From: a virus
Lineage: Duplodnaviria > Heunggongvirae > Uroviricota > Caudoviricetes
IMG/VR virus record: IMGVR_UViG_2585427754_000004
Length of the DNA stretch: 64,000 bases
Reading direction: 5' to 3' (one strand)
Within the stretch, counting starts at the first letter, position 1, and every line of letters starts with the position of its first letter. Of the stretch, positions 1-64,000 are shown piece after piece. The position numbers were made by a program, and so were the translations under genes. A model generated the notes under the pieces. The model was not told the origin of the DNA and did not search any database. It saw only the letters and a list, made by a program, of their open reading frames with translations.

Positions 1-568
1 TTCCATCAACAGCGGCTCTGGCGCGTGGATAGATATGCGTAACCAGAACGTCATCTTCGGGAGGAACGCTGTAAGTACAAGCTCTGCACAAGCGTTGTTG
101 AGACAAGACCACGCGGATCGCAAATTCTTCTTGGGTGGCTTGGGAAACAGTCAGTTTGGTTTTTACATGATCAACAACTCACGTACCGCAAACGGCACGG
201 ATGCGAACGCATACCTCCAGAATGATGGTACTTGGGTTTGTGGCGGTAATGGCAGCTTTAATGACGTTTATATCCGCTCTGACCGTCGTAGCAAACGCAA
301 TATTCGCAAGATTGAACGAGCGCTCGACAAGCTGGATCGGATCGAAGGTGTTCTGTACGAGATTCAGGTCTGTGACCGGTATGAGCAGTCTGGCGGCCTC
401 ATCGCTCAGGACGTCCAGAATGTTCAGCCTGAACTGGTAACGGTTGACCATAACGATCAGTCAGGAGAGCCTCGTCTGCGTCTTAACTACAACGGCGTTA
501 TCGGCATGTTGGTCGAGGCTGTCAAAGAGCTGCGCGAGGAAGTGCGCGAACTGAAGGCAAAAATGTAA
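1..568 (+). CDS. Tail fiber protein, C-terminal part with intramolecular chaperone (peptidase S74-like) domain; 5' end outside window
   Basis: Translation contains YIRSDRRSKRNIRKIE and GGLIAQDVQNVQPELV, matching the autoproteolytic chaperone domain of phage tail fibers and endosialidases. Open reading frame runs in from the window edge. Confidence 0.7.
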   Translation, partial: SINSGSGAWIDMRNQNVIFGRNAVSTSSAQALLRQDHADRKFFLGGLGNSQFGFYMINNSRTANGTDANAYLQNDGTWVCGGNGSFNDVYIRSDRRSKRNIRKIERALDKLDRIEGVLYEIQVCDRYEQSGGLIAQDVQNVQPELVTVDHNDQSGEPRLRLNYNGVIGMLVEAVKELREEVRELKAKM

Positions 569-634
569 TCAAGGTGAATGGTGAGGGGCCACCCTCACCA
601 ATTCAGGATATTCACATCAAAAAGGAGATTAGAT

Positions 635-1417
635 GTGCCAATTGTCGGTGTTCCCGGTTGGATTGGGTCTTCGGCTGTCAGTGTGACAGGCCAGAGATGG
701 ATGAGTGCAGCTCGAACGGCGGTGCAATTGTCTGCTGCTGGGAATATGTCTCAGTTAGCAGGTCGTTCTAAGGAAATTCAGTACAGCATCGGTGCGAATC
801 ATAACTACAACAAAGACACACTGATCAACTATTTAAAATCCCAGGGGGCGACGCCAGTCGTTGTTACCATTACAGGGGATCTGGTGTCGTCCAGTAGCGG
901 CGTGCCATGTTTAGATTTCCCGAGTTCACTTACCAACTCTTATATCAGCCTTGTAATCAACGCAGGTGTGACTGTCTATGGACGCGGTGGCAATGGTGGT
1001 AGTAACGCTGCCGGTGCTGCTGGTGGTAACGCAATTAATAATGGCATCGGTACACGCTTGCGTATTACGAATAATGGTGCAATCGCTGGAGGTGGCGGCG
1101 GCGGTGGCGGCGGTAACAGGGGTAAACTAATATTTGGCGGCGGCGGTGGTCGCCCATTCGGTGCTGGTGGGTCTTCCTCTCATATGAGTTCCGGTGCAAC
1201 TGCTGGTACTATTTCCGCTCCTGGTAAAGGATCTGTTGGTGAGGGGTCTCTTAGTGCATATACAGGCGGTTCGGGTGGTAATGTCGGTGCTGCTGGAGGA
1301 AGATGTAATACTCAAGGTAACGGTACAGAATATAACGGCGGAGCAGCTGGTAAAGCTGTTACTGGTAATGCTCCAACTTGGACTAAAGTTGGGGCAATTT
1401 ACGGCGCTCATGTGTAA
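635..1417 (+). CDS. Glycine-rich protein, candidate tail-fiber adhesin or host-range determinant
   Basis: Sits directly after the tail-fiber gene. Several poly-Gly tracts (GGGGGGGGGN, FGGGGGRPFGAGG) separate short variable segments, as in T2-type gp38 adhesins. Start uncertain: GTG at 635 follows AAGGAG by 7 nt; ORF track gives 578. Confidence 0.4.
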   Translation: MPIVGVPGWIGSSAVSVTGQRWMSAARTAVQLSAAGNMSQLAGRSKEIQYSIGANHNYNKDTLINYLKSQGATPVVVTITGDLVSSSSGVPCLDFPSSLTNSYISLVINAGVTVYGRGGNGGSNAAGAAGGNAINNGIGTRLRITNNGAIAGGGGGGGGGNRGKLIFGGGGGRPFGAGGSSSHMSSGATAGTISAPGKGSVGEGSLSAYTGGSGGNVGAAGGRCNTQGNGTEYNGGAAGKAVTGNAPTWTKVGAIYGAHV

Positions 1418-1479
1418 GTACTTACCTACCAAGTGTGGGCGTTTTATGATATAAAACCGCCATCCCGATTTGACGATTC

Positions 1480-1815
1480 ATGGAGGAAATAATGTCGAAC
1501 GAGATGGCAGGCGTAACGCCAGAGCAGGTAGAGCGCATTGCCGCTATCGTTGCGCGTGAAGTTGTCGGCAAATTAGGTAAGGAGTTGCGTGAGGAAATTG
1601 GCCAGGAGGTCAACGACCAGCTCAAAACCTACTTTGGCGATATGACGCCTTCGCAACACAGCATTCAGCACTCCAACCTGGACAAACTACTTAATCGGCT
1701 AGACGCCATCTCCAGCGGGTTCTTTGGCGGCATTATCTCAAAGATAACGTCGTTCCTGATTACCGCGCTGCTGCTGGGTCTGGCCGCTTATGGCGTGAAG
1801 AATGGACTGCAATAA
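1480..1815 (+). CDS. Small protein with C-terminal transmembrane helix (holin candidate)
   Basis: 111 aa with C-terminal hydrophobic segment ITSFLITALLLGLAAYGV; lies at the head of the lysis cassette. Confidence 0.3.
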   Translation: MEEIMSNEMAGVTPEQVERIAAIVAREVVGKLGKELREEIGQEVNDQLKTYFGDMTPSQHSIQHSNLDKLLNRLDAISSGFFGGIISKITSFLITALLLGLAAYGVKNGLQ

Positions 1816-1828
1816 CAGGAGATCAAGG

Positions 1829-2521
1829 ATGAAAACTCCGAGAGGCATTCGTAATAACAACCCTGGCAACCTCGACAAAGGTTCGCCGTGGCAGGGGCTA
1901 ATCGACAACCCTGCCGAACCGCGCTTTTGCACGTTTAAAGACCCTGTTTGGGGGATTCGTGCGCTGGCGGTGACTCTAATTACCTACCACGATAAACGTC
2001 GCGCAAAAGACGGCACAAGTATCGATACCATTCGTGAAGTTATTGAACGCTGGGCACCGCCGAATGAAAACAATACTGACGCCTACATTAATGAGGTGTC
2101 TAAAGCCGTTGGTGTAACCGCAGACATGATCATCGATCTGCATGATTACGACATCCTTCGACCTTTGGTTGAGGCAATCATTCGCCACGAGAATGGCCGA
2201 GGCCCGCTAAAAACGCTGAACACCTGGTATGCGGCAGAAGTTATTGAGGAAGGTCTGCGTCGAGCTGGCGTTGTTAAGCCGGTGAAAACCGTGAAGGCTG
2301 TTCCTGTAACTAAAGAAACCGCAGGCGCAACTGTTACAGCAGGTATTGGTCTGGCGCAGCTGGCCGATGTTATGCCGCAGGTTTCCGCTGCTATGGATAA
2401 AGCACAAGGTCATATCTCTAGCGGGGATACAGTACGCATCATCTTCGGTATTGCCACTATTGTTGTGGCAGGATTCATTGCCTGGTCGCAGGTAAGAAAA
2501 CACCAGAAAGGGATGGTCTAA
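1829..2521 (+). CDS. Conserved phage protein with N-terminal RGIRNNNPGN motif and C-terminal membrane anchor; lysis-associated candidate
   Basis: ATG at 1829 preceded by AGGAG. C-terminal hydrophobic helix IIFGIATIVVAGFIAWSQV. Sits between the holin candidate and the spanins. Enzymatic class not established. Confidence 0.3.
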   Translation: MKTPRGIRNNNPGNLDKGSPWQGLIDNPAEPRFCTFKDPVWGIRALAVTLITYHDKRRAKDGTSIDTIREVIERWAPPNENNTDAYINEVSKAVGVTADMIIDLHDYDILRPLVEAIIRHENGRGPLKTLNTWYAAEVIEEGLRRAGVVKPVKTVKAVPVTKETAGATVTAGIGLAQLADVMPQVSAAMDKAQGHISSGDTVRIIFGIATIVVAGFIAWSQVRKHQKGMV

Positions 2522-2522
2522 T

Positions 2523-2774
2523 ATGCTAGGCAGCCTGATGACAAAGCTAAAAGTTGCTTTGATTACGCTGGCTGCCGTTCTTTTCGTTCTTGTCGGCGCT
2601 TACACGATGGGCGGGAATGCGGCGCGACGAGCAATGGAAGAGAAGGCAAAACAGGAAGACAGAAAACGACTTCAAAACACAGTGAAAGTGGTGAATGAGA
2701 CGAGCAGTAAAATACGTCAGAAAGATGCTTCTGCCGTTCATCGTGAGTTGTATGATAAGTGGGTGCGTCATTAA
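2523..2774 (+). CDS. Inner-membrane spanin (Rz-like)
   Basis: N-terminal transmembrane segment followed by a charged coiled-coil region; overlaps the next gene in the classic Rz/Rz1 arrangement. Confidence 0.5.
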   Translation: MLGSLMTKLKVALITLAAVLFVLVGAYTMGGNAARRAMEEKAKQEDRKRLQNTVKVVNETSSKIRQKDASAVHRELYDKWVRH

Positions 2775-2910
2775 ACCACAAACAGCCAGCGTGTTGTTCT
2801 GCGATGGGGCTGAGCCTATCTATATCAGCAATAATGATGTAATGACTGAAGAAACCGAACGCCAAATCCTTTTTCACAATACGATGGGAGAGAGGGTTTG
2901 TGGTTGGTGA
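2695..2910 (+). CDS. Outer-membrane lipoprotein spanin (Rz1-like), start embedded in the Rz-like gene
   Basis: Signal peptide with lipobox (MISGC), short mature region with Cys residues, +1-frame overlap with 2523..2774. Confidence 0.5.
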   Translation: MRRAVKYVRKMLLPFIVSCMISGCVIKPQTASVLFCDGAEPIYISNNDVMTEETERQILFHNTMGERVCGW

Positions 2911-2942
2911 TGTCGAAGTTCCCCTCAAATGAGGGGAACACA

Positions 2943-3464
2943 TTATTCGTCGAACAATTTTTCGATAGATTTTGTAGGATAGAACAAAGAACGCTCGTTG
3001 TTACCAACCAGCTGGATAAAGCCTAAACTTTTATAAAACGCCTTGGCTTTGTCATTTAACGCCTCAACGAAAAGTCCATGAATGCCTACAGCAAGAGATG
3101 CATTGTACACAACGCGCATTGCATGTGTTACAAGCATTGAGCCAAATCCTTGACCTTGAAGGGACTTGTCCAAAGCCAGCCTACCCAAAGTAACACTTGG
3201 AACATTCCGATAAGGAACCTTCTTTTGTTTGCTTCTTGAAGGTAAGGACTCCTTTTCAAAACAACTACCTGACAAAGTGTAATATCCTAACACTTTTGGC
3301 CTTTCTTCTTGAGTGCAAAGCACATAAGCACGAAGAATTTTTCCCTCATGCTGCCTTTTTAAGTGGTTGGCTAAAAAGGCGTTTAGTGACTCTTCGCCGC
3401 AATCAAAACCGTTTAGATCATAATCTTTCTCTCCAGAGAAAATCTCTATCGTTGTATTGCTCAC
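2943..3464 (-). CDS. GNAT-family acetyltransferase toxin (TacT/KacT-like) of a type II toxin-antitoxin pair
   Basis: 173 aa with acetyl-CoA-binding signature QGQGFGSMLV; 7 bp downstream of a DUF1778-type antitoxin gene on the same strand. Confidence 0.75.
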   Translation of the reverse strand: MSNTTIEIFSGEKDYDLNGFDCGEESLNAFLANHLKRQHEGKILRAYVLCTQEERPKVLGYYTLSGSCFEKESLPSRSKQKKVPYRNVPSVTLGRLALDKSLQGQGFGSMLVTHAMRVVYNASLAVGIHGLFVEALNDKAKAFYKSLGFIQLVGNNERSLFYPTKSIEKLFDE

Positions 3465-3471
3465 GAGTAAA

Positions 3472-3741
3472 CTACTCCATGCTTTTCAGACGATCAGCAG
3501 CTCGTTTCAGCTTGTCGTTCGGTGCCGGAGGATTGCTTATAGCGTCCATAACCAGATTCCAGGATTCTTCATTCAGAACTAGTCTACGGTGTTGCTCTAT
3601 AACTTTCACGGCACGTTCAGATGCACTGCTAACCATAAACTGAGTAATGCTCTGGTTAGACATTGCGGCAGCTTCCTCGATGATGCTTTTATCGTCATCG
3701 GTTAATCTCAAATCGATGCGCTGCTTTTTTAGTGCTGACAT
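3472..3741 (-). CDS. DUF1778 ribbon-helix-helix antitoxin (TacA/KacA-like)
   Basis: Translation MSALKKQRIDLRLTDDDKSIIEEAA ... NPPAPNDKL is typical of DUF1778 antitoxins. ATG at 3741 (minus strand) preceded by AGGAGG; ORF track extends to 3780. Confidence 0.7.
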   Translation of the reverse strand: MSALKKQRIDLRLTDDDKSIIEEAAAMSNQSITQFMVSSASERAVKVIEQHRRLVLNEESWNLVMDAISNPPAPNDKLKRAADRLKSME

Positions 3742-3752
3742 GTATTCCTCCT

Positions 3753-3779
3753 GATGGCCGTGATGTAGGAAGGCCATCA
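3753..3779. promoter_or_regulatory. Inverted repeat TGATGGCC-N11-GGCCATCA upstream of the antitoxin gene (candidate autoregulatory operator)
   Basis: Perfect 8-bp arms immediately 5' of the antitoxin ribosome-binding site. Confidence 0.35.
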
Positions 3780-4059
3780 ATCTCCTCTGTTCAAACTGAG
3801 TTTTCGACTCAAAAATTACTTTAAAAGGCTATAGCCCATTACGTGTGCATTATCAAATTGTGTACGGCATATCACCGTACTTGTAATATAGATGTCATTG
3901 TTACTTTTTTCAACAGACAAATACAAGCTATGTTTGCCAATTGTTAATCACAACCTACCATTTAACCTTTACACCGCAGCCGTAGGCATTTAGGCTATAT
4001 CACATATAAGAAAACAAGTTGTTTCAGACGATAATTATATACGCAAAGGGAACTCTCCA

Positions 4060-4728
4060 ATGACCAAGATCTTTGTGGTTGGCGGCACAAAGGGCGGGCC
4101 TGGCAAATCCACCGTTGCCCAGCAAATTGCCGTTTGCCTGAAAGTCAAAAAGAAGAAGAAGGTTTATATTACCGATATAGATATTCAGCGCACGACAACG
4201 AGCTGGTGTGAAGACCGTCGACAGAACGAAGACCTTGAGCTGATTCCTTTTGCATACGTTCAGGATGACATCATTAAGCACCTAAAATCGCTTCAGGGTA
4301 GAGCTGAGTTTGTAGTGGTAGATGCTGGTGGCTTCGACTCCGAAATTCAGCGACAAGCGATGCTGATGGCTGACGTTATCATTATCCCGCTGCGTCCTAA
4401 GCGTCGTGATTTGAAATCTTTACGTGACATCGATCCTATTATCGACAATGTTCGCAATGTAAACGATAAAGTGAAGGTCCGCGCGGTCATGAACCAGTGC
4501 CCGGCTTTGCCATCACAAGTGTCTCGCATTCTGGCGGCTAAAGAGATTGTTGAGACGTTTGGAATCGAGTCTGCGCCAGTCAATCTATATAACCGCAACG
4601 TCTATGATGATGCGGAAGAGTCTGGTCGCTCTATCTTTGAAATGACCGGTAGCGAGCGCGACAAAAAGGCGGAAGCCGAGTTTGAAGAATTTGTAGATTA
4701 TCTGTTGAGTCTGGAGGAAGAAGAATAA
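4060..4728 (+). CDS. parA: ParA-family partition ATPase (small type Ib)
   Basis: Deviant Walker A GGTKGGPGKST at the N-terminus; 222 aa; followed by a small RHH protein. Confidence 0.75.
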   Translation: MTKIFVVGGTKGGPGKSTVAQQIAVCLKVKKKKKVYITDIDIQRTTTSWCEDRRQNEDLELIPFAYVQDDIIKHLKSLQGRAEFVVVDAGGFDSEIQRQAMLMADVIIIPLRPKRRDLKSLRDIDPIIDNVRNVNDKVKVRAVMNQCPALPSQVSRILAAKEIVETFGIESAPVNLYNRNVYDDAEESGRSIFEMTGSERDKKAEAEFEEFVDYLLSLEEEE

Positions 4729-5087
4729 TGTCCATGAAAATGGGTGACCTAGCAAAGCGCAAAGAGCCTGATGCACCGGCTAAGAACACAACTCCTTTGC
4801 GCCAACCAGTCAGACCACAGGGACGCCCGACTCGTGGCAAAGAGAAAATTAAAAGCCGCACAATGTCACTGGAGGACGAATACTTCGAACTGCTGGAGAT
4901 GATGAAGTTCATCCCTCGCTTCGAGAAATTCACCCGTTCAGACGTGATTCGCGCAGCCATTTTCCATCTGGCAGAGAAGTCACCGCAGGAAATCGAGGAC
5001 ATCGTGAAACTTAACGAGGCGATCACAGCTGCCGATGTCACGATGCGTACCGATGAAATCAAACGAGAGTTGATGAAAAAAGGTTAA
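4728..5087 (+). CDS. Ribbon-helix-helix partition protein (ParG/ParB-like centromere-binding candidate)
   Basis: 119 aa with basic N-terminal tail and C-terminal RHH-like segment (TRSDVIRAAIFHLAE); start overlaps the parA stop. Confidence 0.45.
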   Translation: MSMKMGDLAKRKEPDAPAKNTTPLRQPVRPQGRPTRGKEKIKSRTMSLEDEYFELLEMMKFIPRFEKFTRSDVIRAAIFHLAEKSPQEIEDIVKLNEAITAADVTMRTDEIKRELMKKG

Positions 5088-5092
5088 AAATC

Positions 5093-5123
5093 ATGCATTG
5101 GCGCGTACATTGCGCCAATGCAT
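5093..5123. terminator. Perfect 12-bp inverted repeat between the convergent partition and GIY-YIG genes
   Basis: ATGCATTGGCGC-gtacatt-GCGCCAATGCAT. Confidence 0.5.
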
Positions 5124-5139
5124 AACTACAGTGTCAGCT

Positions 5140-5907
5140 TTATGCCGCGCTAACACTATGTTCAGTCCTAACCACCCCAACCTTCACAAAAGGGCTACCG
5201 TAGCTTGGTGGTTTCTTGATTAATTTGCCTACATACAGTTTTCTAATATGCTCATCGGCTATTCTGCCAACAAATTCATAACGTTTTGTGTCGGGGCCAA
5301 GAGCTATATCCCTTGTAAAGTACTGCTGAGAACCGGCTTTGACCCAGCATTCAATCCGATAAACTTCCATTATCAGCCCACCATATGTAGCGTAGGCATA
5401 TTTGAGATTCTCGTCTCTTGGAACCTTTGCCCATACGCCACGCGTAGCTTCATATAATGCCAGAGCGGACATTCCTGACTTGTAGGTGCTGTTTAGCAGG
5501 AAGGCAAGACCGGCGTGCTCAGGAGCAATTTCAGTTTCCTCTTGCAGCACTAAGTGATGGTAGGCGTCCAGTGATATTCTGCCCATCATGGAACCACTTC
5601 CTCGTACCTTATTCGTAAGCTCTCCGACCCCCATAAGGTCGATGCATGTCGCCTCAACAAGTTTGGCTGTGGTTTCATCCATACCATGACGAAGTATATC
5701 TATGCCTAATTTTTTATTAGCCAAAAGTTCTTTGATCCGCATGGATTTGGGAGAGTCATCGGGATACTTGATGTGATCGAGACAACGAGTCGATTTGCCT
5801 TTTCCTATGTAAAACGGTCTTTTCATCTTGTCTTCTGTATCATAGAGACAGTAAACATAGTATTTAGCCTTATCCAATGATCTCGCGTATACCGATAAAT
5901 CGTCCAT
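5140..5907 (-). CDS. GIY-YIG domain protein (homing-endonuclease-like or other nuclease)
   Basis: N-terminus YYVYCLYD ... PFYIGKGK ... R ... H matches the GIY-YIG fold. Opposite orientation to its neighbours. Confidence 0.45.
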   Translation of the reverse strand: MDDLSVYARSLDKAKYYVYCLYDTEDKMKRPFYIGKGKSTRCLDHIKYPDDSPKSMRIKELLANKKLGIDILRHGMDETTAKLVEATCIDLMGVGELTNKVRGSGSMMGRISLDAYHHLVLQEETEIAPEHAGLAFLLNSTYKSGMSALALYEATRGVWAKVPRDENLKYAYATYGGLIMEVYRIECWVKAGSQQYFTRDIALGPDTKRYEFVGRIADEHIRKLYVGKLIKKPPSYGSPFVKVGVVRTEHSVSAA

Positions 5908-6017
5908 TATTGCATCTCTTAGCTACTGACTAATGCGTTCTATTTTACACATAAGTTTTTAATCAATTTAACAGGCTCAAAGTGTAGAGCTTCTGGGCGT
6001 CTAAGACGACAAGTTAT

Positions 6018-6075
6018 GCCTGCTTCTGTATATATATAAATAATAAGTAACTTATTAAATATATACGGAAGCAGG
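6018..6075. repeat. AT-rich palindromic element of about 58 bp, copy 1
   Basis: GCCTGCTTCTGTATATAT ... ATATACGGAAGCAGG with AATAAGTAACTTATT at the centre; a near-identical element occurs at 51287..51345. Confidence 0.6.
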
Positions 6076-6182
6076 TCTTTTAAAAGACACCACCAGAACA
6101 AGTCCCTTCCGTTTCCACTTCCAAAAACTGCCACCAGTCGCTATCATCCGCTCATTGTGATAAGTAAGTAACTACCTACCAG

Positions 6183-6932
6183 GTGAGCCACATGAGCCAA
6201 ATCTTTTTCGATACCATCGACAACGACCAGTACGACTTCATGACAGAGTGGAATACCGCTGTTATGGACAAGTGGGTCGCTGAAAACATTGGTTTGTCGC
6301 GCTGTAAAGATGAGGCTGAACTCTTCGAGACGAAGTGGTTTGATTACCGCGACATGCATCCTCTGATGGCCACCTGTCTATTTACGGAGGCATACAAACG
6401 TCAGTACTCAAATATCATGCTGACGCACGGTCGCGAACACTTTGAAACAGCTCCGTTCACCACCGGGTTAAAACGCCTGCCTTATCAGGAGTTGTCGACT
6501 GCCAATAAAACGTCGCTATGGAAAGCACGCCAGTTTGCGGATCGCTATTGCTGCTCATACGACTACTTTATCTCCACCGTTCTTTCCGCAGCTGCACGAC
6601 GGCTGTGGGACAAGCTGCCGCGTCCGCAGCATTTGTGGCAGCCAGAACTGATTGAGATATTTGAAGATAAATTAGCCAGACGCGCAACAACCCGTCTGGA
6701 TGACTCTCTGGTTAGCTTTAAGCATATGGGAGACATGCAGTTCAACCCGATTCAGGAAAGCTATTTTGAGTGGATTCTGGAGCGTTTGCGCACCATCCCC
6801 CGCAGCAAGCGCATACGCGCAATTTTCTCCGCTATCTGGCTAATGGAAATCGTTCCAGAGCGCCTTATTTCCGCCCACTTTCCAGAAGAACTGGAAGAAG
6901 CACGGCGGTTTATTGATCCCCTATCTAATTAA
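6183..6932 (+). CDS. Hypothetical protein (immediately upstream of the helicase)
   Basis: 249-aa ORF with upstream TAAGTA palindrome motif; no recognisable motif. Confidence 0.35.
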   Translation: MSHMSQIFFDTIDNDQYDFMTEWNTAVMDKWVAENIGLSRCKDEAELFETKWFDYRDMHPLMATCLFTEAYKRQYSNIMLTHGREHFETAPFTTGLKRLPYQELSTANKTSLWKARQFADRYCCSYDYFISTVLSAAARRLWDKLPRPQHLWQPELIEIFEDKLARRATTRLDDSLVSFKHMGDMQFNPIQESYFEWILERLRTIPRSKRIRAIFSAIWLMEIVPERLISAHFPEELEEARRFIDPLSN

Positions 6933-6975
6933 CTAATACTAGAAAACAATTTGTTTAAAAAACAAAGGAAAGCAC

Positions 6976-8316
6976 ATGACCGAACTTTGCCATACAGGAC
7001 GCGGGCTGTCCGAAGAGTTTGATGAAGATTTTCAGAACAGATTGACGGCCTATTTTTGTCGTGATCACGAGTTTCTTACTCGTGCTGGAGATCTGGTTGT
7101 ACCTAGCCAATTTGCCAATGCGGCCAATGCCATATTGGTTAATATGGTTTCGGGCTATTACCGTATGTACAAGAGCGCGCCCTCTTCATCTGCGATTCTG
7201 GATATGCTTAAGCGTGCGAAACGCGATAAGACTATCCGTGAGGAACTATTCGCCGATGTTGTTGCTGCGTTTAAGCGCATCCTTGCAGAAAAATTGTCTG
7301 ATACCTCGTACATGGTTGACCAGGTATCAACCTTCGCAAAAAGTGTAGCGTTTGATGATGCTCTGATTAAGGCTGCTGAACTGAAAGAGAAAGGCGACTT
7401 TCAGGGGGCGATGGCAATCATGGCCAAGGTTCAGCAGATTGGATCGAACGAAGCGACCGGAATCTATGACTACTACACCTCCGCAAGTGAGCGATTGAAG
7501 GCGCGTGAATATGAGGCTTCAGAGGAGTATGTGCCAAACAGCATTACAACTGGACTCCCTCTGCTCGATAGGTTGCTGTACCAAAAAGGCTGGGCGAAGC
7601 GTGAAATGGTGCTCTTCATGGGGTTCGCTAAATCCGGTAAATCGACCGCAATGGGTGAGTTTTCCATAAACGCAACACTTGCTGGCTACAATGTTCTGTA
7701 TCTCTCGCTGGAGGTTCACACCACCATTTTATCCGACCGTTTTGATGCAAGATTGTCGGAGACAGAAATGTCCAAGCTGGTGGAACGGCGCGATGAGGTT
7801 CATCGTAAGTTGGCAGAGTTGGGAGCCACGAAGGGGATTGGTAGTTTGTGGGTGGTTGAGCGTCCGTCAGGAAGTATGTCACCGGCAGATCTGGACCGTA
7901 TGCTTAACAGCATGAAAGCCAACGGCATGGTACCTGACATGGTTGTTGTCGACTACGCAGATTTGATGCGTGCCAGTTATGACCTTCGTGATGATCGCGC
8001 CAACATTCGTAGTATCTACACCGATTTACGTGCTCTTTATGACAAGCATAACGTTGCTGGGATCACGGCATCGCAGACAAACCGTGAAGGTGGCGCGTCA
8101 GAAGTTGCCACAATGATGCACGCTGCCGACAACATCGAAAAAGTACGTATTGCTGACCTGGTAATAACGATCAACAAAACCGAAGAAGAAGAAGCGAAAG
8201 GAGAGGCTCGTCTCTACTTTGCTGGTTCACGTAACCAGCAGGGAGGGATCAGCATTCGCGTTAAACAAAACCTCGAACAAATGCGCTTCATTGAGCGAAT
8301 CTTAGACGTTACCTAA
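6976..8316 (+). CDS. DnaB-family replicative DNA helicase
   Basis: Walker A GFAKSGKST, Walker B VVVDYADLM, RecA-like C-terminal domain; conserved upstream AAACAAnTTGTTT motif and shared translation-initiation sequence. Confidence 0.7.
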   Translation: MTELCHTGRGLSEEFDEDFQNRLTAYFCRDHEFLTRAGDLVVPSQFANAANAILVNMVSGYYRMYKSAPSSSAILDMLKRAKRDKTIREELFADVVAAFKRILAEKLSDTSYMVDQVSTFAKSVAFDDALIKAAELKEKGDFQGAMAIMAKVQQIGSNEATGIYDYYTSASERLKAREYEASEEYVPNSITTGLPLLDRLLYQKGWAKREMVLFMGFAKSGKSTAMGEFSINATLAGYNVLYLSLEVHTTILSDRFDARLSETEMSKLVERRDEVHRKLAELGATKGIGSLWVVERPSGSMSPADLDRMLNSMKANGMVPDMVVVDYADLMRASYDLRDDRANIRSIYTDLRALYDKHNVAGITASQTNREGGASEVATMMHAADNIEKVRIADLVITINKTEEEEAKGEARLYFAGSRNQQGGISIRVKQNLEQMRFIERILDVT

Positions 8317-8325
8317 AAAATAAGC

Positions 8326-9579
8326 GTGGAGAACACCTCCACGCTTGATTCATTGGTGAAACAACTTTTCTTTTGCCAAACCACAAAAGAAAAACACATG
8401 AGCCTTTATGTTATATCAACATTTAGGTTGGTCACAATATTGCCTGTTAAAAGTGGAATTATCGTGAGCGAGCTGAAAGAGCTAATTACCGAATTAGATT
8501 TTGAACAATGGTTGGATACTGAAGGTATCGTTTATCGACGTGGAGGCGTGAGTACTCGCGGTCGTGAAGTGAATATCAAGGAGTGTCCGGTATGTGGCAG
8601 CTCCAACTGGAAGGTATATTTCAATCTGACCAGTGGCGTCGGTAAATGCTTCGCTGGTGATCATCCCGAAGAGATTCAGTTCAATAAGCTGGTCTTCCTC
8701 AAGCACTACAGCGGCAAATCACGACGACAGTTCGAGGAATATGTGCAGAACGCCCTTCTTTCCCAGGGGTGGGCACCAAAGAAAGAAGAGATAGTGCTTG
8801 CAAGCACAGTCGAGTTAGAGGGACCACTTGCACTCCCTCGTCATTACGAACTTCCTATAGATGGCCGTCTTCCAGACTATCTGGTTGAACGAAACATATC
8901 GCCTGAAATGGCAAAGTATTTTGACCTACGATACTGCGTCGAAGGCAAGCACGCTTATGTAGATCCGTATACAGATCAGGTTAAAGGACAGATATTCGAT
9001 ATGCGAATACTGATACCGGTTTACGATCTGGATGGGGTAATGAAGACATTTCAGGGGCGAGACATTACCGGTACAGCTGAACGTCGCTACCTCTTTCCTA
9101 TGCAGCTTCCAGCTTCAGGTAAGTTTCTCTACAACGGCCATAATGCGGTCGGCAAACAGACTGTAGTTGTCTGTGAGGGGGCGTTCGATGTTATGGGAGT
9201 TAAACGAGCTATTTTTGATGAAGAAACATTACGTGATTACGTGGAACCGATAGGAACGTTCGGGATGCATCTATCTGGTAACACCACTCAGGATGCAGAA
9301 GATCAGTTGGGCGCGTTCCTGACGCTCAAGGCGCGTGGATTACGTAATGTGATCATGATGTGGGATAGTGAAAAGCAAGCTATACGCAACACTATGGCCG
9401 CAGCCAGGCGACTGACCAGTATTGGTCTTAATGTCAAAGTAGCATGTTTGGGCGAGGAAGGACTCGACCCAGGCGATGCAACGCCAGAACAAATTATCAA
9501 AGCCTATTATCGGGCAAAACCGTATACCAAACAGTTGGAGTTGCAAAGCAAGGTTTTGGGCATTAAGGCGCTATCGTAA
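8326..9579 (+). CDS. DNA primase (zinc-binding plus TOPRIM)
   Basis: CPVCGSS ... KCFAGDH zinc-binding element, TOPRIM-like VVVCEGAFDVMGV; adjacent to the helicase. Start may be an internal Met. Confidence 0.6.
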   Translation: MENTSTLDSLVKQLFFCQTTKEKHMSLYVISTFRLVTILPVKSGIIVSELKELITELDFEQWLDTEGIVYRRGGVSTRGREVNIKECPVCGSSNWKVYFNLTSGVGKCFAGDHPEEIQFNKLVFLKHYSGKSRRQFEEYVQNALLSQGWAPKKEEIVLASTVELEGPLALPRHYELPIDGRLPDYLVERNISPEMAKYFDLRYCVEGKHAYVDPYTDQVKGQIFDMRILIPVYDLDGVMKTFQGRDITGTAERRYLFPMQLPASGKFLYNGHNAVGKQTVVVCEGAFDVMGVKRAIFDEETLRDYVEPIGTFGMHLSGNTTQDAEDQLGAFLTLKARGLRNVIMMWDSEKQAIRNTMAAARRLTSIGLNVKVACLGEEGLDPGDATPEQIIKAYYRAKPYTKQLELQSKVLGIKALS

Positions 9580-9654
9580 CAAGTGCCGCTAAAATAAGTA
9601 GATGATTACTTATCTTTCTGTAAGAATACTTTCATCTGTTAGCTAGGAGTTGGT

Positions 9655-10431
9655 ATGAAAGACGAAATTCAGAAATTAGCCTGCGACATCATTGATAAAA
9701 CTGGTTTAGAAATCAGCGAGAGCAATCGACTAGACATCATTGAAAAAGCGGTAAAAACAGCAATGGATCATATCGCCACTCGTTTGGTCGAGATCCCGCT
9801 ACCGGGGCTACCTTATCTGAAGGTTAAGTTACACGTATGGGGTGAACCTTCTTGTGCACGGCGTTCTGCATTAGTTGTTTTTATTAGCAAAGAAAACCCG
9901 CTCAGTCTTAAAGTGCAGGTTGGTGCATGGATGGATGGCAAAGTGATCTACACAAATACCGTTTTTTGTCTTTCAAACGACGAAACTATTGAAGCGGCCA
10001 TTCAAGAAGCAGTTCTAGCAATGCGCAGCAGCGGTTTGATGAAGAATAACTACGAAGAGTACTTGCGTTCGATAAGTGGTGAAAAGACATTATCTCTGAA
10101 AGCAGATTTCGTTACCCCGAAAAACCTGTTGGAAGTCTTGCTTAATAAAGGGGCTAATGATGCCGTAAATGTAATCAGAGAGAGTGAGTATGCGTCTCTT
10201 TGCGACATGTGCAAAAGCCAGTTGGATCTGGTGCATATCGTTATTGATGCTGGGAAGGCATGTGATGGCGTAATGGCGGAATTTGCTTGGAAGGTGGTCA
10301 GGATTGCTAACGAATTACCGATGATAGAGCAAGAGGCCAAATCATACGCCACCAATCATGTCACAGAGCTTCTTGTCCCCTATCGCTTAGAAAGCAATCA
10401 GCGCAAGATGGTTAGCTGGGGAAGTTGGTAA
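9655..10431 (+). CDS. Hypothetical protein
   Basis: 258-aa ORF in the replication block. Confidence 0.3.
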   Translation: MKDEIQKLACDIIDKTGLEISESNRLDIIEKAVKTAMDHIATRLVEIPLPGLPYLKVKLHVWGEPSCARRSALVVFISKENPLSLKVQVGAWMDGKVIYTNTVFCLSNDETIEAAIQEAVLAMRSSGLMKNNYEEYLRSISGEKTLSLKADFVTPKNLLEVLLNKGANDAVNVIRESEYASLCDMCKSQLDLVHIVIDAGKACDGVMAEFAWKVVRIANELPMIEQEAKSYATNHVTELLVPYRLESNQRKMVSWGSW

Positions 10432-10486
10432 TCTCTCCGCGCGTCGTTTTTTACGCAAATAATGATAGGTAAGTACAAGATTATTT

Positions 10487-10969
10487 ATGGCGGTAGTTGT
10501 GAAAGCTGATTTGTCAAAAATCCCTTCTATTTCAGGAAATAACGGTTATTCACTTCGTTGTGAGGAAGTAAAGATAAACGGTGAGTCGGCATATTGCAGC
10601 TATTCCGTTTGCCAGCACACCATTCTTGCCTTCAAAGAAAACCGTCTTCCTCGAACTTCTTTCCAGTCGTGCGCAACCGCTATTAAAGCAGGCAAATGCA
10701 AGGCGTTAAAAATGATGGTTGAAGAGATTCGTAAAGGAGAATCTCTGTATTTCGAAGATATGACCGCGCTCATTAAGGAGGTTGAAGAACGGAATAAACA
10801 AGCCAGAACTATAAAACGAAAACGTGACAGTGTAACGATTAATAGCATGGTTAAGAAGAGCACCACATCACAAACAGCGATCACTGACGTGTATGCGGCG
10901 TTGCTTGAAGAAACAACAAAAGAAACACATGAGCAAATCGATCAACATATGGAGGCAAAACAACAATGA
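10487..10969 (+). CDS. Hypothetical protein
   Basis: 160-aa ORF; stop overlaps the ligase start. Confidence 0.3.
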   Translation: MAVVVKADLSKIPSISGNNGYSLRCEEVKINGESAYCSYSVCQHTILAFKENRLPRTSFQSCATAIKAGKCKALKMMVEEIRKGESLYFEDMTALIKEVEERNKQARTIKRKRDSVTINSMVKKSTTSQTAITDVYAALLEETTKETHEQIDQHMEAKQQ

Positions 10970-12288
10970 AAAAGTTGATCGCACTTAAGCATAAGCTGGA
11001 CGAAATGAAAGCTATGGGAACCAATGCAAAAAAAGAGGCATTGGCCAACATGGATGACTTCGAGCAAAGCATGGTTTCATTGATGCTCAACCCTTTCATC
11101 CGTTTTGGGGTAAAGAAATACAAAGTGGCAGAGCCGCTTAGTGAGTCCGTCCCAAGTGACGAAAAAGCCATTGATATACTGAATAAGCTGGCCTCTCGCG
11201 AGCTGACGGGGAACGCAGCAATAGCTGCTGTTGAGTCTATCGTGGCGTCAATGTGCGCCGATGGGCAGGACGTGTTCCGTCGTTTCCTCTTAAAAGATCC
11301 GAAAGCTGGCGTTGGGATTAGCCTATGCAACAAGGTTTTTGAAAATCCCATTCCGAAATTTGAGGTGCAGCTGGCGTCACCGTATAAAGAAAAAGGCGAC
11401 AAATACCCCTTCAAGCCAAATCCTAAAGCCAAATGGCCGATGATTGGCAGCCTTAAGCTCGATGGTTTGCGAGTAATTTGTGAGGTTATTGTTGACGAGG
11501 AAGAGGTGAACTTCCTTTCTCGTACTGGTAATCCAATCACGTCTCTCGATCACCTAAAGCCAGCCATGCTCGAATTAGGCAAACTTTCAGGCCACAAACA
11601 CATCTTCTTCGATGGTGAAGGAACAGCCGGTTCATTTAACCAGTCCGTATCTGCATTGCGCAAAAAGAACGTGCAGGCAATTGGCGCTATTTATCATGTT
11701 TTCGACTTCTTCCTACCGGAATGGCGGGCACAGGCTAAATCCAAAGAGTATGCAAAGACAGGTATGAAGCTGAAAGAGCGCCTGGCTATGCTCGTGGCGT
11801 TGTTCAAAAACGATCGCAGTGAAGGCTACGCACAAGACATTCACCTGCATCCGTTCTATATCATCCATAGCCACGAAGACTTCATCGAACGCTTCATGAA
11901 ACGCCTGGACGATAACGAAGAAGGGGAGATGGGCAAAGATCCGAACTCTGTTTACGAGTTTAAACGTACCCGCAGCTGGTGGAAGTTAAAAGACGAAGAT
12001 TCAGAAGATGGTGAAATTATCGATTTTGAGCCGGGCGATCCGGACTCTGGTTTTGCCAACACGCTTGGAAAAATTGTTATTCGCCTTGAAAACGGTGTGA
12101 TTGTTCGTGCGAGCGGCATTAAGCATAAATATCTGGACGAGATCTGGAACAACAAAGAGAAGTACCGTGGTCGTATTGTCGAGGTTCATTGTCACGAGAA
12201 AACGCAGGATGGCAGCTTACGCCACCCACGACTGAAATGGCCGCGTTGCTTACGCGATACAGAAGATCGAATCGGAGATAAAGAATGA
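10966..12288 (+). CDS. ATP-dependent DNA ligase
   Basis: Adenylation motif I KLDGLR (KxDGxR) and C-terminal lysine-rich motif; 440 aa. Confidence 0.7.
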   Translation: MKKLIALKHKLDEMKAMGTNAKKEALANMDDFEQSMVSLMLNPFIRFGVKKYKVAEPLSESVPSDEKAIDILNKLASRELTGNAAIAAVESIVASMCADGQDVFRRFLLKDPKAGVGISLCNKVFENPIPKFEVQLASPYKEKGDKYPFKPNPKAKWPMIGSLKLDGLRVICEVIVDEEEVNFLSRTGNPITSLDHLKPAMLELGKLSGHKHIFFDGEGTAGSFNQSVSALRKKNVQAIGAIYHVFDFFLPEWRAQAKSKEYAKTGMKLKERLAMLVALFKNDRSEGYAQDIHLHPFYIIHSHEDFIERFMKRLDDNEEGEMGKDPNSVYEFKRTRSWWKLKDEDSEDGEIIDFEPGDPDSGFANTLGKIVIRLENGVIVRASGIKHKYLDEIWNNKEKYRGRIVEVHCHEKTQDGSLRHPRLKWPRCLRDTEDRIGDKE

Positions 12289-12446
12289 TGCTCGGCTGGA
12301 TGATTGCATTTTTAGCAGTTGGTTTTTCATCGGTATTGTGGTGATGTCCAGTTGCATTAATGACTACATTAAAAACGGTGTTATAGAAAGACGAGGTCGC
12401 ATTTATCGCATTGTAGAAATAACCAACACCGTGAAGGAGATTAAGG

Positions 12447-12662
12447 ATGATCGTATTAAGTAAACGGGAGAAGGAAACGCTTCATGAAATCAGTAAGTGG
12501 CCGGAGTTCCCTGAGTACTGGAAGCCTAAAACGCGAGCTAAGTTAGAGCGGTTAGGGTTGGTTGCAAACGTTTCTGAAACGAAGTGTTCGGCCAACTACC
12601 AGTTAACTGATAAAGGGAAAGTATTGCTACAGCAATTAGTAGAATCAGGAGTGTTAAAATGA
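12447..12662 (+). CDS. Hypothetical small protein
   Basis: 71-aa ORF preceded by AAGGAG. Confidence 0.25.
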   Translation: MIVLSKREKETLHEISKWPEFPEYWKPKTRAKLERLGLVANVSETKCSANYQLTDKGKVLLQQLVESGVLK

Positions 12663-12916
12663 TTCCATACATCTCATTAGCTTTTATGGGTGGCTTCCTT
12701 ATCGGCTTCGGCATCTGTCGTGATTTAATTAAGCAGGAACTTAAAACCAAAACACTGTGCATCGGAAAGCGTGTGTATCGGGTAGTTCATGAAACAAAGG
12801 TGAAAAATGAGCAATTTAACTTCTTGGGAATGGTGGTTGGCCACCTATTTCTTAGCGGCCGGAGTCGCATTCGCCTTTTACGTAGGTCAGTTAGTCGTAA
12901 AACTGTTGCTGATTAA
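12659..12916 (+). CDS. Small membrane protein
   Basis: N-terminal hydrophobic helix; start overlaps previous stop; 3' end overlaps the next ORF by about 110 nt in another frame. Confidence 0.25.
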   Translation: MIPYISLAFMGGFLIGFGICRDLIKQELKTKTLCIGKRVYRVVHETKVKNEQFNFLGMVVGHLFLSGRSRIRLLRRSVSRKTVAD

Positions 12917-13097
12917 ATTTGCTAGTCATAAACGTATCGATGATGGTCTGTGGCGTCTTGGCACCCTGGTGGAAACTCGCTACGGGCAACTTAAGGAGAA
13001 CGAAACCATTACTATCCAGGCGAAACGATTCACTGCCACCATCACAAGAACACCTAGTCGTAGAGTGGCCTTGATCAAAAAAGTCACAACCGAATAA
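12807..13097 (+). CDS. Small membrane protein
   Basis: AAGGTG ribosome-binding site; N-terminal transmembrane helix WWLATYFLAAGVAFAFYV. Confidence 0.3.
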   Translation: MSNLTSWEWWLATYFLAAGVAFAFYVGQLVVKLLLIKFASHKRIDDGLWRLGTLVETRYGQLKENETITIQAKRFTATITRTPSRRVALIKKVTTE

Positions 13098-13875
13098 AAA
13101 CATCATGATAAGTATTTACTTACTTATCTTTTATGTATAAGATGACTTTGTTTTCGTTGAGACGCGACTGTTTGAACTTAAATACAAGTGCAAACGAAGA
13201 AGTCTATCTGGCAGTAGCCTAATAAGCCAAACACCAGCGAGGTCAGTTTCCAGCCTCGTTACCGAAATGGGACACACTGAGCGAGTGTGATTGCATAACG
13301 CAGGAGGGAACATTCATGTTCCCTCCGATGAAGTAACAGAATGGGCGGTTGGTATATTTTCAACTCCATATGACTCCCGGATTCTTAGCCACTGACCGCC
13401 CATCCTGTTACGTCATTTTGTTCAATTATGTCGTTTATACTGGGTTAAAAAGCGGCGACGTAGCCCGGCTGGTATGGTTAGCCAGCACACAACGTTGAGG
13501 CCATTACATTTTTATCAATTCTAAGGTTCTATTCACAGAGATACCGGCGAGCGTTGATATGTAACATGTTGGGCAAACATTCAATCGGAGTAGTGGCCTC
13601 AACGTTGTGAAGACAGGATTGTTGTGTAGGTTTAACCACTGTTGCCATTGGTGCCTGTTTTCACAACAAATGATTCCATACATCACATTGTATAAATTAC
13701 AAAGTAGGTGCTGTCCTCAGAAACATCATCTACTTAAAGATTTTGCCTTCTACTATTGAGCGAAGTCGAAAGCGTCTGGCACTAACGAAAAGTGCAAGTA
13801 GCGGTGCGTTTCCTGGCAGAAACTAAACCGTCGCGATTGGCACTGTTGAGTAATAAATACTGGCAGTGCTGAATT

Positions 13876-13950
13876 GATGGTGTAGCTCAGCGGTAGAGCA
13901 GTTGGCTGTTAACCAACTGGTCGGTGGTTCGAATCCACCCACCATCGCCA
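13876..13950 (+). tRNA. tRNA-Asn (anticodon GTT)
   Basis: Cloverleaf folded by hand: acceptor GATGGTG/CACCATC, anticodon loop CTGTTAA, T-arm GGTGGTTCGAATCCACC, discriminator G then CCA. Confidence 0.85.
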
Positions 13951-13955
13951 ATTTA

Positions 13956-14042
13956 GGGGAGTTAGTCCGTAGGGGCAGCGGGGTAGACTGTAAATCTACT
14001 GTCATTGCGACTCGGGTGGTTCGACTCCATCACTCCCCACCA
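13956..14042 (+). tRNA. tRNA-Tyr (anticodon GTA), type II with long variable arm
   Basis: Acceptor GGGGAGT/ACTCCCC, anticodon stem-loop GTAGA-CTGTAAA-TCTAC, T-arm GGTGGTTCGACTCCAT, CCA encoded. Confidence 0.8.
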
Positions 14043-14046
14043 AATT

Positions 14047-14122
14047 GCCGGTTTAGCTCAGTTGGTAGAGCGTCTGCCTTGTAAGCAGGATGTCAGCGGT
14101 TCGATCCCGTTAACCGGCACCA
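14047..14122 (+). tRNA. tRNA-Thr (anticodon TGT)
   Basis: Acceptor GCCGGTT/AACCGGC, D-arm GCTC ... GAGC, anticodon loop CTTGTAA, T-loop TTCGATC, CCA encoded. Confidence 0.75.
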
Positions 14123-14442
14123 ACACAACAGGTAAGAGCATTGGGCGAATCGGCGATACTGACCCACAAGCCCGTAAATCGATAGAGTCAGACCAGTGCT
14201 CTTACCGTTGTGAGGAAGTGCAGCTCTTTGAAGCAACCAGAAGATAAGCATCTGGCTTCACAACACAACGATAAGATCATTACGGTTAATCGTCGTTCAT
14301 GTGCACAATGACTGGTCGAAAGGTAGTGATCTTACCGTTGTGATGAATGCACAGGCTGATGTGCCGCAACTACAGTAGTGCGCGCTTTGCGGGGCTTGCT
14401 ACAACCCTGTGTCGGAGTTCAGCACCGACCATCACAATAGCT

Positions 14443-14529
14443 GGAGAGTAGGGAGCATGGTGCTCAAGCGGTCTTGAAAACCGTCCCATTGCGCAAGCGA
14501 TGATGGTTCGATTCCATTACTCTCCGCCA
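14443..14529 (+). tRNA. tRNA-Ser (anticodon TGA), type II
   Basis: Acceptor GGAGAGT/ACTCTCC, anticodon loop CTTGAAA, long variable arm, T-loop TTCGATT, CCA encoded. D-arm is atypical. Confidence 0.7.
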
Positions 14530-14684
14530 GACACAGCGTTGAGCGGTTTGGCCTTTTAATCACCCAGATTAAGACTCCGCTAACATAAACCAGACCGCTC
14601 AACGCTGTGATAGACAATTACGGCAGACGTTCTTAACCATAGCTTGCTAACATCCTAGCAACACTTTTTTTCAGCGCAAAATTC

Positions 14685-14708
14685 AAAGGGGCTTCGGCCC
14701 CTTTTTTG
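14685..14708 (+). terminator. Rho-independent terminator after the tRNA cluster
   Basis: GGGGCTTCGGCCCC followed by TTTTTT. Confidence 0.7.
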
Positions 14709-14750
14709 CAACTGAAAGAGTCAAGTCTACGAACTTTGTAGGAAGAAATA

Positions 14751-15101
14751 ATGACCAGCAAAGATAACACACCACTAAAAGTCACCCCTGAACACATTGA
14801 ACAACTCATTCAAAGTGAACATTATTTCACTGCATATGATGCCAGCCACGGGGATAACTTCATCTCTGTTTACAATTCAAAAACAGATATCGACAAAGGT
14901 CATGAGTCGTTAAAACTCTTAACGTTCTGCGTTATGGTTCTCAAAAATGGATATACCGTAACGGGAAAATCTGCGTGCGTAAGACCAGAAATCTTCAACT
15001 TTGATGTTGGTCGCGAGTACGCTCGAAAAGATGCTATCGATCAAATCTGGCCCCTGGAAGGCTATCTCCTGAAGCAAAAGTGGCATGAGGCAAAGCAATG
15101 A
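14751..15101 (+). CDS. Hypothetical protein
   Basis: 116-aa ORF preceded by GGAAG; stop overlaps the glutaredoxin start. Confidence 0.3.
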   Translation: MTSKDNTPLKVTPEHIEQLIQSEHYFTAYDASHGDNFISVYNSKTDIDKGHESLKLLTFCVMVLKNGYTVTGKSACVRPEIFNFDVGREYARKDAIDQIWPLEGYLLKQKWHEAKQ

Positions 15102-15343
15102 CGATCACTATCTACGGACGAGATAACTGCTCATACTGCAAACGTGCGGTCGAGCTGGCGAAGCAACTAAAGGGACATGGCTACGGTGATTATGAGTACA
15201 TCGACATCACCACTGCCGATATCGACAAGGAAAAACTTAGTGAAATTGTTGGTAAACCGGTAGAGACTATCCCCCAGGTGCTGATCGATGGCCAGCCGAT
15301 TGGCGGATACACAGAACTGGCTGCATACGTCAGCACCCTCTGA
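15098..15343 (+). CDS. Glutaredoxin (T4 NrdC-like)
   Basis: Active-site CSYC near the N-terminus and C-terminal IPQVLIDGQPIGGY, matching the glutaredoxin fold. Confidence 0.7.
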   Translation: MTITIYGRDNCSYCKRAVELAKQLKGHGYGDYEYIDITTADIDKEKLSEIVGKPVETIPQVLIDGQPIGGYTELAAYVSTL

Positions 15344-15348
15344 TTTTA

Positions 15349-15371
15349 ACGGCTCACAGGAGCCGTTTTTA
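15349..15371 (+). terminator. Rho-independent terminator
   Basis: ACGGCTC-acag-GAGCCGT followed by TTTTT. Confidence 0.6.
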
Positions 15372-15553
15372 TTCCCACCAAACTCACTCCCATTTCCCTT
15401 AAAATTCAAAAAACAACGTCAAAATGATTCCATACCTACTATGTATGGAATCATTAGTAAAAATGAGTTACTTTTACTCTTGATCCTATAAGAATCTATG
15501 CCTAATATACTGTTTACTTATACAGTACATCGGCGTAACTCGGTGATTGTCAT

Positions 15554-16657
15554 ATGAAAAATAGCTTTGACAGAGCACGCGCTGCGGAGAACACCTCAAA
15601 AGAGGCGATTGAGTATCTCGAAAGAGCATCTCAAATGCAGGCCGTTATGATCTCCCAGGTTAGCAATGACATGAGATTCTCGGACGCATTCATGTTATTC
15701 ACTCGCTTATCTCTGCTGATAACCAGACGTCGGCCAGAGATCGCTGTTCATTGTATTTTGATACATGTTTTGCCGCACATTGCCGATGTAAAAGTAAGTG
15801 ATATTAATAGGTTCATGGTGAACCAACTGGTCAACCCACTAATACTGGATGGCAAAATTGTTATGGGCCGCCGCGTTTTCTCTCTGATGAAGCAGTTCCT
15901 TAGCTGGTGCGCCTTCCAGGGGATGATAGACGTGTCACCGTTAAACGATATGTCACTTAACAAAGTTGCCGGTGGCGCAAAGCCCACGCCCCGCGAGCGG
16001 AAGCTGACTGACGCAGAGGTATGGGTGTTCTGGAATATATGGGACTACTTCAATGTGTGCGCTGGTACAAAATGGGCGGCCAGACTGTGTCTTGTATCAG
16101 CAAGACGACCTGACGAAGTACTGCGGGCTAAAAAAAGTGAGTTCAATCTTAAGCGTGGGGTTTGGAATCAAGGCAAGAGGAACAAATCTGCCCGTGAGCA
16201 TTCTCTGCCTTTAAGCTCATTAATGCGCACTTGTATTGAAGAGTTGTTCGAATATGGTAAAGACAGCCAGTGGCTCGTGCCTTCGAATAAAAAAATCGGG
16301 AAAGACCTTCCTATGTCTAAAGTGGCAATAGCCCAGGCATTACGTCGTATTCTGGAACGACCAGAACTGATGGAGCTTGAGCCATTTACACCCCGAGATT
16401 TGCGCCGTACTGCGCGTAGTTACTTCCCAGCATTAGGCATAAGCCAGGAGGTATCACGTAAAATCATGAACCACAGTCTTGAGGGGATAGATCGGGTCTA
16501 CGACCGTCACGATTATATGGACGAGATGCGAGACGCCTTAGAAAGTTTCTCGACGTACATCGCATCAATCGTAGAGCAACCGGATTTAGACGAAATTGAC
16601 CACAAATTTAAGGGAGATCGTCTATCAACAGAGCTTATTCGTGTAAATTTTTCATAG
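15554..16657 (+). CDS. int: Tyrosine recombinase / integrase
   Basis: C-terminal catalytic-domain pattern with Arg (RRPDEV), His and RDLRRTARS, then HS ... VYDRHDY carrying the putative Tyr. N-terminal start uncertain. Confidence 0.7.
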   Translation: MKNSFDRARAAENTSKEAIEYLERASQMQAVMISQVSNDMRFSDAFMLFTRLSLLITRRRPEIAVHCILIHVLPHIADVKVSDINRFMVNQLVNPLILDGKIVMGRRVFSLMKQFLSWCAFQGMIDVSPLNDMSLNKVAGGAKPTPRERKLTDAEVWVFWNIWDYFNVCAGTKWAARLCLVSARRPDEVLRAKKSEFNLKRGVWNQGKRNKSAREHSLPLSSLMRTCIEELFEYGKDSQWLVPSNKKIGKDLPMSKVAIAQALRRILERPELMELEPFTPRDLRRTARSYFPALGISQEVSRKIMNHSLEGIDRVYDRHDYMDEMRDALESFSTYIASIVEQPDLDEIDHKFKGDRLSTELIRVNFS

Positions 16658-17038
16658 AGACTTTATGGCCTCAACAACCTTTTGTGATGCGCCTTTCTCT
16701 TTACCGAATCGCTCGTTATATGCAGCAAGAACCTGTTTTTCGTCCTCGTTAAGAGGAGCAGTGCCTTCTTTGTATAAAAATGCTGCGAGTTCGGGTTGGC
16801 GTTCTTCCAGCACCATCATCATAAGACGACTTGGCTCAATGCCCAGCGCCAGCGCCAACGGACGAACCTTATCGATAGGCAAAGGAATTTTGCCACTTTT
16901 AATTAAAGAAAGGTTGTTGGCATTTTTGTAACCAATAAGTCTGGCTATTTGGGCCTGACTCATAGGTGAGGATTCAATCAACCCTGCGATAAAAGCAGCG
17001 TAGCGACTTTCTATAAATTCAATCTTGTTATCAGACAT
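16652..17038 (-). CDS. HTH (XRE-family) DNA-binding regulator
   Basis: Helix-turn-helix MSQAQIARLIGYKNANNLSLIKSGK; convergent with the integrase; palindromes in its upstream region. Confidence 0.5.
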   Translation of the reverse strand: MSDNKIEFIESRYAAFIAGLIESSPMSQAQIARLIGYKNANNLSLIKSGKIPLPIDKVRPLALALGIEPSRLMMMVLEERQPELAAFLYKEGTAPLNEDEKQVLAAYNERFGKEKGASQKVVEAIKSL

Positions 17039-17289
17039 GGTTACAACCTTTGCGCGTTCAATTCTCTCTGGTAAGTGCTTACCGATATTACATCAAAGGT
17101 TAGGGTTGTAAAGCTATTATCATTTTTTTCGATAGGCACTTAAAAGACCGGTTAAAGGCCATTGCACGGAGAAAAATTAGCCCAAAATAGGTAAGAAAAT
17201 CAACTTGCATATGATATGAATGTATTCAGTATTGATACAAATTTTAGTAGTATTCCTTACCATAGTATAAGTTAGAATGGATTGATTGA

Positions 17290-17502
17290 ATGAAAACCAC
17301 TATTTCCAGCCTAATCGCTCTTGAGATCGGACACGTACAGAAATTAGCTGATGAGTGTGTAGCTGACATCCTCACCGATCTACCGAATGAGCAGATTCAG
17401 GTTGGTGTGAATGACACAACTGGATTTATATTCGAACTTAACAACAAACGCTTCACGCTTCTCAATACCGGCTCCGGGTCTTTAGCCGTCAGAATCTGTT
17501 AA
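17290..17502 (+). CDS. Hypothetical small protein
   Basis: 70-aa ORF followed by a hairpin. Confidence 0.25.
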   Translation: MKTTISSLIALEIGHVQKLADECVADILTDLPNEQIQVGVNDTTGFIFELNNKRFTLLNTGSGSLAVRIC

Positions 17503-17600
17503 CCCCTCTTCTCCCTGCGCGAATGGCTTAGTTCCCTGTTCGCGCAGTGCTACATTAAACACACTAGTAAATAATTTGTTTTCATAACAAAGGATTAGCC

Positions 17601-19709
17601 ATGTCTAAAAAACGTTCCATCAAAGAGGTTCAGGACTTCCGTGACAGTGTAAAACGAGTAGTCGCTCTCCTTTCAGGTAAAAACATCCCTGTTGCAGAAC
17701 GAGGGGACGACGCTTATGTACGCTATAACGATGATGGAGAGCCAATTCTCGTAAACATCCCATCAATCCCGGATAACGCAACACCGGCATTGATGAATGC
17801 TGTGCGCGGATTTCTCGATCATGAGGTTGCTCACATTTTGTTTACCGATATTCGTGTGTCCAACAAAATGAGAGAAAAAGGACGCGTTCCTTCCTGGTCG
17901 CTATGGAATGCCTTAGAAGACGTGTTCATCGAGCGAAAAATGGGTCAGGTCTTTAACGGAACAAGACGTAATCTGATGGCAACTCAGCGCCTTATAATCG
18001 AAAAAGTCTTTAAACCAAAGGCTTCAGAGGCTATTGCTTATTGTGGCAAAGATCAGCGCGCGCTTTTTCTAAACTTCTTTCTCTGTCCGGTTGTAAGAGC
18101 CTGGGATGGCCAAGCACCGTTCGTAGATTTCATGGATGAATATTGGCCTGTCATTGAGAAACCAATTTCATTATTAAAAGAACATGGTATCGATGTGGCC
18201 GTGCGTAACATGTCTTGCACCGAGGATTGTGTAAAGGTGGCTGCGACCATAGCTAAGATCCTCAAAGACACTGAAAGTGAAAGCAAAGGTAAGGAGTCAG
18301 CTCCGGGAAAAACTTCCGATCCTTCAGACGCTGACCAGACGGATGCCTCTGGAGAAAACAATGAAGACAACGAAGATCATGAGACACCCTCATCGTTAGA
18401 TAATCACAAATCTATTAAATCAGAGTCACATAGTAAGCACAAACATGATAATAACGACAGTGATGATTCAGATAATCCTGAATCATCAGAAACAATATTC
18501 GATGATACAGAAAATGATAAAGCGGTATCAGATTCTGATGCTTCTGATAACGCGGCGTCAGAATCATTAACCGCTGACCACGAAAAAAGAAAAACGACAG
18601 AAGACGGCTCTTCAGACATTCCAACTCCGTCAAAAATGAGTCTGGAAGAGGCTTTAGAGGAGTTGGATAGCATGGAAGATGAAGTCGGAGGCATGACAGA
18701 AGATGCGCTATCCGAAACGATTAAAAGCGAGTTAACAGAAAGCTCGAAAAGCGAATACAGGCCATACAATCGCTCATACGACTTCATCGGCTCGATTGAT
18801 CAGGCAGAAGCCCATATCAAACGGCTTATTAAAACATTCTCCGATATTGATTTAGGTGGATATCCAATCAGCCGTTATCGCATCGTTCCTGAAGGCAACC
18901 AACTCTTCGACAAATATATTGAAAAGCACCTTTCGTCAGGTGTTTCGTCGACGCTGGCAAAAGACCTGGAACGTGCAATAGCAAGCAGAAACAGAGTTCA
19001 GTTTATACCTGGCCAGCGTCGGGGGCGCATTCATGGTTCAAGTATCTACAGATTAACAATGAATGATGATCGCGTGTTTCGTAAAAAAGAAGAATCTAAA
19101 GCCGTTAACGCCTGTGTTCAACAAGTGATTGATTTATCGGGTTCAATGAGTGGCGAAACGATAAAACTAGCTCTTGCAAGTGCATATACCATCGCCGATG
19201 CACTTGATCGAATAAATGTTCCCAACATTATCACCGGCTTCACTACATTTGGCAGTCATATGGCAGCAGGAGAACTTAAGGCTATCAAATATGAGTTCTC
19301 TCGCTTTGAATCTTTAATGCTACCTATCATCAAAAATTGGAATGAAAAAGCAAATTCTCGCGAAGTTCGCTCACGTATGGGGTGCGTAGGCTACACATTC
19401 CCACTTCTTAATAACGTGGATGGTGAAAGCATAGCCAGCCTTGCATCGTTATTTTCCGGTCGCTTGGAGGACAGGAAGATCATGCTTGTTCTGAGTGATG
19501 GCGCGCCGTGGGCTGTTGGGAGAGGTTTTGACGCTCATTTGCGTTCAGTTGCGAAGCAAATTGAAACGCAGACTGACATTGATTTGATGGCAATTGGCAT
19601 CATGACTGATGCACCGGAGAGATTTTACTCAAATCATGCCCTGGTAACGAGCGTTGATAGTCTTGGTTCATCTGTAGTTACTGAACTATCTCGTATCATT
19701 TTAAAGTGA
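17601..19709 (+). CDS. von Willebrand factor A (vWA) domain protein with long acidic Ser/Asp-rich insertion (CobT-like)
   Basis: MIDAS motif DLSGSMSGET in the C-terminal half; roughly 150-aa low-complexity acidic region in the middle; conserved upstream motif. Confidence 0.55.
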   Translation: MSKKRSIKEVQDFRDSVKRVVALLSGKNIPVAERGDDAYVRYNDDGEPILVNIPSIPDNATPALMNAVRGFLDHEVAHILFTDIRVSNKMREKGRVPSWSLWNALEDVFIERKMGQVFNGTRRNLMATQRLIIEKVFKPKASEAIAYCGKDQRALFLNFFLCPVVRAWDGQAPFVDFMDEYWPVIEKPISLLKEHGIDVAVRNMSCTEDCVKVAATIAKILKDTESESKGKESAPGKTSDPSDADQTDASGENNEDNEDHETPSSLDNHKSIKSESHSKHKHDNNDSDDSDNPESSETIFDDTENDKAVSDSDASDNAASESLTADHEKRKTTEDGSSDIPTPSKMSLEEALEELDSMEDEVGGMTEDALSETIKSELTESSKSEYRPYNRSYDFIGSIDQAEAHIKRLIKTFSDIDLGGYPISRYRIVPEGNQLFDKYIEKHLSSGVSSTLAKDLERAIASRNRVQFIPGQRRGRIHGSSIYRLTMNDDRVFRKKEESKAVNACVQQVIDLSGSMSGETIKLALASAYTIADALDRINVPNIITGFTTFGSHMAAGELKAIKYEFSRFESLMLPIIKNWNEKANSREVRSRMGCVGYTFPLLNNVDGESIASLASLFSGRLEDRKIMLVLSDGAPWAVGRGFDAHLRSVAKQIETQTDIDLMAIGIMTDAPERFYSNHALVTSVDSLGSSVVTELSRIILK

Positions 19710-19804
19710 ACAAAACAGCCTTAACGATAAGTAACCACTTACGATAGATAATGATATATTTATATAAGAAGTTGAACGCTCATTAGAAAACAAAGGAAAA
19801 ACGC

Positions 19805-21040
19805 ATGACTACTACTGCACTGCAAAATGAAAAAAATCCTTCTGATTACCTTGTTTGCAAGTGGTGCGGAAAATCATTTCACTATTTTAAGTCCCATGTA
19901 GCCAATGGTAATTGCGAGGGCATTCCTGAGTCAGTAAAAGATGCCGATCCTGACACCGTACTGAAAATGTACACAACACAGTTTCCAGATGAGCCAACGC
20001 TATCGAAAAAGGCACTTGATGCAATTCAAGCTAAACGTGCCGAGCAAAAAAGCGAAATGGCCAAATCATCTGGCGTGACCAGTAGCCCAGGCTACACAGG
20101 CACAGTTGAGTACAAGACAGATCTGGTCGCAGCTCACGAACTGCTAAATGTAACGGTGAAAGAACTCGGAACAAAACGTGGGACGCCGCTCATGGTTAGC
20201 GTCAACGTCAATACGCCGTATCCAGAGTTCGTTCCAGAAGTGAAGAAGGGCTACGTATATGGCGACTTCGAACTGATCAAAGATATTTTCATGATGCTTG
20301 AACTTGGCATACCTGGCTATTTGTGGGGTCATGCAGGAACAGGCAAATCGTCATTGCCTACACAGCTATGTGCTTTGCTCAATCGTCCGTTGATCCGTGC
20401 CCAACATACAGCATCAATGGAAGAGGCACATGTTACGGGGCAAATTCTGGCGCGTGATGGCTCTACGTATTTCGAGCCTGGCTTGCTTGCGCTCGCAATG
20501 AAGCATGGCTGGGTTTACCTCGCGGATGAATACGACTTTGCGTTTCCACAAATTCTTGGCGTGTATCAGCCAGTGCTGGAAGGTGAGGCGTTGGTCATCA
20601 AAGAGGCAACTCCAGAATGGCGTCGCATTACTCCGCATGAACGGTTTGCTTTCATTGGCACTGGCAACACAAACGGTTCTGGTGATGAAACCGGCTTGTA
20701 CCAGGGTACAAACATCCAGAACGCCGCGAACTTTTCGCGTTTTGGCATCGTTTCGAATGTGAAATACATGAGCAAAGAGGCAGAGATCAACATGTTGATA
20801 AATGCCGGTATCGTGGATGAATACGCAGAAAAGATGGTTAAGTTTGCCGGTATCGTTCGCGATGGATACGAAGAACACCTTATCAGTCAGCCAATTGGCC
20901 CTCGTGAACTTTTGTTGTCGGCCAAGATTGGAATGATGCGAGGCGACTTTGTGACAGGTATTGAGCGTTCTTTCATTAACAAACTCCCTTCAGCTTCTGC
21001 ACAAGCGGCTCGTGAAGTTGTTCAAAAAATATTTGGTTAA
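19805..21040 (+). CDS. AAA+ ATPase (MoxR/CobS-like)
   Basis: Walker A GHAGTGKSS, Walker B VYLADEYD; N-terminal Cys/His cluster; directly follows the vWA gene. Confidence 0.6.
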   Translation: MTTTALQNEKNPSDYLVCKWCGKSFHYFKSHVANGNCEGIPESVKDADPDTVLKMYTTQFPDEPTLSKKALDAIQAKRAEQKSEMAKSSGVTSSPGYTGTVEYKTDLVAAHELLNVTVKELGTKRGTPLMVSVNVNTPYPEFVPEVKKGYVYGDFELIKDIFMMLELGIPGYLWGHAGTGKSSLPTQLCALLNRPLIRAQHTASMEEAHVTGQILARDGSTYFEPGLLALAMKHGWVYLADEYDFAFPQILGVYQPVLEGEALVIKEATPEWRRITPHERFAFIGTGNTNGSGDETGLYQGTNIQNAANFSRFGIVSNVKYMSKEAEINMLINAGIVDEYAEKMVKFAGIVRDGYEEHLISQPIGPRELLLSAKIGMMRGDFVTGIERSFINKLPSASAQAAREVVQKIFG

Positions 21041-21220
21041 TCGTGCGTAAAGGATGTTTCGGCTCTCTTATCGCTGCTTCTGAAACTGGTAAGGCTTGTC
21101 TGGTGTGTCCAGACAAGCCCGATTGTCACCAATCAGCAAAAGAAGTTGCGATTTCGATGCATGGGAAGTTCGTAGGCTTCCCCAATGACAAAATCAAAAA
21201 AACCAGAAAGGTAAAAACAC

Positions 21221-24200
21221 ATGAAGGCACTGATGGTTCGAACTGACTTCTCACTTGGGGAGTCGGCTCTAAAAGCAGAAAACGCGGTGAAGATTGCCAG
21301 AGAAGCTGGCTACACCGCTGTAATTTCAGCAGATAGCATGAATATTGCGAGCGTTATTCCACTACAACGTGCCGCTGGTGACGACATGGCGGTTATTTGT
21401 GGTGTGAAACTAAACATTGTTGATGATCCCACATACGAACACCGGGCTAAACTTGCTAAAGAATCTATGAGATGTATGGAATCATTAGAGCGGGGACGTA
21501 ACTACTCGTTTACCGCTCTAATTAAAAATGAGCAAGGATATCGCGACATCTGCGAACTAATGACGGCGGCCAACACACGAGAACAGTTCTACTTTGTACC
21601 GCGTCTCTCGCTCGAACAGTTGGTTTCTACATATGCCAAAGGCAACATCATCCTGCTTACTTCCGACATCGGTAGCGTGTTCCAACGCAACGATTTTGCA
21701 AAAATCATAAGCACACTGATTACAGCGGGTGGAAAAGACAACTTCTATAGTGTGGTTTATCCGCACCCTACCCCATTCTACGACCAGATTAACGTCCGGG
21801 CGATGAAAGTCGCCAGCGCATTGAAAATAGAGCCAGTGGCGTTCTATCCCGCTTATTACGAATCGATCGACGATGCAGACATTAAAGACATCGCGCACAT
21901 GGTTACGAACAACATCAAAATCGACCAGCCGCATCGTCTGCGTATCCCCCACCAGCGAGATAACGCCGTCAATGGTCGCCGCCATCTCCTTGAGGCGCTT
22001 AAAGCCTTCTCCGTTCGCATGGATGTGCCTGTAACAGCTGCAATGGCCTCAACAACGCAGGATACCATTATCGATTCCTGCACATGGCGCTGGCATGAAT
22101 TGCCACCAGCACTGCCAAAGATGGCAGACGACGAGCCTGCAACGCTTATGAAACTGGCTGTTGCAGGGCTGCGTAAACGTCTTACCACAAAAGAGTTTGG
22201 CTACACACCACCTGCTTCTGAGAACAGGGTTTATGTTGAGCGGCTAAAGTACGAAATGGACACGCTGACTCGCCTGGGATTTTGTGGTTACTTCCTGATG
22301 GTACGCGATCTGATGAATCATAGTCGTGAAACTGGCATTCCCGTTGGGCCTGGTCGTGGTTCCTCTGCCGGTTCTCTGGTGGCGTGGTGCATAGGCATAA
22401 CCAACGTCGACCCAATCCGTCACGGTCTTCTGTTTGAGCGTTTCATCAACCCTGAGCGTCTCGACTTGCCGGATGCGGACTTGGACTTCAGCCAGGCACG
22501 TCGCCATGAGGTGATCGAGTATCTGAATGAACGCTACGGCGAAGATTACGTTGCGGGTATTCCGAACTTCACCTACCTGGGCGCAGCCTCTGCACTACGT
22601 GATACCGCTCGTATTTATGGTGTGGAGTCCGCAGATATGGCGGTATCAAAAGAACTGAAGAACGCTGAGGATGATAGCCTTCCATTGGAAGAACTGCGCG
22701 AACAACTGGCAAGTCTCGACAAATACGCAACAAAATATCCTGATGCATTCAATGCAGCCTGCAAGTTACAAAGCCTTATGCGTGGCTTTGGTAGACATGC
22801 GGCAGGGATGATCGTAGCAGGTGTTCCTCTGACAGAACGTACACCGGTTGAGCGCCGTGGTGACGCGCGTTGTATCGCATTTGACAAGCGTTACTGCGAG
22901 GCTATGGGCCTAATTAAGCTGGACGTGCTTGGCCTGGCAACTCTCGATTTGCTCGATAGTGCAAAACGCTACATAAAAGAGAACACAGGTGAAGATATCA
23001 ATCTTGATGCCATTTCTCTTGAAGATCGCAAGGTGCTGGATGGTTTTGCTGCTGGGTACACTCAAGGTGTTTTCCAGCTTGAATCAGGCCCAATGCGCAA
23101 GCTGCTTAAAGATTTAGGTGGTGGAATTGAGCCAATGAGCTTTAAAACGGTCGTCGCTACAACTGCGCTCTTCCGGCCGGGGCCAATTCAATCAGGCATG
23201 TTGGATGACTATGTTTCTGTCGCCAAAGGCTTTATGACGCCGGAATCATTACACCCCGTTCTTGATGAACTTACCGCGGAAACAAATGGCGTGATTCTCT
23301 ATCAGGAACAGACGATGAACGCGACTCGATTGCTTGCCGGCTTCACAATGGCTGAAGCTGACGCTGTGCGTTCCGCAATCGGTAAGAAGAACATGGAAAA
23401 AATGAAGAGCATGGGCGAGAAGTTCATCGTTCAGGCTCAAGCTGGCTGGATAGACGTTGAGCTGGAAGATGGCACTACACAGCGCATTCACCGTGCGGAA
23501 CATTTTAAATGCGAAGACGGAACTCTGAAAACTGTCGAAGAGGCACTTGAGCACGGCGCAAAACTACCTATAAACGCAGTACGCGTTACAGCGTCACATC
23601 CAGGGCTATCAGAGATGAAAGCGAAGGAGATCTGGACCGCATTTGAGAAAAACGGAGCCTATCAGTTCAATAAATCACACTCCGTTGCTTATTCTTTAAT
23701 CAGTTATCAGTCTATGTGGCTAAAGACGCACTACCCTGCTGAGTTCTTCGCAGCTGCGCTCACCATTCTGGGCGAGGATAAGCATCAGGGGCTGGTGAAG
23801 GATGCGCTGACCTATGGCATTCGCGTATTGCCACCAGACGTTAATGTGTCATCTAACCGAATTGAGATCCGCACACTCGAAGACGGCAGTCAGGCACTGT
23901 ATGCGCCATTCTCTGCTGTGAAAGGCTGTTCTGAAAATGGTTGTCAGGCAATTATGCGTGCGCGTGAGAAAGTTGGTGGCAAATTCGAGTCAGTGGCACA
24001 ATTCGATGAAGCGGTCGAGAAGCGTGCATGTAACAGTCGTGTACGCGAGTCGCTTCATAAAGTAGGGGCTTTTGCGTCAATTGAGCCAGGCAGTCTGCCA
24101 GCAACTGATCCTGAACGACTGCGCGACCAGGCTGAGCTGATGGGCAATCTCATCATTGACGCTGTTAAAGCATCACGTCCGTTCGAAATGAATCCTAAGC

Positions 24201-24739
24201 GTTCTGCCGAAATCAACGTACTCATGACACGTATGGCGGCTGAAATGGGCTTGGGTGAGGAGTTGATACGCCCGACTATTGGTATTAAACCCAAAATCAT
24301 GATCATTCTGGACAATGCGAACGGCAATGACGCTCGTACCGGCTACTTCATGGAGAACGGATACGACGACTTTAAGGCAAAACTACTGACAGTTGGAGAT
24401 CTGCGCATGGGCGATCTTTATGTCACGGGTGTTTGTAAGAAGGTTAAGGACAAAGAGAAAGACTATACCAAAGACGAGATAGGCCAGTTCACAGACTTTA
24501 TGCGGGAAGAAATTAATCTTGTACGACCAACCTACATTTTGACGTGTGGTAGTCGTTCAACCGCACTATTTAACAATAAGAGTAAACCATCAGATCTGAT
24601 TGGTCGTAAGGAGTACTTCCCAGAGCTTGATGCAACCGTCTTCTACGGATTTAACCCGAATATCCTGTACTTCCGACCGGAAGAAGGAGAGCGACTGGAG
24701 GCCATTCTGGCTGATATCGCGGAGACAATAAATAAGTAA
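21221..24739 (+). CDS. dnaE: DNA polymerase III alpha subunit (DnaE-type replicative polymerase)
   Basis: 1172 aa; GPGRGSSAGSLVAW, FERFINPER, PDADLDF catalytic triad region and FNKSHSVAYSL ... HYPAEFFAA align with bacterial DnaE signatures. N-terminal PHP-like region lacks the usual His residues. Confidence 0.85.
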   Translation: MKALMVRTDFSLGESALKAENAVKIAREAGYTAVISADSMNIASVIPLQRAAGDDMAVICGVKLNIVDDPTYEHRAKLAKESMRCMESLERGRNYSFTALIKNEQGYRDICELMTAANTREQFYFVPRLSLEQLVSTYAKGNIILLTSDIGSVFQRNDFAKIISTLITAGGKDNFYSVVYPHPTPFYDQINVRAMKVASALKIEPVAFYPAYYESIDDADIKDIAHMVTNNIKIDQPHRLRIPHQRDNAVNGRRHLLEALKAFSVRMDVPVTAAMASTTQDTIIDSCTWRWHELPPALPKMADDEPATLMKLAVAGLRKRLTTKEFGYTPPASENRVYVERLKYEMDTLTRLGFCGYFLMVRDLMNHSRETGIPVGPGRGSSAGSLVAWCIGITNVDPIRHGLLFERFINPERLDLPDADLDFSQARRHEVIEYLNERYGEDYVAGIPNFTYLGAASALRDTARIYGVESADMAVSKELKNAEDDSLPLEELREQLASLDKYATKYPDAFNAACKLQSLMRGFGRHAAGMIVAGVPLTERTPVERRGDARCIAFDKRYCEAMGLIKLDVLGLATLDLLDSAKRYIKENTGEDINLDAISLEDRKVLDGFAAGYTQGVFQLESGPMRKLLKDLGGGIEPMSFKTVVATTALFRPGPIQSGMLDDYVSVAKGFMTPESLHPVLDELTAETNGVILYQEQTMNATRLLAGFTMAEADAVRSAIGKKNMEKMKSMGEKFIVQAQAGWIDVELEDGTTQRIHRAEHFKCEDGTLKTVEEALEHGAKLPINAVRVTASHPGLSEMKAKEIWTAFEKNGAYQFNKSHSVAYSLISYQSMWLKTHYPAEFFAAALTILGEDKHQGLVKDALTYGIRVLPPDVNVSSNRIEIRTLEDGSQALYAPFSAVKGCSENGCQAIMRAREKVGGKFESVAQFDEAVEKRACNSRVRESLHKVGAFASIEPGSLPATDPERLRDQAELMGNLIIDAVKASRPFEMNPKRSAEINVLMTRMAAEMGLGEELIRPTIGIKPKIMIILDNANGNDARTGYFMENGYDDFKAKLLTVGDLRMGDLYVTGVCKKVKDKEKDYTKDEIGQFTDFMREEINLVRPTYILTCGSRSTALFNNKSKPSDLIGRKEYFPELDATVFYGFNPNILYFRPEEGERLEAILADIAETINK

Positions 24740-24744
24740 TAAAG

Positions 24745-24772
24745 AAAACCCGCCTGTTGGCGGGTTTATAAA
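24745..24772 (+). terminator. Terminator hairpin after dnaE
   Basis: AACCCGCC-tgtt-GGCGGGTT followed by TATAAAG. Confidence 0.5.
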
Positions 24773-25042
24773 GAATTATGGCGCTTGTTGAGGAAGTCAC
24801 TCCTCTTACGCACTTTGTTTTGCCATGCCGGCAGTTAGCTTCTGCCTTTGACTATTCATGCGGCAACCCCGCATTTCGCCACAATGGGCAATTCACTTTT
24901 ATGGAATAAACTGGCCGTTGTGTCGATTTAATTAGCATGGCCTTACCATGCTAATTTATTCAACTTGTACAATCCTGCAAATCTATCCACTCAGGCTTAC
25001 ACCGTCTTCGTTATTGTAGAAATGAGGATCATCAGCGTTGAA

Positions 25043-25258
25043 TCAGCTTAGAGCAACGACATTTGCTGCTGCTGGGCCTTTAGCCCCATTCTCGATAGAG
25101 AATTCGACCTGCTGGCCTTCTTCCAAAGTGCGGAAATTATTACTCTGAATTGCCGAAAAATGTACAAAAACATCTTTACTGCCATCAGCAGGAGAAATAA
25201 AGCCAAAGCCTTTATCAGAGTTAAACCATTTTACTAAACCAGTCATTTTATTAGACAT
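25043..25258 (-). CDS. Cold-shock protein (CspA family)
   Basis: [23 protein letters not shown] ... VFVHFSAIQ is near-canonical for a cold-shock domain with RNP1/RNP2 motifs. ATG at 25258 with SD; ORF track start at 25354 is probably too far upstream. Confidence 0.85.
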
Positions 25259-25587
25259 AGATATTACCTTCTTAATTTTGTGAGCCACATAGTGCGGCGA
25301 GAATTTGATCTGTATAGATTGGGACTTACTTAGGCACTTAAGGAGGAGACTCACGAAGAAGGGAAATCAGAAGATAACACTGAACTGAGACTGCTTTACT
25401 AAAACTGCTTACATAAGGTCTGTCTTGCAAACCAACGATGCTATTAACGCATACCCCTTCTTTTCATGCAACCTTTATTTTTCAAAGATAACTAATTTTT
25501 GTCACCATTGGTTTAGTAAACGTTAACGAACCAGACGATGCCAGACACCTTTACAGAGAACAGATGCCCGCCAATTGGCGGGCATCA

Positions 25588-26151
25588 TTATGCGCATTTC
25601 GCAATATCTTTGCGGCGTTTAATCAGTTTCTCCGCAATTTGCTCTATTTCGTTGAAATCTTTCGAGACGCTGTTTCGAAGCGCCAGATTCCATTTACTCA
25701 AAGTTCGGGCATTTTGGACAATTTGATCGCCCTCTTTAAGTCGTCCGTTATTCATGAGCCATTCAGCCACATCAGCCCAATCCCAGAGAGGAGACTGGCC
25801 TTTTATGCGTTGTACAGGGCAAGGGAAGTCGCCGCTTCCGCGCTTACCGTCTTTGAGCAACGCCACTGCCTGGCGAGACAGGTCTGTCAGTTCCGCGATA
25901 TCGCTTAAGCCCACAAGAGCCGAGTCGACGGATTCAACAATTGCACCGATACCGGCTGATTCAATATTGTCGACCGCAGATGCGATAGCTGCATCAAGTG
26001 ATTGTGCTTCGCGGTCAAATTCTACATAGACGGAGTTTCCATATGCGCAAATTAGCGCATCGTCACAGCCGTTTTGGTACAGCGCGTCTTCCAGTCCTTC
26101 CGTCTCATACGATACGCCTGAGAGCGTCAGAGTGAAGTTATAAAGCGCCAT
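25588..26151 (-). CDS. HTH-containing protein, candidate antitoxin or regulator
   Basis: Helix-turn-helix LSDIAELTDLSRQAVALL in the middle; start MALYNF with AAGGA ribosome-binding site; 60 bp downstream of a small ORF on the same strand. Confidence 0.4.
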   Translation of the reverse strand: MALYNFTLTLSGVSYETEGLEDALYQNGCDDALICAYGNSVYVEFDREAQSLDAAIASAVDNIESAGIGAIVESVDSALVGLSDIAELTDLSRQAVALLKDGKRGSGDFPCPVQRIKGQSPLWDWADVAEWLMNNGRLKEGDQIVQNARTLSKWNLALRNSVSKDFNEIEQIAEKLIKRRKDIAKCA

Positions 26152-26211
26152 AGTTTTCCTTTGAAGATAGTTGGACAGTTTCTGCAAAAGGCGGCTAATG
26201 CCGCCTTGAAA

Positions 26212-26436
26212 TCATTTACAACGATCAACCATTCGTTTGATCTGTTTGGCATGGTTTTCGGGATTACCCGGAGTCGACCATACGCTCATTTGGTGAGTTT
26301 TGTGTTCACCTTCTGGATTACCGCATCGCAGTCTGCAAAAACAATGTGCAGCACCACCAGCTGCTACCCAGATCCAGCCTTTACTTAATGCATAGTCAAT
26401 GGCTGCTTGAATATGCTTATTCGGATGTTGCTTCAT
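26212..26436 (-). CDS. Small protein, weak HicA-like toxin candidate
   Basis: 74 aa; LSKGW ... GGAAHCF loosely resembles the HicA fold; GGAGG ribosome-binding site; palindromic operator upstream. Confidence 0.3.
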   Translation of the reverse strand: MKQHPNKHIQAAIDYALSKGWIWVAAGGAAHCFCRLRCGNPEGEHKTHQMSVWSTPGNPENHAKQIKRMVDRCK

Positions 26437-26467
26437 TCGCCTCCGATAATAGTATTCTATTCACAGT

Positions 26468-26483
26468 GTTGACATCTGTCAAC
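26468..26483. promoter_or_regulatory. Palindrome GTTGACA-tc-TGTCAAC overlapping a -35-like hexamer for the small minus-strand gene
   Basis: Perfect 7-bp arms containing TTGACA; TATTAT-like hexamer about 17 bp downstream on the minus strand. Confidence 0.4.
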
Positions 26484-26690
26484 GGCGACTGAATTTCATC
26501 CGTTCATGCCACACCCCCATCCATCTCATGTATGTGACCTAAAGATGGTCAGCACAGCTTACCAAAATAAGACAACTAATTATCTTCGGTGATCTCAATA
26601 TTTTCCCCTGAACAAAGTTGACATGACGCCATAAACCCGTTCTCTGTTTGATATAATTGATACAGATTTTATAAGTAGGAACCTATTAGA

Positions 26691-27122
26691 GTGAACACTG
26701 ATATTTTTTCTAAAATCATGGCCGATCTGGAGTTCGACCGCGACAACCTTGAGGAAGTATGGCGTAAACAGCCACGGCTTTTAATGGAGTATGGGTCAAA
26801 ACTAGCGCAGGCAGATCGAGATGTCGCAGAGGCAAAACTTAACCTTGAAGCTGTTGAAGCAAAGCTATACGACACAGAGCGTAAGAACTTGAGTATGAAC
26901 GGCATTAAGTTCAACGAGTCTGTACTGGACGCTAAGGTTAAAACAAACCCACAGTATCTGTCTAAACGGCAGAAGTTGGATGAAGCACGGCACATCGCAG
27001 ACATATACAAACATGCTGTCGCCGCCTTTTCGCATCGCCGAGACATGATCGTTCAGGCGTCAAAGATGGCCATCGTTGAATTAGAGCGATTAGGCTCTGA
27101 ACGCTTTATTACTCCCCGTTGA
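26691..27122 (+). CDS. Hypothetical protein, possible UvsY-like recombination mediator
   Basis: 143 aa, predicted helical; position next to the SSB gene and loose similarity to T4 UvsY. GTG start. Confidence 0.3.
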   Translation: MNTDIFSKIMADLEFDRDNLEEVWRKQPRLLMEYGSKLAQADRDVAEAKLNLEAVEAKLYDTERKNLSMNGIKFNESVLDAKVKTNPQYLSKRQKLDEARHIADIYKHAVAAFSHRRDMIVQASKMAIVELERLGSERFITPR

Positions 27123-27239
27123 TTTTTGATAGATAATAAGTAAGTACTGATCTATCATTTAACAGCTCGAAAGAGCCACGAATGAACGAAAGCCCAACGC
27201 GCATAGCGCCATCGGCCAAATCACAACAAGGAGAAACAC

Positions 27240-28268
27240 ATGTCTAAGACATTACTTGATTTGCTTAACAAAACTCGTGAAGACATTGCCGCCAAACGTG
27301 GCAACAACGTTGATCTGACTCGCTTAAAAGACGGCGTCAACTATATCCGCATCTTCCCGAATAAAGACGACCCAAACGGTAAGTTCTTCCAGACTTTCGG
27401 TATGCACTACGTTAAGTATCAGAACGAGGAAGGTAAAGAAGCAACCAACGCTTATATTTGTGAGCAACATACTCACGGTCGCGCTTGTCAGCTATGCGAA
27501 ATGGTTATGGAAGGTCGCGCTCGTCACAAGGGCAACAAAGCAATGGAAGAACGCATCGGTCAAATGCGTGCCACTCCTCGCTACCTGGTCAACGGCATTC
27601 TTTCTGCTCGTGAGGATTTCGCAGATGCTGAGAAATGCCAGTTAATCGAGCTGCCGTCTACTGTATTCGATGATATCTGCAAAGCAATCACCGAAGACAT
27701 CGCTGATGATATCGGCAATCCACTGAGCAAAGAGGAAGGCTACGCATTCCTGATTAAACGTACTGGCTCTGGTCGCGATACCAAATATGACGTCTCGCCT
27801 AAGCGTAAAGTCTACAAAGGCGATATCGAAGATAAATTCTGGAACACCCAGCATGATCTGATCGCATACGCAAATCAGGCTGATGAAACTCGTCTTCTGT
27901 CGACAGTTCGCACTATGGGTCGTCTGATTGGCATCGCTGCACCAACTGCCGCAGCATCTGCACCAGCAATTTCCTCAACCGCGAAAACATCGGCTGCGGC
28001 ACTACCTGGATTTGGCTCTGTCACTGGTCATACGGAGGGTGCGACTGCTGTAGCAACCGCTCACACCCCAGCTTCTGAACCAACCAGTCTGGTTGATGAA
28101 GAAATCCTCCGTGCCGTTGAAACTGAATTTAAACCAGAAGCAAGTTCCGCTGCCGTTGCCGTATCAGTCAAAGAGTCTGAAGCAGTCGCAGCGACATCTG
28201 TAGCAGCCGCATCTGCGACGGAAGATGAAGGTCTGGATGACCTACTGAGAGAGCTGGACTCTCTGTAA
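27240..28268 (+). CDS. Single-stranded DNA-binding protein (T4 gp32-like)
   Basis: N-terminal YIRIFPNKDDPNG (compare gp32 RFLPSKNDEQ), Zn-binding HTHGRACQLCE, Ala/Ser-rich linker and acidic C-terminal tail DDLLRELDSL. Confidence 0.6.
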   Translation: MSKTLLDLLNKTREDIAAKRGNNVDLTRLKDGVNYIRIFPNKDDPNGKFFQTFGMHYVKYQNEEGKEATNAYICEQHTHGRACQLCEMVMEGRARHKGNKAMEERIGQMRATPRYLVNGILSAREDFADAEKCQLIELPSTVFDDICKAITEDIADDIGNPLSKEEGYAFLIKRTGSGRDTKYDVSPKRKVYKGDIEDKFWNTQHDLIAYANQADETRLLSTVRTMGRLIGIAAPTAAASAPAISSTAKTSAAALPGFGSVTGHTEGATAVATAHTPASEPTSLVDEEILRAVETEFKPEASSAAVAVSVKESEAVAATSVAAASATEDEGLDDLLRELDSL

Positions 28269-28285
28269 TCCCATTACGTGACCAG

Positions 28286-28313
28286 TAAGGCGTCTACGGA
28301 CGCCTTACTTTTT
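28286..28313 (+). terminator. Terminator hairpin (AGGCGTC family)
   Basis: GTAAGGCGTC-tacg-GACGCCTTAC followed by TTTTT. Confidence 0.6.
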
Positions 28314-28328
28314 GGAAGGAATGTACCG

Positions 28329-29273
28329 GTGAATTATCTCTTCGTAGATGGCAATAGCCTTGGTTATTACCACCAACAATCTGACAAATTGCACAACGGC
28401 GAAATGGAAGTACAGGCTGCTTTCGGCTTTGTTAAGAACGTCCGTCGTTATGCCTCCATCCTCCATGCCCGACCTATGATTCTTTGGGATGGATTTAGTG
28501 ACAAGCGTCGCGACTTTTACCCGGACTACAAAGCAAATCGCGACGACGATCCTGATATGAAAAAGATGAAGGAAGGCTTTGCTATCCAGAAGCCATACAT
28601 CCTAAAAATGATGACCGCGCTTGGAGTTACCCAACTCATTGCAAAAGATGCAGAAGCGGATGATCTGGCCGGGCTGCTGGTATCCCGCATGGCACCGCAG
28701 CCAACCGTTGAACACATCTATCTGTTAACAGGCGATAGCGACTGGCTTCAGTTAGTTCGTGAAAACGTAAGCTGGGTAAGCCTGCGTGAAGACGCCAAAA
28801 ACAAGCAGGTTAATTTTGAGCAATTTGCGGAGCTGACAGGATTCGCCACGCCTCGCGCATTTTTGGAAGCAAAAGCATTACAAGGCGATAACTCGGACAA
28901 CATTAGCGGTGTTGGTGGCATTGGTGCTGGCGGTGCGAAAGAGCTGCTGCATGAATGGGGAAGTGTCGCAACGATGGTACGCGGCATCAACGACGGCTCA
29001 ATCGTGGTTAATAAAGGGCGTCATAAGACCGCCTTCAACAAACTAGCGAAGAATGCCTTCAACGAGAAAACAGGCTGTCGAATGCTCGAAGCGTTCAAGA
29101 GAAACATCACGCTAATGAACCTGATTGAGACGAAGTTTCCGCCTACCGAAATCGAAACAATCAAAGGCAATCGTGACGTGAAAGCATTCGAGCAACTGTG
29201 CTACGAGCTGAATTTCCGTTCGTTCCTTGAAGACCTTGAAGTGTTTGTTCTTCCATTCGAAAGGTATTGCTAA
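28329..29273 (+). CDS. 5'-3' exonuclease / flap endonuclease (FEN family)
   Basis: DAEADDLAG, GDSDWLQL and H3TH motif LQGDNSDNISGVGGIGAGGAKEL. Start set at in-frame GTG after the upstream terminator; ORF track 28278. Confidence 0.75.
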   Translation: MNYLFVDGNSLGYYHQQSDKLHNGEMEVQAAFGFVKNVRRYASILHARPMILWDGFSDKRRDFYPDYKANRDDDPDMKKMKEGFAIQKPYILKMMTALGVTQLIAKDAEADDLAGLLVSRMAPQPTVEHIYLLTGDSDWLQLVRENVSWVSLREDAKNKQVNFEQFAELTGFATPRAFLEAKALQGDNSDNISGVGGIGAGGAKELLHEWGSVATMVRGINDGSIVVNKGRHKTAFNKLAKNAFNEKTGCRMLEAFKRNITLMNLIETKFPPTEIETIKGNRDVKAFEQLCYELNFRSFLEDLEVFVLPFERYC

Positions 29274-29539
29274 TGCTTAAATCGATTATCAATGGCGCTA
29301 CAACCACCCCTGCCCAACTGGCAAAAGAGATTGTCTTTTATCACGGTGAGTACGCTGTCATCGCACTGCCGTCAATTCTAGGCGCTGCCGGAATGAAAGC
29401 GACAGATCGCGAGTTTGGATTAGTCAGCGAGCAGGTCGTAAAAATCCTCGCTCGTGTATCCAGACTCCTTAACCACGATGCGATTGTATTCGATGAATCC
29501 GCCGCTTTAAAACGAATCAACGAAACAAAAGGAGCCTGA
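29267..29539 (+). CDS. Hypothetical protein
   Basis: 90-aa ORF overlapping neighbouring stop and start codons. Confidence 0.3.
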   Translation: MLMLKSIINGATTTPAQLAKEIVFYHGEYAVIALPSILGAAGMKATDREFGLVSEQVVKILARVSRLLNHDAIVFDESAALKRINETKGA

Positions 29540-29541
29540 TC

Positions 29542-30615
29542 ATGGCAAAAGGAAAATCCGCACTGGCACTTGCTCTGAAAAAGAAAATCGGTAGCAACGA
29601 CGAAATTCAGAAAGTAACTCATTGGATTGATACAGGCTTTCCACCGTTAAACAAAGCTATTTCTGGTCGTTACGATGGCGGCTTCCCATGTGGTCGTATC
29701 GTCGAAGTATTCGGTCCTCCAAGTGCAGGGAAAACGTTCCTTGCAACAGCAGCGATGATCTCCGCTCAAAAACAAGATGGTCTGGCGGTATTCCTCGATC
29801 ATGAAAACAGTTTTGACGTTGGCCTGGCTGTAGCCAATGGCCTGAACGCAGATGAGGATGACGGTCAGTGGGTATACAAGCAGCCAGATACCTTCGAAGA
29901 CTCTGTAGAGTTGATCGGCACAATACTTAAATTGGTTCGTGATGAAGAGCTTATCCCCGAATCAGCACCTATCTGTATCGTGGCTGACTCTCTTGCGTCT
30001 ATGGTTCCGAACTCCAAAGCCGAGAAGTTCGAAAAGATGGCTGAAGGCACTGCCAAAGACAAAGATCAGCTAAACATGAACGACAATACGGCACTGGCTC
30101 GTGCGACGAGTGCGAACTTCCCTACTCTGGCTTTGTGGGCACGCAAATACAACGCCTGCATCATCTTCTTGAATCAGGTTCGCACAAAAATCGGTGTAAT
30201 GTTTGGCGACCCTACTACGTCGCCAGGTGGAGATTCACCGAAGTTCTACGCTTCTGTACGTATCCGTCTTGGTGCATCGGTGATGAAGGATGGTAAAGAG
30301 AAGATCGGCCAGGACGTAGGCGCAGAATGCATCAAAAACAAAGTTGCACCACCGTATGGCAAATGCACCTGGAAATTCTACTTCGATCCTACTCGTGGCC
30401 TCGACGTTATCGAATCGCTCGTCGAGTACATGCTGGAAGAAGGATACCTGCCAAAGAACGCCAGCGGGCGAGTTGAAATTGGTGACAAGAAATACACAAA
30501 ATCGCAGATCGTCGAGATGTATCGGGAGAAGCCATTAGCAGAAATCATTGCTGCGTTACAGACGATAGATGACCGACGAGAGAAGACATCACCAACAGAA
30601 GAACTAGAAGATTAA
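29542..30615 (+). CDS. recA: RecA-family recombinase
   Basis: GRIVEVFGPPSAGKTFLA Walker A and IFLNQVRTKIGVMFGDPTTSPGGDSPKFYASVR closely match bacterial RecA core motifs. Confidence 0.85.
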   Translation: MAKGKSALALALKKKIGSNDEIQKVTHWIDTGFPPLNKAISGRYDGGFPCGRIVEVFGPPSAGKTFLATAAMISAQKQDGLAVFLDHENSFDVGLAVANGLNADEDDGQWVYKQPDTFEDSVELIGTILKLVRDEELIPESAPICIVADSLASMVPNSKAEKFEKMAEGTAKDKDQLNMNDNTALARATSANFPTLALWARKYNACIIFLNQVRTKIGVMFGDPTTSPGGDSPKFYASVRIRLGASVMKDGKEKIGQDVGAECIKNKVAPPYGKCTWKFYFDPTRGLDVIESLVEYMLEEGYLPKNASGRVEIGDKKYTKSQIVEMYREKPLAEIIAALQTIDDRREKTSPTEELED

Positions 30616-30620
30616 TTATC

Positions 30621-30646
30621 AGGCGTCCAAACGGACGCCTTTTTTG
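30621..30646 (+). terminator. Rho-independent terminator (AGGCGTCC family)
   Basis: AGGCGTCC-aaac-GGACGCCT followed by TTTTTTG. Confidence 0.7.
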
Positions 30647-30708
30647 TATATTGAAAATGTATAAGCACTTACTTATCATTAGCACACAATAACCACATAG
30701 GAAAACAC

Positions 30709-30909
30709 ATGATCAAACTCTATCTTATGGCAGTAGTTACAGGTCTATCTGTAGTTTTCATCTACTGTTTGCTGGTTCCGTCGCTGATCTCTACTAAAAG
30801 CGACATTGCCGTAATGCTTGGAATCATCGTTGCTTTTGGCGCTCCTGTGATCGGGTTTATTGCAGGTCGTAAGTTTCTAAAGTCACTCATCAATTCGAAG
30901 GAGAAGTAA
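30709..30909 (+). CDS. Small two-helix membrane protein (possible partner of the SPFH protein)
   Basis: 66 aa, two hydrophobic segments; stop 3 nt before the next start. Confidence 0.35.
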   Translation: MIKLYLMAVVTGLSVVFIYCLLVPSLISTKSDIAVMLGIIVAFGAPVIGFIAGRKFLKSLINSKEK

Positions 30910-30912
30910 GTA

Positions 30913-31743
30913 ATGAAGAAAGGTTTACTGGCAGTGATCGTGGCCGCTGTTTGCACAATGGGTCTTACTGGCTGCGATCGCGTGGAGCCTGGATACGTTG
31001 GCATCAAAGTAAACAAATTAGGTGAAGACAAAGGGATTGGTGAAGTGGTTGGCGTTGGTCGCCAATGGACAGGTCTTAACACCGAACTTTACGTATTCCC
31101 GACCTTCAAACAAATGAAGACCTACGACGAGCCGTTCACATTCCAGATGAGTGACGGTACTGCTATTGGTCACAAAATTGGCGTTGCGTATCTGGTTAAT
31201 CGTGACAAGGTAACGACGGTGTTCCAGACCTATCGCAAAGGCGTAGACGATATCACCGAATCAGATCTGCGTCAGAAAATTGCCGACTCTCTAAACCGTT
31301 TGGCCAGCCGTATGACCACTGACTCATTTATCGACGGTGGTAAGGCACAATTGCTGGACAACGCACTGAAAGATATTCAGAAAGAGATGTCTCCGGTTGG
31401 TATTGAGGTACTGAGCCTGTCATGGGTTGGAAAGCCTGATTACCCAAAAACCGTCATAGAATCTATCAACGCCAAAGTAACGGCTAACCAGCGTACTCTG
31501 CAACGTCAGCAGGAAGTAGAACAACGTAAAGCTGAGGCGAATATGCTGCGTGAACAGGCTAATGGTGAAGCTGATGCTATCCGTGCTCGTGCGCAGGCAG
31601 AAGCAGATGCCATTCGTCTGCGCGGTGAAGCTCTGCGTCAAAACCCGAACGTTATGGAACTGGAAGCCATCAATAAATGGAATGGCCAGTTACCGCAGTA
31701 CATGACTCAAGGGGCTAACACTCCTTTCATTACAGTGAAATAA
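30913..31743 (+). CDS. SPFH/Band-7 domain lipoprotein
   Basis: Signal peptide with lipobox LTGC; C-terminal Ala/Glu/Arg-rich helix (EQRKAEANMLREQANGEADAIRARAQAEADAIRLRGEA) typical of the prohibitin/HflK fold. Confidence 0.55.
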   Translation: MKKGLLAVIVAAVCTMGLTGCDRVEPGYVGIKVNKLGEDKGIGEVVGVGRQWTGLNTELYVFPTFKQMKTYDEPFTFQMSDGTAIGHKIGVAYLVNRDKVTTVFQTYRKGVDDITESDLRQKIADSLNRLASRMTTDSFIDGGKAQLLDNALKDIQKEMSPVGIEVLSLSWVGKPDYPKTVIESINAKVTANQRTLQRQQEVEQRKAEANMLREQANGEADAIRARAQAEADAIRLRGEALRQNPNVMELEAINKWNGQLPQYMTQGANTPFITVK

Positions 31744-31758
31744 CTCCCCTAAAAAGTT

Positions 31759-31785
31759 CAGGCGTCCAGTTGGACGCCTTTTTTA
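31759..31785 (+). terminator. Rho-independent terminator (AGGCGTCC family)
   Basis: AGGCGTCC-agtt-GGACGCCT followed by TTTTTT. Confidence 0.7.
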
Positions 31786-31834
31786 TCGCAATTATCTTAT
31801 TAAGAAAACAATTTGTTTAAAAGGATAAGAAAAC

Positions 31835-32260
31835 ATGACAGCTATTAAGAAACTCTACGATGCCGCAAACGTGGCTCTGGATGTTATTGATGATGAAGTA
31901 GCAAAAGGCTTTCCTGAACCTGATTGGGCGCATCAGCTACGAAACGCTATCGCAGAAATGACCCCACCAGATCCAACCCCCGACGAGACAGACTGGCAGC
32001 GATTCATCCGTATGTACGCTCAGGAAATAGGTCCAACGCCAACGGCAGAGCAGGCAATGCTGCTGAAATACTTCAAAGAGGCGGGAGAGGATTTACCAAT
32101 TGATGACTCAGCATATTGGTTCCACTGCGCATGGCGTAAGTATGACGTGATATTCACACAAGGCATGGGAAGCAAAGATATGGTTGTGTGGCATCTACTC
32201 CATATAGACACAGCCGTTGACAGAGTTATTGAACAGTTTTTCCCTAAACAAGAAGATTGA
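31835..32260 (+). CDS. Hypothetical protein
   Basis: 141-aa ORF with conserved upstream AAACAATTTGTTTAAAA motif. Confidence 0.35.
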   Translation: MTAIKKLYDAANVALDVIDDEVAKGFPEPDWAHQLRNAIAEMTPPDPTPDETDWQRFIRMYAQEIGPTPTAEQAMLLKYFKEAGEDLPIDDSAYWFHCAWRKYDVIFTQGMGSKDMVVWHLLHIDTAVDRVIEQFFPKQED

Positions 32261-32315
32261 TCGCCTATTCATAACTAACAAAATAAGTAAACACTAACCA
32301 CAAAAGGAAAAACAC

Positions 32316-32591
32316 ATGAGAGTTTTAGTTCGAATCGTTACCAGCACTGTCTATGACGTGTTTCCGCTTTTTATGGTCAAAGCCGATGGCCTTAACGACG
32401 AAGAAACTGACGCGCTGATCCAGCGTATTCTCGTTGAATATACAGGTCATGACGCTGATTCAGTGATGGTTGATGATGATGGTGTTTGTTGGCATAACGG
32501 CAACTGTTGGTACGTAGAAGAGACTCAACAAATCAGTGATGAAGATGCCGAACATCTTGAGCGTATTTTAAGCATCAGCACTTTTGAGTGA
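32316..32591 (+). CDS. Hypothetical acidic protein
   Basis: 91-aa ORF with the shared AAAGGAAAAACACATG initiation sequence. Confidence 0.35.
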   Translation: MRVLVRIVTSTVYDVFPLFMVKADGLNDEETDALIQRILVEYTGHDADSVMVDDDGVCWHNGNCWYVEETQQISDEDAEHLERILSISTFE

Positions 32592-32806
32592 GTTTACAGT
32601 AAAATTTATATAAGTTAGTATCTACCTATCATGAAGATTTTTATTGAATACTTGTTACTCATCGTTTCAATAGCTTTTGTCATCGACTGCATTTTCACTG
32701 GTGTCATTCGTAAAGTCTTTTCCCCGGTGCACGACGTAGTCATAAACGCTTTGGCTATCGTGCTCGTATTTAATTCAGCATTTGATGTAATCAAAGAGGT
32801 GGCAGC

Positions 32807-33142
32807 ATGAAGGCCATCCCATTCGCGCTGTTGTTCCTTTCTTCGATCGTTGTGGCCGACACCACTGTTTATCAGTGTGAAATGTCTGTAGCCGACGTTA
32901 AGAATGGCGCTCTTACCGACGTCATAAAAGCACCATATGGAGCGATGGTCGTAGACAGCGGCGACCAGTTCTATGTTGTGCGTGACGATCGAGTGTTGTC
33001 ATCCCCATATCTCACAAATCGTAATGGCAAATTAACCGGCGTCGGAGAAGACCACTTCGTATACAACAAATACAAGGGCTTCTATGGCGTTCACGCTTCT
33101 CAGCAAAGCTACCTTTTCGATGACTGCAAGGAGGTTGGATAA
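32807..33142 (+). CDS. Secreted/periplasmic hypothetical protein
   Basis: N-terminal signal peptide MKAIPFALLFLSSIVVA. Confidence 0.35.
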   Translation: MKAIPFALLFLSSIVVADTTVYQCEMSVADVKNGALTDVIKAPYGAMVVDSGDQFYVVRDDRVLSSPYLTNRNGKLTGVGEDHFVYNKYKGFYGVHASQQSYLFDDCKEVG

Positions 33143-33354
33143 TGGCATTAACACTGGCAGGTCTGGAAATCGAGAAAACAAGCGGCTACTGGCGTGCTAA
33201 GGGTTTCAAGCAGCCTGGCATTCTTGAGCGTCTGGAACGTGAAGATGGGTATATCGTCCACCAGCGGCGTGAATGGCGTATGTACGATCCAGAAACAGGA
33301 AAACTGACTACAAAAGCCGGAACACTTTGGGGTCTGTTGAAGAAAATTCACTGA
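33142..33354 (+). CDS. Hypothetical small protein
   Basis: 70-aa ORF, start overlaps previous stop. Confidence 0.25.
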   Translation: MALTLAGLEIEKTSGYWRAKGFKQPGILERLEREDGYIVHQRREWRMYDPETGKLTTKAGTLWGLLKKIH

Positions 33355-33360
33355 TAACAC

Positions 33361-33843
33361 CAACCACTGCGGTGAGTAGTCTGCTCACCGCATTCGTATC
33401 CAGCTCATTATCCACTGTAGTCAGTAACAAAACCTTCCTACATATCTGCTAACCACTGTAGCGAGTAGACAGCCTTTCATTCGCATCAAACAACCACTAT
33501 GGTGAGTATTGGAGTGAGATGTCCAGCGGGTATCCACTATGGTGAGTAAGCCTTTGCTGTTTTCAGTGGATATCCACTCGCCACAGTGGATACGCTCAAA
33601 GATGAGGGCGACAACAACCACTATAGACAGTAAATTTTCCAAGATACCCAGTGACCACTAACCTCGCAGCCCTTGTTTCATCAGTGTTAGTGATCACTAA
33701 CATTTAATTCAGTATTTGCATTCTACTGCCTACAGTGGTTATCAACAGATAACGATACTCACTATAGTGGATAGCGAATTACAGATATAAGTAAGGCTCA
33801 CTACAGTGGATAGTGAGCCTTACTACTAACTACAGTGGTTGGG
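33361..33843. repeat. Iteron array downstream of repA (about 10 copies, both orientations; incA-like copy-control candidate)
   Basis: Repeated AACCACTRTGGTGAGTA / CTAYAGTGGWT units, e.g. at 33363, 33446, 33492, 33530, 33614, 33757, 33795, 33828. Confidence 0.6.
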
Positions 33844-34899
33844 CTATTTGCGAGTCTTTGCCTTGCGCAACTCTTCGAGAAGCGCCAGTTCTTCTTTACT
33901 CAACATGACCATTTTGCCTTCTTTTTCGTCAGGCACAACGTCGATAATGTCATCTTGATTCTCATCTGGGAGGCTATATTCCGTCTCATCATTATCGATT
34001 TTTGTTGATATTTGTGCCTGGCGTAACTTTGGCCGCCTATAGTGGATGACGAAGTAGACCGAGTTTCCGCGCTTAACTTCCGTGTAATCGAGATATCCTA
34101 TCTCTCGCAGCTGTTCCATAGCCTTTCTTACCGTCGCATTCTGAGTAATAGTGCGACTTGTCAGATTAAGTCTGGCGCGTAAACGGGCTAGTGATATTGG
34201 TGCCGGATCAGGCGGCAAACTTTCAATAAAAGTATAAAGCGCCTGAGCGGATTCTTTTCTTGAGAGTTCGTTTATAGCCCGGAGTTGCAGAAGAACCTTT
34301 TTGTCGAACTGGTAGAGTTCGAAAATCTTGGGATCTGCTTTCAGTTCGACCGTATCGTGCTTGACACTATATTTTGCCGTTTGCACAAGATGCGTTACGT
34401 AAAACTCATCAGAGCCTTTGCTACGGAACGAGATGGTATTTGTGGCAATACGGCTTAGCGAACTGTCCAGGCGTTTGCGTAACTTCGCTGATGACCTGGC
34501 GGTCGGAATGCCACACAGCCTTACAAACTCAACGAACGGCAACGTGACAGTATCGCCAACGACCTTGTGTTTGGCAAACGCGTGGATTATTCCCACCCAC
34601 GTTTTAAAGTCGTTATCCATATCAAGCCGAAGGCCAGAGATCCTTATGTCTTCGTACCCTTCGGCTTTTGCCAGAGACAGCTGTTTGAGTTCAGCAGAGG
34701 CATCCATAGAGACCATTTGCCCCTTTCTTCCTCTGGATGTCGATTTCAGCGTCGGAACGAAGAGGCCCAGACGCATCAAAGCAACAGGCTGAACAGTGTT
34801 ATTAGTGTTAGGAACCAACGTAACAACTTCGCCTGTCTTTTTATCTGTTTCTGAAAATGCTTCAACGATCGCTATGTTTTTATTGCCGTTTTCGCTCAT
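33844..34899 (-). CDS. repA: Iteron-type plasmid replication initiator (RepA-like)
   Basis: 351 aa with winged-helix-like C-terminal region; flanked on both sides by iterons of the same sequence family; DnaA box and GATC cluster upstream. Confidence 0.55.
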
Positions 34900-34987
34900 T
34901 CCAAATGTCTCTTGTTATTCGACGGCTTTGGTGGCCTTTGCTGATTACAGTGGATAGTAGCACTCATCACAGCGGTTATCCTACCGT

Positions 34988-35059
34988 CTATAGTGGTTTT
35001 TCTCCTCTCTATAGTGGTTGCTTTGCTCCCTATAGTGGATTATTCGCTCTCTATAGTGG
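34988..35059. repeat. Four direct iterons (CTATAGTGG core) at exact 21-bp spacing upstream of repA
   Basis: Core starts at 34988, 35009, 35030, 35051. Confidence 0.7.
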
Positions 35060-35173
35060 ATATCGATCATGTCTGAAGGCAGATGGCACAACGGTTTGAG
35101 GTTGGCGGGGATCTTATTGGGTCTTTATGGGTCTCTTTGGTTCTCTTTGTGATCTGAATTACTGGATCGGGCC

Positions 35174-35182
35174 TGTGGATAA
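35174..35182 (-). promoter_or_regulatory. DnaA box (TTATCCACA on minus strand)
   Basis: TGTGGATAA on the plus strand is a perfect 9-mer consensus; two 8/9 matches nearby (35221..35229, 35548..35556). Confidence 0.5.
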
Positions 35183-35345
35183 AAATCAGAGGATTTCAAG
35201 AACAGGTAACTCTACTCTTCTGTGGATATTTAAGGACATAAGAATCATGACTAAGAGTAGAGTTTAAAATATATCTATTTATATCAGTATGTTAATGAAG
35301 AATTAAGTCATTAAGTTATCCATAAAAGACAATGTGCTCTACTCT

Positions 35346-35440
35346 CTACAGTGGATATATACAGCTCTCCAGAGTGGTTGTTTTACTCTTCATAGCGGTT
35401 ATTCAGCTCTCTACAGAGGTTTCTTTGCTCTCCATAGTGG
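35346..35440. repeat. Second array of five iterons at about 21-bp spacing
   Basis: CTACAGTGG, CAGAGTGG, CATAGCGG, CTACAGAGG, CATAGTGG cores at about 35346, 35369, 35390, 35411, 35432. Confidence 0.6.
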
Positions 35441-35483
35441 ATGGCAACACCCTTTCAGACCAGTAACCGCAACGGCTAGAGGC

Positions 35484-35541
35484 GATCGGGGATCTCTTTG
35501 GATCTTCTATTTGATCTTACTTGGGATCTCTTATTTGGATC
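35484..35541. promoter_or_regulatory. Cluster of six GATC sites in 58 bp (candidate Dam/SeqA-regulated origin region)
   Basis: GATC at 35484, 35491, 35501, 35513, 35525, 35538; a smaller cluster at 35065..35168. Confidence 0.5.
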
Positions 35542-35642
35542 TATCCAGTGGATAACTGGGATAAGTAAAACAGGCAAATGCAGATTAAGGTATGCCTAAT
35601 GAGTTATCGTAGCATCGGCCAATAACTACTGAAAAAACGATT

Positions 35643-36287
35643 ATGGATCTAAAACGCACGCGCTGGGTTCGTCGTCTTGATGACGGCTCCTACACTATCG
35701 AATCAAATTCCAACCTGAATAAGCAGAAGTTACTTTGTGATATCTGCGGTATAGCGGCGAAGTGCCCGATCTACGAAACCAGAATTAAACTTGATAAGGC
35801 TGGTGTGAACTTTCATTTGAATAGTTGTATCAGGTACGTTCCATTGCTCGCATTTCGTAAACCGATCATCGGATTGGATGCGCCCTACTTCAACACACTC
35901 CGTTCAGGAGTAACGTGGCGAGATCGTTTATCACCAGACAAACTGATTTGCCTTGTATCCGCAGATACAGGAAAAATCATTCGTTTTGGGAAAGTAGACA
36001 AGGTTTACTCAGGCCCAGTTGACGAGATGTTGCGGAAACACAGCCGGTTTAATCACCTCTGCATGGGTGGTGAGAAAATCGAGAAGGTTGAAGAAGTGAT
36101 CCGCAAATCCTACGGACACTTCCTGACCAAAGATAGCCTGCTCACTGCAATCTACATCAGACATGTAAAACGTGAGTTCGACCTTGAATACCATAGCGAA
36201 GAAGAACTGAACCTTGTCGATCCACGTCCTAAAGCTGGCGTCATAAGCATAAATGCAGCGCGTAAAAAGCCCACTGACGCGCTGTAA
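35643..36287 (+). CDS. Hypothetical protein adjacent to the origin
   Basis: 214-aa ORF preceded by a GATC-rich region. Confidence 0.3.
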   Translation: MDLKRTRWVRRLDDGSYTIESNSNLNKQKLLCDICGIAAKCPIYETRIKLDKAGVNFHLNSCIRYVPLLAFRKPIIGLDAPYFNTLRSGVTWRDRLSPDKLICLVSADTGKIIRFGKVDKVYSGPVDEMLRKHSRFNHLCMGGEKIEKVEEVIRKSYGHFLTKDSLLTAIYIRHVKREFDLEYHSEEELNLVDPRPKAGVISINAARKKPTDAL

Positions 36288-36541
36288 CCCTCCAGATCGT
36301 ATATTGGCGTAGATAGAATCTACGCCCCCTCAAAATAGCTCTCATAGCGTTCTACAGTGATCCTGTCTTATTTTTAGTCATACAGACAAGCAAAGTTGCG
36401 CCACGATAAATAGGTATATACTTACTTATAAATTTTGTATATTAAGGCGCTCGTTTCATTCCTAACATACCGTTATGCATAGTTGTTTACCTCCTCATTG
36501 CTCTTAGAATTTGTATCAAAATAACCACAAAGGAAAAACAC

Positions 36542-37627
36542 ATGACTTTGCCATACGGCGTCATTTCTGACTGCCACTACCACAAATGGGATGCGTTCTC
36601 CACGACGAACGCTGAGGGGCTTAACTCCAGACTTGAAATACAGTTGGAAGCAACGAAAGAAGCAGCCATCGCCATGAAGAAGGCCGGTTGTAAGTACATG
36701 TTGGTTGCCGGTGATACATTTCACGTCCGAGGAACTGTGTCCCCTTCTGTTTTGCATTACGTAACTGAAACGTACAAGTGGATTATCAACGAGCTTGATC
36801 TGACAGTAGTAATGCTGGCCGGTAATCACGATCTTGAAACCAACGATTCAGTATATAGCGCCAACGCAGCAGCATCGCTGAGTTCTATCGGCGTGGTAAT
36901 CGTATGTGGCAAGCGCCCACACTCAATAAAAATTGGCGATGTGACTGTCCACCTGATTAGCTGGCGTAACAATCATGCGGAGCTTATCAGCGATCTGAAA
37001 GCATTACGTAAGAGCGTAGAAGGTGATAATCATGACGTTGTTATCCATACATCCATTAACAAAGCCATTCCAACAATGCCTGACGTCGGTATCGATGCGC
37101 AGGAGTTAAAGGATATCGGCTTTCGTCTCGTGCTTAGTGGGCATTACCACAACCACAAAGAGGTCATTCCTGGAGTTATCAGTGTCGGTGCACTGACTCA
37201 TCAAAATTGGGGAGATGTTGGATCTCTGGCTGGCTACATGATCGTAAACCCGGACGGCAGTTTCAGTCACTACGAAACCAGTGCGCCTAAATTCATTAAC
37301 CTGGAAGATGATGTTGCTGATGACCAAATTCGCGGCAACTACGTGCGTTTCCGCGCCGTAATTGAGAACGATGAAGAAGGCATTAAGTACCAGAACATCC
37401 TCAAAACAATGGGTGCAAAAGGTGTCGTGTGCAACTTCATCCGTAAGTCATCAATGATGGAAGGTACAGCCAGCACAACTGAAACCAGCAAAATCGATAG
37501 CCTGGGAGAGTCGGTATCTGCTTATTGCAAGATTGTCCACGATACTGACGGCGGATTTGATCTGAGCAAATTGGATATTTTGTGTCAGGAAATCCTCACC
37601 GAAGCGGAGAGTTCGGAGGCTGTGTGA
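36542..37627 (+). CDS. Mre11/SbcD-family nuclease (T4 gp47-like)
   Basis: Calcineurin-like phosphoesterase motifs DCHYH, AGDTFH, LAGNHD, SGHYHNH; shared initiation sequence. Confidence 0.8.
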   Translation: MTLPYGVISDCHYHKWDAFSTTNAEGLNSRLEIQLEATKEAAIAMKKAGCKYMLVAGDTFHVRGTVSPSVLHYVTETYKWIINELDLTVVMLAGNHDLETNDSVYSANAAASLSSIGVVIVCGKRPHSIKIGDVTVHLISWRNNHAELISDLKALRKSVEGDNHDVVIHTSINKAIPTMPDVGIDAQELKDIGFRLVLSGHYHNHKEVIPGVISVGALTHQNWGDVGSLAGYMIVNPDGSFSHYETSAPKFINLEDDVADDQIRGNYVRFRAVIENDEEGIKYQNILKTMGAKGVVCNFIRKSSMMEGTASTTETSKIDSLGESVSAYCKIVHDTDGGFDLSKLDILCQEILTEAESSEAV

Positions 37628-37856
37628 AGCAAAGTCGTTATGGGAGCTTTCGAGACTTTGCCATCACGATGAAAAGACTTGAACGAGGCCAGACGGTGAT
37701 GTTTCACAAGCCCTACCCGCCACAAGGAAATCCCGTAGCGTTTTATCTTGGAAGGTTAACAAGAAAAGGCGTATTGAGGCGCAGATCCTTCCCGGCGCAT
37801 ACGGAGTTCAGATTGAAAGAAGGCCAAAAGCTAACACGCGGTATCAGAGGTGTTAT

Positions 37857-39773
37857 ATGAAGTTTTTAAAGCTCCAGGTTGAGAATTTTATGGCTATCGC
37901 CAGCGCGGAGGTCGAGTTAGATCAGCGTGGTTTAGTGCTTATTCAGGGTGTTAATAGTGATGATAGTTCCGCATCAAGTAATGGCTCTGGAAAGTCAACT
38001 CTAATGAATAGCCTGATGTGGTGTCTTTATGGCGAAACAGCTCATGGTGTGAAGGGTGACGATGTGTTGTCTACCGACCATGAAAAGAACTGTCGTGTTG
38101 CAGTAACCATCGAGGATGAAGGCAAGAGATACGCAATCATTCGTCACCGTAAACACAAAGAGTTCAAAAATCGTCTTATCGTTCGTGGTGAAGATGGCGA
38201 TATGACGAAAGGCAAAGATGCGCTGACGCAGGAGTTCGTCGAGCGTCTGATCGGTGCATCTAAAGAGGTTTTCATGGCTTCCATCTATGCGAGCCAAGAA
38301 GCTATGCCAGATTTACCTGGAATGTCCGACAAAAACCTCAAAACCATCGTAGAAGAAGCCGCTGGCGTTGACAGACTGACACGCGCCTACGCTATTGCTC
38401 GTGAGCGAGCTAATGCAGCTGCCGCACGTATGGATGTGGTTAAAACCAAATTGGAGTCGACAATCTCGACCATTGAGGCAACACAGTCAGAAATTGAGTC
38501 AGCGAAAGCCTCCTCTGAATCATGGGAGCAAGAGCGTTCTAAACGTTATGACGATGCCCTGGCTGGGCTGGCCAGTGCCGAAGTTGAGTTAACGGAAGTT
38601 GAACTTGAGATCCGCACTCTTCCCGAACAGATACGTGATACCGAGAAGGCAATCGAAAGTGAGCGCAAAAAGTTAGCCTCAAAAGAAGAACATGACGCCA
38701 AGTTGCTCAAAGTTCGTGGTGCGATAACTGATATTCGGGCAAGCATCAAAGCTACAGAAAATAGTCAGGCTGATGCAATGAACCGCGCGCGTAATTTTAA
38801 GACCAAAGCAGAAGAGGTTGGTACTAAAGTGGGATCACCATGCCCTACTTGTGGCAAAGCCTACTGCGAAGAAGATCTATCAACGGTGAAGGAGAGTTTC
38901 ATTGAACAAGCACGTCAGGAAATTGGTCAGGCGAAGACACTTGCAGAGGCAATGGCTAAACACAAAACGAATCTTGAGAAAGCGTTAAGCATTGAGTCTG
39001 CCCTTGTTAAAACGACACCTGATGTAACGGCTATCATTGCCCGGATTGAAGAGCTTACGAAACAACTCTCATCTTTGCGTCATCGTGAGAAGGAGGTTGT
39101 TGCTATTGAGTCTCTTGTGACTCGTGCTCGTACTGAGGTCGATCGTATATCAAAAGAGATTAATCCGTTTATTGCTCTTATCGCCAGACACGAAGATAAC
39201 TTGGTATCCAGTAAGTCTACCTTCAAGTCCTTAAAAGATGAGTTGAAGGCTATTCAGGAACAAACGTTGCTATTGGAAAAAGCTCGTCAGGTCTACTCTC
39301 CTGCCGGGGTGCGTTCTCATATTTTGACGTCTGTTACGCCTTTCCTGAATACACGCACTGCCGAGTATCTCAATACGTTGTCTGACGGGAATATTACTGC
39401 TGAGTGGTCGACGATGGATGTCACTAAAAAAGGTGAGTATCGCGACAAATTCAACATTAGTGTGCAGAAGAAAGGTTCAAGTAAGTCGTTCCAGACCCTC
39501 TCTGGTGGTGAGAAGCGGAAGGTTCGCATTGCGTGTTCTTTGGCATTGCAGGATCTGGTTAGTAACCGGGCGAGTAAAAACATCGATTTGTTTATCGGCG
39601 ACGAAATTGACGATGCACTCGATACAGCCGGTCTTGAACGCCTCATGGGTATTCTGGAGTCCAAAGCTCGCGAGCGAGGTACTGTGCTGATTATCTCCCA
39701 TAAAGAGATGAAGTCATGGTTCCGGGAAACTATTACGCTGGAAGTTAAAGAGGGGCGCAGCTATGTCGTTTAA
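37857..39773 (+). CDS. Rad50/SbcC-family ATPase (T4 gp46-like)
   Basis: Walker A GSGKST, long coiled coil with CPTCGKAYC zinc-hook-like motif, C-terminal signature LSGGEKRKVRIA and Walker B FIGDEIDDALD. Confidence 0.8.
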   Translation: MKFLKLQVENFMAIASAEVELDQRGLVLIQGVNSDDSSASSNGSGKSTLMNSLMWCLYGETAHGVKGDDVLSTDHEKNCRVAVTIEDEGKRYAIIRHRKHKEFKNRLIVRGEDGDMTKGKDALTQEFVERLIGASKEVFMASIYASQEAMPDLPGMSDKNLKTIVEEAAGVDRLTRAYAIARERANAAAARMDVVKTKLESTISTIEATQSEIESAKASSESWEQERSKRYDDALAGLASAEVELTEVELEIRTLPEQIRDTEKAIESERKKLASKEEHDAKLLKVRGAITDIRASIKATENSQADAMNRARNFKTKAEEVGTKVGSPCPTCGKAYCEEDLSTVKESFIEQARQEIGQAKTLAEAMAKHKTNLEKALSIESALVKTTPDVTAIIARIEELTKQLSSLRHREKEVVAIESLVTRARTEVDRISKEINPFIALIARHEDNLVSSKSTFKSLKDELKAIQEQTLLLEKARQVYSPAGVRSHILTSVTPFLNTRTAEYLNTLSDGNITAEWSTMDVTKKGEYRDKFNISVQKKGSSKSFQTLSGGEKRKVRIACSLALQDLVSNRASKNIDLFIGDEIDDALDTAGLERLMGILESKARERGTVLIISHKEMKSWFRETITLEVKEGRSYVV

Positions 39774-40506
39774 ATTAAGCCGCTCGCAGTTTTTGCAGGT
39801 ATTTGCAGTGATGCAGTCGATAAAACTGATCAATGGGCATACTTCCAATGGTGCGGCTCCACGTATTCTGTGGGGCAGCAACAATATTGACGGAGTACAA
39901 TTCGCCGCGTTGCTTGGTCTAATATCCGAGACGCCATTGATGCAAAGTTTGAAATCACTACCACCTGGATGTATTGCGCCGATCCTGATTAATCCTTTTG
40001 TTGAGGGGGGATATCTTCCCAACGTCGGGCCTGGGTTTATTGCATCCCATGAAACTGAAGATCTTAACATTAATAGCGAAGGGTTCTTTGGGGGAATGGG
40101 TGCGCATCACTGTATGGCTTTCACGAACCTTATTCGACTTGCCAATAAGCGGGTGGATAGTTTGGCATCGCCAGGTGATGCTTTTACTGGTTTCCTTATC
40201 CAAAGGAGGGATAAAAAGTACAGTGCGGACAAACTACAGTTTGTTGGTAAGTATGGAGAAATGGTAGAAATCGAACTTCAGCTCCCTCATGTTTTAGCAA
40301 ACGATAGTGCAGACAGTCGGAGGCTATTGGGCATCATGCGTCATTTCATAGCAAGTGGTGTTAAACATGCCGCAGATAAACGTGTCACGCAGGAAAATGA
40401 GTATTCAGACTTTGCAAACTATCCCCAACCAACGTTGCAAACGGCAATAGTAGCCAATTCGTTGGAGGCGAGATTATTGGAAAACCCTATATGGGGAACA
40501 TGGTAA
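39763..40506 (+). CDS. Hypothetical protein
   Basis: 247-aa ORF overlapping the SbcC-like stop. Confidence 0.3.
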   Translation: MSFKLSRSQFLQVFAVMQSIKLINGHTSNGAAPRILWGSNNIDGVQFAALLGLISETPLMQSLKSLPPGCIAPILINPFVEGGYLPNVGPGFIASHETEDLNINSEGFFGGMGAHHCMAFTNLIRLANKRVDSLASPGDAFTGFLIQRRDKKYSADKLQFVGKYGEMVEIELQLPHVLANDSADSRRLLGIMRHFIASGVKHAADKRVTQENEYSDFANYPQPTLQTAIVANSLEARLLENPIWGTW

Positions 40507-40515
40507 GGAGACTAT

Positions 40516-41085
40516 ATGAGTAAAAAAATCAGCGTAGTTGGTGTTGATCCCTCAATGAGCAACTTTGGGCTTGCTGTGGGCACTTTAGACCTTGAGACGG
40601 ACGAACTTGAGATTCACGGCCTTACTCTTGTTGAGACTAAAGCGGGGAGTAACAAAAAGACCGTTCGTGTGAACAGTGACGATCTGCGCCGCGCCAGTGA
40701 AATATGGCGTGTTGCGAAGCCAATCATTGATAAGGCAAATATGGTTTTTTGTGAGCTACCGGTTGGGAGCCAAAACTCTCGTTCGCAGACGTCTTACGGT
40801 ATTTGTATCGGTGTACTTGCGTGTGTGGATAAGCCATTGATCCAGGTTACTCCAAACGAAATCAAGCATTTTGTCGGCAATAAACTTACTACATCGAAAG
40901 AAGAGATTATCCAGTGGGCTACGAAAAAACACCCTAAAGCACCGTGGCTGCGTCGTAAGCAATCTGGACAGGATGTTCTCGTGAACAAAAACGAACATTT
41001 GGCTGATGCGGTGGCTGCCATCCATACCGGTATGCAAACAGATCAGTTCCGCCAGGTGCGCGATGTTCTTAAGTCTCTCATTTGA
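40516..41085 (+). CDS. RuvC-like Holliday junction resolvase candidate
   Basis: N-terminal ISVVGVDPSMSNFGLAVG (compare RuvC ILGIDPGSRVTGYGV) and C-terminal EHLADAVAAIH (compare RuvC DAADALA). Confidence 0.45.
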   Translation: MSKKISVVGVDPSMSNFGLAVGTLDLETDELEIHGLTLVETKAGSNKKTVRVNSDDLRRASEIWRVAKPIIDKANMVFCELPVGSQNSRSQTSYGICIGVLACVDKPLIQVTPNEIKHFVGNKLTTSKEEIIQWATKKHPKAPWLRRKQSGQDVLVNKNEHLADAVAAIHTGMQTDQFRQVRDVLKSLI

Positions 41086-41118
41086 TTTCATTGATAGGTA
41101 AGTGCTTATCTATTAACA

Positions 41119-41149
41119 TGGGCCACTATATTTAGTGGCCCTCTTTATT
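41119..41149 (+). terminator. Rho-independent terminator
   Basis: GGGCCACTA-tattt-AGTGGCCC followed by TCTTTATTT. Confidence 0.6.
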
Positions 41150-41158
41150 TGGTGATAC

Positions 41159-43474
41159 ATGATAAGCATCGTAAAACGTAACGGCCAAACAGAGCCGTTA
41201 TCCGAAGAAAAATACAACCGCGTCGTAATGTATGGCGTAGAAGGCATTCGTGGTGTAAGCGCATCCGCTGTAGCAATGGGAGCTGCGGCCAGCATTTTTG
41301 ATGGGATTACCACCAGCCAGTTGCATGAGGCTTTGGTTAAATCTGCCGCTGATTTGATCTCACCAGAAGCACCAAATTACTCACAGGTGGCTGCCCGCCT
41401 GAACATTTTTAAAATCCGCAAAGATGCCTTCGGTCGTTACGACTATCCGAACTTCTACCAACACATTGTCAAGAACGTTAACAAGGGCGTTTATGACAAG
41501 GATTTGCTGACACATTATTCGTTTGAAGAGATCGAAGAACTCGGCAATTACATTAAGCCGAAACGTGACGATCTTTTTGGCTATGCAGCTACGGTGCAGT
41601 TGCAAAGCAAATACCTCGTTCAAAACCGTGTTACTGGTGAGATTCATGAGGGGCCGCAACATATCTATATGCTGGTAGGCATGTGTCTGTTCCAGAATTG
41701 GGAAGACGACTGCGCTGGCAAAACACGTATGGAGATGGTCAAAGGTTTCTATGACGTTACAAGTACGTTCAAACTGTCTCTGCCCACACCAATCATGGCC
41801 GGCGTCCGTACTCCAACCCGTCAGTTCTCCAGTTGTGTGCTGATTGAGTCTGGCGATAGTCTGAAAGGGATTAGTGCAGCTTCAGCCGCAATTATCGACT
41901 ACGTTTCACGTCGTGCTGGAATTGGTATTGGTTTTGGCCGTATCCGTGCGCTGGGCAGCGAGATCCGCAATGGTGAAGCCACCCATACTGGAGTTATTCC
42001 ATTCCTGAAGCATTTCCAGACGGCTGTTAAATCTTGTTCGCAAGGTGGTGTTCGTGGTGGCGCAGCAACAGCGTTTTACCCGATCTGGCATCTTGAAGTT
42101 GAAAGTCTGCTGGTGGTGAAAAATAACCGTGGTATTGATGAAAACCGCGTTCGCCATCTTGATTACGGCGTCATGAGTAACCGTCTAATGTACCGTCGAC
42201 TCGTCAGAAGCGAGAACATCACTCTGTTCAGCCCGCATGATGTGCCTGATATGTACGAAGCCTTCTTCACAGACCAGGAGCTGTTTGAAAAGCTGTACCA
42301 TAAATACGAAGCCGATGATTCAATTCGCAAGAAGTCAGTACCTGCCATTGAGCTGTTCTCATCTCTGATGCAGGAACGAGCGTCCACGGGCCGAATTTAT
42401 ATTGCGAACGTCGATCATATTAACGAGCATGGCGCTTTCATTCCTGCTCTTGCACCTGTTCGCCAGTCAAACCTGTGCATGGAGATCACTCTACCCACTC
42501 GTCCACTGGCATTTACCGACGACCCGAACGGTGAGATCGCGCTATGCACTTTATCCGCTTTTAACCTCGGAGCCATCCGTTCACTGGAGTCTCTTAAAGA
42601 GGTGGCGTTCTATGCCGTTGCTGCACTGGATTCGTTACTGGATTATCAAGACTATCCGATGGAGGCAGCCGAAGTGCCTGCCAAAGCTCGTCGTAGCTTG
42701 GGAATTGGTGTAACCAACTTTGCTTATTACCTGGCAAAGAATGGCGTTCGTTATTCTGATACCGCTGGCAATAAACTGGTGCATGAAACGTTCGAAGCTA
42801 TCCAGTATTACCTTCTTGATGCCAGCTGCCGACTTGCTGAAGCAAAAGGTGAGTGTGACTGGTTTGAGCAGACCAAGTACGCAATTGGTCAGTTGCCGAT
42901 CGACCATTACCGTTCTTCATTAGACGAAAGTGGCGAAACCAACTTTGAGTTAAAGATGCCGTGGGAAGAACTGCGTGAACGTATTGCAAAATACGGCCTT
43001 CGCAACTCCACACTGACGGCACAAATGCCATGCGAGACTTCCAGCCAGATCACTAATTCCACCAACGGCATCGAACCGCCTCGTGGACCGGTGTCGGTGA
43101 AATCTTCTAAGGACGGCATCGTTAAGATGGTCGTGCCTGAGTTTGAAAAACTGAAGGAACAGTATGAATACCTGTGGGATATGCCGGACAACCGCGGCTA
43201 TCTGACAAAGGTGGCGATCATCCAGAAGTTCTTTGACCAGGCTATTTCAGCCAATACCAACTATGACCCTTCTCGCTTTGAAGGCGATAAAGTCCCAATG
43301 ATGACGCTACTGTCAGATTTGCTTCTCGCCTACAAGATGGGAGTTAAAACGCTTTACTACCACAACACCAGAGATGGTGCAGGAAAGCGTGATGACGACG
43401 AAGCGCAGAATCCACTTACGCAAGCTGTAGCCGTCGAGCCAGAAGATGAGTGCGACGGAGCCTGCAAAATCTGA
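41159..43474 (+). CDS. nrdA: Ribonucleotide reductase class Ia alpha subunit
   Basis: N-terminal ATP-cone, active-site region NLCMEI and C-terminal CDGACKI redox tail; 771 aa. Confidence 0.9.
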   Translation: MISIVKRNGQTEPLSEEKYNRVVMYGVEGIRGVSASAVAMGAAASIFDGITTSQLHEALVKSAADLISPEAPNYSQVAARLNIFKIRKDAFGRYDYPNFYQHIVKNVNKGVYDKDLLTHYSFEEIEELGNYIKPKRDDLFGYAATVQLQSKYLVQNRVTGEIHEGPQHIYMLVGMCLFQNWEDDCAGKTRMEMVKGFYDVTSTFKLSLPTPIMAGVRTPTRQFSSCVLIESGDSLKGISAASAAIIDYVSRRAGIGIGFGRIRALGSEIRNGEATHTGVIPFLKHFQTAVKSCSQGGVRGGAATAFYPIWHLEVESLLVVKNNRGIDENRVRHLDYGVMSNRLMYRRLVRSENITLFSPHDVPDMYEAFFTDQELFEKLYHKYEADDSIRKKSVPAIELFSSLMQERASTGRIYIANVDHINEHGAFIPALAPVRQSNLCMEITLPTRPLAFTDDPNGEIALCTLSAFNLGAIRSLESLKEVAFYAVAALDSLLDYQDYPMEAAEVPAKARRSLGIGVTNFAYYLAKNGVRYSDTAGNKLVHETFEAIQYYLLDASCRLAEAKGECDWFEQTKYAIGQLPIDHYRSSLDESGETNFELKMPWEELRERIAKYGLRNSTLTAQMPCETSSQITNSTNGIEPPRGPVSVKSSKDGIVKMVVPEFEKLKEQYEYLWDMPDNRGYLTKVAIIQKFFDQAISANTNYDPSRFEGDKVPMMTLLSDLLLAYKMGVKTLYYHNTRDGAGKRDDDEAQNPLTQAVAVEPEDECDGACKI

Positions 43475-43479
43475 CATAT

Positions 43480-43510
43480 GGTGGGGTATATCCCCACCTT
43501 ATCTTTGATT
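43480..43510 (+). terminator. Terminator hairpin after nrdA
   Basis: GGTGGGG-tatat-CCCCACC followed by a T-rich run. Confidence 0.6.
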
Positions 43511-43574
43511 TGTAAGCCTTGTTTAAACACATAAGATAACAACTTGTTTAAACACATCAAAAAAGGAAAAACAC

Positions 43575-44717
43575 ATGTCATATTCAACGTTCCGTTTGGG
43601 TGCTAATGATGCAACCAAAGAGCCTATGTTCCTCGGACAATCTGTCAACGTGGCACGTTACGATCAGCAAAAATACCGTGATTTTGAAAAGTTGATTGAA
43701 CGTCAATTGTCTTTCTTCTGGCGGCCGGAAGAAGTTGATATTTCGAGTGATCGTATCGACTTCAACACGAAGCTGCGGGACCACGAACGTCACATTTTTC
43801 TGAGCAATCTCCGTTATCAAACGTTACTCGATTCAGTTCAGGGACGTAGCCCAAATGCAACGCTTCTGCCGCTTATCTCTATTCCTGAACTGGAAACGTG
43901 GGTTGAAACATGGTCTTTCTCTGAGACTATCCATAGCCGCAGCTACACCCACATTATTCGTGGCATGGTGGACGATCCGAGTATTGTTTTTGACGGTATT
44001 GTTACGGATGAAGAAATCATCAACCGAGCGATCAGTATCTCTGCTGAATATGACAGGCTTTATGGGATGACCTGCGAGCGCCAGTCGTTAGGTGAGAAAG
44101 AGTTTGAACGTCTGTACGTAAATGAATATGGCTGGGAGCCATACCCTTTGCACCGTCAGCTTTTCCGCACGTTGGTGTCCATTAATGCGCTTGAGGCGAT
44201 CCGTTTCTATGTAAGTTTTGCATGTACGTTTGCCTTTGGCGAACGGAAGTTGCTTGAGGGTAACACCAAAATTATGCGCTTTATTGCCCGTGATGAAGCT
44301 CTGCATTGCGAAGGAACTGAACGCATGATCCGCTTCATGCGTACCGGTCGCGAAGGCTTATTGTGGAAAGAGATTGCTGCTGATGAAGAAAACGTCATTT
44401 ACGACACCATGAAATCAGTCGCCGAACAAGAAATGAACTGGGCAGACTATCTCTTCAAAGACGGTTCGATGATTGGTTTAAACGCGGATATTCTGAAGAC
44501 CTATGTAAAATACCGCACCAATCTGGCTATGAATCGTCTTGGCCTGAAGGCTTTATTTCCAGAAGTTACCACAGATCCGCTGGTCTGGATGAACAAGTGG
44601 TTGTTAACCGACACACTGCAAATTGCACCACAAGAGGCAGAGCAAAGCACATATCTGGTAGGTCAGATCGATTCTACCGTGGATAAGGCTTCTCTAAGCC
44701 AGTTTGCAGACCTGTAA
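43575..44717 (+). CDS. nrdB: Ribonucleotide reductase class Ia beta subunit
   Basis: Di-iron/tyrosyl radical motifs ([23 protein letters not shown]); 380 aa; no intron interruption seen. Confidence 0.9.
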
Positions 44718-44794
44718 ACCGATACAAAGCATTATGTGGCCTGGCAACGCTGGGCCACAATGGATCACAAGAATTAAGAAGGAACAAAACTAGC

Positions 44795-45664
44795 ATGAAC
44801 TTTACCAAACTGACTGACCACCTGAAACTTGCCACCGATCGTCTCATTGGATTTAAGCCAGAACCATATGAGTTGCATGAAGGTCATGGTGTAGCTACTG
44901 AAAGTATTTACAAGATGGTCGATCAGTTTCATGAACTCTTCCTGCATCCGAGACGCGTTATGCCGACACCAGAGCTGCTTCGTCTCCGTGCAAGCCTGAT
45001 TCATGAAGAAGCTGTAGTGGAAGGTATTCCAGCCGCAATGAATGGGGATATTGAGCAACTGCTGGATGCAATGGCCGACTTTTTATACGTTGGTGTTGGT
45101 ACGATGGTCGCCATCAAAGGTGGTATTTCTACCGGCATGACCTATTACACGCAGGAACAGAGCATTGATCGCTTTATGCAGACAATTTTTGTGCCCGGTA
45201 ACACTGTTTTCGATGATATGGCAATGCCATTTCAGGAAGCTCGTGAGGCGTCATGTATGCTCGAAGAGCTGGCAGATAAACTTGAGAACAAGACTGTTAA
45301 GGATTCTGAGCTGATTCAGGAACTGCGCCGTGTCATGAACAAAATCTATGTGGCGTGCATGATGACCTATCGACTGGCTGATTTCCTCGGTATCAATGTA
45401 GTCGAGCTGGTTGGAGAAATTCATCGGTCTAACATGACAAAATTATGGCCTGCTGATGTAGAGGAACGTCGCCAGGCTGTGGCCAACTGCAAATACGACT
45501 CTTCAGACCTGGGATTTCGCCATGCTGATGGTACCGATAAGATGATCGGTTTTCGAATTTCCGATGGAAAGATTCTGAAGTCTCCAACCTATAGTGATGT
45601 CGATTTATCCTCCTTTGTTGAGCAAGCTAAAGCCTCAGCAATGTACGGAATGATCAAAAAATAA
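44795..45664 (+). CDS. Hypothetical protein, possible all-alpha NTP pyrophosphohydrolase (MazG-like)
   Basis: Segment EEAVVEGIPAAMNGDIEQLLDAMADFLYVGVG resembles the MazG/HisE metal-binding helix pair; weak. Confidence 0.3.
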   Translation: MNFTKLTDHLKLATDRLIGFKPEPYELHEGHGVATESIYKMVDQFHELFLHPRRVMPTPELLRLRASLIHEEAVVEGIPAAMNGDIEQLLDAMADFLYVGVGTMVAIKGGISTGMTYYTQEQSIDRFMQTIFVPGNTVFDDMAMPFQEAREASCMLEELADKLENKTVKDSELIQELRRVMNKIYVACMMTYRLADFLGINVVELVGEIHRSNMTKLWPADVEERRQAVANCKYDSSDLGFRHADGTDKMIGFRISDGKILKSPTYSDVDLSSFVEQAKASAMYGMIKK

Positions 45665-45732
45665 TTGTAGGTAGTTATCTATCTGTGTATATTTAACATG
45701 CGTAATAAAACTCTGGAATGACTATTCGTTTT

Positions 45733-45758
45733 GGTGGCCTATGGCCACCATTTTTTTA
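45733..45758 (+). terminator. Rho-independent terminator
   Basis: TGGTGGCC-tat-GGCCACCA followed by TTTTTTT. Confidence 0.7.
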
Positions 45759-45834
45759 TCTGTCTGGTCTTGTTCTCTCAATGAATGTAAACTCACACGA
45801 TGAATAAGTAATTACTTATCTTTGTGAGGTTTTT

Positions 45835-46938
45835 GTGTCACTCCTTTTGAATCGAGAGCATACGAACGGTCAGGTAACAAACGCATCGTATGCAAAAGTT
45901 ATTGAGACGGTGCTTAAAAGCGGCGTGCAGGCTGATGATCGCACAGGCACTGGTACTTTAAGCACCTGCTACGTTCCCTCTTACTACATGCTTACTGGTG
46001 GGACTGTGCCGCTTATTTCTGGAAAGGCGGTAAATCTTAAGCCACTACTTGTCGAACTTGAGTGGTATCTGAAAGGCACGGGCAACATCCAATTTCTCAA
46101 GGATAACGGCGTTAAGATTTGGGATGCATGGGCCGATGAGAATGGCGATTTGGGGCCGGTTTACGGTAAGCAGTGGCGTCGATGGGAAGATACCCGCATC
46201 GTGAGCCATAGTGAATATCTGAGCAAGATCGCTACTTTCCGTGAACGCGGGTACAAAGTCGAGGGATACCTGGGTATCAGTGAAGATCGCGTAGTGCTGT
46301 CCCGTGAAATCGATCAGCTACAGCGTATTGTCGATACACTGCGCACGAACCATACCGATCGTCGCATCATGCTTAACGCATGGAACGTAGGCGAGCTTGA
46401 GGATATGAAACTGCCACCTTGCCACTTTGTCTTCTCTTTGTGGAGTCGTGAGCTGGATTTTGAAACCCGTTTAACGATGGCAACTGACATTGGTCTTCAA
46501 CACAGTCGCCTCGGTTACGAGTCTATCTACACCAAGATGCTATACGATCTGGAGATGGACGGCAGTGTTACTGAAGCTGAACTGGATGAACTTGGAATCC
46601 CCAAACGCATCCTCAACTCCTGCCTCGTACAGCGTAGCGTAGACACTTTTGTTGGTATGCCATTCAATATTGCTGGCTATGGCATTCTCACTCATTTTCT
46701 CGCGAAGATTACGGGTCACATGGCCGGTGCATTTGTGCATTTTGGCTTTGACGTGCATTTGTACAACAACCACATGGAAGGTGTGTGTGAGCTAATGAAA
46801 CGACAGGCTCCAGAGCATTCAGATCCGGTCGTTATTTTCCCTCATGAATGGTCAGAGTTGGATGATTTCAAATGGGACGAGGTTTTAATTCTTGGCTATG
46901 ACCCTCTACCGTGGATCAAGGTTCCAGTGGCGGTGTGA
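45835..46938 (+). CDS. thyA: Thymidylate synthase (ThyA family) with two internal insertions
   Basis: DRTGTGT, catalytic PPCH, QRSVD ... PFNIAGY (Asn indicates dUMP specificity), DVHLYNNHMEG and C-terminal GYDPLPWIKVPVAV. GTG start. Confidence 0.8.
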   Translation: MSLLLNREHTNGQVTNASYAKVIETVLKSGVQADDRTGTGTLSTCYVPSYYMLTGGTVPLISGKAVNLKPLLVELEWYLKGTGNIQFLKDNGVKIWDAWADENGDLGPVYGKQWRRWEDTRIVSHSEYLSKIATFRERGYKVEGYLGISEDRVVLSREIDQLQRIVDTLRTNHTDRRIMLNAWNVGELEDMKLPPCHFVFSLWSRELDFETRLTMATDIGLQHSRLGYESIYTKMLYDLEMDGSVTEAELDELGIPKRILNSCLVQRSVDTFVGMPFNIAGYGILTHFLAKITGHMAGAFVHFGFDVHLYNNHMEGVCELMKRQAPEHSDPVVIFPHEWSELDDFKWDEVLILGYDPLPWIKVPVAV

Positions 46939-46939
46939 T

Positions 46940-47353
46940 ATGGCAAGAGGTATGTATGTCTTATGCGAAATTGAAGGTGTGCTGGCAAATGCCAGCCATC
47001 GTAAATCAGTATCTGACGCGGATGCAGGCCAGCTCATTGCCGGTGATGAACTCATTTTCCCCACCAGCCGTATGTTGCGTGGTTTTGCTCGCTCAGGGGC
47101 TGAAGTGGTGCTTATCAGTAGCCGCTCTGAAACTCTTGAAGCGCCAACTAAACGATGGCTGAAAGATTTTGGCGTTGATTATGACTGGCTTCATCTTGTA
47201 CCGAATGGCACCAGTTATGAGAAGCATATTAAGCGCACATTAGCGGAGCATAAAGGCGATCTGCTTATCGCTGCGCTGGTGCACGATCCTCGACTCCGTG
47301 CCGCTTTAGCCGACTCTCACCATCGACCGGTCATCTATGAGGTGAGCAAATGA
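46940..47353 (+). CDS. Hypothetical protein
   Basis: ORF between thyA and the DHFR gene; start set at first ATG after the thyA stop. Confidence 0.3.
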   Translation: MARGMYVLCEIEGVLANASHRKSVSDADAGQLIAGDELIFPTSRMLRGFARSGAEVVLISSRSETLEAPTKRWLKDFGVDYDWLHLVPNGTSYEKHIKRTLAEHKGDLLIAALVHDPRLRAALADSHHRPVIYEVSK

Positions 47354-47826
47354 AGATGATCGCTGCTGTTGGCCGTAACTATGAGATCGGCATAGCGAAT
47401 GAACTCCCCTGGCGTTGTTCTACCGATCTGAAGCTATTTAAGAGACTCACCAAAAACGCCACTGTCGTTATGGGGCGTAAAACGATGGAAAGTCTCAAAC
47501 GCCCTCTTCCAGAGCGTCATAACCTCGTTTTGACGCGCTCTCATGGCTTTGTACCAAATGGATTCTACCCTGCTGGTGTGGATGATGTGTTGCGATTACC
47601 AGAGCCTGTGTGGGTGATTGGCGGGGAACAAATTTACTCGCTATTCATGCCGCATGTTGAAGAGATTTGGCTCTCCCACATCGGCGTTGATGTACCAAAC
47701 GCCGATGCATTCTTCCCGGCAAGCATGATGCGTAACTTAGGCTTTGTGCCTGTTGAAACAGCTTATACCCAACGAGCCAGCGAGGAAGAGCCTGGCTTTT
47801 CGCAGATCGTATACAGAAGGTCGTAA
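47350..47826 (+). CDS. Dihydrofolate reductase
   Basis: MIAAVGRNYEIGIANELPW ... VMGRKT ... VWVIGGEQIY matches the DHFR fold signature; 158 aa. Confidence 0.8.
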   Translation: MKMIAAVGRNYEIGIANELPWRCSTDLKLFKRLTKNATVVMGRKTMESLKRPLPERHNLVLTRSHGFVPNGFYPAGVDDVLRLPEPVWVIGGEQIYSLFMPHVEEIWLSHIGVDVPNADAFFPASMMRNLGFVPVETAYTQRASEEEPGFSQIVYRRS

Positions 47827-48470
47827 TGGATTACCGGATTGGGATCACTGGTGCTCAGGGCAGTGGGAAAACAACCCTGGCAAAATATATCGACAAACAT
47901 TACGGAATCCCTTACGTGGATGCTGGTGTCGGAAGTTTGATGAGCCGCCTCGGTGTTCGAGTAGGTGAGTCTATGCCTCTATATGAGCGGCTTCAGATTC
48001 AAATGGAAATAGCAAAGCATATAGAGCTACTTACGCGTGGTGTTGAAGGCTTTGTTATCGATCGCACACCTGCTGATGTTATGGCCTACACGTTGGATTT
48101 GGTCGGCCATACCAATGAAGATCGATGTATTGAGTTAGCCCTCGATATCGAAAAGTTTTGCCACAAAACTGCTATTTCAAACTTTAACGCCATTGCTGGC
48201 TTACGCCCGGGAGTCGCTCTCTCAGAGCGAGATTACTTGCGATCACAACGAGCATCATTAGACCGTCTGTATGTCGCTCGTATTGATGCGTTGATGTGCG
48301 GGGAACTGACAAAAATTCACCTGCATCCGCAAAGGGGGGATCTGCAAACCTTCGTCGTTTCCAACCGATATCGCACGGTTGAAGCAAGAGCCAGATCAGT
48401 GATGAGAATGCTAGATAACGCTGTAGAAAAGATAGAAAACCGGTTCTGTGGCCGAGTGACCGTTCATTAG
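47826..48470 (+). CDS. P-loop nucleotide kinase-like protein (dNMP kinase candidate)
   Basis: N-terminal Walker A GITGAQGSGKTT; sits in the nucleotide-metabolism block. Confidence 0.45.
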   Translation: MDYRIGITGAQGSGKTTLAKYIDKHYGIPYVDAGVGSLMSRLGVRVGESMPLYERLQIQMEIAKHIELLTRGVEGFVIDRTPADVMAYTLDLVGHTNEDRCIELALDIEKFCHKTAISNFNAIAGLRPGVALSERDYLRSQRASLDRLYVARIDALMCGELTKIHLHPQRGDLQTFVVSNRYRTVEARARSVMRMLDNAVEKIENRFCGRVTVH

Positions 48471-48531
48471 AAATTGTTCGCCTCTTCGACATTGCGACAA
48501 TAAAACTCTCAAAATGGGTTAAGGATAAAAA

Positions 48532-48951
48532 ATGTTTAGTGAAATGTTGCTTGAAGATGAACTGGATCGGAAAACAACAGAGGCTTTGATTCGTGTAGCG
48601 GACGAACATTCCCGGTCGCTTATGAGCGATCGAGAGGCTCGTCTGGCTATTCGTGCCATATTCGAAACTGCGCAGGGGCTTGTTGGCGCACAAGTAGGTG
48701 AAGCCATTAACATCGCCATGTCTCAGTTCAGTGAAGACAGTAAAAAGCCTCTGTTTCCTATGCATTTGATGCTGGCTGGTGGCACGGTGCTTTATATCTC
48801 TGTTTGTCTGGATAGCAACCAAATCAATATTCTCAACACTGCGTCAGGTAAGTGGAAAGATCCGATTGTCTGTGAAACCAGTGAAGAAACTTTGAAAAAA
48901 GCGGCTCAATTTGTACGTAGCGCACTACTTAAGGGCGCTAAGAAGTTGTAA
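48532..48951 (+). CDS. Hypothetical protein
   Basis: 139-aa ORF. Confidence 0.3.
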   Translation: MFSEMLLEDELDRKTTEALIRVADEHSRSLMSDREARLAIRAIFETAQGLVGAQVGEAINIAMSQFSEDSKKPLFPMHLMLAGGTVLYISVCLDSNQINILNTASGKWKDPIVCETSEETLKKAAQFVRSALLKGAKKL

Positions 48952-48960
48952 GGAGTTCTG

Positions 48961-49518
48961 ATGACAACGATTGTTGCAGGCATCGATATCGAGTCTACGG
49001 GACTGGATTTCCTTGCTGGTCATAAAATTATTGAAATCGCAATTACCCGCTATGAACTGGAGACACAGAGACATATTGATAGTCTGGAGATGCGTTTTAA
49101 CCCTCGCAGAAACATAGATCCGAAAGCTCAAGCCGTTCATGGCATTTCATTAGAACAGCTCGCAGCTGAACCTTTGTTGTCAAATCATGCCAGCGAAATT
49201 GGCGCTTATATGGGGGCATGTAGTGCGTGGATTGCTCATAACGGCGAAGCGTTTGATATACCATTTATTCGACACGAGTTTTCAGGGTATGGAGTAAGAC
49301 TGCCAGACGTTCCCGTTATAGATACTATGTTATCGGGATTGTGGGCCACAGAAGACGGTAAACGTCCTCGCCTTGAAGAGTTGGCCTTCTCTCTTGGCTT
49401 TATATACGATCATGCCAAAGCACATAGTGCCTTATATGACACAAACTTAATGATGCAATGCTTCTTTAAGGCACGTAATAAGTACGGATTTTTTAAATTA
49501 CCCTCTGAAATTGTGTAA
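48961..49518 (+). CDS. DnaQ-like 3'-5' exonuclease (DEDDh family), likely proofreading partner of DnaE
   Basis: Exo I GIDIESTGL, Exo II AHNGEAFDIPF, Exo III HSALYDT. Confidence 0.75.
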   Translation: MTTIVAGIDIESTGLDFLAGHKIIEIAITRYELETQRHIDSLEMRFNPRRNIDPKAQAVHGISLEQLAAEPLLSNHASEIGAYMGACSAWIAHNGEAFDIPFIRHEFSGYGVRLPDVPVIDTMLSGLWATEDGKRPRLEELAFSLGFIYDHAKAHSALYDTNLMMQCFFKARNKYGFFKLPSEIV

Positions 49519-49678
49519 AACAAAAGCCTACTTTAAAGAGAGTTTAAAGTAGGCTTTCTTTTAAAGAACAGCCGCCTTTCAATCATTTCCTGCCTGTATT
49601 TAATACTTTTCCGCCTGATAGGTTTAGTCAAAATGTAGCTATCGAAACGCAAATGTAACCAAGCAGAAGGAGACTTAC

Positions 49679-50488
49679 ATGAGTTCGGTTGAAAATGTAA
49701 TGACAAATGATGATCTGGACGAGCTGACAGCCATGTTGCAATCACTTGATGAACCAGTAAAAAAAGCCGCACAGGTTGAAAATACTGATGATATTGACGA
49801 TCTGCTGCTCGGCCTCGATGCTGGCGTAGCCATGAGTTCTGATGATGTTGCCGAAGAACTGTTCAATGAAGAAAAAGCAGGTGATTTCAGCTCTGCTTTA
49901 AATGAGTTGGAGTTAGCGCATGAGCCTATAAACGTAATTAACGCTGAAAGTGTTGAATCTGCCGAAAACGAGCCAGAACAATTGGGATTGATTGAGGTTG
50001 AAGAGTGTGTTGATGTTAATGATGAATTAAAAGTTCAACAGTCAAATGATAGCAACACAAATAAAAAAGCGCGTACTGCAAGAGGTCCTCGTTTTACTTT
50101 AAGTGATAAAGATGATTCGTTTTTCAATAAAGCAGGCTTAGAAACAGATATTTTCTTAGACGCTTACGAAAACGCGCCTGTCAAAGCAAAGGATAAGATA
50201 TTAAACCTTCTTAATTGGTTTAGCGGAGGTCCAGATATTAGTGTTTACACGGTAATTTCCATGAGACACCTTCTCACAGAAAAGAAGGCTACAAGTAATA
50301 GTATTAAGATTGCTTTAATGAGCAATCCAGAAAAACCGTATCCGCTTAACACTGCGTCAACTCAGGCTGGGCAAATGATGGCTGTATTTCCAGCGACAGG
50401 AATTGCCGTTAGAGACGGTGGAAATCTAACATTGAACGAAGAATCACCGATCGTTAAGAAGTTTGTAGCGGAGTACACTATTGGATGA
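49679..50488 (+). CDS. Highly acidic hypothetical protein
   Basis: N-terminal 120 aa dominated by Asp/Glu; 269 aa. Confidence 0.3.
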   Translation: MSSVENVMTNDDLDELTAMLQSLDEPVKKAAQVENTDDIDDLLLGLDAGVAMSSDDVAEELFNEEKAGDFSSALNELELAHEPINVINAESVESAENEPEQLGLIEVEECVDVNDELKVQQSNDSNTNKKARTARGPRFTLSDKDDSFFNKAGLETDIFLDAYENAPVKAKDKILNLLNWFSGGPDISVYTVISMRHLLTEKKATSNSIKIALMSNPEKPYPLNTASTQAGQMMAVFPATGIAVRDGGNLTLNEESPIVKKFVAEYTIG

Positions 50489-50671
50489 CGTCCCCCTACT
50501 GAAAATAAAGCCCATAGAGAGCTTTATAGTGCTGGGTAAGCCAATCACATATCCAGCACCACAAAAACGCGCCAGAGAGCTTCTCGTTTGCATTTCTGGC
50601 GCGTTTTATTTGATTGCCAGACATAAAATCAAATGCAAAAATAGGTAATCACTTACCTATCGAGAAAGACG

Positions 50672-51265
50672 ATGATTGCAGCCGAAAAAATCAAACAGCG
50701 AAAGCGCGACAACTCTCTTCGTGACCTCTGGAGAACACCTGACTGGCTGTTTTCTGCCATTCAACGTTATCTTGGAGTGACATTTGATGTTGACGTTGCC
50801 TGCAACAAGGACAATGCGAAGCTGCCTAATTTCATAGGCGTTGAGCGTGATGCTTTGAAATCTGAATGGGGACAGCCAGGTACAATTGCCTTCCTCAATC
50901 CACCCTACTCCAAAATCTCCCCCTGGATTGATGCGGCTATACGTGAGCAGGCTCGCGGAGTTACAACAGTGATGCTAATTCCTCAATCCCTCGATACAAA
51001 GTGGTATGAGCGTGCAACAGAGTGTGCGAATGAGACGATTATTCTGTCTGGTGGCCGCGTAGCGTTTGTCGAGCCTGACGTCAATTTGGGTCAGGTAGAA
51101 GTAAACATCAACCCCGGTGGCAGTATGCTCGTTGTTTTTCGAGGATTTTGTCAGGACGCTGGGCACTCTATAAGCAAGATCCCTTTGGATGTCATGAAAA
51201 GTCTGGGAGGGTATGATCCTGCGAATGTGATCAGGAAAAAAAGACCATCAAAGAAGGCTGCTTAG
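50672..51265 (+). CDS. Small phage-type DNA N6-adenine methyltransferase
   Basis: Motif IV NPPYS in a roughly 190-aa protein. Confidence 0.55.
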   Translation: MIAAEKIKQRKRDNSLRDLWRTPDWLFSAIQRYLGVTFDVDVACNKDNAKLPNFIGVERDALKSEWGQPGTIAFLNPPYSKISPWIDAAIREQARGVTTVMLIPQSLDTKWYERATECANETIILSGGRVAFVEPDVNLGQVEVNINPGGSMLVVFRGFCQDAGHSISKIPLDVMKSLGGYDPANVIRKKRPSKKAA

Positions 51266-51286
51266 TTTGTTCTGGCGTCTGTAATT

Positions 51287-51345
51287 AGCCTGCTTCTGTA
51301 TATATAAATAACTACATATTAATTATTAATATACGGAAGCAGGCT
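51287..51345. repeat. AT-rich palindromic element, copy 2 (also a likely terminator)
   Basis: AGCCTGCTTCTGTATATA ... TATACGGAAGCAGGCT followed by TGTTTTA; near-identical arms to the element at 6018..6075. Confidence 0.6.
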
Positions 51346-51427
51346 GTTTTATATCAGAGACTCCCAGACCTGAACACCACTACAGAATCCACTAGAACCC
51401 CTTCCCAGACGCTTTAAAATCGATTTT

Positions 51428-51682
51428 ATGAACCACTTTAAGGAAACCAACATGTCATACCCGACTAATGTCGTTGCGCTCGTAGAGAGCGATTTTCTGG
51501 CCCAGGCTCGTGAAATGATGAAAGATCGTGAGCAGGCTTTCAACTTGTACGAGTGGGCAATTAAGTGCTTACATCTTGGCGAGCATCGCGAACTTGTTGA
51601 ACAGCTTTTAGGTGAGTTGATCAATGAGGTGTTTGCCTTGAATGTTCAACTACATGGTCGAGAAAATAATCAATCACAATGA
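51428..51682 (+). CDS. Hypothetical protein
   Basis: 84-aa ORF preceded by GGAAACC. Confidence 0.3.
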   Translation: MNHFKETNMSYPTNVVALVESDFLAQAREMMKDREQAFNLYEWAIKCLHLGEHRELVEQLLGELINEVFALNVQLHGRENNQSQ

Positions 51683-52263
51683 TAGATAAGTACAAACTAT
51701 TCATAAAGTGAATTGTAAGTGCTAAGATCTGATAGTTTCCAGTCGTAGACTGGAGGCTCGACCTGATGGGTGGGGGTAAGCGTCACTGGCGTCAGGTTTA
51801 AAAAAGCTCACTACCAGCGTAGAACCGGTGCCGTATAGGTGTCGGGGAAGGGGGAACCAAAGTGAGCAGAGACAAGGGTCACTTTATGATTGTCGAGTCT
51901 GGGGTGTTTCGAGAGGTTGAATCCAGTACTCCCCTTCATAAAGTGTGGGAAGATCTCGGTTCTGGGGTGCTGTCATCCATAACTTCCCAAGTCTAAGCTG
52001 GCAGTAGACTTAGACCATAGCTTTTCAGGTTATGAAACGACCAGGTTGGTGAGGAATTTTATACTCACCTCCCTGGGAGAGTATTACCTGAAAAGACAAC
52101 CTCTCACTTCGTTCGAGGTGAACTTCACTCACTTCGTTCGTTCAGTTCAGGTTTATAAAAACCTGTTCTGGGAAGTAATTTGTTTATTTTAATAATTATT
52201 AACACGCACGCGTGTGCGCACGCGCGAGGAAAAATCGGCGCGGCGCTTGATTCAGGAGTTTAT
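51683..52263. other. 580-bp non-coding region with G-rich blocks, a 13-bp direct repeat and an alternating GC palindrome
   Basis: No convincing ORF. CTCACTTCGTTCG at 52103 and 52128; ACACGCACGCGTGTGCGCACGCGCG at 52201..52229; GTCTGGGG repeats. Confidence 0.4.
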
Positions 52264-52854
52264 ATGACGACGAAGACACCAGCCCGATCGCAAGCAAAAA
52301 CTCGCAAAAAAGACAAAAACAAAAATTCTCCCCGCACCAATCCCACAACGCCTGTCGTAGAGTTCAATCCCCAGCTCAAAACCGTGAAAATCTTTAGTGA
52401 TGGCTCTTGCCTTAAAAATCCGGGTGGCCCGGGCGGTTACGGTATCGTTCTCCAGTATCGTGGTGAGGAACGCGAGTTCTCAGATGGTTTTCATAGCACC
52501 ACCAATAACCGCATGGAGATGATGGGGGCACTTATCGGGCTGGAGCGTTTGAAATATCCATGCAACGTTATTTTGCACTCTGATAGCCAGTATCTGAAAA
52601 ACGGCATGACACAGTGGATGAAATGGTGGAAACGCAATGGATGGATGACTTCTGACAAAAAACCGGTAAAGAATGTTGATCTGTGGAAGCGTCTGGATGA
52701 GGCCGCAAGTCGACATAATGTTCGCTGGAAGTGGGTTAAAGGTCACGCCGGGCATCGTGAAAATGAAATATGTGATCGACTCGCGAAGATCGCAGCTTTT
52801 TCAGCAGCAGATATGCCTCACAAGAAAGATATTGGTTTTGTTTATAACAAATAG
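52264..52854 (+). CDS. rnhA: Ribonuclease HI
   Basis: FSDGSC ... GGPGGYG ... HSDSQY ... [18 protein letters not shown] matches RNase H catalytic motifs. Start at MTTKT; ORF track begins at 52180. Confidence 0.8.
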
Positions 52855-53002
52855 TAAGTAAGTGTTTACCTATCATTTTAAATCATGTATCTTATCGGCG
52901 TCAGGATGACAATGTGTCGGTAAGACACAGTTCCAGGATGGAACGAGAAAGGCGGCTGGCAATCGCCAGCCGCAACTCTTTCTGACACTGGATGGAGTCC
53001 AC

Positions 53003-53497
53003 ATGGCACGTCAAACCTATTTCACTTCTGCAACTAAACGTCCTCGTTCACTACGTCAAATTTTGGCCGAATTATTTAGCGGTCGTGTTCTGTCACGTCT
53101 TGATGAACTGGAGACTACCGTTCGGTTGCTGAATGAACGTTTAGATAAGCAAGCGTCAGTTGTTGCGAACGTGGGGGCGATTGTTACCTCTGGTTCTTCA
53201 CACCAAGCGAAAAATGCACGGCCTTTAGTGAAGGAGAAAAACAACAAGGACAGTTCGAATGGAAAATTTTCAAAGAAAGAGGCTGAAACCAATGGCCTAC
53301 GTTCTCATTATAGTTTCACTGGCGACGGTAGCTGTTCCAGCCGGCCAGAGCCTTTTGATGCCGGATTCATCCATCACCACACCTCCGTCGACGACAATTA
53401 CCACCACTCCAGTAGAGCGTCCTGTCACTCTGGATGGGATGACGGTGGATGCGATACCTCAATTTCATCCAGTTACTCAGGATCATGTTGTGACTAA
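53003..53497 (+). CDS. Hypothetical protein (frame conflict with 53292..53510)
   Basis: N-terminal 90 aa look coiled-coil; C-terminal part is Ser/Cys/His-rich and overlaps a second frame that encodes a signal-peptide protein. Confidence 0.25.
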   Translation: MARQTYFTSATKRPRSLRQILAELFSGRVLSRLDELETTVRLLNERLDKQASVVANVGAIVTSGSSHQAKNARPLVKEKNNKDSSNGKFSKKEAETNGLRSHYSFTGDGSCSSRPEPFDAGFIHHHTSVDDNYHHSSRASCHSGWDDGGCDTSISSSYSGSCCD

Positions 53498-53506
53498 GGC
53501 GGTTGT

Positions 53507-53695
53507 ATGAACTTGTTTTCAAATCACTTTGGAAAAATTTGGCTGGCAATTCTGGCCCTCATGGCCGCCGGTTGGGTATCGAACATTATAAAACTTGTTT
53601 GCTCTGGCGATCTCCAGTTTCAGGCTGGCATGACCTTGGCTCGTGTAGTTGGGGTTTTTGTTTTTCCAGTCGGTTCGGTACTTGGTTATTTCTGA
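53507..53695 (+). CDS. Small membrane protein
   Basis: 62 aa, two hydrophobic segments. Confidence 0.3.
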   Translation: MNLFSNHFGKIWLAILALMAAGWVSNIIKLVCSGDLQFQAGMTLARVVGVFVFPVGSVLGYF

Positions 53696-53788
53696 CGGCT
53701 GTTAGTGCATATGCATTGACCATCTTTGCGTAAGCAATTTATGAAACTATAAAACAACTTGTTTTGACAAATAACAAAAGGAAAACAC

Positions 53789-54214
53789 ATGTTAGGTTTC
53801 TTCAAAAAGAAAACTCGTAAAGCTGTTATCGAAGTCAAAAAAATGGAGAACCGTGATGCGGTTGAGGCCACCGTGTGGGGCGCGTACATGATCTCCTATG
53901 CCGACGGCACATGTGACGCAAAAGAAATTGCCATTCTTGAGAAGACAATTGCAGCTCTGCCTGCGTTTTCTCCGTTTGCTGGTGAAATTGCCCAAATGAG
54001 CGCCAATATCCGTGCTCGTTACGAAGCGTCCCCTCGTTCTGCTAATGCACAGGCTATTCGTGAGCTGTCTGATATTGCGGGTACTCCAGAGGCGGTCGAT
54101 GTTCTGTGTCTGTGCCTTGATATTGCCGATCAGGACGGCATTGGCGAACAAGAAGAGCAGGCACTTAAAAAGATCGCCCAGGCGCTTCAGTTGTCACTGG
54201 ATGCTTATCTCTAA
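53789..54214 (+). CDS. TerB-like domain protein
   Basis: MLGFFKKK ... ISYADGTCDAKEIAILEK ... CLCLDIADQDGIGEQEEQALKKIA follows the TerB two-repeat pattern; conserved upstream motif. Confidence 0.45.
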   Translation: MLGFFKKKTRKAVIEVKKMENRDAVEATVWGAYMISYADGTCDAKEIAILEKTIAALPAFSPFAGEIAQMSANIRARYEASPRSANAQAIRELSDIAGTPEAVDVLCLCLDIADQDGIGEQEEQALKKIAQALQLSLDAYL

Positions 54215-54374
54215 TGCTTGAGAGATTCCGGCTTGTGATCGTCATTGCTCTTCTGGTGATGGCGGTGTTGGTGGATTTTACGGGAAAGATGATGTCTGTC
54301 ATTTCTGATGGCGTCCTCATTGGTCTGGCGATCTACTTCGCTTATCCGCTAGTCCGTAAAGCAACGTGTTAATG

Positions 54375-54403
54375 ACAAGGGCCAAATGGCCCTTGTGTTT
54401 CGT
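54375..54403 (+). terminator. Rho-independent terminator
   Basis: ACAAGGGCC-aaat-GGCCCTTGT followed by GTTTCGTT. Confidence 0.6.
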
Positions 54404-54511
54404 TGACCGAAATAGAGAGTTTGCACCTTTACGTTTAGCTTGCTCCCCTTTTATGCCACATCACAATAAAGCCAATAAGAAAACAACTTGTTTAAGCATT
54501 AGGAAAAACAC

Positions 54512-55081
54512 ATGTGCAAGAAATGCAAAGCGATAGCTGATGAACAAAACGCCTTATTCGAAGAAATGGATGCTAATGAACTGGTCAAAATGTTAGCCAT
54601 TCTTCGAGGAATAGAAGACGTTTCCATATTTGAGAGAGTGGTTACAGCACTTAATTTTGAGTCCACCTTTGAAGAGCCAACTCAGGTTGTAGCTTTAGCA
54701 CATCATTTCGGTGTTCATTATCTTGCTGAAAAAGAGCGCGCTGATAAGTTGCAGGCGACTTTGGATATGGTGAGCGAGACTCAACGAACTGATGACACTA
54801 ACAAGAGTGAGGCGATTATTGCCAGCAAAGATCGTGAAATTGCTGGGCTTAAATCCTCTCTAACGATGTTGATGTCTGCGTTCAATCTTATGTCTTCTCA
54901 GGCGGGTTATAAAATGCCATCACTAAACAGCGATGATCCGATGGCCGTTCGTCAGCTTTTGGGAGCAATGGCCGACCAACTCGACGACACAAAGAGTCGG
55001 CTTGAAGACATGATGCGTGAGTTAAGCCATCGACATAACCTCGCAACACAGCCACACAAAGCCTTTCAAAGCTCTAATTGA
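54512..55081 (+). CDS. Hypothetical protein
   Basis: 189-aa ORF with conserved upstream motif. Confidence 0.35.
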   Translation: MCKKCKAIADEQNALFEEMDANELVKMLAILRGIEDVSIFERVVTALNFESTFEEPTQVVALAHHFGVHYLAEKERADKLQATLDMVSETQRTDDTNKSEAIIASKDREIAGLKSSLTMLMSAFNLMSSQAGYKMPSLNSDDPMAVRQLLGAMADQLDDTKSRLEDMMRELSHRHNLATQPHKAFQSSN

Positions 55082-55136
55082 TCTGATATGGCCGCATGAT
55101 CGGCCATATTGTGTTGATAAAAAACAAGGATGAAAA

Positions 55137-55418
55137 ATGGCATACGGTACAGGGATTTACAACAATAAAGGAATTAACGTTACTGGCTTCCTTACTCCTA
55201 TTTTTTTTCTTGATCGATTTACTGCGTCATCAGGCTCTAAGACGTACTCCAATCCGCCACCGGGTAAATCGCTACATGCCGTGTGGTCATTGATGCCTCT
55301 TAACAACGACAACTACATTAATTTACCTGTTCCAACAGTTACTATTAATGGAAATACGGTTAGTTGGTCAAATTTATATACGGGGCTTGGTTCTTACATA
55401 TACACATACTGGGGATAA
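55137..55418 (+). CDS. Hypothetical protein in low-GC segment (contains T8 tract)
   Basis: 93-aa ORF; T8 at 55201..55208; 3' end overlaps the next ORF by 55 nt. Confidence 0.3.
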   Translation: MAYGTGIYNNKGINVTGFLTPIFFLDRFTASSGSKTYSNPPPGKSLHAVWSLMPLNNDNYINLPVPTVTINGNTVSWSNLYTGLGSYIYTYWG

Positions 55419-56035
55419 TTATGTTCGGGATGTCAATTACTCAATCAGATGGAAGTTTGTGGATGAGTCCAGAATTTACTCCGCAAAATCTGATTAATAA
55501 AGGGACAATGTCTACATCTAAAGGTTCTGTTTTTCAAACATCAATCCCATCAAACAAATCATGTTTTTTTTTCATAAAAAGCAGTAATAAGGCGAACATG
55601 ATGTTTATTCATGAGCATAGTAACGGATACAATGCTCTCAGATTGCATCAGGTAAATGGTAGCCCCGGAACAATAACAGTTTATGCTTTTTCTGATATGG
55701 TGTTACCACATTCTGGCTATGGCATTGCCATGTATAACAGCGCAGGCGCAATGGTGTATCACGGTGAGATGATGCCCCTTGATGCGAAACTTATCACTAT
55801 TTCTGACCCTCAATTTACAATAGATATGGGGTATCCATGTGCGGTAATGCCTGCTATGGTTGGGGTATATAACTATAGACGAACCGATTACGACAGACCT
55901 GTCTATGTAACAATGACAGGTGCAACTGGAAACCAAGTATATAACGGTCAATGGTATTCCGGTAATGTCACATGGGATATTAAGAAGATTTATACAAACA
56001 AAATTCTGGTGATAAATACCTCCAAGTATGATTAG
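55364..56035 (+). CDS. Hypothetical aromatic-rich protein in low-GC segment (contains T9 tract)
   Basis: 223-aa ORF; T9 at 55564..55572 encodes CFFF. Confidence 0.35.
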   Translation: MVKFIYGAWFLHIHILGIIMFGMSITQSDGSLWMSPEFTPQNLINKGTMSTSKGSVFQTSIPSNKSCFFFIKSSNKANMMFIHEHSNGYNALRLHQVNGSPGTITVYAFSDMVLPHSGYGIAMYNSAGAMVYHGEMMPLDAKLITISDPQFTIDMGYPCAVMPAMVGVYNYRRTDYDRPVYVTMTGATGNQVYNGQWYSGNVTWDIKKIYTNKILVINTSKYD

Positions 56036-56138
56036 CCAATGCCTTTATTTGAACGATTGCCTGTTTATTTCTATTTAGTACCTTTTCATTTTTGAAATAA
56101 TTGCACCATTAAACAAATCACTTCTTAATGGTGCAATT

Positions 56139-57824
56139 ATGAATACAGCCCTTTCCATCATCGACGATGCCAACTCAAACACTGCTATCGACTATCGGCA
56201 GGAAATGAACGTCATCCACGAAATTGTGGCCGAGTGCGAGAAAGAGATCGCCTTCATGTATCAGGTACACGACTTCGTTTATGGCGACGAACGCCACAAC
56301 ATGATTAATCGCCTGCTGAGACTAAACCATCGACCAGATGAAGATCGCTCGCGTTTAAATCGAGGTTGGTTGGATAAAGTCGATCTGGAATGGGTGAAAC
56401 AGAATATTTGGGCCGAGTACTGGAGTAAGGTCACGGACATGACTAACGTTTTGCTGATCATGCCAGCTTCCCGTCGAGATGAGTGGCGCGAGCAGTTTAT
56501 AGAGGGCAAACAGGAAGTCATCAAAACTGACAGAACCGGCTACCAGATGAAGGTTAAAGAGTTCGTTGGTGTACCGGAGTTCAAAGCAGAAACGGTCATA
56601 CCCACGATGCTTAATTTGCTGAATGACAGGCACAAATATCTCTCTGAGCGCGTGTATGGCTTGTTTAAGGCGCTGAGTCCTGCGCACAAGACAAATAAGA
56701 CAAACGGTTTCAGCGAGCGTCTGATAATCGCTGACTGCATTTCTGATTTCTGGCGGGACAGCGTTAGCGTGAACTATCGCAAAGAGGACTACATCGACGA
56801 TCTGCGTGTCTTGCTTCATTTCTTCGCGCACAAAGAATTTATTACCATCAACCGCACTGCTGAGGTGCTATCAGCTGCGTATCGAGCAAACGACTGCCAG
56901 ACCGGTGACTGGATGAACGTCGATGGAAATCTGATGCGCGTGAAGATGTTCAAGAACGGCAACGTTCACTTTGAAATACATCCTGACGTGGCCTGGAAGT
57001 TGAATGAGGTGCTGGCTTACAGTATGCCTGCTGCAATCCCCGCGCCATGCCGAACTGCGCCAAAAACACGGGCACCAAAGCAGTTCGGGTTAATCCAGAA
57101 GACGATCTCCGTGCCGGTTCGCACTGCGCTTCGTGACGGGCGATTGAGCAAAGACAAAGGCGTATGGTACTTCTCTGATTCAGCTCTCCAGAAGTCGCAG
57201 GTGGAAGAGCTTGAGCGCACACTGAGCTTCATTGGCGGCGTGCAGGAGAAAAAGCACTGGCAGTTCCCGTATGACATCGGCCATACGCTAAATACGATTG
57301 TGGCTACCGGTTTAATACCGGATACAAAATCACACCAGTTCTACCCTACCCCACGCTTGATTGCTGAGTACGTTGCCAGAGCCACTGAATTGAAGCCTGG
57401 TGAGAAGCTGCTGGAGCCTCAAGCCGGACGTGGGGATCTTCTGGCCTATATTAACGCCGATCTGGAAGATGTTACCTGCATAGAAATCGCACCTCTCTTC
57501 GCTGATATCCTGCGTGGAAAAGGGTATACGAACACGATTTGCTGCGACTTCATAAAGTGGTCTGAGGACAACGCAGGTTATCAGTTCGACAAAATCGTTA
57601 TGAACCCGCCGTACTCGCTTGGTCGTCATAGAGAGCACACGCTGGCTGCGCTGGGGCATCTGAAAGTCGGCGGGCGTCTTGTAGCAGTATTGCCGGGCAC
57701 TGCGCCAATACTGGACTGGATGACGATGGATAATTACGTTTATGCCAGAGGGAAGTCGTTTACCAACGAGTTTGAAGACACAGGGATCACAGTCAGCGTA
57801 TACGTTTTCAAACGCGTTAAATGA
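56139..57824 (+). CDS. Large protein with C-terminal SAM-dependent N6-adenine methyltransferase domain
   Basis: Motif I LEPQAGRGDL followed by motif IV MNPPYS in the C-terminal third; about 370-aa N-terminal region of unknown function. Confidence 0.5.
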   Translation: MNTALSIIDDANSNTAIDYRQEMNVIHEIVAECEKEIAFMYQVHDFVYGDERHNMINRLLRLNHRPDEDRSRLNRGWLDKVDLEWVKQNIWAEYWSKVTDMTNVLLIMPASRRDEWREQFIEGKQEVIKTDRTGYQMKVKEFVGVPEFKAETVIPTMLNLLNDRHKYLSERVYGLFKALSPAHKTNKTNGFSERLIIADCISDFWRDSVSVNYRKEDYIDDLRVLLHFFAHKEFITINRTAEVLSAAYRANDCQTGDWMNVDGNLMRVKMFKNGNVHFEIHPDVAWKLNEVLAYSMPAAIPAPCRTAPKTRAPKQFGLIQKTISVPVRTALRDGRLSKDKGVWYFSDSALQKSQVEELERTLSFIGGVQEKKHWQFPYDIGHTLNTIVATGLIPDTKSHQFYPTPRLIAEYVARATELKPGEKLLEPQAGRGDLLAYINADLEDVTCIEIAPLFADILRGKGYTNTICCDFIKWSEDNAGYQFDKIVMNPPYSLGRHREHTLAALGHLKVGGRLVAVLPGTAPILDWMTMDNYVYARGKSFTNEFEDTGITVSVYVFKRVK

Positions 57825-57884
57825 TAGGTAAATACTTACTTAATTTGTGTAAGAATGTAATAACTAAACGATAAGAGAAAACAC

Positions 57885-58589
57885 ATGAACAACCTCCAGT
57901 TAGAGCATTTTAACGTCACAGGCCATTCTGATTTTCCTTTCAAGTTTACATTGAAAGGTTATGCAGAGGATGCGGTAGGCCAGATCATTATTGATAAAGG
58001 CATCGTTAAGTTTGAGGGGGATTTTGATGAATCCGCGAAAACATTCATAGACTTCGTTGCCAAACGTTGGAGCGAGCAATGGAAAGACCTGGAAAAGCGC
58101 GCTAGTGAGTTTGATCGGTTCATGGATGCAATGGATACAGCAAAAGAGGCTCTTGCTGCCGGGACTCCGTTAGATCTGGAGTCACTTTTCAACGGCGAAG
58201 TGGCCTCTGCGATGTTCGCCACCATGTTCGCGGGTGAGTTCGTCCGCAGCGGTGCCAAAAACTACCTTGAGCTGGATTACAACGTCCCTGCAATTGGCGA
58301 TTTCGTCGTTACCATCCAACGCAAAGAAGGTAAGACGCCAGGTGAACGCGTCGCAGAGCTTGAGGCCGTTGTGGATCAGCGTAACGGAGAGTGTGACCGT
58401 TTGATCAACGAGCTTCATGCACTTCGGGAAGAAAGAATATGCGCGGGTAGCAATACACGTAATGCAGCGGATATCTACTTCCAGTTAGTTGAGGAATGCC
58501 AGATTCCACCAGGCGGCTCTCTTGTCGATTACGTCAGACATTTAATGACGGAAGTTAACTCCAGCCATAAAGATGGTGAGGTGCGCTGA
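57885..58589 (+). CDS. Hypothetical protein
   Basis: 234-aa ORF with AAAACACATG initiation sequence. Confidence 0.35.
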   Translation: MNNLQLEHFNVTGHSDFPFKFTLKGYAEDAVGQIIIDKGIVKFEGDFDESAKTFIDFVAKRWSEQWKDLEKRASEFDRFMDAMDTAKEALAAGTPLDLESLFNGEVASAMFATMFAGEFVRSGAKNYLELDYNVPAIGDFVVTIQRKEGKTPGERVAELEAVVDQRNGECDRLINELHALREERICAGSNTRNAADIYFQLVEECQIPPGGSLVDYVRHLMTEVNSSHKDGEVR

Positions 58590-58969
58590 TGTTTGGCATT
58601 GACGCACAGCGTGTAGCCGCTTTTGCAAAAAGCCCTCTTGATAATCCCTTGTCTCGTAGTGAGCAAATGGAGCTGGCAAGGCTTTTTCTTCACATTCAAA
58701 AACAGGCAGACATTTTCAATAACATGCCTAATCAACCTATTCTGGATGGTCACATCCAGATGGTCATTAACAGTCATGAGAAAGGCTGGGCTGCAATCGT
58801 CCCCTGCACAATTACATACAAGTTGGCGAAAGAGGTTCAAGAGTTTCGAAAAGCCAGTGTCGAATCGGAGTCTACCAAAGCCGCAATAAACACTCTTATT
58901 CGCATGGGGTTCACATGGACCGGTGGAGCCTACTGGCAAGCACCTCAACCCATTTTATCCGGCAATTAG
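58589..58969 (+). CDS. Hypothetical protein
   Basis: 126-aa ORF, start overlaps previous stop. Confidence 0.3.
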   Translation: MFGIDAQRVAAFAKSPLDNPLSRSEQMELARLFLHIQKQADIFNNMPNQPILDGHIQMVINSHEKGWAAIVPCTITYKLAKEVQEFRKASVESESTKAAINTLIRMGFTWTGGAYWQAPQPILSGN

Positions 58970-59107
58970 GCGCTACAAATCCTTCTGCATGAATAAATAA
59001 AGGCCATAAGTTATGGCCTTAAATAAATTGTTTTCTACCTTTTCTTATTTGTGAAAATAAACCAGCACTTGGTAGTGCTTATGTAACAGCAAAGAAGAGA
59101 AAAACAC

Positions 59108-59659
59108 ATGAGTAACAAAATCGAAAATCCCGTAGTTCTCATTCACAAGCGCGAGAACCACGACTCCTATGCGGTGGCGATCACCAATGGGAGTCACGAT
59201 TTTTACGATGGCCTGCTAATGGCCTCAGTGTCGCCTGATGAGGCAGATAACTCTTTTGCCGTCTTCGCTATGGTTGGTTACTACATGGCTGCCGAAATTG
59301 AGAAGTTGCGGGCGCAGAGAGACGCATTAGCGGCGGAGAATGTGGCATTGCGATCTAAGGCTGCGGAACTGGCACATGAAGCGTCAAAAATTTACTCGGC
59401 ATATAACGCCACTATCACAGAGCCTGACGGGGATTTTATGGACATGCAGACATTGCATGAAATGCAGTGCATAGAAACTCCAGCCACCGATGCTTTTCTG
59501 GCTGAAGTACGTGCGCAGGGCGTGGATATGGCTCGTAACGCGATGATTGATTTTGTTGATGGTGAAGTTGGGCCAAACAAGAACGTTCCGGGGCTGATTA
59601 GAGGCGCAGAGATATGCGTAAGTATTGCTGAACAGCTTCGCAAAGGAGGCAACCAGTGA
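59108..59659 (+). CDS. Hypothetical protein
   Basis: 183-aa ORF with AAAACACATG initiation sequence. Confidence 0.35.
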   Translation: MSNKIENPVVLIHKRENHDSYAVAITNGSHDFYDGLLMASVSPDEADNSFAVFAMVGYYMAAEIEKLRAQRDALAAENVALRSKAAELAHEASKIYSAYNATITEPDGDFMDMQTLHEMQCIETPATDAFLAEVRAQGVDMARNAMIDFVDGEVGPNKNVPGLIRGAEICVSIAEQLRKGGNQ

Positions 59660-60732
59660 GCAAGATTGACTATCAGGCACTGCGTGAAAAGGCAGAGAAA
59701 GCAACGTGTGGCGAGTGGTCGCTAGAATATGGAGATGGCAGATTTGATGGTGATGATGCACTAATTCATCGCGAGGCTGCTGGATATATTCCCATTTGCA
59801 GAATTGAAGGAGCGCATCCTGAAAGCGGTTTCGATGAAGATTTCCAAATGGAGCAGCAGGCCAATGCTGAATTCATCGCCGCAGCCAACCCGGCTACTGT
59901 GCTGGTATTACTGGATGAACGGGAAAGGAACCAGCAATACATCAAACGCCGTGACCAGGAGAACGAGGATATTGCGCTAACGGTTGGGAAGCTGCGCGTT
60001 GAGCTGGAAGCCGCAGAGAAGCGCATTGCTGAACTGGAGTCACTGATGGAACCAAAGTTACCGCAGCCAGCGGTGGTTGACAACGATAAGTTCCGAGCGG
60101 ATTTTGAACGGTGGATGGTTGAGGATGAAAAGTGCATCGTAGGAAGCTCTGACCCTTATCCAGCTGGGATTGAGTCACGCAACTGGAGAGCATGGAACGC
60201 CTGCCGCGCCGCCATGCTTCAGAGTCAAGATAGTGGCATTAAGGATAGCTGGATAAGCTGTAGTGAGCGAATGCCTGTAATCGGCGAGCTAAATTGGAGA
60301 ACTGGTTTTCCTTTGCTGATTACGTGTGAGATCGGCGTTATACCAGCTTATTACGGCTTTGTGAGCGTTAATGGGGGTAAGCATTATGGTTTTATGGAAA
60401 GTTTTAAATACGGAGACGATAACGGCAACCATCCTCAAACTAATGAATATGGTCTGATTAGCAATGTCACACACTGGATGCCACTACCAGAACGCCGCAG
60501 GAGTCGAACAGTGAATAATGCAGAGTTATTTCAGAAAATATCGGCTCTCGCGACTGAATGCCACGCTATAGCATCTGAGCTTGATGTTGGCGATGAACGA
60601 ACCGAGATGTTCGAAATATACAGTGTGCTGCGCAATCTCTGTCGGCGTGGCTACGCCACTCAAGTAGGGCGAATGACTAACCCACTACTCTCATCCTGTG
60701 ATGAGGATGACTCGGATGAGGATGACGAATGA
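59656..60732 (+). CDS. Hypothetical protein with central coiled coil (possibly Ead/Ea22-like)
   Basis: 358-aa ORF overlapping neighbours; coiled-coil segment LTVGKLRVELEAAEKRIAELESL. Confidence 0.3.
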   Translation: MSKIDYQALREKAEKATCGEWSLEYGDGRFDGDDALIHREAAGYIPICRIEGAHPESGFDEDFQMEQQANAEFIAAANPATVLVLLDERERNQQYIKRRDQENEDIALTVGKLRVELEAAEKRIAELESLMEPKLPQPAVVDNDKFRADFERWMVEDEKCIVGSSDPYPAGIESRNWRAWNACRAAMLQSQDSGIKDSWISCSERMPVIGELNWRTGFPLLITCEIGVIPAYYGFVSVNGGKHYGFMESFKYGDDNGNHPQTNEYGLISNVTHWMPLPERRRSRTVNNAELFQKISALATECHAIASELDVGDERTEMFEIYSVLRNLCRRGYATQVGRMTNPLLSSCDEDDSDEDDE

Positions 60733-61112
60733 TGCATAAATCAGTAGCCGGTGAGTTTCAGAAGGAAGTCGATAATACCACTGATCTATTGGACGATATT
60801 TTAAGCATTCTCGCGCTGCTTGAGGCTGGCGATTGGTCAGAACATTGCACTAAAACAGAGCTAGGCGGTCGGCTTGAAAGAGAGATTACACGACTGATTA
60901 GCGATGCCCAAAATGATTTGTCACCTGAGCATCTCCCCTGCGATGTAGTTCTTGTGCCAGGGATGAGGATACACGAAGGCGTCAGAACGAAAACATTATT
61001 AACCGCATTACAGAGAAGAGCCGAACTAAGCTCGCGGATAAAGTTGATGCCATCCAAAATATTTGATGTCGTCAAATTTACGCCATCGCAACATACCGAG
61101 AGAGATAAATGA
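60729..61112 (+). CDS. Hypothetical protein
   Basis: 127-aa ORF, translationally coupled to neighbours. Confidence 0.3.
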   Translation: MMHKSVAGEFQKEVDNTTDLLDDILSILALLEAGDWSEHCTKTELGGRLEREITRLISDAQNDLSPEHLPCDVVLVPGMRIHEGVRTKTLLTALQRRAELSSRIKLMPSKIFDVVKFTPSQHTERDK

Positions 61113-61735
61113 GCACGGTAGCGAAAGATCTCACAGAAGATATTCTCAATGAAATTATTGCTGGTGCAAATACCTCGCTTGAGCAACTTCTTGCGTTAGC
61201 ACTGAGAGCCGAACGTCGAGACAGAAATCGTTTTTATGAGCGATTACCAGGGAAGCGACCAGATAGATCGGATGAAGAAGGTTGCGATATAGACTACATG
61301 GAGCCTTCAGAGATTTATCAACTTGGTAAAGATGACGGCTGGAACGCTTATCACGATGCTGTGATGAAGTTGGATGAAAAAGTTAAACCTCTTTCTCGAC
61401 CGGTAGATCACGGTTTCCGCGATAACTGCGAATGCTCTAGTTGCCAGACCACGGCCCGTATTTGTTCCGAATTGACAGATAAGTCCAGCCTAATCTACGA
61501 AGTTAATGTAGGCGGTAATACATGGGTCGAATGCACAAGAGCTGCATACGTAAGAGCAAAAGACAAGGGTGAATTAACCAGAGTTGTTACCAATCACCCA
61601 AATAATGAGCTTAAAGATCACCAGATTCGAGAACTGGTGAACGAGTTGAGAGATATTGCGGTTCAGTACCACGGAACGCAGCAATTGCGGGAGAAGATTG
61701 CCAGAGCAGTGAACAACTCAGTCCGTAAAAAATAA
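61109..61735 (+). CDS. Hypothetical protein (last gene of the co-directional block)
   Basis: 208-aa ORF followed by a hairpin at 61753..61777. Confidence 0.3.
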   Translation: MSTVAKDLTEDILNEIIAGANTSLEQLLALALRAERRDRNRFYERLPGKRPDRSDEEGCDIDYMEPSEIYQLGKDDGWNAYHDAVMKLDEKVKPLSRPVDHGFRDNCECSSCQTTARICSELTDKSSLIYEVNVGGNTWVECTRAAYVRAKDKGELTRVVTNHPNNELKDHQIRELVNELRDIAVQYHGTQQLREKIARAVNNSVRKK

Positions 61736-61948
61736 GCAATAGTACGATAAAGAGGCCCCATGCTCTTGATGGGGCCTGTAGCAACTAGCGTTATGGACGC
61801 TGGTTTACGTACTCAATGATCGCTTTGATAATCGCGAACATCGGCGGCACGATTTTGAACAGTAAGTTAACCATAACAGGCCTCACTTAGTTTTATCGCG
61901 CCTAGCTGCAAATACCTTTGGGATTGCCTTTGCAGTTGCAATATCTGT

Positions 61949-61968
61949 AGTCGCCAGATACTTACGGC
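61949..61968 (+). repeat. 20-bp direct repeat, copy 1 (AGTCGCCAGATACTTACGGC)
   Basis: 19/20 identical to the copy at 62122..62141, 173 bp away, in the non-coding stretch between the mobile element and the umuD-like gene. Confidence 0.6.
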
Positions 61969-62121
61969 ACGATTTCGAGTTAAGGTAAGGTTTTAGAGTC
62001 ACCAAAAACCTGGACTTAAATCTTCTTTGAGAACAACGATGTTTAGTAAATGGTCATTATTACCTGGTATGACCACTCAACGTTTCTTGATGAATCCAGT
62101 ACATTCGGTTAATCTTAATTC

Positions 62122-62141
62122 AGTCGCCAGATACTTATGGC
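62122..62141 (+). repeat. 20-bp direct repeat, copy 2 (AGTCGCCAGATACTTATGGC)
   Basis: See copy 1. Confidence 0.6.
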
Positions 62142-62174
62142 TCAGGAACAGAGCCTCAAACTCTGTTTCCCTTT

Positions 62175-62205
62175 AAAAAGCCCAGCCTAGTCAACTGGGC
62201 TTTTT
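62175..62205. terminator. Bidirectional terminator hairpin
   Basis: AAAAAGCCCAG-cctagtcaa-CTGGGCTTTTT, preceded by a second hairpin at 62145..62170. Confidence 0.6.
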
Positions 62206-62500
62206 AATGTCTATTTTTAACCCAACATACCCTCAATACTGCAACATCAGTGTCTTGCGAATTAAGATAGTGTGAATAGATTTTTCATGCAAGTGCATAA
62301 GCCTGTGGATAACTCAGGAAGGAAAAAGTGACTTCTGCGCACTTTAGACCGGACAAGGCGTTCGAAAAAGTCAATGGGAAGAAAAAATTTGTTAAAAATA
62401 ACGTTTGTTTGAATTGTATATATTTATGCCTTTCAATAGTTAGCATCTTATTAACATCTTTTTTAAGAGATAGAGTTCAAAAATATATAGCTTCAATATA

Positions 62501-62520
62501 TACTGTATGTGTATACAGTA
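62501..62520 (+). promoter_or_regulatory. LexA (SOS) box
   Basis: TACTGTATGTGTATACAGTA fits CTGT-N8-ACAG and is nearly a perfect palindrome; 16 bp upstream of the umuD-like start, with AAGAGG ribosome-binding site between. Confidence 0.75.
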
Positions 62521-62536
62521 TTAAGAGGCGAGTATT

Positions 62537-62926
62537 ATGGGCTTCCCTTCTCCTGCGGCGGATTATGCTGAGAGCCGTATTTCTCTTGATCAGCAGATAA
62601 TTAGACATCCTTCAGCGACCTACTTCATGAGGGCAGCTGATAGTCATCATCGTGAGGGAATATTACAGGGTGCATTGCTGGTGGTCGATTCCTCACTTAC
62701 CCCGGTTGATGGTTCTCTGCTTGTATGCGCTCTGGATGGGGAATATCGCGTAAAAAGATACCGGAAGTACCCACGTCAGCATCTGGAGGATTTAAGAACC
62801 GGTAAGAAGGAAGCATTGCCAAAGGATGACGATGGATGCACGGGCAGCAATGCCGTGTTTGGTGTGATCACTCACATTATCAACGACGCAAGAAGTGGCG
62901 AGTTTGATGATTGTCCCGTGATGTAG
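62537..62926 (+). CDS. umuD: UmuD'-like protein (LexA/S24 peptidase fold) encoded without the N-terminal arm
   Basis: Starts MGFPSPAADY, i.e. at the Cys-Gly cleavage site of UmuD; retains the Ser (AADSH) and Lys (RVKR) dyad and GVITHII near the C-terminus. No umuC follows. Confidence 0.65.
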   Translation: MGFPSPAADYAESRISLDQQIIRHPSATYFMRAADSHHREGILQGALLVVDSSLTPVDGSLLVCALDGEYRVKRYRKYPRQHLEDLRTGKKEALPKDDDGCTGSNAVFGVITHIINDARSGEFDDCPVM

Positions 62927-62938
62927 GAGAACTGATTA

Positions 62939-62963
62939 GGCGGTGCAATGCACCGCCTTTTTA
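62939..62963. terminator. Bidirectional terminator between the umuD-like gene and apbC
   Basis: GGCGGTGCA-a-TGCACCGCC followed by TTTTTA. Confidence 0.65.
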
Positions 62964-64000
62964 TCACACTGCGCGGAATGCGATTTCGCCAGGTATTACT
63001 TCACCTTGCCAATACATTTGGGCGGCAACGCGATCTGCGAGGTCACGATAAATAGCCGTAAATTCGCTATCTGGACGACTAATAACGGTTGGTGTTCCGT
63101 TATCCAGATCTTCACGAAGAGAGATATGAAGTGGCATTTGGCCTAACAACTGCGTGTTGTATTTCTCGGCCAGTTTCTGTGCGCCACCGGTGCCAAAAAT
63201 TGGCTCGTGATGACCGCAGTTACTGCAAATATGCACACTCATGTTTTCGACGATACCCAGTACCGGCACTTCGACTTTTTCGAACATCACAATGCCTTTC
63301 TTCGCATCGATCAGCGCGATGTCTTGCGGCGTAGTTACCACAACCGCACCAGTTACAGGAATGTTCTGCGCCAGCGTCAACTGAATATCACCAGTGCCCG
63401 GCGGCATATCGAGAACGAGATAGTCCAGATCAGGCCATAGAGTTTCCTGCAACATCTGCATCAGCGCCTTGCTGGCCATCGGTCCACGCCACACCATTGC
63501 ATTGTCGTCGGTGACCAGATAACCAATAGAGTTGGTTGCCAGGCCATGAGACATGATAGGTGCCATGTGAGTACCGTCAGGTGAGGTTGGACGTTGGTTT
63601 TCCGCGCCCAGCATGGTTGGAATTGATGGACCATAGATATCGGCATCCAAAATACCAACTTTCGCACCTTCAGCAGCCAACGCCAGTGCCAGGTTTACCG
63701 CCGTGGAGGATTTACCCACGCCGCCCTTGCCTGAGCTGACGGCGATAATGTTCTTAACGCCATTAATGCCTGGTTGGTTTTTGACGCGCTTAAGCGTGGC
63801 AATGTTGTACGACAGCTTCCAGTCAATAGCCTTTGCGCCAGTGATACGGAGCAGATCACCACTACATTGCTCTTTCAGGTCTTCAAAAGGCTTATTCCAC
63901 ACGAAAGGCATGATTAGTTCGACATGCAGTGTGTCATCCATCAACGCAACATGGTGTAACGCTTTAAGCGTAGTCAGGTTGTGTTTCAGGGTTGGGTGCT
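62964..64000 (-). CDS. apbC: Fe-S cluster carrier ATPase ApbC/Mrp, 3' portion (5' end outside window)
   Basis: Near-identical to enterobacterial ApbC over the visible length: Walker A SSGKGGVGKSSTAVNLALALA, CSNCGHHEP and C-terminal WQGEVIPGEIAFRAV. ORF runs off the window end. Confidence 0.9.
   Translation of the reverse strand, partial: HPTLKHNLTTLKALHHVALMDDTLHVELIMPFVWNKPFEDLKEQCSGDLLRITGAKAIDWKLSYNIATLKRVKNQPGINGVKNIIAVSSGKGGVGKSSTAVNLALALAAEGAKVGILDADIYGPSIPTMLGAENQRPTSPDGTHMAPIMSHGLATNSIGYLVTDDNAMVWRGPMASKALMQMLQETLWPDLDYLVLDMPPGTGDIQLTLAQNIPVTGAVVVTTPQDIALIDAKKGIVMFEKVEVPVLGIVENMSVHICSNCGHHEPIFGTGGAQKLAEKYNTQLLGQMPLHISLREDLDNGTPTVISRPDSEFTAIYRDLADRVAAQMYWQGEVIPGEIAFRAV

Follow-up and report, generated by a model that had tools for sequence, protein, structure and literature searches.

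Three near-identical palindromic hairpins at operon boundaries of SSU5-like phage-plasmids: candidate factor-independent terminators

The telRL/tos telomere-resolution site of the phage-plasmid N15 is a palindrome of ~56 bp with further flanking inverted repeats, and the PeSLs (promoter-early stem-loops) treated by Arbiol et al. in 2010 are reportedly mobile regulatory cassettes of T4-type phages. RNase III requires ~25 bp of double-stranded RNA. T7-type RNase III sites are highly similar to one another (PMC11707656). Here we compare with such elements a family of palindromes from a 64,000-nt stretch of viral DNA (the window), which belongs to an Escherichia coli SSU5-like phage-plasmid and is 98% identical to PhiR41_1 and to Cyrano (for Cyrano, over the regions compared). 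Literature searches on the arm sequence, on SSU5/pHCM2 palindromes and on packaging ends found no description of the element; an integron attC paper proved irrelevant to the palindromes. Rfam gave no family match for the window at the gathering threshold, and for three relatives at E ≤ 1 the sole match on an element was a chance-level one to mir-1277 (E 0.53).

A preliminary description, made from the window alone, had noted two palindromes that would form long hairpins in RNA, and both are present with the arms it quoted. The first, c1 (6019..6075, + strand, CCTGCTTCTGTATATATATAAATAATAAGTAACTTATTAAATATATACGGAAGCAGG), is 57 nt long, with an 18-bp GC-clamped stem below an AT-rich top; the second, c2 (51289..51343, + strand), is 55 nt, or 59 nt (51287-51345) counting flanking AG/CT pairs. 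Their + strands do fold, into a stem of 18 bp and a 7-bp helix above it, parted by a 5/1 internal loop, at -28.1 kcal/mol (z -7.2) for c1 and -29.4 kcal/mol (z -5.8) for c2, in each case better than all 200 shuffles. Both are among the longest near-perfect hairpins of the window, and the GC-rich stem base, CCUGCUUC/GGAAGCAGG, gives the stable stem-loop of an intrinsic terminator. The TAAGTA-class palindrome described in the c1 loop was also found (AATAAGTAACTTATT, 6042-6056); its TAAGTA half-site is shared with the dispersed operator-like palindromes, in which the spacing is longer. The only exact matches to the 14-nt arm pattern in the window are the four arms of c1 and c2; with up to two mismatches there are five sites against 1.15 expected, the fifth carrying two mismatches.

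Extending the search beyond the window revealed a third hairpin, c3, so that the full genome holds three copies where two had been seen. It lies at 20583-20637 of PhiR41_1 locus L005, 118-133 nt upstream of the probable small-terminase gene terS (133 nt in SSU5). SSU5 and over 30 relatives have a syntenic c1, and SSU5 and relatives also a syntenic c2. All 127 elements (127/127) found by the arm-pattern search were at the three syntenic sites, and the pattern matches in 120 viral-contig loci were all intergenic, at these three sites, each right after a + strand stop codon; c1 of the window instead has a minus-strand gene on that side. The next gene starts ~85-120 nt away for each copy: c1 precedes the replication operon, c2 a 76-aa ORF and then RNase H, and c3 terS and the structural genes. 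A scan of viral contigs with a Xenorhabdus-type arm pattern was discarded, nearly all its hits being chance 14-mer matches. The palindromes are a tidy, fairly ordinary regulatory feature at fixed operon boundaries, and they most likely stop transcription.

In our judgement, held with moderate confidence, this three-copy family of long hairpins probably consists of + strand factor-independent terminators that insulate the operons of SSU5-like phage-plasmids. Both copies in the window run into U-rich tails, TCTTTTAAAAGAC at 6076..6088 after c1 (+ strand; score 2.57, 98th percentile of window 15-mers) and CTGTTTTATATC at 51344..51355 after c2 (+ strand; 1.72, 90th percentile), and the tails on the reverse strand are not U-rich. 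In RNA-seq of a Cyrano lysogen (PMC9928086, supplementary file 2), the par operon stands at about 50-90 units (ParA 49.8, CYRAN_29 89.1 and CYRAN_30 54.6), and CYRAN_31, the first gene past c1, is at 6.2, below the median background of 9.8. From CYRAN_30 to CYRAN_31, expression thus falls ~9-fold across a 194-bp gap in which c1 is the sole visible hairpin, these being per-gene values for the c1 site rather than mapped 3' ends. In other conditions of the same study, log2 values go from 8.6-10.4 before c1 to 2.6-4.2 after it, a 50-100-fold drop (PMC9928086). Anatomy, copy number, synteny, tails and this gene-level drop at c1 in a close relative are observations; the mechanism of termination itself, what c2 does and whatever c3 may do are inferred.

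The palindromes had been described as strong terminators. The evidence supports termination at c1 and makes it plausible at c2, in each case in the + direction alone; the strength is not borne out, the long AT-rich stem scoring poorly and c3 lacking a U-tract. By the d'Aubenton-Carafa rule (energy per length plus T-tail, calculated by hand) c1 and c2 are marginal, not strong. The U-tract is also missing in some c1 and c2 relatives, and tail scores of c3 relatives are 0.85-2.3. RNA fold energy has no consistent strand bias, and stem variation in the main lineage is mostly uncompensated, with weak covariation. We rejected two further arguments. (i) Position 9 of the arms differs, T on the left and G on the right, so that a G-U pair forms on the + strand; as evidence for a + strand RNA this failed in a less biased sample, where the two arms vary independently (T.G 23, C-G 18, T-A 10 and C.A 10 in the main lineage), and it is also undercut by the fold energies. 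(ii) Conservation of the arms between the window and SSU5 indicates no special constraint, an ordinary terminator 700 bp upstream being conserved equally.

c1 has a hypervariable cargo region on one side and the helicase/primase operon on the other. In the window the upstream gene is a GIY-YIG (LEM-3-like) gene (5140..5907, - strand), lineage-specific cargo abutting c1, whose slot holds other genes in SSU5, Cyrano and further relatives. Since this gene is on the minus strand, c1 of the window terminates no adjacent + strand gene; the upstream gene is on the + strand in SSU5 and Cyrano. Downstream lie a promoter-like TTCCAA-17 nt-TATCAT (6119-6147, + strand) and a TAAGTA-class operator-like palindrome (6159-6180, + strand), both conserved across relatives, and the gene for a 246-aa protein (6192-6932, + strand) that heads the operon. 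The promoter was read by eye and is a candidate, since it was not among the calls of the promoter scan. RNA polymerase would transcribe the GC-clamped stem base and then the U-rich tail, and the hairpin would free the transcript, so that transcription of constitutive plasmid and cargo genes (par operon, toxin genes) would be kept out of the repressed lytic genes. The likeness of the three copies may stem from descent from one duplicated unit, including the flanking motifs and perhaps the promoter, and recombination would occasionally homogenise them.

c2 begins 24 nt after the stop codon of a Dam-family N6-adenine methyltransferase gene (50672..51265, + strand) and has flanking motifs. Downstream are CTCCCAGAC (51361..51369, + strand) and a second copy, TTCCCAGAC (51402-51410); upstream are the inverted partner GTCTGGGAG (51201-51209) and a degenerate proximal TTCTGG (51270-51275). 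The 9-mers among these are the sole exact matches in the window. At c1, a weak outer inverted repeat is made up of TTCTGGG (5991..5997, + strand) on the left and CCAGAA (6093-6098) on the right; in an alignment read by eye, TTCTGGG appears ~15-25 nt upstream in roughly 10/16 otherwise unrelated c1 upstream flanks. We rejected conserved RNA pairing of GTCTGGGAG with CTCCCAGAC: at most copies, including both in the window, the best outer helix does not surpass what shuffled flanks give. Values of p about 0.02-0.1 were reached only at SSU5 c2 (an 11-bp helix, p about 0.02), a Xenorhabdus-like c2 copy (L310) and the Acinetobacter c1-equivalent sites. We retain the pair as a motif that recurs rather than as an established helix.

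Also in favour of termination, gene-anchored searches at the same positions in distant relatives found different terminator hairpins, unrelated in sequence: a plain GC hairpin with a U-rich tail in Aeromonas, GGGAGCA...TGCTCCC with a U8 tract in Xenorhabdus, and GGGAGCA...TGCTCCC with the U-rich UUUCUUUC in Morganella. The left palindrome arm is missing at Morganella c1, in the ~340 nt upstream that were examined, and one Klebsiella lineage has canonical terminators beside degenerate or half palindromes.

The absence of a U-tract at c3, the marginal scores, the weak covariation and the inconsistent strand bias allow for a DNA-level role in packaging, priming or recombination. The palindromes could be cis sites for a phage-encoded protein, or cruciforms or single-strand hairpins, with termination incidental; we regard this as unlikely. 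Examples would be a pac/cos-type site at c3 with related c1 and c2, a lytic-replication or priming site for the encoded DnaB-like helicase and primase, or dispersed partition or silencing sites. Several features point this way. The GenBank record of SSU5 opens within the c3 palindrome, just upstream of terS, and c3 is closely preceded by two genes with ParB_N domains and one for an ABC-type ATPase. Paralogous copies share lineage-specific arms, CCTGCTTCYGTATA in the main lineage, GCCGTGCTCCCATA-like at the Xenorhabdus/Morganella loci and GCCTTGCTCCCATA at the Xenorhabdus-like c2 copy. The flanking motif is repeated directly and inverted in the manner of protein-binding sites, as TCTGGG...CCCAGAC plus a second CCCAGAC in the main lineage and as ACTTGGG x2 / CCCAAGT x2 in Acinetobacter. 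However, a unique packaging cut cannot be squared with three near-identical copies in every genome unless flanking determinants give specificity, and of the three only c3 adjoins terminase genes. The place where the SSU5 record starts may reflect an assembly that broke at a three-copy repeat; Cyrano's identical start may well be copied from it, and another phage record begins at a gene ATG. The TerL family, Terminase_6N/Terminase_3, does not settle the packaging mode. The Klebsiella lineage let its palindromes decay where canonical terminators adjoin, and Morganella kept hairpin and U-rich tract without the arm. A plasmid vegetative origin was rejected: the Rep_3 initiator gene (33844-34899, - strand), flanked by 21-bp CTATAGTGG iterons at 33.4-35.4 kb, is far from c1 and c2. 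Bolder still, and in our view quite improbable, would be coordinated recognition sites for one candidate protein (TerS, a ParB_N-domain protein or the 246-aa protein), with c3 as the packaging or replication start and with arms and CCCAGAC-type motifs co-evolving across the phage-plasmids of Enterobacteria, Xenorhabdus/Morganella and Acinetobacter.

It is doubtful, though c3 would fit best, that the hairpins serve in long polycistronic lytic transcripts as sites of processing by RNase III or as stabilisers of mRNA 3' ends, with termination partial or secondary. The 18-bp AU-rich helix and the 7-bp upper helix with its small internal loop amount to ~25 bp of double-stranded RNA, above the at least about 20 bp of T7-type sites, in intergenic transcribed regions; as in T7, they form a small family of similar hairpins. 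The c3 stems of the SSU5/Klebsiella type are longer by ~6 pairs and have no free U tail, and c3, rather than being a terminator, may serve in RNA processing or stability or act as a site in DNA. Against processing, the sharp drop at c1 in lysogens suggests transcript ends, not cut-and-continue. At the level of genes, cleavage plus downstream decay would look much like that drop.

We give little credence to the palindrome being chiefly a recombination substrate, a regulatory cassette for cargo exchange kept as a mediator of module shuffling. The preliminary description had suggested that the elements could mark module boundaries or recombination sites. A module boundary is supported for c1, whose upstream flank is wholly different among relatives (GIY-YIG, DUF2971 and other unrelated genes), homology resuming ~25 nt before the hairpin and the downstream side being conserved; it is not supported for c2 and c3, which have conserved flanks on both sides. 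A variable region beside a terminator is expected anyway, since insertions there are harmless. The identity of c1 and c3 in the E. coli lineage (55/55), where they differ in the SSU5 lineage, suggests gene conversion, and the half copies of the Klebsiella lineage and the paralogous similarity that runs past the hairpin into the flanking motifs likewise speak for recombination. Against it, the copies number just three and keep to fixed syntenic positions, and no presence/absence polymorphism or target duplications were seen. Circular records and a copy number of three led us to set aside a telomere-resolution site.

Clinical E. coli, Klebsiella and Salmonella commonly carry SSU5-like phage-plasmids, and a homologue of the gene adjacent to c1 occurs in 937 PLSDB plasmid records. 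If the hairpins are insulators, as we favour, they define safe insertion places for accessory genes (toxins, nucleases, resistance genes) and explain the cargo hotspot upstream of c1. If they are DNA sites, which is less likely, they point to the packaging or lytic-replication start of the SSU5-like family. Short-read assembly could plausibly break at 55-bp palindromes that occur in three near-identical copies, several contigs end near an element, and such repeats may explain why the SSU5 reference was linearised inside one copy.

Among known systems, the palindromes resemble the intrinsic terminators found in phages and plasmids of enterobacteria: a GC-rich hairpin base followed, at c1 and c2, by a U-rich tract, unidirectional, placed after a stop codon and ahead of the next promoter region, with expression falling across c1 in a relative. 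They differ in being much longer (55-57 nt), AT-rich in the upper half, present in three near-identical copies per genome, without a U-tract in one copy and marginal under classical scoring; the ordinary terminators of the window (e.g. 50564-50607 and 62171-62209) are, unlike them, short, GC-rich and unique in sequence. With T7 RNase III sites they share mutually similar hairpins of ~50-60 nt, two helices with an internal loop, and a position between polycistronic genes, but there is no sequence similarity or Rfam match, and U-rich tails follow at 2/3 sites. Like PeSLs, they combine a repeated intergenic stem-loop with a regulatory unit, one copy bordering a hyperplastic region of swapped unrelated genes; unlike PeSLs, which occur as many dispersed copies flanking variable ORFs, they occupy three fixed positions, c1 alone abuts a variable region, the promoter of the unit is putative, and neither mobility nor excision circles are indicated. 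The likeness to N15 telRL/tos in palindrome size, flanking inverted repeats and phage-plasmid setting is one of form only: SSU5-like plasmid records are circular, each genome has three palindromes, and no sequence similarity was noted.

The window carries both AT-rich palindromes with the arms given in the preliminary description: c1, at 6019-6075 (+), reads CCTGCTTCTGTATATATATAAATAATAAGTAACTTATTAAATATATACGGAAGCAGG, and c2, at 51287-51345 (+), reads (AG)CCTGCTTCTGTATATATAAATAACTACATATTAATTATTAATATACGGAAGCAGG(CT), with flanking pairs in brackets. Their four arms are the only exact matches to the 14-nt arm pattern in the window; when up to two mismatches are allowed there are five sites, against 1.15 expected. 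As + strand RNA, c1 folds at -28.1 kcal/mol (z -7.2) and c2 at -29.4 kcal/mol (z -5.8), and 0/200 shuffles equalled either energy. A scan for near-perfect hairpins ranks both among the window's longest, the other terminator-like hairpins (e.g. 49523-49557, 50564-50607 and 62171-62209) being shorter and each one-off in sequence. Just 3' of a cluster of three adjacent tRNA genes (13876-14119, +) lies a long inverted repeat at 14532-14609, whose GC-rich arms (CACAGCGTTGAGCGGTTTGG... / ...CCAGACCGCTCAACGCTGTG) measure 19 bp each around a 38-nt spacer; it has no relation to the palindromes.

The window shares 98% identity with Escherichia phages PhiR41_1, Cyrano (pLF82) and CMS-2020a and about 80% with Salmonella phage SSU5, and so belongs to a phage-plasmid of the SSU5 type, about 108 kb in size. 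More copies were sought, as had been proposed, and one was found in the 45 kb of PhiR41_1 beyond the window: c3 (L005 20583-20637), flanked by an 88-aa ORF on one side and by terS, the probable small-terminase gene, on the other. Pattern scanning of viral contigs yielded 120 loci, bringing the set to 127 elements with the window and previously fetched loci, and 127/127 assign to one of three syntenic classes: c1, 5' of genes for a conserved 246-aa protein, a DnaB-like helicase and a primase; c2, following a Dam-family methyltransferase gene and preceding a 76-aa ORF; and c3, 5' of the terS, terL and portal genes. All three occur in SSU5 as well. Homologues of the gene adjoining c1 occur in 937 PLSDB plasmid records. 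The original observation is thereby confirmed and extended to a hairpin family of three copies with fixed positions and wide phylogenetic spread.

On balance we lean towards + strand termination as the palindromes' most likely function; they would end + strand transcripts, insulating operons. The support is strongest at c1. In the lysogen transcriptome of LF82/Cyrano, the + strand genes 5' of c1 average 49.8 (ParA), 89.1 (CYRAN_29) and 54.6 (CYRAN_30), while CYRAN_31, the 246-aa gene after it, averages 6.2 against a median background of 9.8; in other conditions log2 expression drops across c1 from 8.6-10.4 to 2.6-4.2 (PMC9928086, supplementary file 2). In the 194-bp gap between CYRAN_30 and CYRAN_31, c1 is the sole hairpin visible. 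Read-through of both elements had been named as part of what would speak against the proposal; at c1, by these per-gene values, expression in Cyrano falls instead. Lysogen expression is uninformative for c2 and c3, whose flanks are silent in that state. Tail scores, which measure the U-richness of sequence 3' of the hairpin, show U-rich + strand tails in the window (c1 2.57, c2 1.72) and give 3.16 and 2.23 in SSU5, and the reverse-strand tails are not U-rich. By the classical energy-per-length plus T-tail rule, calculated by hand, the length and AT-richness of the stem would leave c1 and c2 marginal, and the label of strong terminator is therefore not established. The proposal that the elements are terminators is supported at c1, by the gene-level drop and the U-rich tail; termination is plausible at c2 and doubtful at c3, which is without a U-tract.

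Searches anchored on genes, and so independent of arm sequence (the 246-aa protein profile in 185,579 genomes; Dam and TerS in viral contigs), revealed that lineages differ in hairpin sequence at the same sites. The Aeromonas c1 site has a plain GC hairpin followed by ATTTCATT, and in a Klebsiella lineage (about 52-72% amino-acid identity) canonical GC terminators adjoin degenerate or half palindromes at c1 and c2. Arms in Xenorhabdus and Morganella loci are mostly GCCGTGCTCCCATA-like, one c2 copy (L310) having GCCTTGCTCCCATA, and the right arm of c1 also pairs with a TGCTCCC farther 3', beyond which lies a U-rich tract that is U8 in Xenorhabdus and UUUCUUUC in Morganella. In Morganella the c1 left arm was not found in ~340 nt of upstream sequence, and the hairpin of right arm and TGCTCCC is retained with its tract. 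Such repeated re-invention of hairpin plus U-rich tract at c1 is what selection for termination at that site would be expected to produce.

The palindromes had also been proposed to mark module boundaries, which is borne out for c1, where the upstream gene differs among relatives, but not for c2 or c3. Among relatives, the sequences 5' of c1 are unrelated until about 25 nt from the hairpin, the downstream side being wholly conserved, and c1 thus divides a cargo hotspot from the replication module. The gene 5' of c1 is a DUF2971 gene in SSU5, a 267-aa ORF in Cyrano and still others in further relatives; in the window it is a GIY-YIG gene (5140-5907, -) whose 255-aa product has a LEM-3-like nuclease domain and is possibly a free-standing homing endonuclease. 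SSU5 and Cyrano lack this gene at this place. Since the window's par operon has its own terminator hairpin (5091-5125) and the gene before c1 is oriented divergently, c1 can here block only stray or antisense + strand transcription.

Alignment of paralogues puts the element start a few bases 3' of the upstream + strand gene's stop codon, with likeness running past the palindrome on both sides. A (G)TCTGG(G) motif sits 10-25 nt 5' of the palindromes and CCCAGA(C) 15-25 nt 3', with a second CCCAGA-type copy farther 3' in c2 and c3. An outer helix formed by these motifs is convincing in few loci, e.g. SSU5 c2 (11 bp, p about 0.02); at both window copies flank pairing is not above chance, so we treat TCTGG/CCCAGA as a recurring motif. 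Beyond c1, a promoter-like TTCCAA-17 nt-TATCAT was read by eye, a site at which the promoter scan made no call, and a TAAGTA-class palindrome lies directly 5' of the 246-aa gene. The c1 loop contains AATAAGTAACTTATT; the TAAGTA-class palindrome ascribed to it has the TAAGTA half-site of the window's dispersed operator-like palindromes but not their spacing. There are at least 13 of the latter, about 18-22 bp, with a consensus near GATAAGTA-NN-TACTTATC or GATAGGTA...TACCTATC (6159-6180, 9590-9617, 10462-10487, 13104-13131, 27132-27159, 30656-30678, 32611-32632, 36410-36433, 41093-41114, 45796-45823, 50640-50661, 52855-52876 and 57820-57847). By reading, with part of the set compared with ORFs, they are mostly intergenic near gene starts, and the phage repressor or some other global regulator probably binds them; in Acinetobacter relatives TCAGTCAnTACTGACTGA is a comparable dispersed palindrome. 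Another palindromic motif, GAAAACAAGTTGTTT, is likewise dispersed and lies 5' of parA, 5' of the helicase gene and elsewhere (4007-4034, 6927-6958, 31785-31828, 43518-43564, 53758-53779, 54460-54495 and 59019-59050; L005 20674-20715), with two copies in the c3-terS interval; some class of genes may have it as a promoter or activator site.

Several features fit a pure terminator poorly. At c3, tail scores are 0.85-2.3, and the stem has about 6 extra pairs in SSU5-type genomes. Fold energy favours the + strand for c1, the - strand for c2 and neither for c3. Main-lineage stem variation is mostly single mismatches without compensation, the two compensated changes being at position 8 in L275 (C-G to T-A) and position 6 in L276 (T-A to G-C); arm position 9 varies independently between arms (T.G 23, C-G 18, T-A 10, C.A 10; n=61 unique sequences). 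Paralogues have lineage-specific arms in common, and c1 and c3 are identical (55/55) in the E. coli lineage and differ in the SSU5 lineage, a pattern that gene conversion or a common trans-acting factor can account for. The palindromes may accordingly have a DNA-level role, undergo RNase III processing or serve in recombination, readings that can hold side by side.

A further poor fit is that the SSU5 GenBank record (NC_018843.1) starts and stops inside c3 (...GTGACTTATTA / AATATATACGGAAGCAGG..., L152 2963-3000 and L151 1-18), 133 nt before terS, with zero bases lost or duplicated. This linearisation reflects either a physical end or a break in assembly at the three-copy hairpin repeat, the kind of sequence where assemblies are likely to break. 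Cyrano's record shares this start, an orientation that may well have been copied from SSU5; a further phage record opens at the ATG of a gene. Reads of the LF82 virome (ERR8973296) cover Cyrano about 41x. The TerL type, Terminase_6N/Terminase_3, does not discriminate among packaging modes. Present in three copies per genome, the palindromes fail as a unique packaging site. They fail too as an iteron origin, the Rep_3 initiator gene and CTATAGTGG iterons lying at 33.4-35.4 kb, and as a many-copy mobile cassette, with three copies at fixed positions. That plasmid replicon (33400-35440) has its Rep_3-family gene at 33844-34899 (-) and 21-bp iterons containing CTATAGTGG on both sides, with 4 + 3 copies in direct orientation (34967-35440) and inverted ones at 33403-33824. 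Near c3 in PhiR41_1, a GC hairpin AGAGCGCATGGACGCGCTCT followed by GTGTGTTTT lies just 5' of terS (L005 20709-20745) and is conserved in relatives; it resembles a terminator within the leader of the late operon, and so would point to late genes being controlled by antitermination. The genes directly 5' of c3 and of the terminase genes code for two ParB_N-domain proteins and an ABC-type ATPase (L005 17384-19394; SSU5_125-129), an arrangement conserved out to Acinetobacter phage-plasmids.

No Rfam family matched the palindromes. Elsewhere in the window, the Rfam cspA thermoregulator has a full-length match at 25018-25436 (-; 185.7 bits, E 2e-49), which implies that the phage carries a cold-shock gene together with its 5' UTR. 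A literature search found no published description of the palindromic element, which is previously undescribed, of a familiar class. At the c1-equivalent site, Acinetobacter phage-plasmids have a different AT-rich palindrome between two copies of ACTTGGG and two of CCCAAGT (L129 1310-1440; L145; NZ_CP115638.1 79381-79483); their c3-equivalent site has a weaker analogous element whose core contains the lineage's own operator-like palindrome. In form, the palindromes resemble the RNase III hairpins repeated between genes in T7-like phages and the PeSL stem-loop cassettes of T4-type phages; in mode of working, they are closest to intrinsic terminators.

Follow-up and report, generated by a model that had tools for sequence, protein, structure and literature searches.

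The interval from 6976 to 49518 of the analysed stretch (the window; 64,000 nucleotides of viral DNA, IMG/VR record IMGVR_UViG_2585427754_000004) was found to carry a conserved module for replication, recombination and nucleotide metabolism, which belongs to an E. coli SSU5-like phage-plasmid closely related to Cyrano (pLF82). Taken jointly with the lysogenic and lytic mechanism proposed below, this reading is in our judgement very probably correct. In comparisons of the window with Escherichia phage Cyrano (pLF82), two queries of 24-25 kb showed 98.0% and 99.3% nucleotide identity over 97-100% of the query. Gene order and functions matched those of Cyrano, Salmonella phage SSU5 and pHCM2-type phage-plasmids (the SSU5 supergroup), SSU5 itself being 77-80% identical to the window at the nucleotide level. 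Like the supergroup, the element is plasmid-borne in E. coli and contains a RepA/iteron replicon and ParA-like genes.

Both the element and its unusual polymerase are known from earlier work; the phage-plasmid is common in E. coli and is already annotated, and the public Cyrano annotation (OV696614) names every gene of the first-pass annotation. Cyrano, that is pLF82, is an SSU5-like element with about 5.5 copies per cell, which is induced by ciprofloxacin and makes virions (PMC9928086). Among the 5426 complete E. coli genomes of our study, 244 carried the dnaE gene, plasmid-borne every time and chromosomal in none; the eight dnaE-bearing plasmids listed ranged between 107.5 and 112 kb. The literature searched yielded no experimental work on this replisome.

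The edges of the interval are ORF boundaries, namely the start of the helicase gene (6976) and the stop of the DnaQ-like gene (49518). The genes listed by the first-pass annotation of the sequence were all on the plus strand, as are the other features given below except the plasmid replicon. Each was found in its place by Pfam, PHROG or AlphaFold2 fold, including the UvsY-like and RuvC-like genes that had been named tentatively, which bore out the gene calls.

The DnaE polymerase and the DnaQ-like exonuclease

The dnaE gene (21221..24739) encodes a DnaE-type C-family DNA polymerase of 1172 amino acids, with Pfam matches to PHP, DNA_pol3_alpha (8.9e-74), finger and HHH_6. The protein cleared the NCBIfam superfamily cut-off (TIGR00594) and fell under every equivalog cut-off for DnaE1 and DnaE2. 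Its identity to E. coli alpha was 30% over amino acids 4-956, where the homology ends, and the polymerase aspartates D420, D422 and D555 were present. The PHP domain (21221..21970) was degenerate at all nine metal-ligand positions, which were read from an alignment to M. tuberculosis DnaE1 and E. coli alpha and contained M5, R7, E14, S39, K63, S148, P210 and Y212, with no His near 96-97. The loss of metal-binding residues noted in the first-pass annotation was thus borne out, with none of the nine canonical ligands kept unchanged as against roughly four of nine in E. coli by our reading of the alignment, and the same loss was found in the relatives P0097, P0113 and P0121. The alignments also showed an insertion of about 50 amino acids in the fingers region (23441..23593), which was missing in the DnaE of Taq, E. 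coli, Pseudomonas phage nickie (Nickievirus), P0113 and P0121. In K. pneumoniae relatives, an HNH homing-endonuclease ORF was present right after the insertion point, and dnaE was split into parts of 787 and 389 amino acids.

The C-terminal part of DnaE (24194..24736) contained a family-4 UDG-like domain (Pfam UDG, E 0.017; NCBIfam UDG_fam4, 5.3e-7, under cut-off), which stands in place of the OB and tau-binding domains. Its AlphaFold2 model (pLDDT 83) gave family-4 UDG and UdgX as best Foldseek matches (E 1e-11, TM 0.61-0.79). Motif A was LDNAN, motif B was NPN and only two Cys were present; with motifs so degenerate the domain is probably non-catalytic. The domain had been overlooked in the first-pass annotation. 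The DnaE-UDG architecture, contiguous or split, was kept in 138 database representatives, and the RefSeq note for Rhizobium phage RHEph10 reads 'uracil-DNA glycosylase-like'. In Y. pestis and S. enterica, Timinskas et al. (2014, NAR) previously reported a DnaE variant, 'DnaEX', in which UDG replaces the OB domain and CTD. The architecture found here, PHP-Pol3-(HhH)2-UDG, is identical and is now backed by fold; added here are the degenerate UDG motifs, the QAELM sequence before the domain, the complete loss of the PHP site, and the wide occurrence of the variant in siphophages of about 110 kb, where in some cases an HNH endonuclease splits it.

Most C-family polymerases found on plasmids belong to DnaE2, and most DnaE2 share a degenerate PHP site (Timinskas et al. 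2014). This would suit an error-prone enzyme of the DnaE2/ImuC type that has an auxiliary role and is cargo of the plasmid, not its replicase. However, DnaE scored 403 bits against the error-prone family, whose cut-off is 939, and the UDG domain is not part of DnaE2. The gene sits within a helicase-primase-SSB-ligase array, and no other polymerase is annotated in Cyrano or in the replication block (50 kb) read from nickie. We therefore consider an auxiliary role highly improbable and treat DnaE as the replicase.

The DnaQ-like gene (48961..49518; Pfam RNase_T, 1.1e-20) encodes a DEDDh 3'-5' exonuclease of 185 amino acids, in which the catalytic set is intact and the residues D9, E11, D99, H155 and D160 are invariant across the family. 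Its closest PDB match was epsilon (1.5e-10), with 29% identity. The protein terminates about 25 amino acids past Exo III with a conserved G-[FLY]-[FV]-x-x-P motif and is devoid of the C-terminal alpha-binding and clamp-binding tail of epsilon. The gene is located 24 kb downstream of dnaE, and directly upstream of it is a conserved ORF of 139 amino acids (48532..48951; PHROG 5373, unknown function) with homologues at the corresponding position in SSU5, nickie and Stenotrophomonas phage ANB28.

The first-pass annotation had proposed that proofreading is delegated to this protein, which is plausible. Of the 31 phage records carrying the DnaE-UDG type, with hosts among the alpha- and gamma-proteobacteria, at least 30 also contained the short DnaQ; because the alpha-binding tail is lacking, we infer proofreading in trans from this strict co-occurrence only. 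The protein could instead be a free-standing DEDDh exonuclease with another task, for instance in processing recombination ends, breaking down host DNA or countering defence, with DnaE replicating without proofreading. The missing tail, the 24-kb distance and scores under every NCBIfam epsilon cut-off (e.g., 71.5 vs 196 bits) agree with such a role, whereas the co-occurrence, the invariant DEDDh residues and the closest match to epsilon speak against it. Moreover, the PHP metal site is wholly lost across the clade, so that no other 3'-5' exonuclease is available. A free-standing role is on balance unlikely, and proofreading in trans is preferred. The pair resembles the E. coli Pol III core (alpha-epsilon-theta) in its C-family polymerase, inactive PHP site and separate DEDDh exonuclease, but differs in the domains missing from DnaE and the tail missing from the exonuclease; theta, tau, clamp and clamp loader are likewise not encoded by the element.

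Processivity and the plasmid replicon

Neither the window nor the complete Cyrano genome was found to encode a sliding clamp or clamp loader. In one MAFFT alignment, the sequence QAELM of DnaE (amino acids 970-974; 24128..24142), a candidate beta-clamp-binding motif, aligned with QADMF (920-924) of E. coli alpha. The Q was invariant among relatives and nickie DnaE contained QKELL at this position; the motif lies in a low-pLDDT linker and its final residue is M, not F. On this alignment, processivity would most likely come from the host beta clamp via QAELM, with the UDG-like domain possibly helping.

A UDG domain has been proposed as a processivity factor for phage PolA of the SPO1/T5 type (PMC3201878), and a parallel proposal exists for vaccinia D4. 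By analogy, the UDG-like domain might be a built-in processivity factor, the clamp and loader would not be needed, and elongation would be truly host-independent. The absence of encoded clamp and loader genes, the UDG fold with degenerate catalytic motifs in place of the OB and tau-binding domains, and the retention of this architecture in the database representatives would fit this idea; yet Q-x-x-L-M/L is conserved where alpha has its internal clamp-binding motif, and we hold a built-in factor to be decidedly unlikely beside use of the host clamp.

A plasmid replicon was found on the minus strand (33489..35554), comprising repA (Rep3 family, 33844-34899; Pfam Rep3_N, 1.3e-10, and Rep3_C) and flanking iteron arrays at about 33489-33840 and 34937-35554, which contained CTCTCTATAGTGGAT-type repeats at 21-bp spacing. 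This replicon, lying inside the interval, would depend on the host replisome. The toolkit had been described as nearly host-independent; the listed genes are indeed encoded, but the description is overstated, since the clamp and loader are absent, a candidate beta-clamp motif is kept and the RepA/iteron replicon relies on the host replisome.

Further genes and the proposed course of replication

The DnaB-like replicative helicase (446 amino acids; 6976..8316) was over the cut-off of Pfam DnaB_C (E 3.6e-13) and under that of NCBIfam phage_DnaB (4.9e-14), and is labelled 'DNA Helicase' in Cyrano. It was followed by a DnaG-type primase (417 amino acids; 8326..9579; PHROG 47 'DNA primase', 2e-65), whose Pfam DNAG_N (DnaG_N) and Toprim_2 matches were slightly under cut-off, and by an ATP-dependent DNA ligase (10966..12288; Pfam DNA_ligase_A_M, 8.8e-13). 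The primase-ligase gap (9655..10969) contained two conserved ORFs of 258 and 160 amino acids (PHROGs 4248 and 5055, unknown function; no match in the Pfam search), and nickie contains two hypothetical ORFs in the equivalent position. Directly upstream of dnaE were a CobT-like VWA protein (17601-19709; Pfam CobT_C, 1.5e-82) and a CobS-like AAA+ ATPase (19805-21040; Pfam AAA_5, 2.1e-15). With 69 and 85 bits, respectively, the two scored far under the NCBIfam cobaltochelatase cut-offs of 759 and 558 bits.

The UvsY-like recombination mediator (143 amino acids; 26691..27122), annotated 'UvsY' in Cyrano, has the T4 UvsY fold as modelled; the assignment is drawn from this fold and a weak PHROG match (PHROG 231, E 1.9e-4). 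The best 19 PDB matches of its AlphaFold2 model (pLDDT 90) were all T4 UvsY crystal chains (TM 0.63-0.93). It was followed by a T4 gp32-like single-strand DNA-binding protein (27240..28268; Pfam gp32, 1.7e-66), a 5'-3' exonuclease/flap endonuclease (28278..29273; Pfam 5_3_exonuc_N, 2.2e-24, and 5_3_exonuc, 6.9e-12) and a RecA-family recombinase of 357 amino acids (29542..30615; Pfam RecA, 2.3e-42). The recombinase was under the NCBIfam RecA equivalog cut-off, and in the PDB it matched bacterial RecA with an E of about 1e-34 and, more weakly, phage UvsX with an E of 2e-9. Further downstream were SbcD-like (36542-37627; Pfam Metallophos, 8.4e-10) and SbcC-like (37857-39773; Pfam AAA_23, SMC_N and SbcC_Walker_B) nuclease subunits and a RuvC-like Holliday junction resolvase of 189 amino acids (40516..41085; PHROG 159, 3e-57). 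The resolvase had no match in the Pfam and NCBIfam searches, and by inspection it contained the motifs VGVD11PS, FCE80LP and NEH161LAD164. Genes for nucleotide supply (41159..48470) encoded NrdA, NrdB, MazG-like, ThyA, PNKP-phosphatase-like, DHFR and P-loop kinase-like proteins (Pfam).

T4 gp46/47 are members of the SbcCD family, and the window shares with the T4 set this pair as well as a gp32-family SSB, a UvsY fold, FEN, an ATP ligase and a junction resolvase; Cyrano also has an annotated counterpart of UvsW, located outside the interval. It differs from T4 in having a C-family instead of a B-family polymerase, a recombinase that resembles bacterial RecA more than UvsX, and a RuvC-like resolvase in place of endo VII, and the T4 gp45/gp44/gp62 clamp and loader genes have no counterparts in the window.

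We propose that, during lysogeny, the embedded RepA/iteron replicon would maintain the element as a low-copy plasmid via the host replisome. After SOS induction, the DnaB-like helicase and primase would open and prime forks, and DNA would be synthesised by DnaE, with its dead PHP site and its presumably non-catalytic UDG-like domain in place of the OB and tau-binding domains. The small DnaQ-like exonuclease may proofread in trans, and the host beta clamp may confer processivity through QAELM, possibly assisted by the UDG-like domain. The gp32-like SSB, UvsY-like mediator, RecA-family recombinase and SbcCD would start T4-style recombination-dependent replication, to which the UvsW-like helicase of Cyrano may contribute. 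Okazaki fragments would be matured by FEN, RNase H and the ATP ligase, concatemers would be debranched by the RuvC-like resolvase ahead of packaging, and dNTPs would be supplied by RNR, ThyA, DHFR and the kinase.

Synteny and age of the module

The array had been described as a composite of bacterial-type and T4-like genes, and the gene-family names do hint at mixed ancestry. If it were a recent chimera, dnaE and dnaQ of an enterobacterial host would have been joined to T4-derived recombination genes. The identity of DnaE and the DnaQ-like protein to E. coli alpha and epsilon is, however, only 30% and 29%, respectively, homology to alpha ends at amino acid 956, and GC is even over the block (0.43-0.50). 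In nickie, about 20 replication genes from helicase to DnaQ were found in the same order as in the window, including CobT/CobS upstream of dnaE and the small ORF before dnaQ; in RHEph10, the order matched from CobT/CobS to SbcC over the 18.6-kb stretch read. Both phages have hosts other than that of the window, and the CobT/CobS-like pair also precedes dnaE in the K. pneumoniae relatives. A recent chimera is thus extremely improbable; the block is not a recent composite but an old syntenic module.

Nickie DnaE was 35% identical over its full length and contained the UDG-like end, whereas the fingers insertion was absent from it and the RepA/iteron replicon was not seen in the nickie syntenic block. 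At closer range, the RecA of Cyrano contains a LAGLIDADG intein, which that of the window lacks; four tRNA genes were present in the window and three in Cyrano, and a cold-shock-domain gene was found at the site of the Cyrano HicAB. The two dnaE genes were 96% identical, with one diverged stretch.

Gene content of the interval and identity of the element

The interval 6976–49518 was found to be bounded by ORFs at both ends: a 446-aa ORF has its start codon at position 6976, and a 185-aa ORF has its stop codon at position 49518. Nearly all of its long ORFs were present on the plus strand, and the G+C content was uniform throughout (0.43–0.50). Profile searches with Pfam and PHROG confirmed each gene named in the first-pass annotation, and the observation of a replication and recombination block is real. 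Pfam searches identified a DnaB-like helicase (6976–8316), an ATP-dependent ligase (10966–12288), a 5'-3' exonuclease of the FEN type (28278–29273) and the SbcD and SbcC pair (36542–39773), all on the plus strand. The DnaG-type primase (8326–9579, plus strand) was slightly under the Pfam threshold and matched the PHROG family 'DNA primase' at 2e-65. The gp32-like SSB (27240–28268, plus strand) matched Pfam gp32 (PF08804) at 1.7e-66 over 208 of 208 profile positions. The nucleotide genes within the block encoded a class Ia ribonucleotide reductase, a thymidylate synthase, DHFR, a MazG-like protein and a kinase-like protein.

In two queries of 24–25 kb, the window shared 98.0% and 99.3% identity with Escherichia phage Cyrano (pLF82, OV696614) and 77–80% identity with Salmonella phage SSU5, with similarity covering most of 49 kb. 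Sequence similarity and a shared gene order with SSU5, pHCM2 and Cyrano placed it in the SSU5 supergroup, a well-described set of phage-plasmids. Plasmid functions were represented by a Rep3-family RepA with iterons, ParA-like genes and extrachromosomal matches. Of the 5426 complete E. coli genomes, 244 (~4.5%) contained the dnaE gene; all 250 matches were located on plasmids, the best of them 99.9% identical. In E. coli LF82, Cyrano exists as the plasmid pLF82, an SSU5-like phage-plasmid kept at ~5.5 copies per cell, and it is induced by ciprofloxacin and produces siphovirus particles (PMC9928086). Its public annotation names the helicase, primase, ligase, Pol III alpha, UvsY, gp32-like SSB, exonuclease, RecA, SbcCD, RuvC and an 'Exonuclease, PolIII subunit epsilon'. 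Cyrano contains the complete virion module, whereas the window reaches only the tail-fibre end (35–1417), which encodes an S74 chaperone domain together with a T-even gp38-type adhesin.

The DnaE polymerase and its C-terminal domain

The dnaE gene (21221–24739, plus strand) encoded a protein with four Pfam domains (PHP, Pol3-alpha, finger and HHH_6), and its score against the NCBIfam superfamily model TIGR00594 was 626 bits against a cut-off of 434 bits, which identified it as a C-family polymerase. The catalytic residues D420, D422 and D555 were present and aligned to the catalytic aspartates of the Taq and E. coli alpha subunits. In the comparison with E. coli alpha, identity was 30% across amino acids 4–956, with no homology beyond amino acid 956. 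The protein scored 675 bits in the DnaE1 (Pol III alpha) equivalog NF004226, below its cut-off of 1002 bits. A DnaE2-type mutasome polymerase, or error-prone ImuC, was rejected because the score in NF004225 was 403 bits against a cut-off of 939 bits.

The nine conserved PHP metal ligands (H, H, D, H, E, H, C, D and H) were scored in an alignment with M. tuberculosis DnaE1, which has an active PHP domain, and E. coli alpha. The window DnaE contained M5, R7, E14, S39 and K63 at the first five positions, no histidine at the sixth (~96–97), and S148, P210 and Y212 at the last three. This ligand alignment did not place the protein among those with an active PHP proofreading domain, and it bore out the earlier remark that the PHP-like region lacks the usual metal-binding histidines. 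The loss of ligands was common to relatives at 44–55% identity.

The C-terminal ~180 amino acids (24194–24736) were found to form a family-4 UDG-like domain, which the first-pass annotation had overlooked. Bacterial replicative DnaE1 contains an OB fold and a tau-binding C-terminal domain at this place, whereas the window DnaE has the alpha/beta fold of UDG there. UDG was absent from the Pfam domain calls for DnaE. The Pfam UDG model matched the C-terminus at E 0.017, and the NCBIfam UDG_fam4 model matched at 5.3e-7. The best matches of the C-terminus among PDB sequences were all family-4 UDGs. The AlphaFold2 model of the domain had a pLDDT of 83, and Foldseek matched it to 4zbx with E 1.3e-11 and to family-4 UDG entries with TM 0.67–0.79; UdgX was also among the best matches (E 1e-11). 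In the family-4 test TIGR00758, DnaE scored 29.5 bits, below the cut-off of 125 bits. Family-4 UDGs carry GE[GA]PG as motif A, HP[SA] as motif B and four Fe-S cysteines. The window domain contained LDNAN at the motif A position, NPN at the motif B position and two cysteines, and judged by these residues it is probably non-catalytic.

When the UDG-like piece was searched for exhaustively, 138 representatives were recovered, in which it formed the C-terminus of proteins of either ~1080–1140 or ~385–390 amino acids. The word-indexed search with the same piece returned fragments only, and exhaustive and full-length searches were required. The RefSeq note on the polymerase of Rhizobium phage RHEph10 reads 'uracil-DNA glycosylase-like', and the UDG-bearing DnaE architecture has already been published for plasmids of the pHCM2/pMT1 type (Timinskas et al.). 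The element, its annotation and the unusual architecture of its polymerase were all previously known from databases and literature.

A candidate clamp-binding motif, QAELM (amino acids 970–974), was located in a low-confidence linker of the DnaE model immediately upstream of the UDG-like domain. It aligned with the internal clamp-binding QADMF of E. coli alpha and was kept in the relatives, the equivalent in Pseudomonas phage nickie being QKELL. The fingers region contained an insertion of ~50 amino acids (23441–23593). Its identification as a mini-intein was rejected on inspection because an N-terminal Cys/Ser and a C-terminal His-Asn were both missing and the insertion was too short. Many relatives from K. 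pneumoniae and Enterobacter had dnaE split shortly past the insertion point by a homing-endonuclease gene (NUMOD4 and HNH_3), giving ORFs of 787 and 389 amino acids (4001–8253 in the relative L008); the cluster of the 787-aa fragment contained 1105 member sequences.

The DnaQ-like exonuclease and the recombination proteins

The RNase_T/DEDDh exonuclease (48961–49518, plus strand) was identified by Pfam, and its residues D9, E11, D99, H155 and D160, covering motifs Exo I–III, were invariant in the alignment with epsilon. The exonuclease contained only 185 amino acids and stopped ~25 amino acids past Exo III; epsilon has a clamp-binding and alpha-PHP-binding tail, whereas the DnaQ-like protein has neither. 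It was under every epsilon cut-off, with 71.5 against 196 bits in NF004316 and 52.7 against 71.5 bits in TIGR00573. The DnaE-UDG end was carried by 31 phage records, comprising SSU5-like, Pseudomonas nickie-like, Rhizobium RHEph10-like, Stenotrophomonas and Xanthomonas phages, and at least 30 of these 31 were also among the listed full-length matches of the short DnaQ-like protein. This co-occurrence is the basis on which the two proteins are paired, and both their association and proofreading by the exonuclease are putative. The phage DnaQ-like family shared a C-terminal G-[FLY]-[FV]-x-x-P motif (YGFFKLP in the window, amino acids 175–181, 49483–49503), which occupies roughly the same place as the clamp-binding QTSMAF of epsilon. 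Directly upstream of the exonuclease gene, a 139-aa ORF (48532–48951) with a conserved N-terminal helix region was present, at the same position as in SSU5, nickie and Stenotrophomonas ANB28; it may encode an accessory subunit.

The 143-aa ORF at 26691–27122 (plus strand) had a weak match, near full length, to the PHROG 231 family 'UvsY-like' (E 1.9e-4) and no Pfam match. Single-sequence and profile searches against PDB sequences returned nothing meaningful, and hhalign of its alignment against T4 UvsY gave a probability of 0.2%. The AlphaFold2 model built from 16 homologues had a pLDDT of 90, and the top 19 matches in the PDB fold search were all crystal chains of T4 UvsY, which has a four-helix monomer (TM 0.63–0.93). 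The protein was resolved solely by the fold search and not by sequence methods, and on the predicted fold we accept the UvsY-like mediator that had been suggested as possible. The nickie ORF at the same position had no BLASTP similarity to it.

The recombinase (29542–30615, plus strand, 357 amino acids) had been described as both RecA-like and T4-like. The first description was upheld by its Pfam RecA match (2.3e-42). The protein resembled bacterial RecA (E ~1e-34) more closely than phage UvsX (2e-9), and it scored 154 bits in the RecA equivalog, below the cut-off of 325 bits; the label 'T4-like recombinase' is therefore inaccurate. The Cyrano RecA coding sequence is 779 amino acids long (22954–25293 of the Cyrano sequence) because it contains a LAGLIDADG-type intein, whereas the window RecA is devoid of an intein. 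The RuvC-like protein (40516–41085, plus strand) matched PHROG 159 at 3e-57 and had no Pfam, NCBIfam or PDB sequence match. Its motifs D11/E80/H161/D164 were identified by eye, and it is a putative resolvase.

Conservation of the block, host dependence and proposed mode of replication

The gene order of the block was found throughout in nickie: helicase, primase, two ORFs without assigned function, ligase, CobT, CobS, DnaE, SSB, FEN, RecA, SbcD, SbcC, RuvC, NrdA, NrdB, ThyA, DHFR, kinase, a small ORF and DnaQ. An 18.6-kb stretch of RHEph10 contained CobT/CobS, DnaE, SSB, FEN, RecA, SbcD and SbcC in the same order. The possibility that dnaE and dnaQ had recently been captured from the host was rejected on the nickie synteny, the alignment of the DnaQ-like protein with epsilon and the 30% identity of DnaE to alpha. 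The interpretation in the first-pass annotation was largely right, with two terms too strong. One of them is 'composite', since the assembly is not recent and both the nickie order and the RHEph10 stretch retain it.

Directly upstream of dnaE, the window encoded a CobT-like VWA protein together with a CobS-like AAA+ ATPase (17601–21040; 11981–15382 and 981–4823 in the relatives L010 and L014, respectively), and this arrangement was kept in nickie, RHEph10 and the Klebsiella relatives. The pair matched the domain families alone; in the cobaltochelatase equivalogs its scores were 69 bits, for a cut-off of 759 bits, and 85 bits, for a cut-off of 558 bits. As these scores are far under the cut-offs, the pair probably has another, replication-linked role.

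The second term is 'nearly host-independent', which is overstated. No sliding clamp or clamp loader was found among the window ORFs of at least 80 amino acids or in the full Cyrano annotation, and a RepA/iteron replicon lies inside the interval. The Rep3-family repA (33844–34899, minus strand) had iteron arrays of the CTCTCTATAGTGGAT type with 21-bp spacing on both sides (33489–35554), and this plasmid replicon occupied a mid-position in the lytic replication block. It is the replicon used in lysogeny, and we infer that it depends on the host replisome.

In the mechanism that we regard as most likely, the plasmid would be maintained during lysogeny by RepA, the iterons and the replisome of the host. 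After SOS induction, the forks would be run by the helicase-primase pair and DnaE, with the DnaQ-like exonuclease proofreading in trans; the host beta clamp would probably be engaged via QAELM, and the UDG-like domain possibly adds DNA grip. Recombination-dependent replication would be driven by the gp32, UvsY-like, RecA-family and SbcCD proteins; UvsW is annotated elsewhere in Cyrano. The lagging strands would be completed by FEN, RNase H and ligase, the concatemers debranched by the RuvC-like enzyme, and the dNTPs supplied by the nucleotide genes. The RNase H gene (52180–52854) was located just past the interval and is probably part of the replication toolkit.

A wider reading, which we consider rather unlikely as a whole, would see here a distinct C-family replisome type of ~110-kb siphophages and phage-plasmids. 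Its DnaE would have a dead PHP domain and a non-catalytic, DNA-gripping UDG-like domain replacing the OB and tau-binding domains; its proofreader would be a tail-less epsilon-like protein docking via G-[FLY]-[FV]-x-x-P or the preceding small ORF; and the CobS/CobT-like AAA+/VWA pair would serve as a replisome loader or chaperone and not in cobalamin synthesis.

Phage-plasmids of the SSU5 type are frequent in E. coli, Salmonella, Klebsiella and Yersinia and can carry resistance genes, and their mode of lytic-phase replication therefore matters for how these phage-plasmids spread. Their replisome couples a bacterial-type polymerase to T4-type recombination proteins, and no biochemical study of it was found in the literature searched. 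It would offer a tractable model for a C-family polymerase working without tau or a clamp loader of its own, for the purpose of a polymerase-fused UDG-like domain and for the way in which a proofreader acting in trans is recruited when the epsilon tail is missing. The reason why the CobS/CobT-like pair and the small ORF stay fixed beside dnaE and dnaQ is also experimentally approachable.

Several other genes were observed in and around the block. A GIY-YIG (LEM-3-like) nuclease gene was present at 5140–5907 on the minus strand, and a Dam-type adenine methyltransferase gene just past the interval (50672–51265). The tRNA cluster at 13876–14529 contained four genes (Asn, Tyr, Thr and Ser), whereas Cyrano is annotated with three tRNAs, none of them tRNA-Tyr. 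At 15554–17038, a tyrosine recombinase ('integrase') adjoined a small minus-strand ORF, the counterpart of the putative repressor of Cyrano; in a plasmid prophage, this recombinase may act in dimer resolution instead of integration. The gap between dnaE and uvsY is a variable cargo spot: the window contained a cold-shock-domain protein and a 199-aa ORF without known function (25043–26187, minus strand), whereas Cyrano has a HicA/HicB toxin-antitoxin pair at the same place.

Follow-up and report, generated by a model that had tools for sequence, protein, structure and literature searches.

Folding and comparison with relatives establish, at the sequence level, the region from about 13330 to 14710 of the window (the whole 64,000-nt stretch of phage-plasmid DNA analysed here) as a non-coding array in which tRNAs and conserved modules of structured RNA all lie on the same strand. 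The four tRNA genes were located by ARAGORN on the + strand: tRNA-Asn (GTT) at 13876–13950, tRNA-Tyr (GTA) at 13956–14042 and tRNA-Thr (TGT) at 14047–14122, confirmed by Rfam tRNA matches of 75.5, 39.7 and 70.6 bits, respectively, and tRNA-Ser (TGA) at 14443–14529, for which Rfam gave only a tRNA-Sec-like match slightly below threshold (44.6 bits) and which is annotated by PGAP in identical plasmids, where RefSeq carries all four. The first three occupy 247 bp and are followed by a 320-bp gap (14123–14442), as an earlier note on this DNA had described. tRNA-Tyr is missing in Cyrano and P1 in the alignment of relatives, which indicates a clean insertion between tRNA-Asn and tRNA-Thr. The gap consists of two hairpin units and two other folded modules; the earlier suggestion that it holds an undetected small RNA is therefore borne out at the level of a predicted conserved RNA structure. 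Two hairpins with U tracts at 14644–14672 and 14686–14709 (+) resemble intrinsic terminators on sequence reading and folding, and in our reading would end the tRNA/ncRNA transcription unit; neither was listed by the consensus scanner for promoters and terminators, and the scan found no convincing sigma-70 promoter. A weak promoter/operator-like palindrome at about 13105–13143 was noted as a candidate only.

The ends CACA[A/G]C...G[C/T]TGTGA and a stem of roughly 20 bp are common to four hairpin units (U0, UA, UB and UC). The end pattern CACA[AG]C...G[CT]TGTG occurs four times in the 64 kb against 0.41 expected, a count reached by none of 100 shuffles, and the fold z-scores of the four range from −4.2 to −9.1. 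A covariance model (R1), run at full sensitivity over the 64 kb, recovered the four clustered units only, all on the + strand, with scores about 20 bits above those on the − strand. Units are about 80–120 nt long, with a nearly perfect stem of 17–23 bp and CACAAC/GUUGUG at the base. The repeat CTTACCGTTGTGA pointed out in the earlier note is present twice, at 14201–14213 and 14331–14343 (6 and 1 nt away from the positions 14207 and 14330 given there), with relaxed copies at 13598–13610 and 14598–14610; the pattern has six matches against 0.82 expected, and none of 100 shuffles reached six. What had been missed is that the second copy closes a hairpin of its own, at 14264–14343, and that a fourth hairpin of the family lies upstream, at 13488–13610; the ends common to all four had likewise gone unnoticed.

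This upstream unit, U0 (+), has a 20-bp stem, CACAACGTTGAGGCCATTAC / GTAGTGGCCTCAACGTTGTG, around an 82-nt loop (−47.8 kcal/mol, z = −5.8; R1 66.8 bits on the + strand vs 44.7 on the −); it is identical in phage Cyrano and has a counterpart in L019, about 250 nt upstream of tRNA-Asn. UA (14124–14213, +) begins 1 nt past the CCA of tRNA-Thr and scores 70.6 bits with R1 on the + strand vs 41 on the −. Its stem, previously described as a pairing of 14125 with 14200, joins 14124–14144 to 14193–14212 (MFE −38.1 kcal/mol, z = −5.9), with a bulged A following CACAAC, and its loop is hypervariable among relatives, homologues following tRNA-Thr in P1, L007, L041, L048, L054, L109 and phiWec188. Phapecoctavirus phiWec188 and Nonanavirus PJ16 have kept the loop of UB (14264–14343, +; z = −4.2, R1 61.6 bits), and RNAalifold on four sequences found compensatory change in 9 of the 24 pairs of UB, including the basal CACAAC/GTTGTG, replaced by CCCACG/CGTGGG. 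UC (14532–14610, +; R1 63.3 bits) begins 2 nt past the CCA of tRNA-Ser and has the variant ends CACAGC / GCTGTG; it is the stem-loop recorded earlier after this tRNA, with a stem of 20 bp (14532–14551 with 14590–14609; −41.2 kcal/mol, z = −9.1), and has equivalents after tRNA-Ser in Cyrano, L013, L104, L111 and L118. A fold at 13333–13411 (+), with a 7+13 bp stem GUAACAG-A-AUGGGCGGUUGG ... CUGACCGCCCAU-C-CUGUUAC (−32.1 kcal/mol, z = −3.9), is tentatively placed in the family as a possible fifth, diverged unit; it matches R1 weakly (11.9 bits) and its arm resembles the AACAGGTAAGGGCGCTGG class of L009 and L109.

U0, UA and UB are each followed by a further module (S0, S1 and S2, respectively), whose closing stem re-uses the 3′ GTTGTG of the preceding hairpin as one strand; UC is followed by none, and nothing in the sequence 3′ of it pairs with its GCUGUG. 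S0 (13604–13667, +) is closed by GTTGTGAAGACAGG / CCTGTTTTCACAAC and contains a 14-nt inverted repeat with 93% complementarity (−25.2 kcal/mol, z about −3). S1 (14207–14264, +), with the closing stem GTTGTGAGG ... CTTCACAAC, an inner CCAGA/TCTGG hairpin and an A/G-rich centre, is found in P1 at about 95–97% identity, and RNAalifold across five phages gave compensatory change at 5 of 16 pairs, including the closing pair, which changes from A-U to G-C. S2 (14337–14438, +) is closed by GTTGTGATG / CATCACAAT, has a variable centre and ends 5 nt short of tRNA-Ser. Its 5′ hairpin (14349–14364, loop GGCUGA) and 3′ hairpin (14411–14429, loop AGUUCAGCA) have complementary loops, and the loop-loop pairing GCUGA:UCAGC becomes ACUGA:UCAGU in L041, as read straight off the alignment. 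The single-sequence fold of S2 is not significant (z = −0.45), and RNAalifold across five loci found compensatory change at 7 of 22 pairs. The closing stems that share GUUGUG are conserved, with covariation, and a constraint to pair in three ways would account for the near-invariance of CACAAC/GUUGUG in a hairpin stem that otherwise covaries.

The repeats, whose lack of conservation in relatives the earlier note had named as a point against its proposal, are conserved there. The family also occurs in P1, SSU5-like phage-plasmids, Sashavirus, Nonanavirus, Phapecoctavirus and lambdoid prophages. In every case the units sit in strongly expressed regions, on the strand that is transcribed: those of P1 lie in the ban operon, those of Sasha and PJ16 in the late structural operon and those of lambdoid prophages right after tR′. 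Twelve of 18 distinct units begin about 0–3 nt (usually 1–3) past a tRNA CCA end, typically that of tRNA-Thr, tRNA-Ser or tRNA-Asn; such abutting units, a feature of many enterobacterial phages, are found in the window (Thr, Ser), L007, L013, L019, L041, L048, L054, L104, L109, L111, L118 and phiWec188. Because phiWec188 has units in its tRNA-Thr gap only, the hairpins form a specific family, and a general design behind phage tRNAs was rejected. Units without any tRNA occur in Sasha, PJ16, HK629 and UTI89, so tRNA 3′-end formation cannot be the whole story. Among 5,426 complete genomes of E. coli, 742 carry the window-type locus and 752 the lambdoid version. A scan of a contig collection returned only four loci (Escherichia, Pantoea and a Cellvibrionaceae MAG), since that collection holds one genome per species.

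Several observations point to structure kept at the RNA level. Among 14 units, compensatory changes were found at 9 of 20 stem pairs, with a covariation score reached by none of 500 shuffles. When the strand of 18 distinct units was set independently by the nearest tRNA, the tRNA-sense strand carried 30 G·U against 1 A·C, and 37 distinct arm pairs contained 669 Watson-Crick, 72 G·U and 11 A·C/C·A pairs. The 5′-arm variants CGCAAC, TACAAC and CATAAC are transitions kept as wobbles, the 3′ GTTGTG being almost invariant, and the sole irregularity of the helices is a single bulged A in 15 of the 37 units. Template-switch mutation in DNA palindromes could in principle yield covariation, but the G·U bias counts against it. 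In the homologous DNA of P1, the units run antisense to the annotated genes plp and upl, the Plp C-terminus being antisense to tRNA-Thr; with Plp and Upl as queries, tblastn aligned short pieces spread over different frames in the window and showed the frame to be interrupted in L007. With the reading frame broken in relatives, plp and upl were rejected as protein-coding, and the broken antisense frames join the compensatory changes and the G·U excess in pointing to RNA. The P1 CRISPRi paper classed plp, upl and trnT as non-essential, and the region is not mentioned in the P1vir RNA-seq preprint (bioRxiv 10.64898/2025.12.28.696737).

Comparison with known families indicates that the hairpin units are a new RNA motif family. 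Rfam 15, run on the window and on P1 at gathering thresholds and at E up to 10, returned nothing relevant (no ribozyme, YrlA or DicF), and the units themselves drew chance-level miRNA/snoRNA matches of 13–18 bits against gathering scores of 37–72. The earlier idea of a non-canonical tRNA in the spacer did not hold: ARAGORN found the four known tRNAs only, no Rfam tRNA-clan match fell in 14123–14442 at E up to 10, and an uninterrupted 20-bp helix, which is no cloverleaf, counts against it. A Y RNA-like element (YrlA, RF02553), a type with a long terminal stem and a tRNA-like domain, was rejected, as its sub-threshold matches lay on true tRNAs only (15.1 bits in the window, 25.6 bits in P1), and so was a MITE/REP-like element, the 64 kb containing four clustered, co-oriented copies and none dispersed. 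Literature searches by sequence with CACAACAGGTAAG and CTTACCGTTGTG returned only unrelated coronavirus papers and no match.

We tentatively favour, as quite possible, the reading that, within a polycistronic tRNA/ncRNA transcript, the hairpins serve as double-stranded processing helices of RNase III type or as insulators; the earlier proposal that the repeats are processing sites is thus the preferred one, on account of helix length and a position 1–3 nt past CCA. The whole array would be transcribed as one precursor, whose two-turn helices would be the target of an endonuclease specific for double strands, with host RNase III as the most likely candidate. Such a cut would detach the 3′ side of the tRNA, leaving a short trailer for exonucleolytic trimming, and would also insulate the tRNAs from flanking RNA. 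With the 5′ arm gone, the freed GUUGUG could pair with the downstream (Y)CACAAC and so close the next S module, and the shared arms may also serve as short homologies for the exchange of tRNA/RNA cassettes between phages. RNase III substrates follow a rule of uninterrupted dsRNA of about 20–22 bp in which the cut is flanked on either side by at least 11 bp, the ideal for the E. coli enzyme being roughly two turns (22 bp) and its cellular substrates ‘~<20 bp’ (PMC3867540). The 37 distinct units, with helices of 17–23 bp and a median of 20, agree with this helix length, and RNase III, picked by helix geometry alone, is the presumed nuclease.

Precedents for the favoured processing-helix reading were compared with the units. 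RNase III helices include the R sites of the T7 early region, the stems flanking 16S and 23S rRNA and the hairpin after the tRNA gene metY in the E. coli operon metY-nusA-infB. The units share with such sites a helix of about two turns, sequence-related copies within one phage transcript, variable apical parts and a position separating functional RNAs, in some cases right behind a tRNA. They differ from T7 sites, which usually have an internal loop, in that their stems are almost perfect, and cleavage is here a prediction; they also differ from RNase III sites in that their basal 6 bp are nearly invariant and common to a second, mutually exclusive helix, and we know of no RNase III site in which a helix strand is shared in this way. 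T4 species 1 and 2 (rnaC/rnaD), whose function is unknown, are stable RNAs made in one transcript with phage tRNAs. They resemble the modules described here as non-tRNA structured RNAs inside a phage tRNA cluster, presumably freed by the same processing, whereas the units form a repeated hairpin family that abuts CCA, which the T4 RNAs are not known to do; this comparison is by description. Some features exceed what cleavage would need. Among stems that are otherwise identical, entire UA-class loops have been swapped for others, which is not required of a simple processing site and so argues against the favoured reading, and the conserved UB loop and the S2 kissing loops likewise go beyond the needs of a cleavage site, which suggests that at least some modules may have a function of their own.

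Such a function is central to the rather unlikely alternative that the modules are stable trans-acting sRNAs or decoys freed from the tRNA precursor, with the stem as scaffold and the loops or C/A-rich tails as active parts. The hypervariable UA-class loops on an identical scaffold are in line with it, as are the conservation with covariation of the UB loop and of the S2 loop-loop pairing and the A/G-rich S1 with its exposed terminal UUCACAACACAAC; as antisense guides, however, the loops gave longest complementary matches of 9–12 nt, no better than shuffles (64 kb of the replicon of about 110 kb). One version would make them counter-defence RNAs and another a sponge of a host sRNA such as GcvB, comparable to 3′ETS-leuZ, a tRNA-spacer-derived sponge of RyhB/RybB, and to the prophage anti-sRNA AgvB. 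With these and AsxR, also a prophage anti-sRNA, the array shares a location in a tRNA operon spacer or at a post-PR′ moron site and the presence of CACAACA. This motif is the GcvB R1 target consensus, and an RNA directed against GcvB is encoded by prophages at this post-PR′ location (PMC4104026); moreover, CTTACCGTTGTGATG at 14331–14345 matches GcvB nt 58–72 at 14 of 15 positions. However, most CACAAC copies are buried in 20-bp helices, and RNAduplex of the R1 region against the whole window placed no + strand site of the locus among the 25 best, many unrelated window sites outscoring it. The covariation of the S closing stems, where GUGAUG/CAUCAC becomes GUGGUG/CACCAC, accords with pairing inside the molecule rather than with an invariant host sRNA. 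AgvB and AsxR, at 51–60 nt, antisense-oriented and with their own promoter and Rho-independent terminator (PMC4104026), are unrelated in form, and their motifs differ from those here, which are mostly base-paired and show no enrichment in the duplex scan. A GcvB mimic or sponge was therefore rejected. Another reading, to which we give a low probability, sees a hitherto undescribed tRNA-linked RNA class in which GUUGUG acts as a toggle, cleavage folds the next module and the freed stable small RNAs act in trans; the hypervariable UA loops, the conserved UB loop and the S2 kissing loops would then target RNAs or proteins of the host or of competitors, possibly in sRNA sponging or anti-defence, as a horizontally mobile toolkit of P1-like, SSU5-like, lambdoid, 9NA-like and rV5-like phages. 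It is similarly doubtful that the hairpins remain uncleaved in cis, as folding insulators and 3′-exonuclease barriers for tRNAs or mRNAs in the manner of REP or terminator hairpins. Their high stability (−30 to −48 kcal/mol) and their location right behind the 3′ ends of tRNAs, or of genes in operons with high expression, would suit this role, which makes no demand on loop sequence, but a stable hairpin at CCA would block exonucleolytic 3′ maturation of the tRNA unless removed, which argues for an endonucleolytic step, and the alternative pairing of GUUGUG with the S modules would be left unexplained.

Decay and DNA-level function were judged less probable still. It is very improbable that the spacer is just a collection of tRNA-gene relics, without function today: T-arm-like loops do occur (GGGTTCGAATCCC in P1 unit 1, GGGTTCATATCCC in P1 units 3 and 4, GAGTTCGACTCTC in L007) and upstream of the Sasha unit there is what resembles a tRNA-Thr 3′-end remnant, but the window's own loops carry no T-loop motif, ARAGORN and Rfam were negative, and decay would not make or keep 20-bp helices with compensatory changes across at least five phage groups. 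There is a small chance that the units act as DNA, whether as attC-like recombination sites, as a small mobile palindrome or as short homologies for cassette shuffling. A tyrosine recombinase gene lies 1 kb downstream (15554–16657), Cyrano has a deletion of the entire 320-bp spacer with CACAA at both edges, lambdoid prophages carry, at one and the same site, either a tRNA-Asn/Thr or a unit+S2 cassette, and highly similar units occur in unrelated phage groups. The R″/R′ boxes of attC sites read RYYYAAC ... GTTRRRY, which the YRYAAC...GTTRYR ends of the units recall. Over the longer form (N)YRYAAC ... GTTRYR(R), AAC/GTT is mostly there, UC and its relatives, which have AGC/GCT, breaking the triplet, and the purine/pyrimidine pattern differs from that of the boxes. 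Units and attC sites alike are imperfect 60–140 bp palindromes with a variable centre that fold when single-stranded and bound exchangeable cassettes, and the conserved ...AAC/GTT... ends of attC are seen in most units; against this, the units form a continuous helix with neither the unpaired central spacer nor the canonical extrahelical bases of attC, keep their variable part inside the hairpin, lack an integron integrase and have an RNA-type strand bias. The recombinase has only a generic integrase-domain match (33.9 bits against a cutoff of 434) and matched no integron-integrase model, and the units of P1, Sasha, PJ16 and HK629 have no recombinase nearby; an integron-like system was rejected because the enzyme is not IntI-like and the association is not conserved. 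The copies number only four, in one array and one orientation, with no target-site duplications seen at their edges in the window sequence, and the 30:1 excess of G·U over A·C on the transcribed strand is predicted by RNA selection, not by dsDNA sites. Promoter-early stem-loops (PeSLs) of T4-type phages, which mediate modular shuffling, are likewise repeated intergenic stem-loops bordering exchangeable phage modules, but they combine a promoter with a small stem-loop, whereas the units have no promoter motif, much longer helices and a tie to tRNA 3′ ends. An RNA function would not preclude shuffling by way of the homologous arms.

If the processing-helix reading is true, about 1.3 kb that seems ‘empty’ in E. 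coli phage-plasmids of a common type would be a structured-RNA array, and the annotation of P1 would be corrected, the plp/upl DNA specifying structured RNAs. Phage biology would gain at least three RNA motifs: the hairpin unit, S1 and the kissing-loop fold of S2. Phage tRNAs are now regarded as counter-defence tools, so their expression and exchange are of current interest; the array would provide a concrete, testable model for the processing of phage tRNA operons and would explain tRNA cassette swaps between unrelated phages.

ARAGORN called four tRNA genes in the array region, tRNA-Asn (13876-13950), tRNA-Tyr (13956-14042), tRNA-Thr (14047-14122) and tRNA-Ser (14443-14529), with a gap of 320 bp ahead of tRNA-Ser exactly as described in the earlier note, and no ORFs of note were found across the region. 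The repeat reported from this spacer, CTTACCGTTGTGA, is present at 14201-14213 and 14331-14343, slightly displaced from its earlier coordinates, and relaxed copies occur at 13598-13610 and 14598-14610. Every one of these copies supplies the 3' arm of a separate long hairpin, giving four units, all on the plus strand: U0 (13488-13610), UA (14124-14213), which begins 1 nt past the CCA of tRNA-Thr, UB (14264-14343) and UC (14532-14610), which begins 2 nt past the CCA of tRNA-Ser. The stem that had been proposed to pair 14125 with 14200 and the one 3' of tRNA-Ser both exist, with stabilities far above those of shuffled sequence (z = -5.9 and -9.1, respectively). The four stems are ~20 bp long with ends of the form CACA[A/G]C ... 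G[C/T]TGTGA, a pattern occurring 4 times in 64 kb against 0.41 expected. A covariance model (R1) built on 14 units from several phages, searched against the window without filters, matched these four units only, each ~20 bits higher on the plus than on the minus strand. A fifth, diverged hairpin lies upstream (13333-13411; z = -3.9), and two terminator-like hairpins with U tracts (14644-14709) lie 3' of UC. The leader holds a tight 10-bp hairpin, GGAGGGAACAUUCAUGUUCCCUCC (13303-13326; z = -5.4), and an AT-rich palindrome, GATAAGTATTTACTTACTTATC, beside TATAAG/TAAGAT (13105-13143) could be a candidate promoter/operator of the RNA array.

The 3' GTTGTG of U0, UA and UB doubles as the 5' strand of a second helix, with (Y)CACAAC as its downstream partner, closing the folded modules S0 (13604-13667), S1 (14207-14264) and S2 (14337-14438). 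The unit helix and the S closing helix are mutually exclusive. Having to serve two partners with one strand would account for the near-invariance of CACAAC/GUUGUG alongside free covariation elsewhere in the unit stem. S1 and S2 share ~95-97% identity with their phage P1 counterparts and are also recognisable in Sashavirus, Nonanavirus, HK629 and further loci. The S closing stems show compensatory change from GUGAUG/CAUCAC to GUGGUG/CACCAC, as do both S2 hairpins, from GCACA/UGUGC to GCGCA/UGCGC and from GUCGG/CCGAC to ACCGG/CCGGU. The S2 hairpin loops, GGCUGA and AGUUCAGCA, are mutually complementary. Among the S2 homologues noted for loop pairing (L041, L007, L126 and the P1 locus, L002), L041 has both loops altered jointly, to GACUGA and UUCAGUA (S2 alignment A4), which supports a loop-loop contact. 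The comparison suggests that S2 folds by kissing loops or like a tRNA elbow, its hairpins being set apart by an insertion of variable length.

Many of the sequences compared are kin, so that the following counts of covariation and pairing are not counts of independent events: the 14 units have changes on both sides at 9 of 20 stem pairs, and 97.5% of their cells are paired; three independent phages show covariation at 9 of 24 UB-class pairs, including the basal change CACAAC/GUUGUG to CCCACG/CGUGGG; and 37 distinct arm pairs comprise 669 Watson-Crick, 72 G·U and 11 A·C/C·A pairs. Shuffles and register shifts of the 14-unit alignment came nowhere near the observed covariation. When strand was set independently by the nearest tRNA, 18 distinct units yielded 30 G·U pairs against a single A·C, a ratio that reading the opposite strand would invert, and the 5'-arm variants CGCAAC, TACAAC and CATAAC are transitions that retain wobble pairing with GUUGUG. 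Several lines thus point to stem selection acting on RNA of the tRNA strand, and the units are very probably conserved RNA-level structures co-transcribed with the tRNAs. In P1, the minus-strand coding sequences plp ('putative lipoprotein') and upl (L002 1575-2144; NC_005856 69,472-70,041) lie antisense to three units and the 3' end of trnT. The C-terminus of Plp is plain antisense of tRNA-Thr, and tblastn found no conservation of the Plp and Upl frames in relatives, the window giving short pieces in differing frames and L007 showing a frame break. We conclude that both genes are most probably artefacts of annotating a structured-RNA array.

Relatives were sought in IMG/VR by pattern scan, in phage and E. 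coli collections by BLAST, and by searching with R1. The unit family occurs in P1 and P1-like phages, other SSU5-like phage-plasmids, Phapecoctavirus phiWec188, Sashavirus Sasha, Nonanavirus PJ16, a Pantoea genome, lambdoid phage HK629 and prophages such as that of UTI89, with HK629-type sequence present in 752 of 5,426 E. coli genomes. Twelve of the 18 distinct tRNA-linked units begin 0-3 nt past the CCA of tRNA-Thr, tRNA-Ser or tRNA-Asn. The P1 units (NC_005856 69,503-69,590; 69,729-69,823; 70,005-70,084) lie directly 3' of trnT, within the C1-controlled ban operon. Units also occur away from tRNAs, always on the sense strand of strongly transcribed regions: in Sasha and PJ16, beyond a gene that closely follows the major capsid gene and ahead of the next late gene, and in lambdoid phages immediately 3' of the tR' terminator. 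An HNH endonuclease gene adjoins the unit in HK629. One site in lambdoid prophages, directly 3' of tR', is filled alternatively by 'tRNA-Asn + tRNA-Thr' or by 'unit + S2', and the post-PR' 'moron' site therefore exchanges tRNA and RNA-module cassettes; between common flanks, E. coli B27 carries the two tRNAs (L128 2340-2510) and UTI89 a unit with an expanded S2 (L129 2005-2310). In phiWec188, the gap after tRNA-Ile (L125 3411-3487) holds a T-arm-like GCTGGTTCGAATCCAGC in a tRNA-sized fold that ARAGORN did not call and that may be a degenerate tRNA.

UA-class stems are almost identical in the window, P1, L007, L045, Sasha, PJ16, HK629 and phiWec188, whereas their 30-50 nt loops are unalignable among the same set; unlike these, the UB loop is conserved. 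Because unrelated loops adjoin identical flanks, the loops must have been swapped rather than slowly diverged, and the 20-bp arms are the obvious short homologies for such exchange. Cyrano lacks the entire 320-bp spacer and tRNA-Tyr, with CACAA at either edge of the spacer deletion. T-arm-like strings occur in some relatives' loops (e.g. GGGTTCGAATCCC in P1 unit 1) and in none of the window's loops.

A stretch of 1,051 bp around the tRNA cluster is 100% identical to ~100-120 kb E. coli plasmids such as NZ_CP010153 plasmid A, and related sequence is present in 742 of 5,426 complete E. coli genomes, nearly always plasmid-borne. Adjoining genes encode a DnaB-like helicase, primase, DNA ligase, tyrosine recombinase, CobT-like protein, AAA ATPase and DnaE polymerase, and the closest phage records are Escherichia phages CMS-2020a and Cyrano, together with Klebsiella phage-plasmids. 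On our own reading of this gene content, the replicon is an SSU5/pHCM2-type phage-plasmid. Collinearity with the 100%-matching plasmid (L001) is incomplete at 12288-12807, with an offset of 161 bp arising between the DNA ligase gene and the tRNA region. A fimbrial operon and IS3 remnants present in that plasmid are missing from the window. Elsewhere, the window carries at 25018-25436, on the minus strand, a cspA-type 5'UTR thermoregulator of full length (Rfam RF01766, 185.7 bits) beside a gene annotated in the matching plasmid as cold-shock protein CspG, an unusual cargo for a phage-plasmid. The L001 annotation places a LAGLIDADG homing-endonuclease gene shortly after the 5'-3' exonuclease gene (window ~29542-30615 and downstream); homing endonucleases may have some link to the mosaic regions described here.

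Phage T7 has several RNase III hairpins of related sequence separating its early genes, and in the metY-nusA operon an RNase III hairpin lies 3' of tRNA metY. We tentatively propose RNase III-type processing as the leading model for the array. The array would form a single transcript, starting upstream of U0 or reading through from preceding genes and ending at the terminators near 14700. After a cut within a unit stem, tRNA-Thr or tRNA-Ser would retain a short trailer for normal exonucleolytic trimming, and the tRNAs would be parted from the RNA on either side. Such a cut would be needed by the last tRNA in a cluster because no downstream tRNA supplies an RNase P cut. With the unit's 5' arm gone, GUUGUG would be released and able to close the S module that follows. 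The unit helices, at 17-23 bp, agree in length with E. coli RNase III substrates (PMC3867540).

The units or modules could instead act as trans-acting small RNAs or decoys, which we consider unlikely, although loops that are hypervariable or conserved, and the fold of S2, suggest roles beyond a cut site. The host sRNA GcvB has CACAACA as its target consensus, an anti-GcvB RNA is encoded by prophages (PMC4104026), and CTTACCGTTGTGATG at 14331-14345 agrees at 14 of 15 positions with GcvB nt 58-72, CTTACGGTTGTGATG, at the start of that sRNA's R1 seed region. This match could be chance, as about one such is estimated if all known sRNAs are compared; moreover, a GcvB duplex scan gave no enrichment at the array, most of the motifs are base-paired, and no antisense targets of the loops exceeded chance within the window. 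A role as uncleaved insulators or exonuclease barriers seems somewhat less likely again.

DNA-level recombination sites or mobile elements would account for the attC-like ends, the recombinase gene close by and the genuine cassette variation. We nevertheless find this improbable: the recombinase is not of integron type, its association with units is not conserved, the R1 search found no dispersed copies in the window, and the strand bias of mispairs fits RNA. The units resemble attC sites in form, yet lack an unpaired central spacer and a neighbouring integron integrase, both defining traits of that family. Arm-mediated shuffling can coexist with an RNA role. That the spacer consists of decayed, functionless tRNAs is highly improbable.

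No family in Rfam 15 matches the units, and their sequences do not occur in the searchable literature. Nearest in working principle are the RNase III processing helices of phage and rRNA/tRNA operons, sRNAs derived from tRNA spacers, and the stable RNAs, still unexplained, that the T4 tRNA cluster yields. We rate the unit as a putative structured processing or non-coding RNA element of a tRNA operon, whose likeliest function is a conventional one; what is distinctive is the defined sequence family, the fixed place at tRNA CCA ends and the shared-strand alternative helix. The family is widespread, includes the model phage P1, corrects existing annotation and is directly testable.
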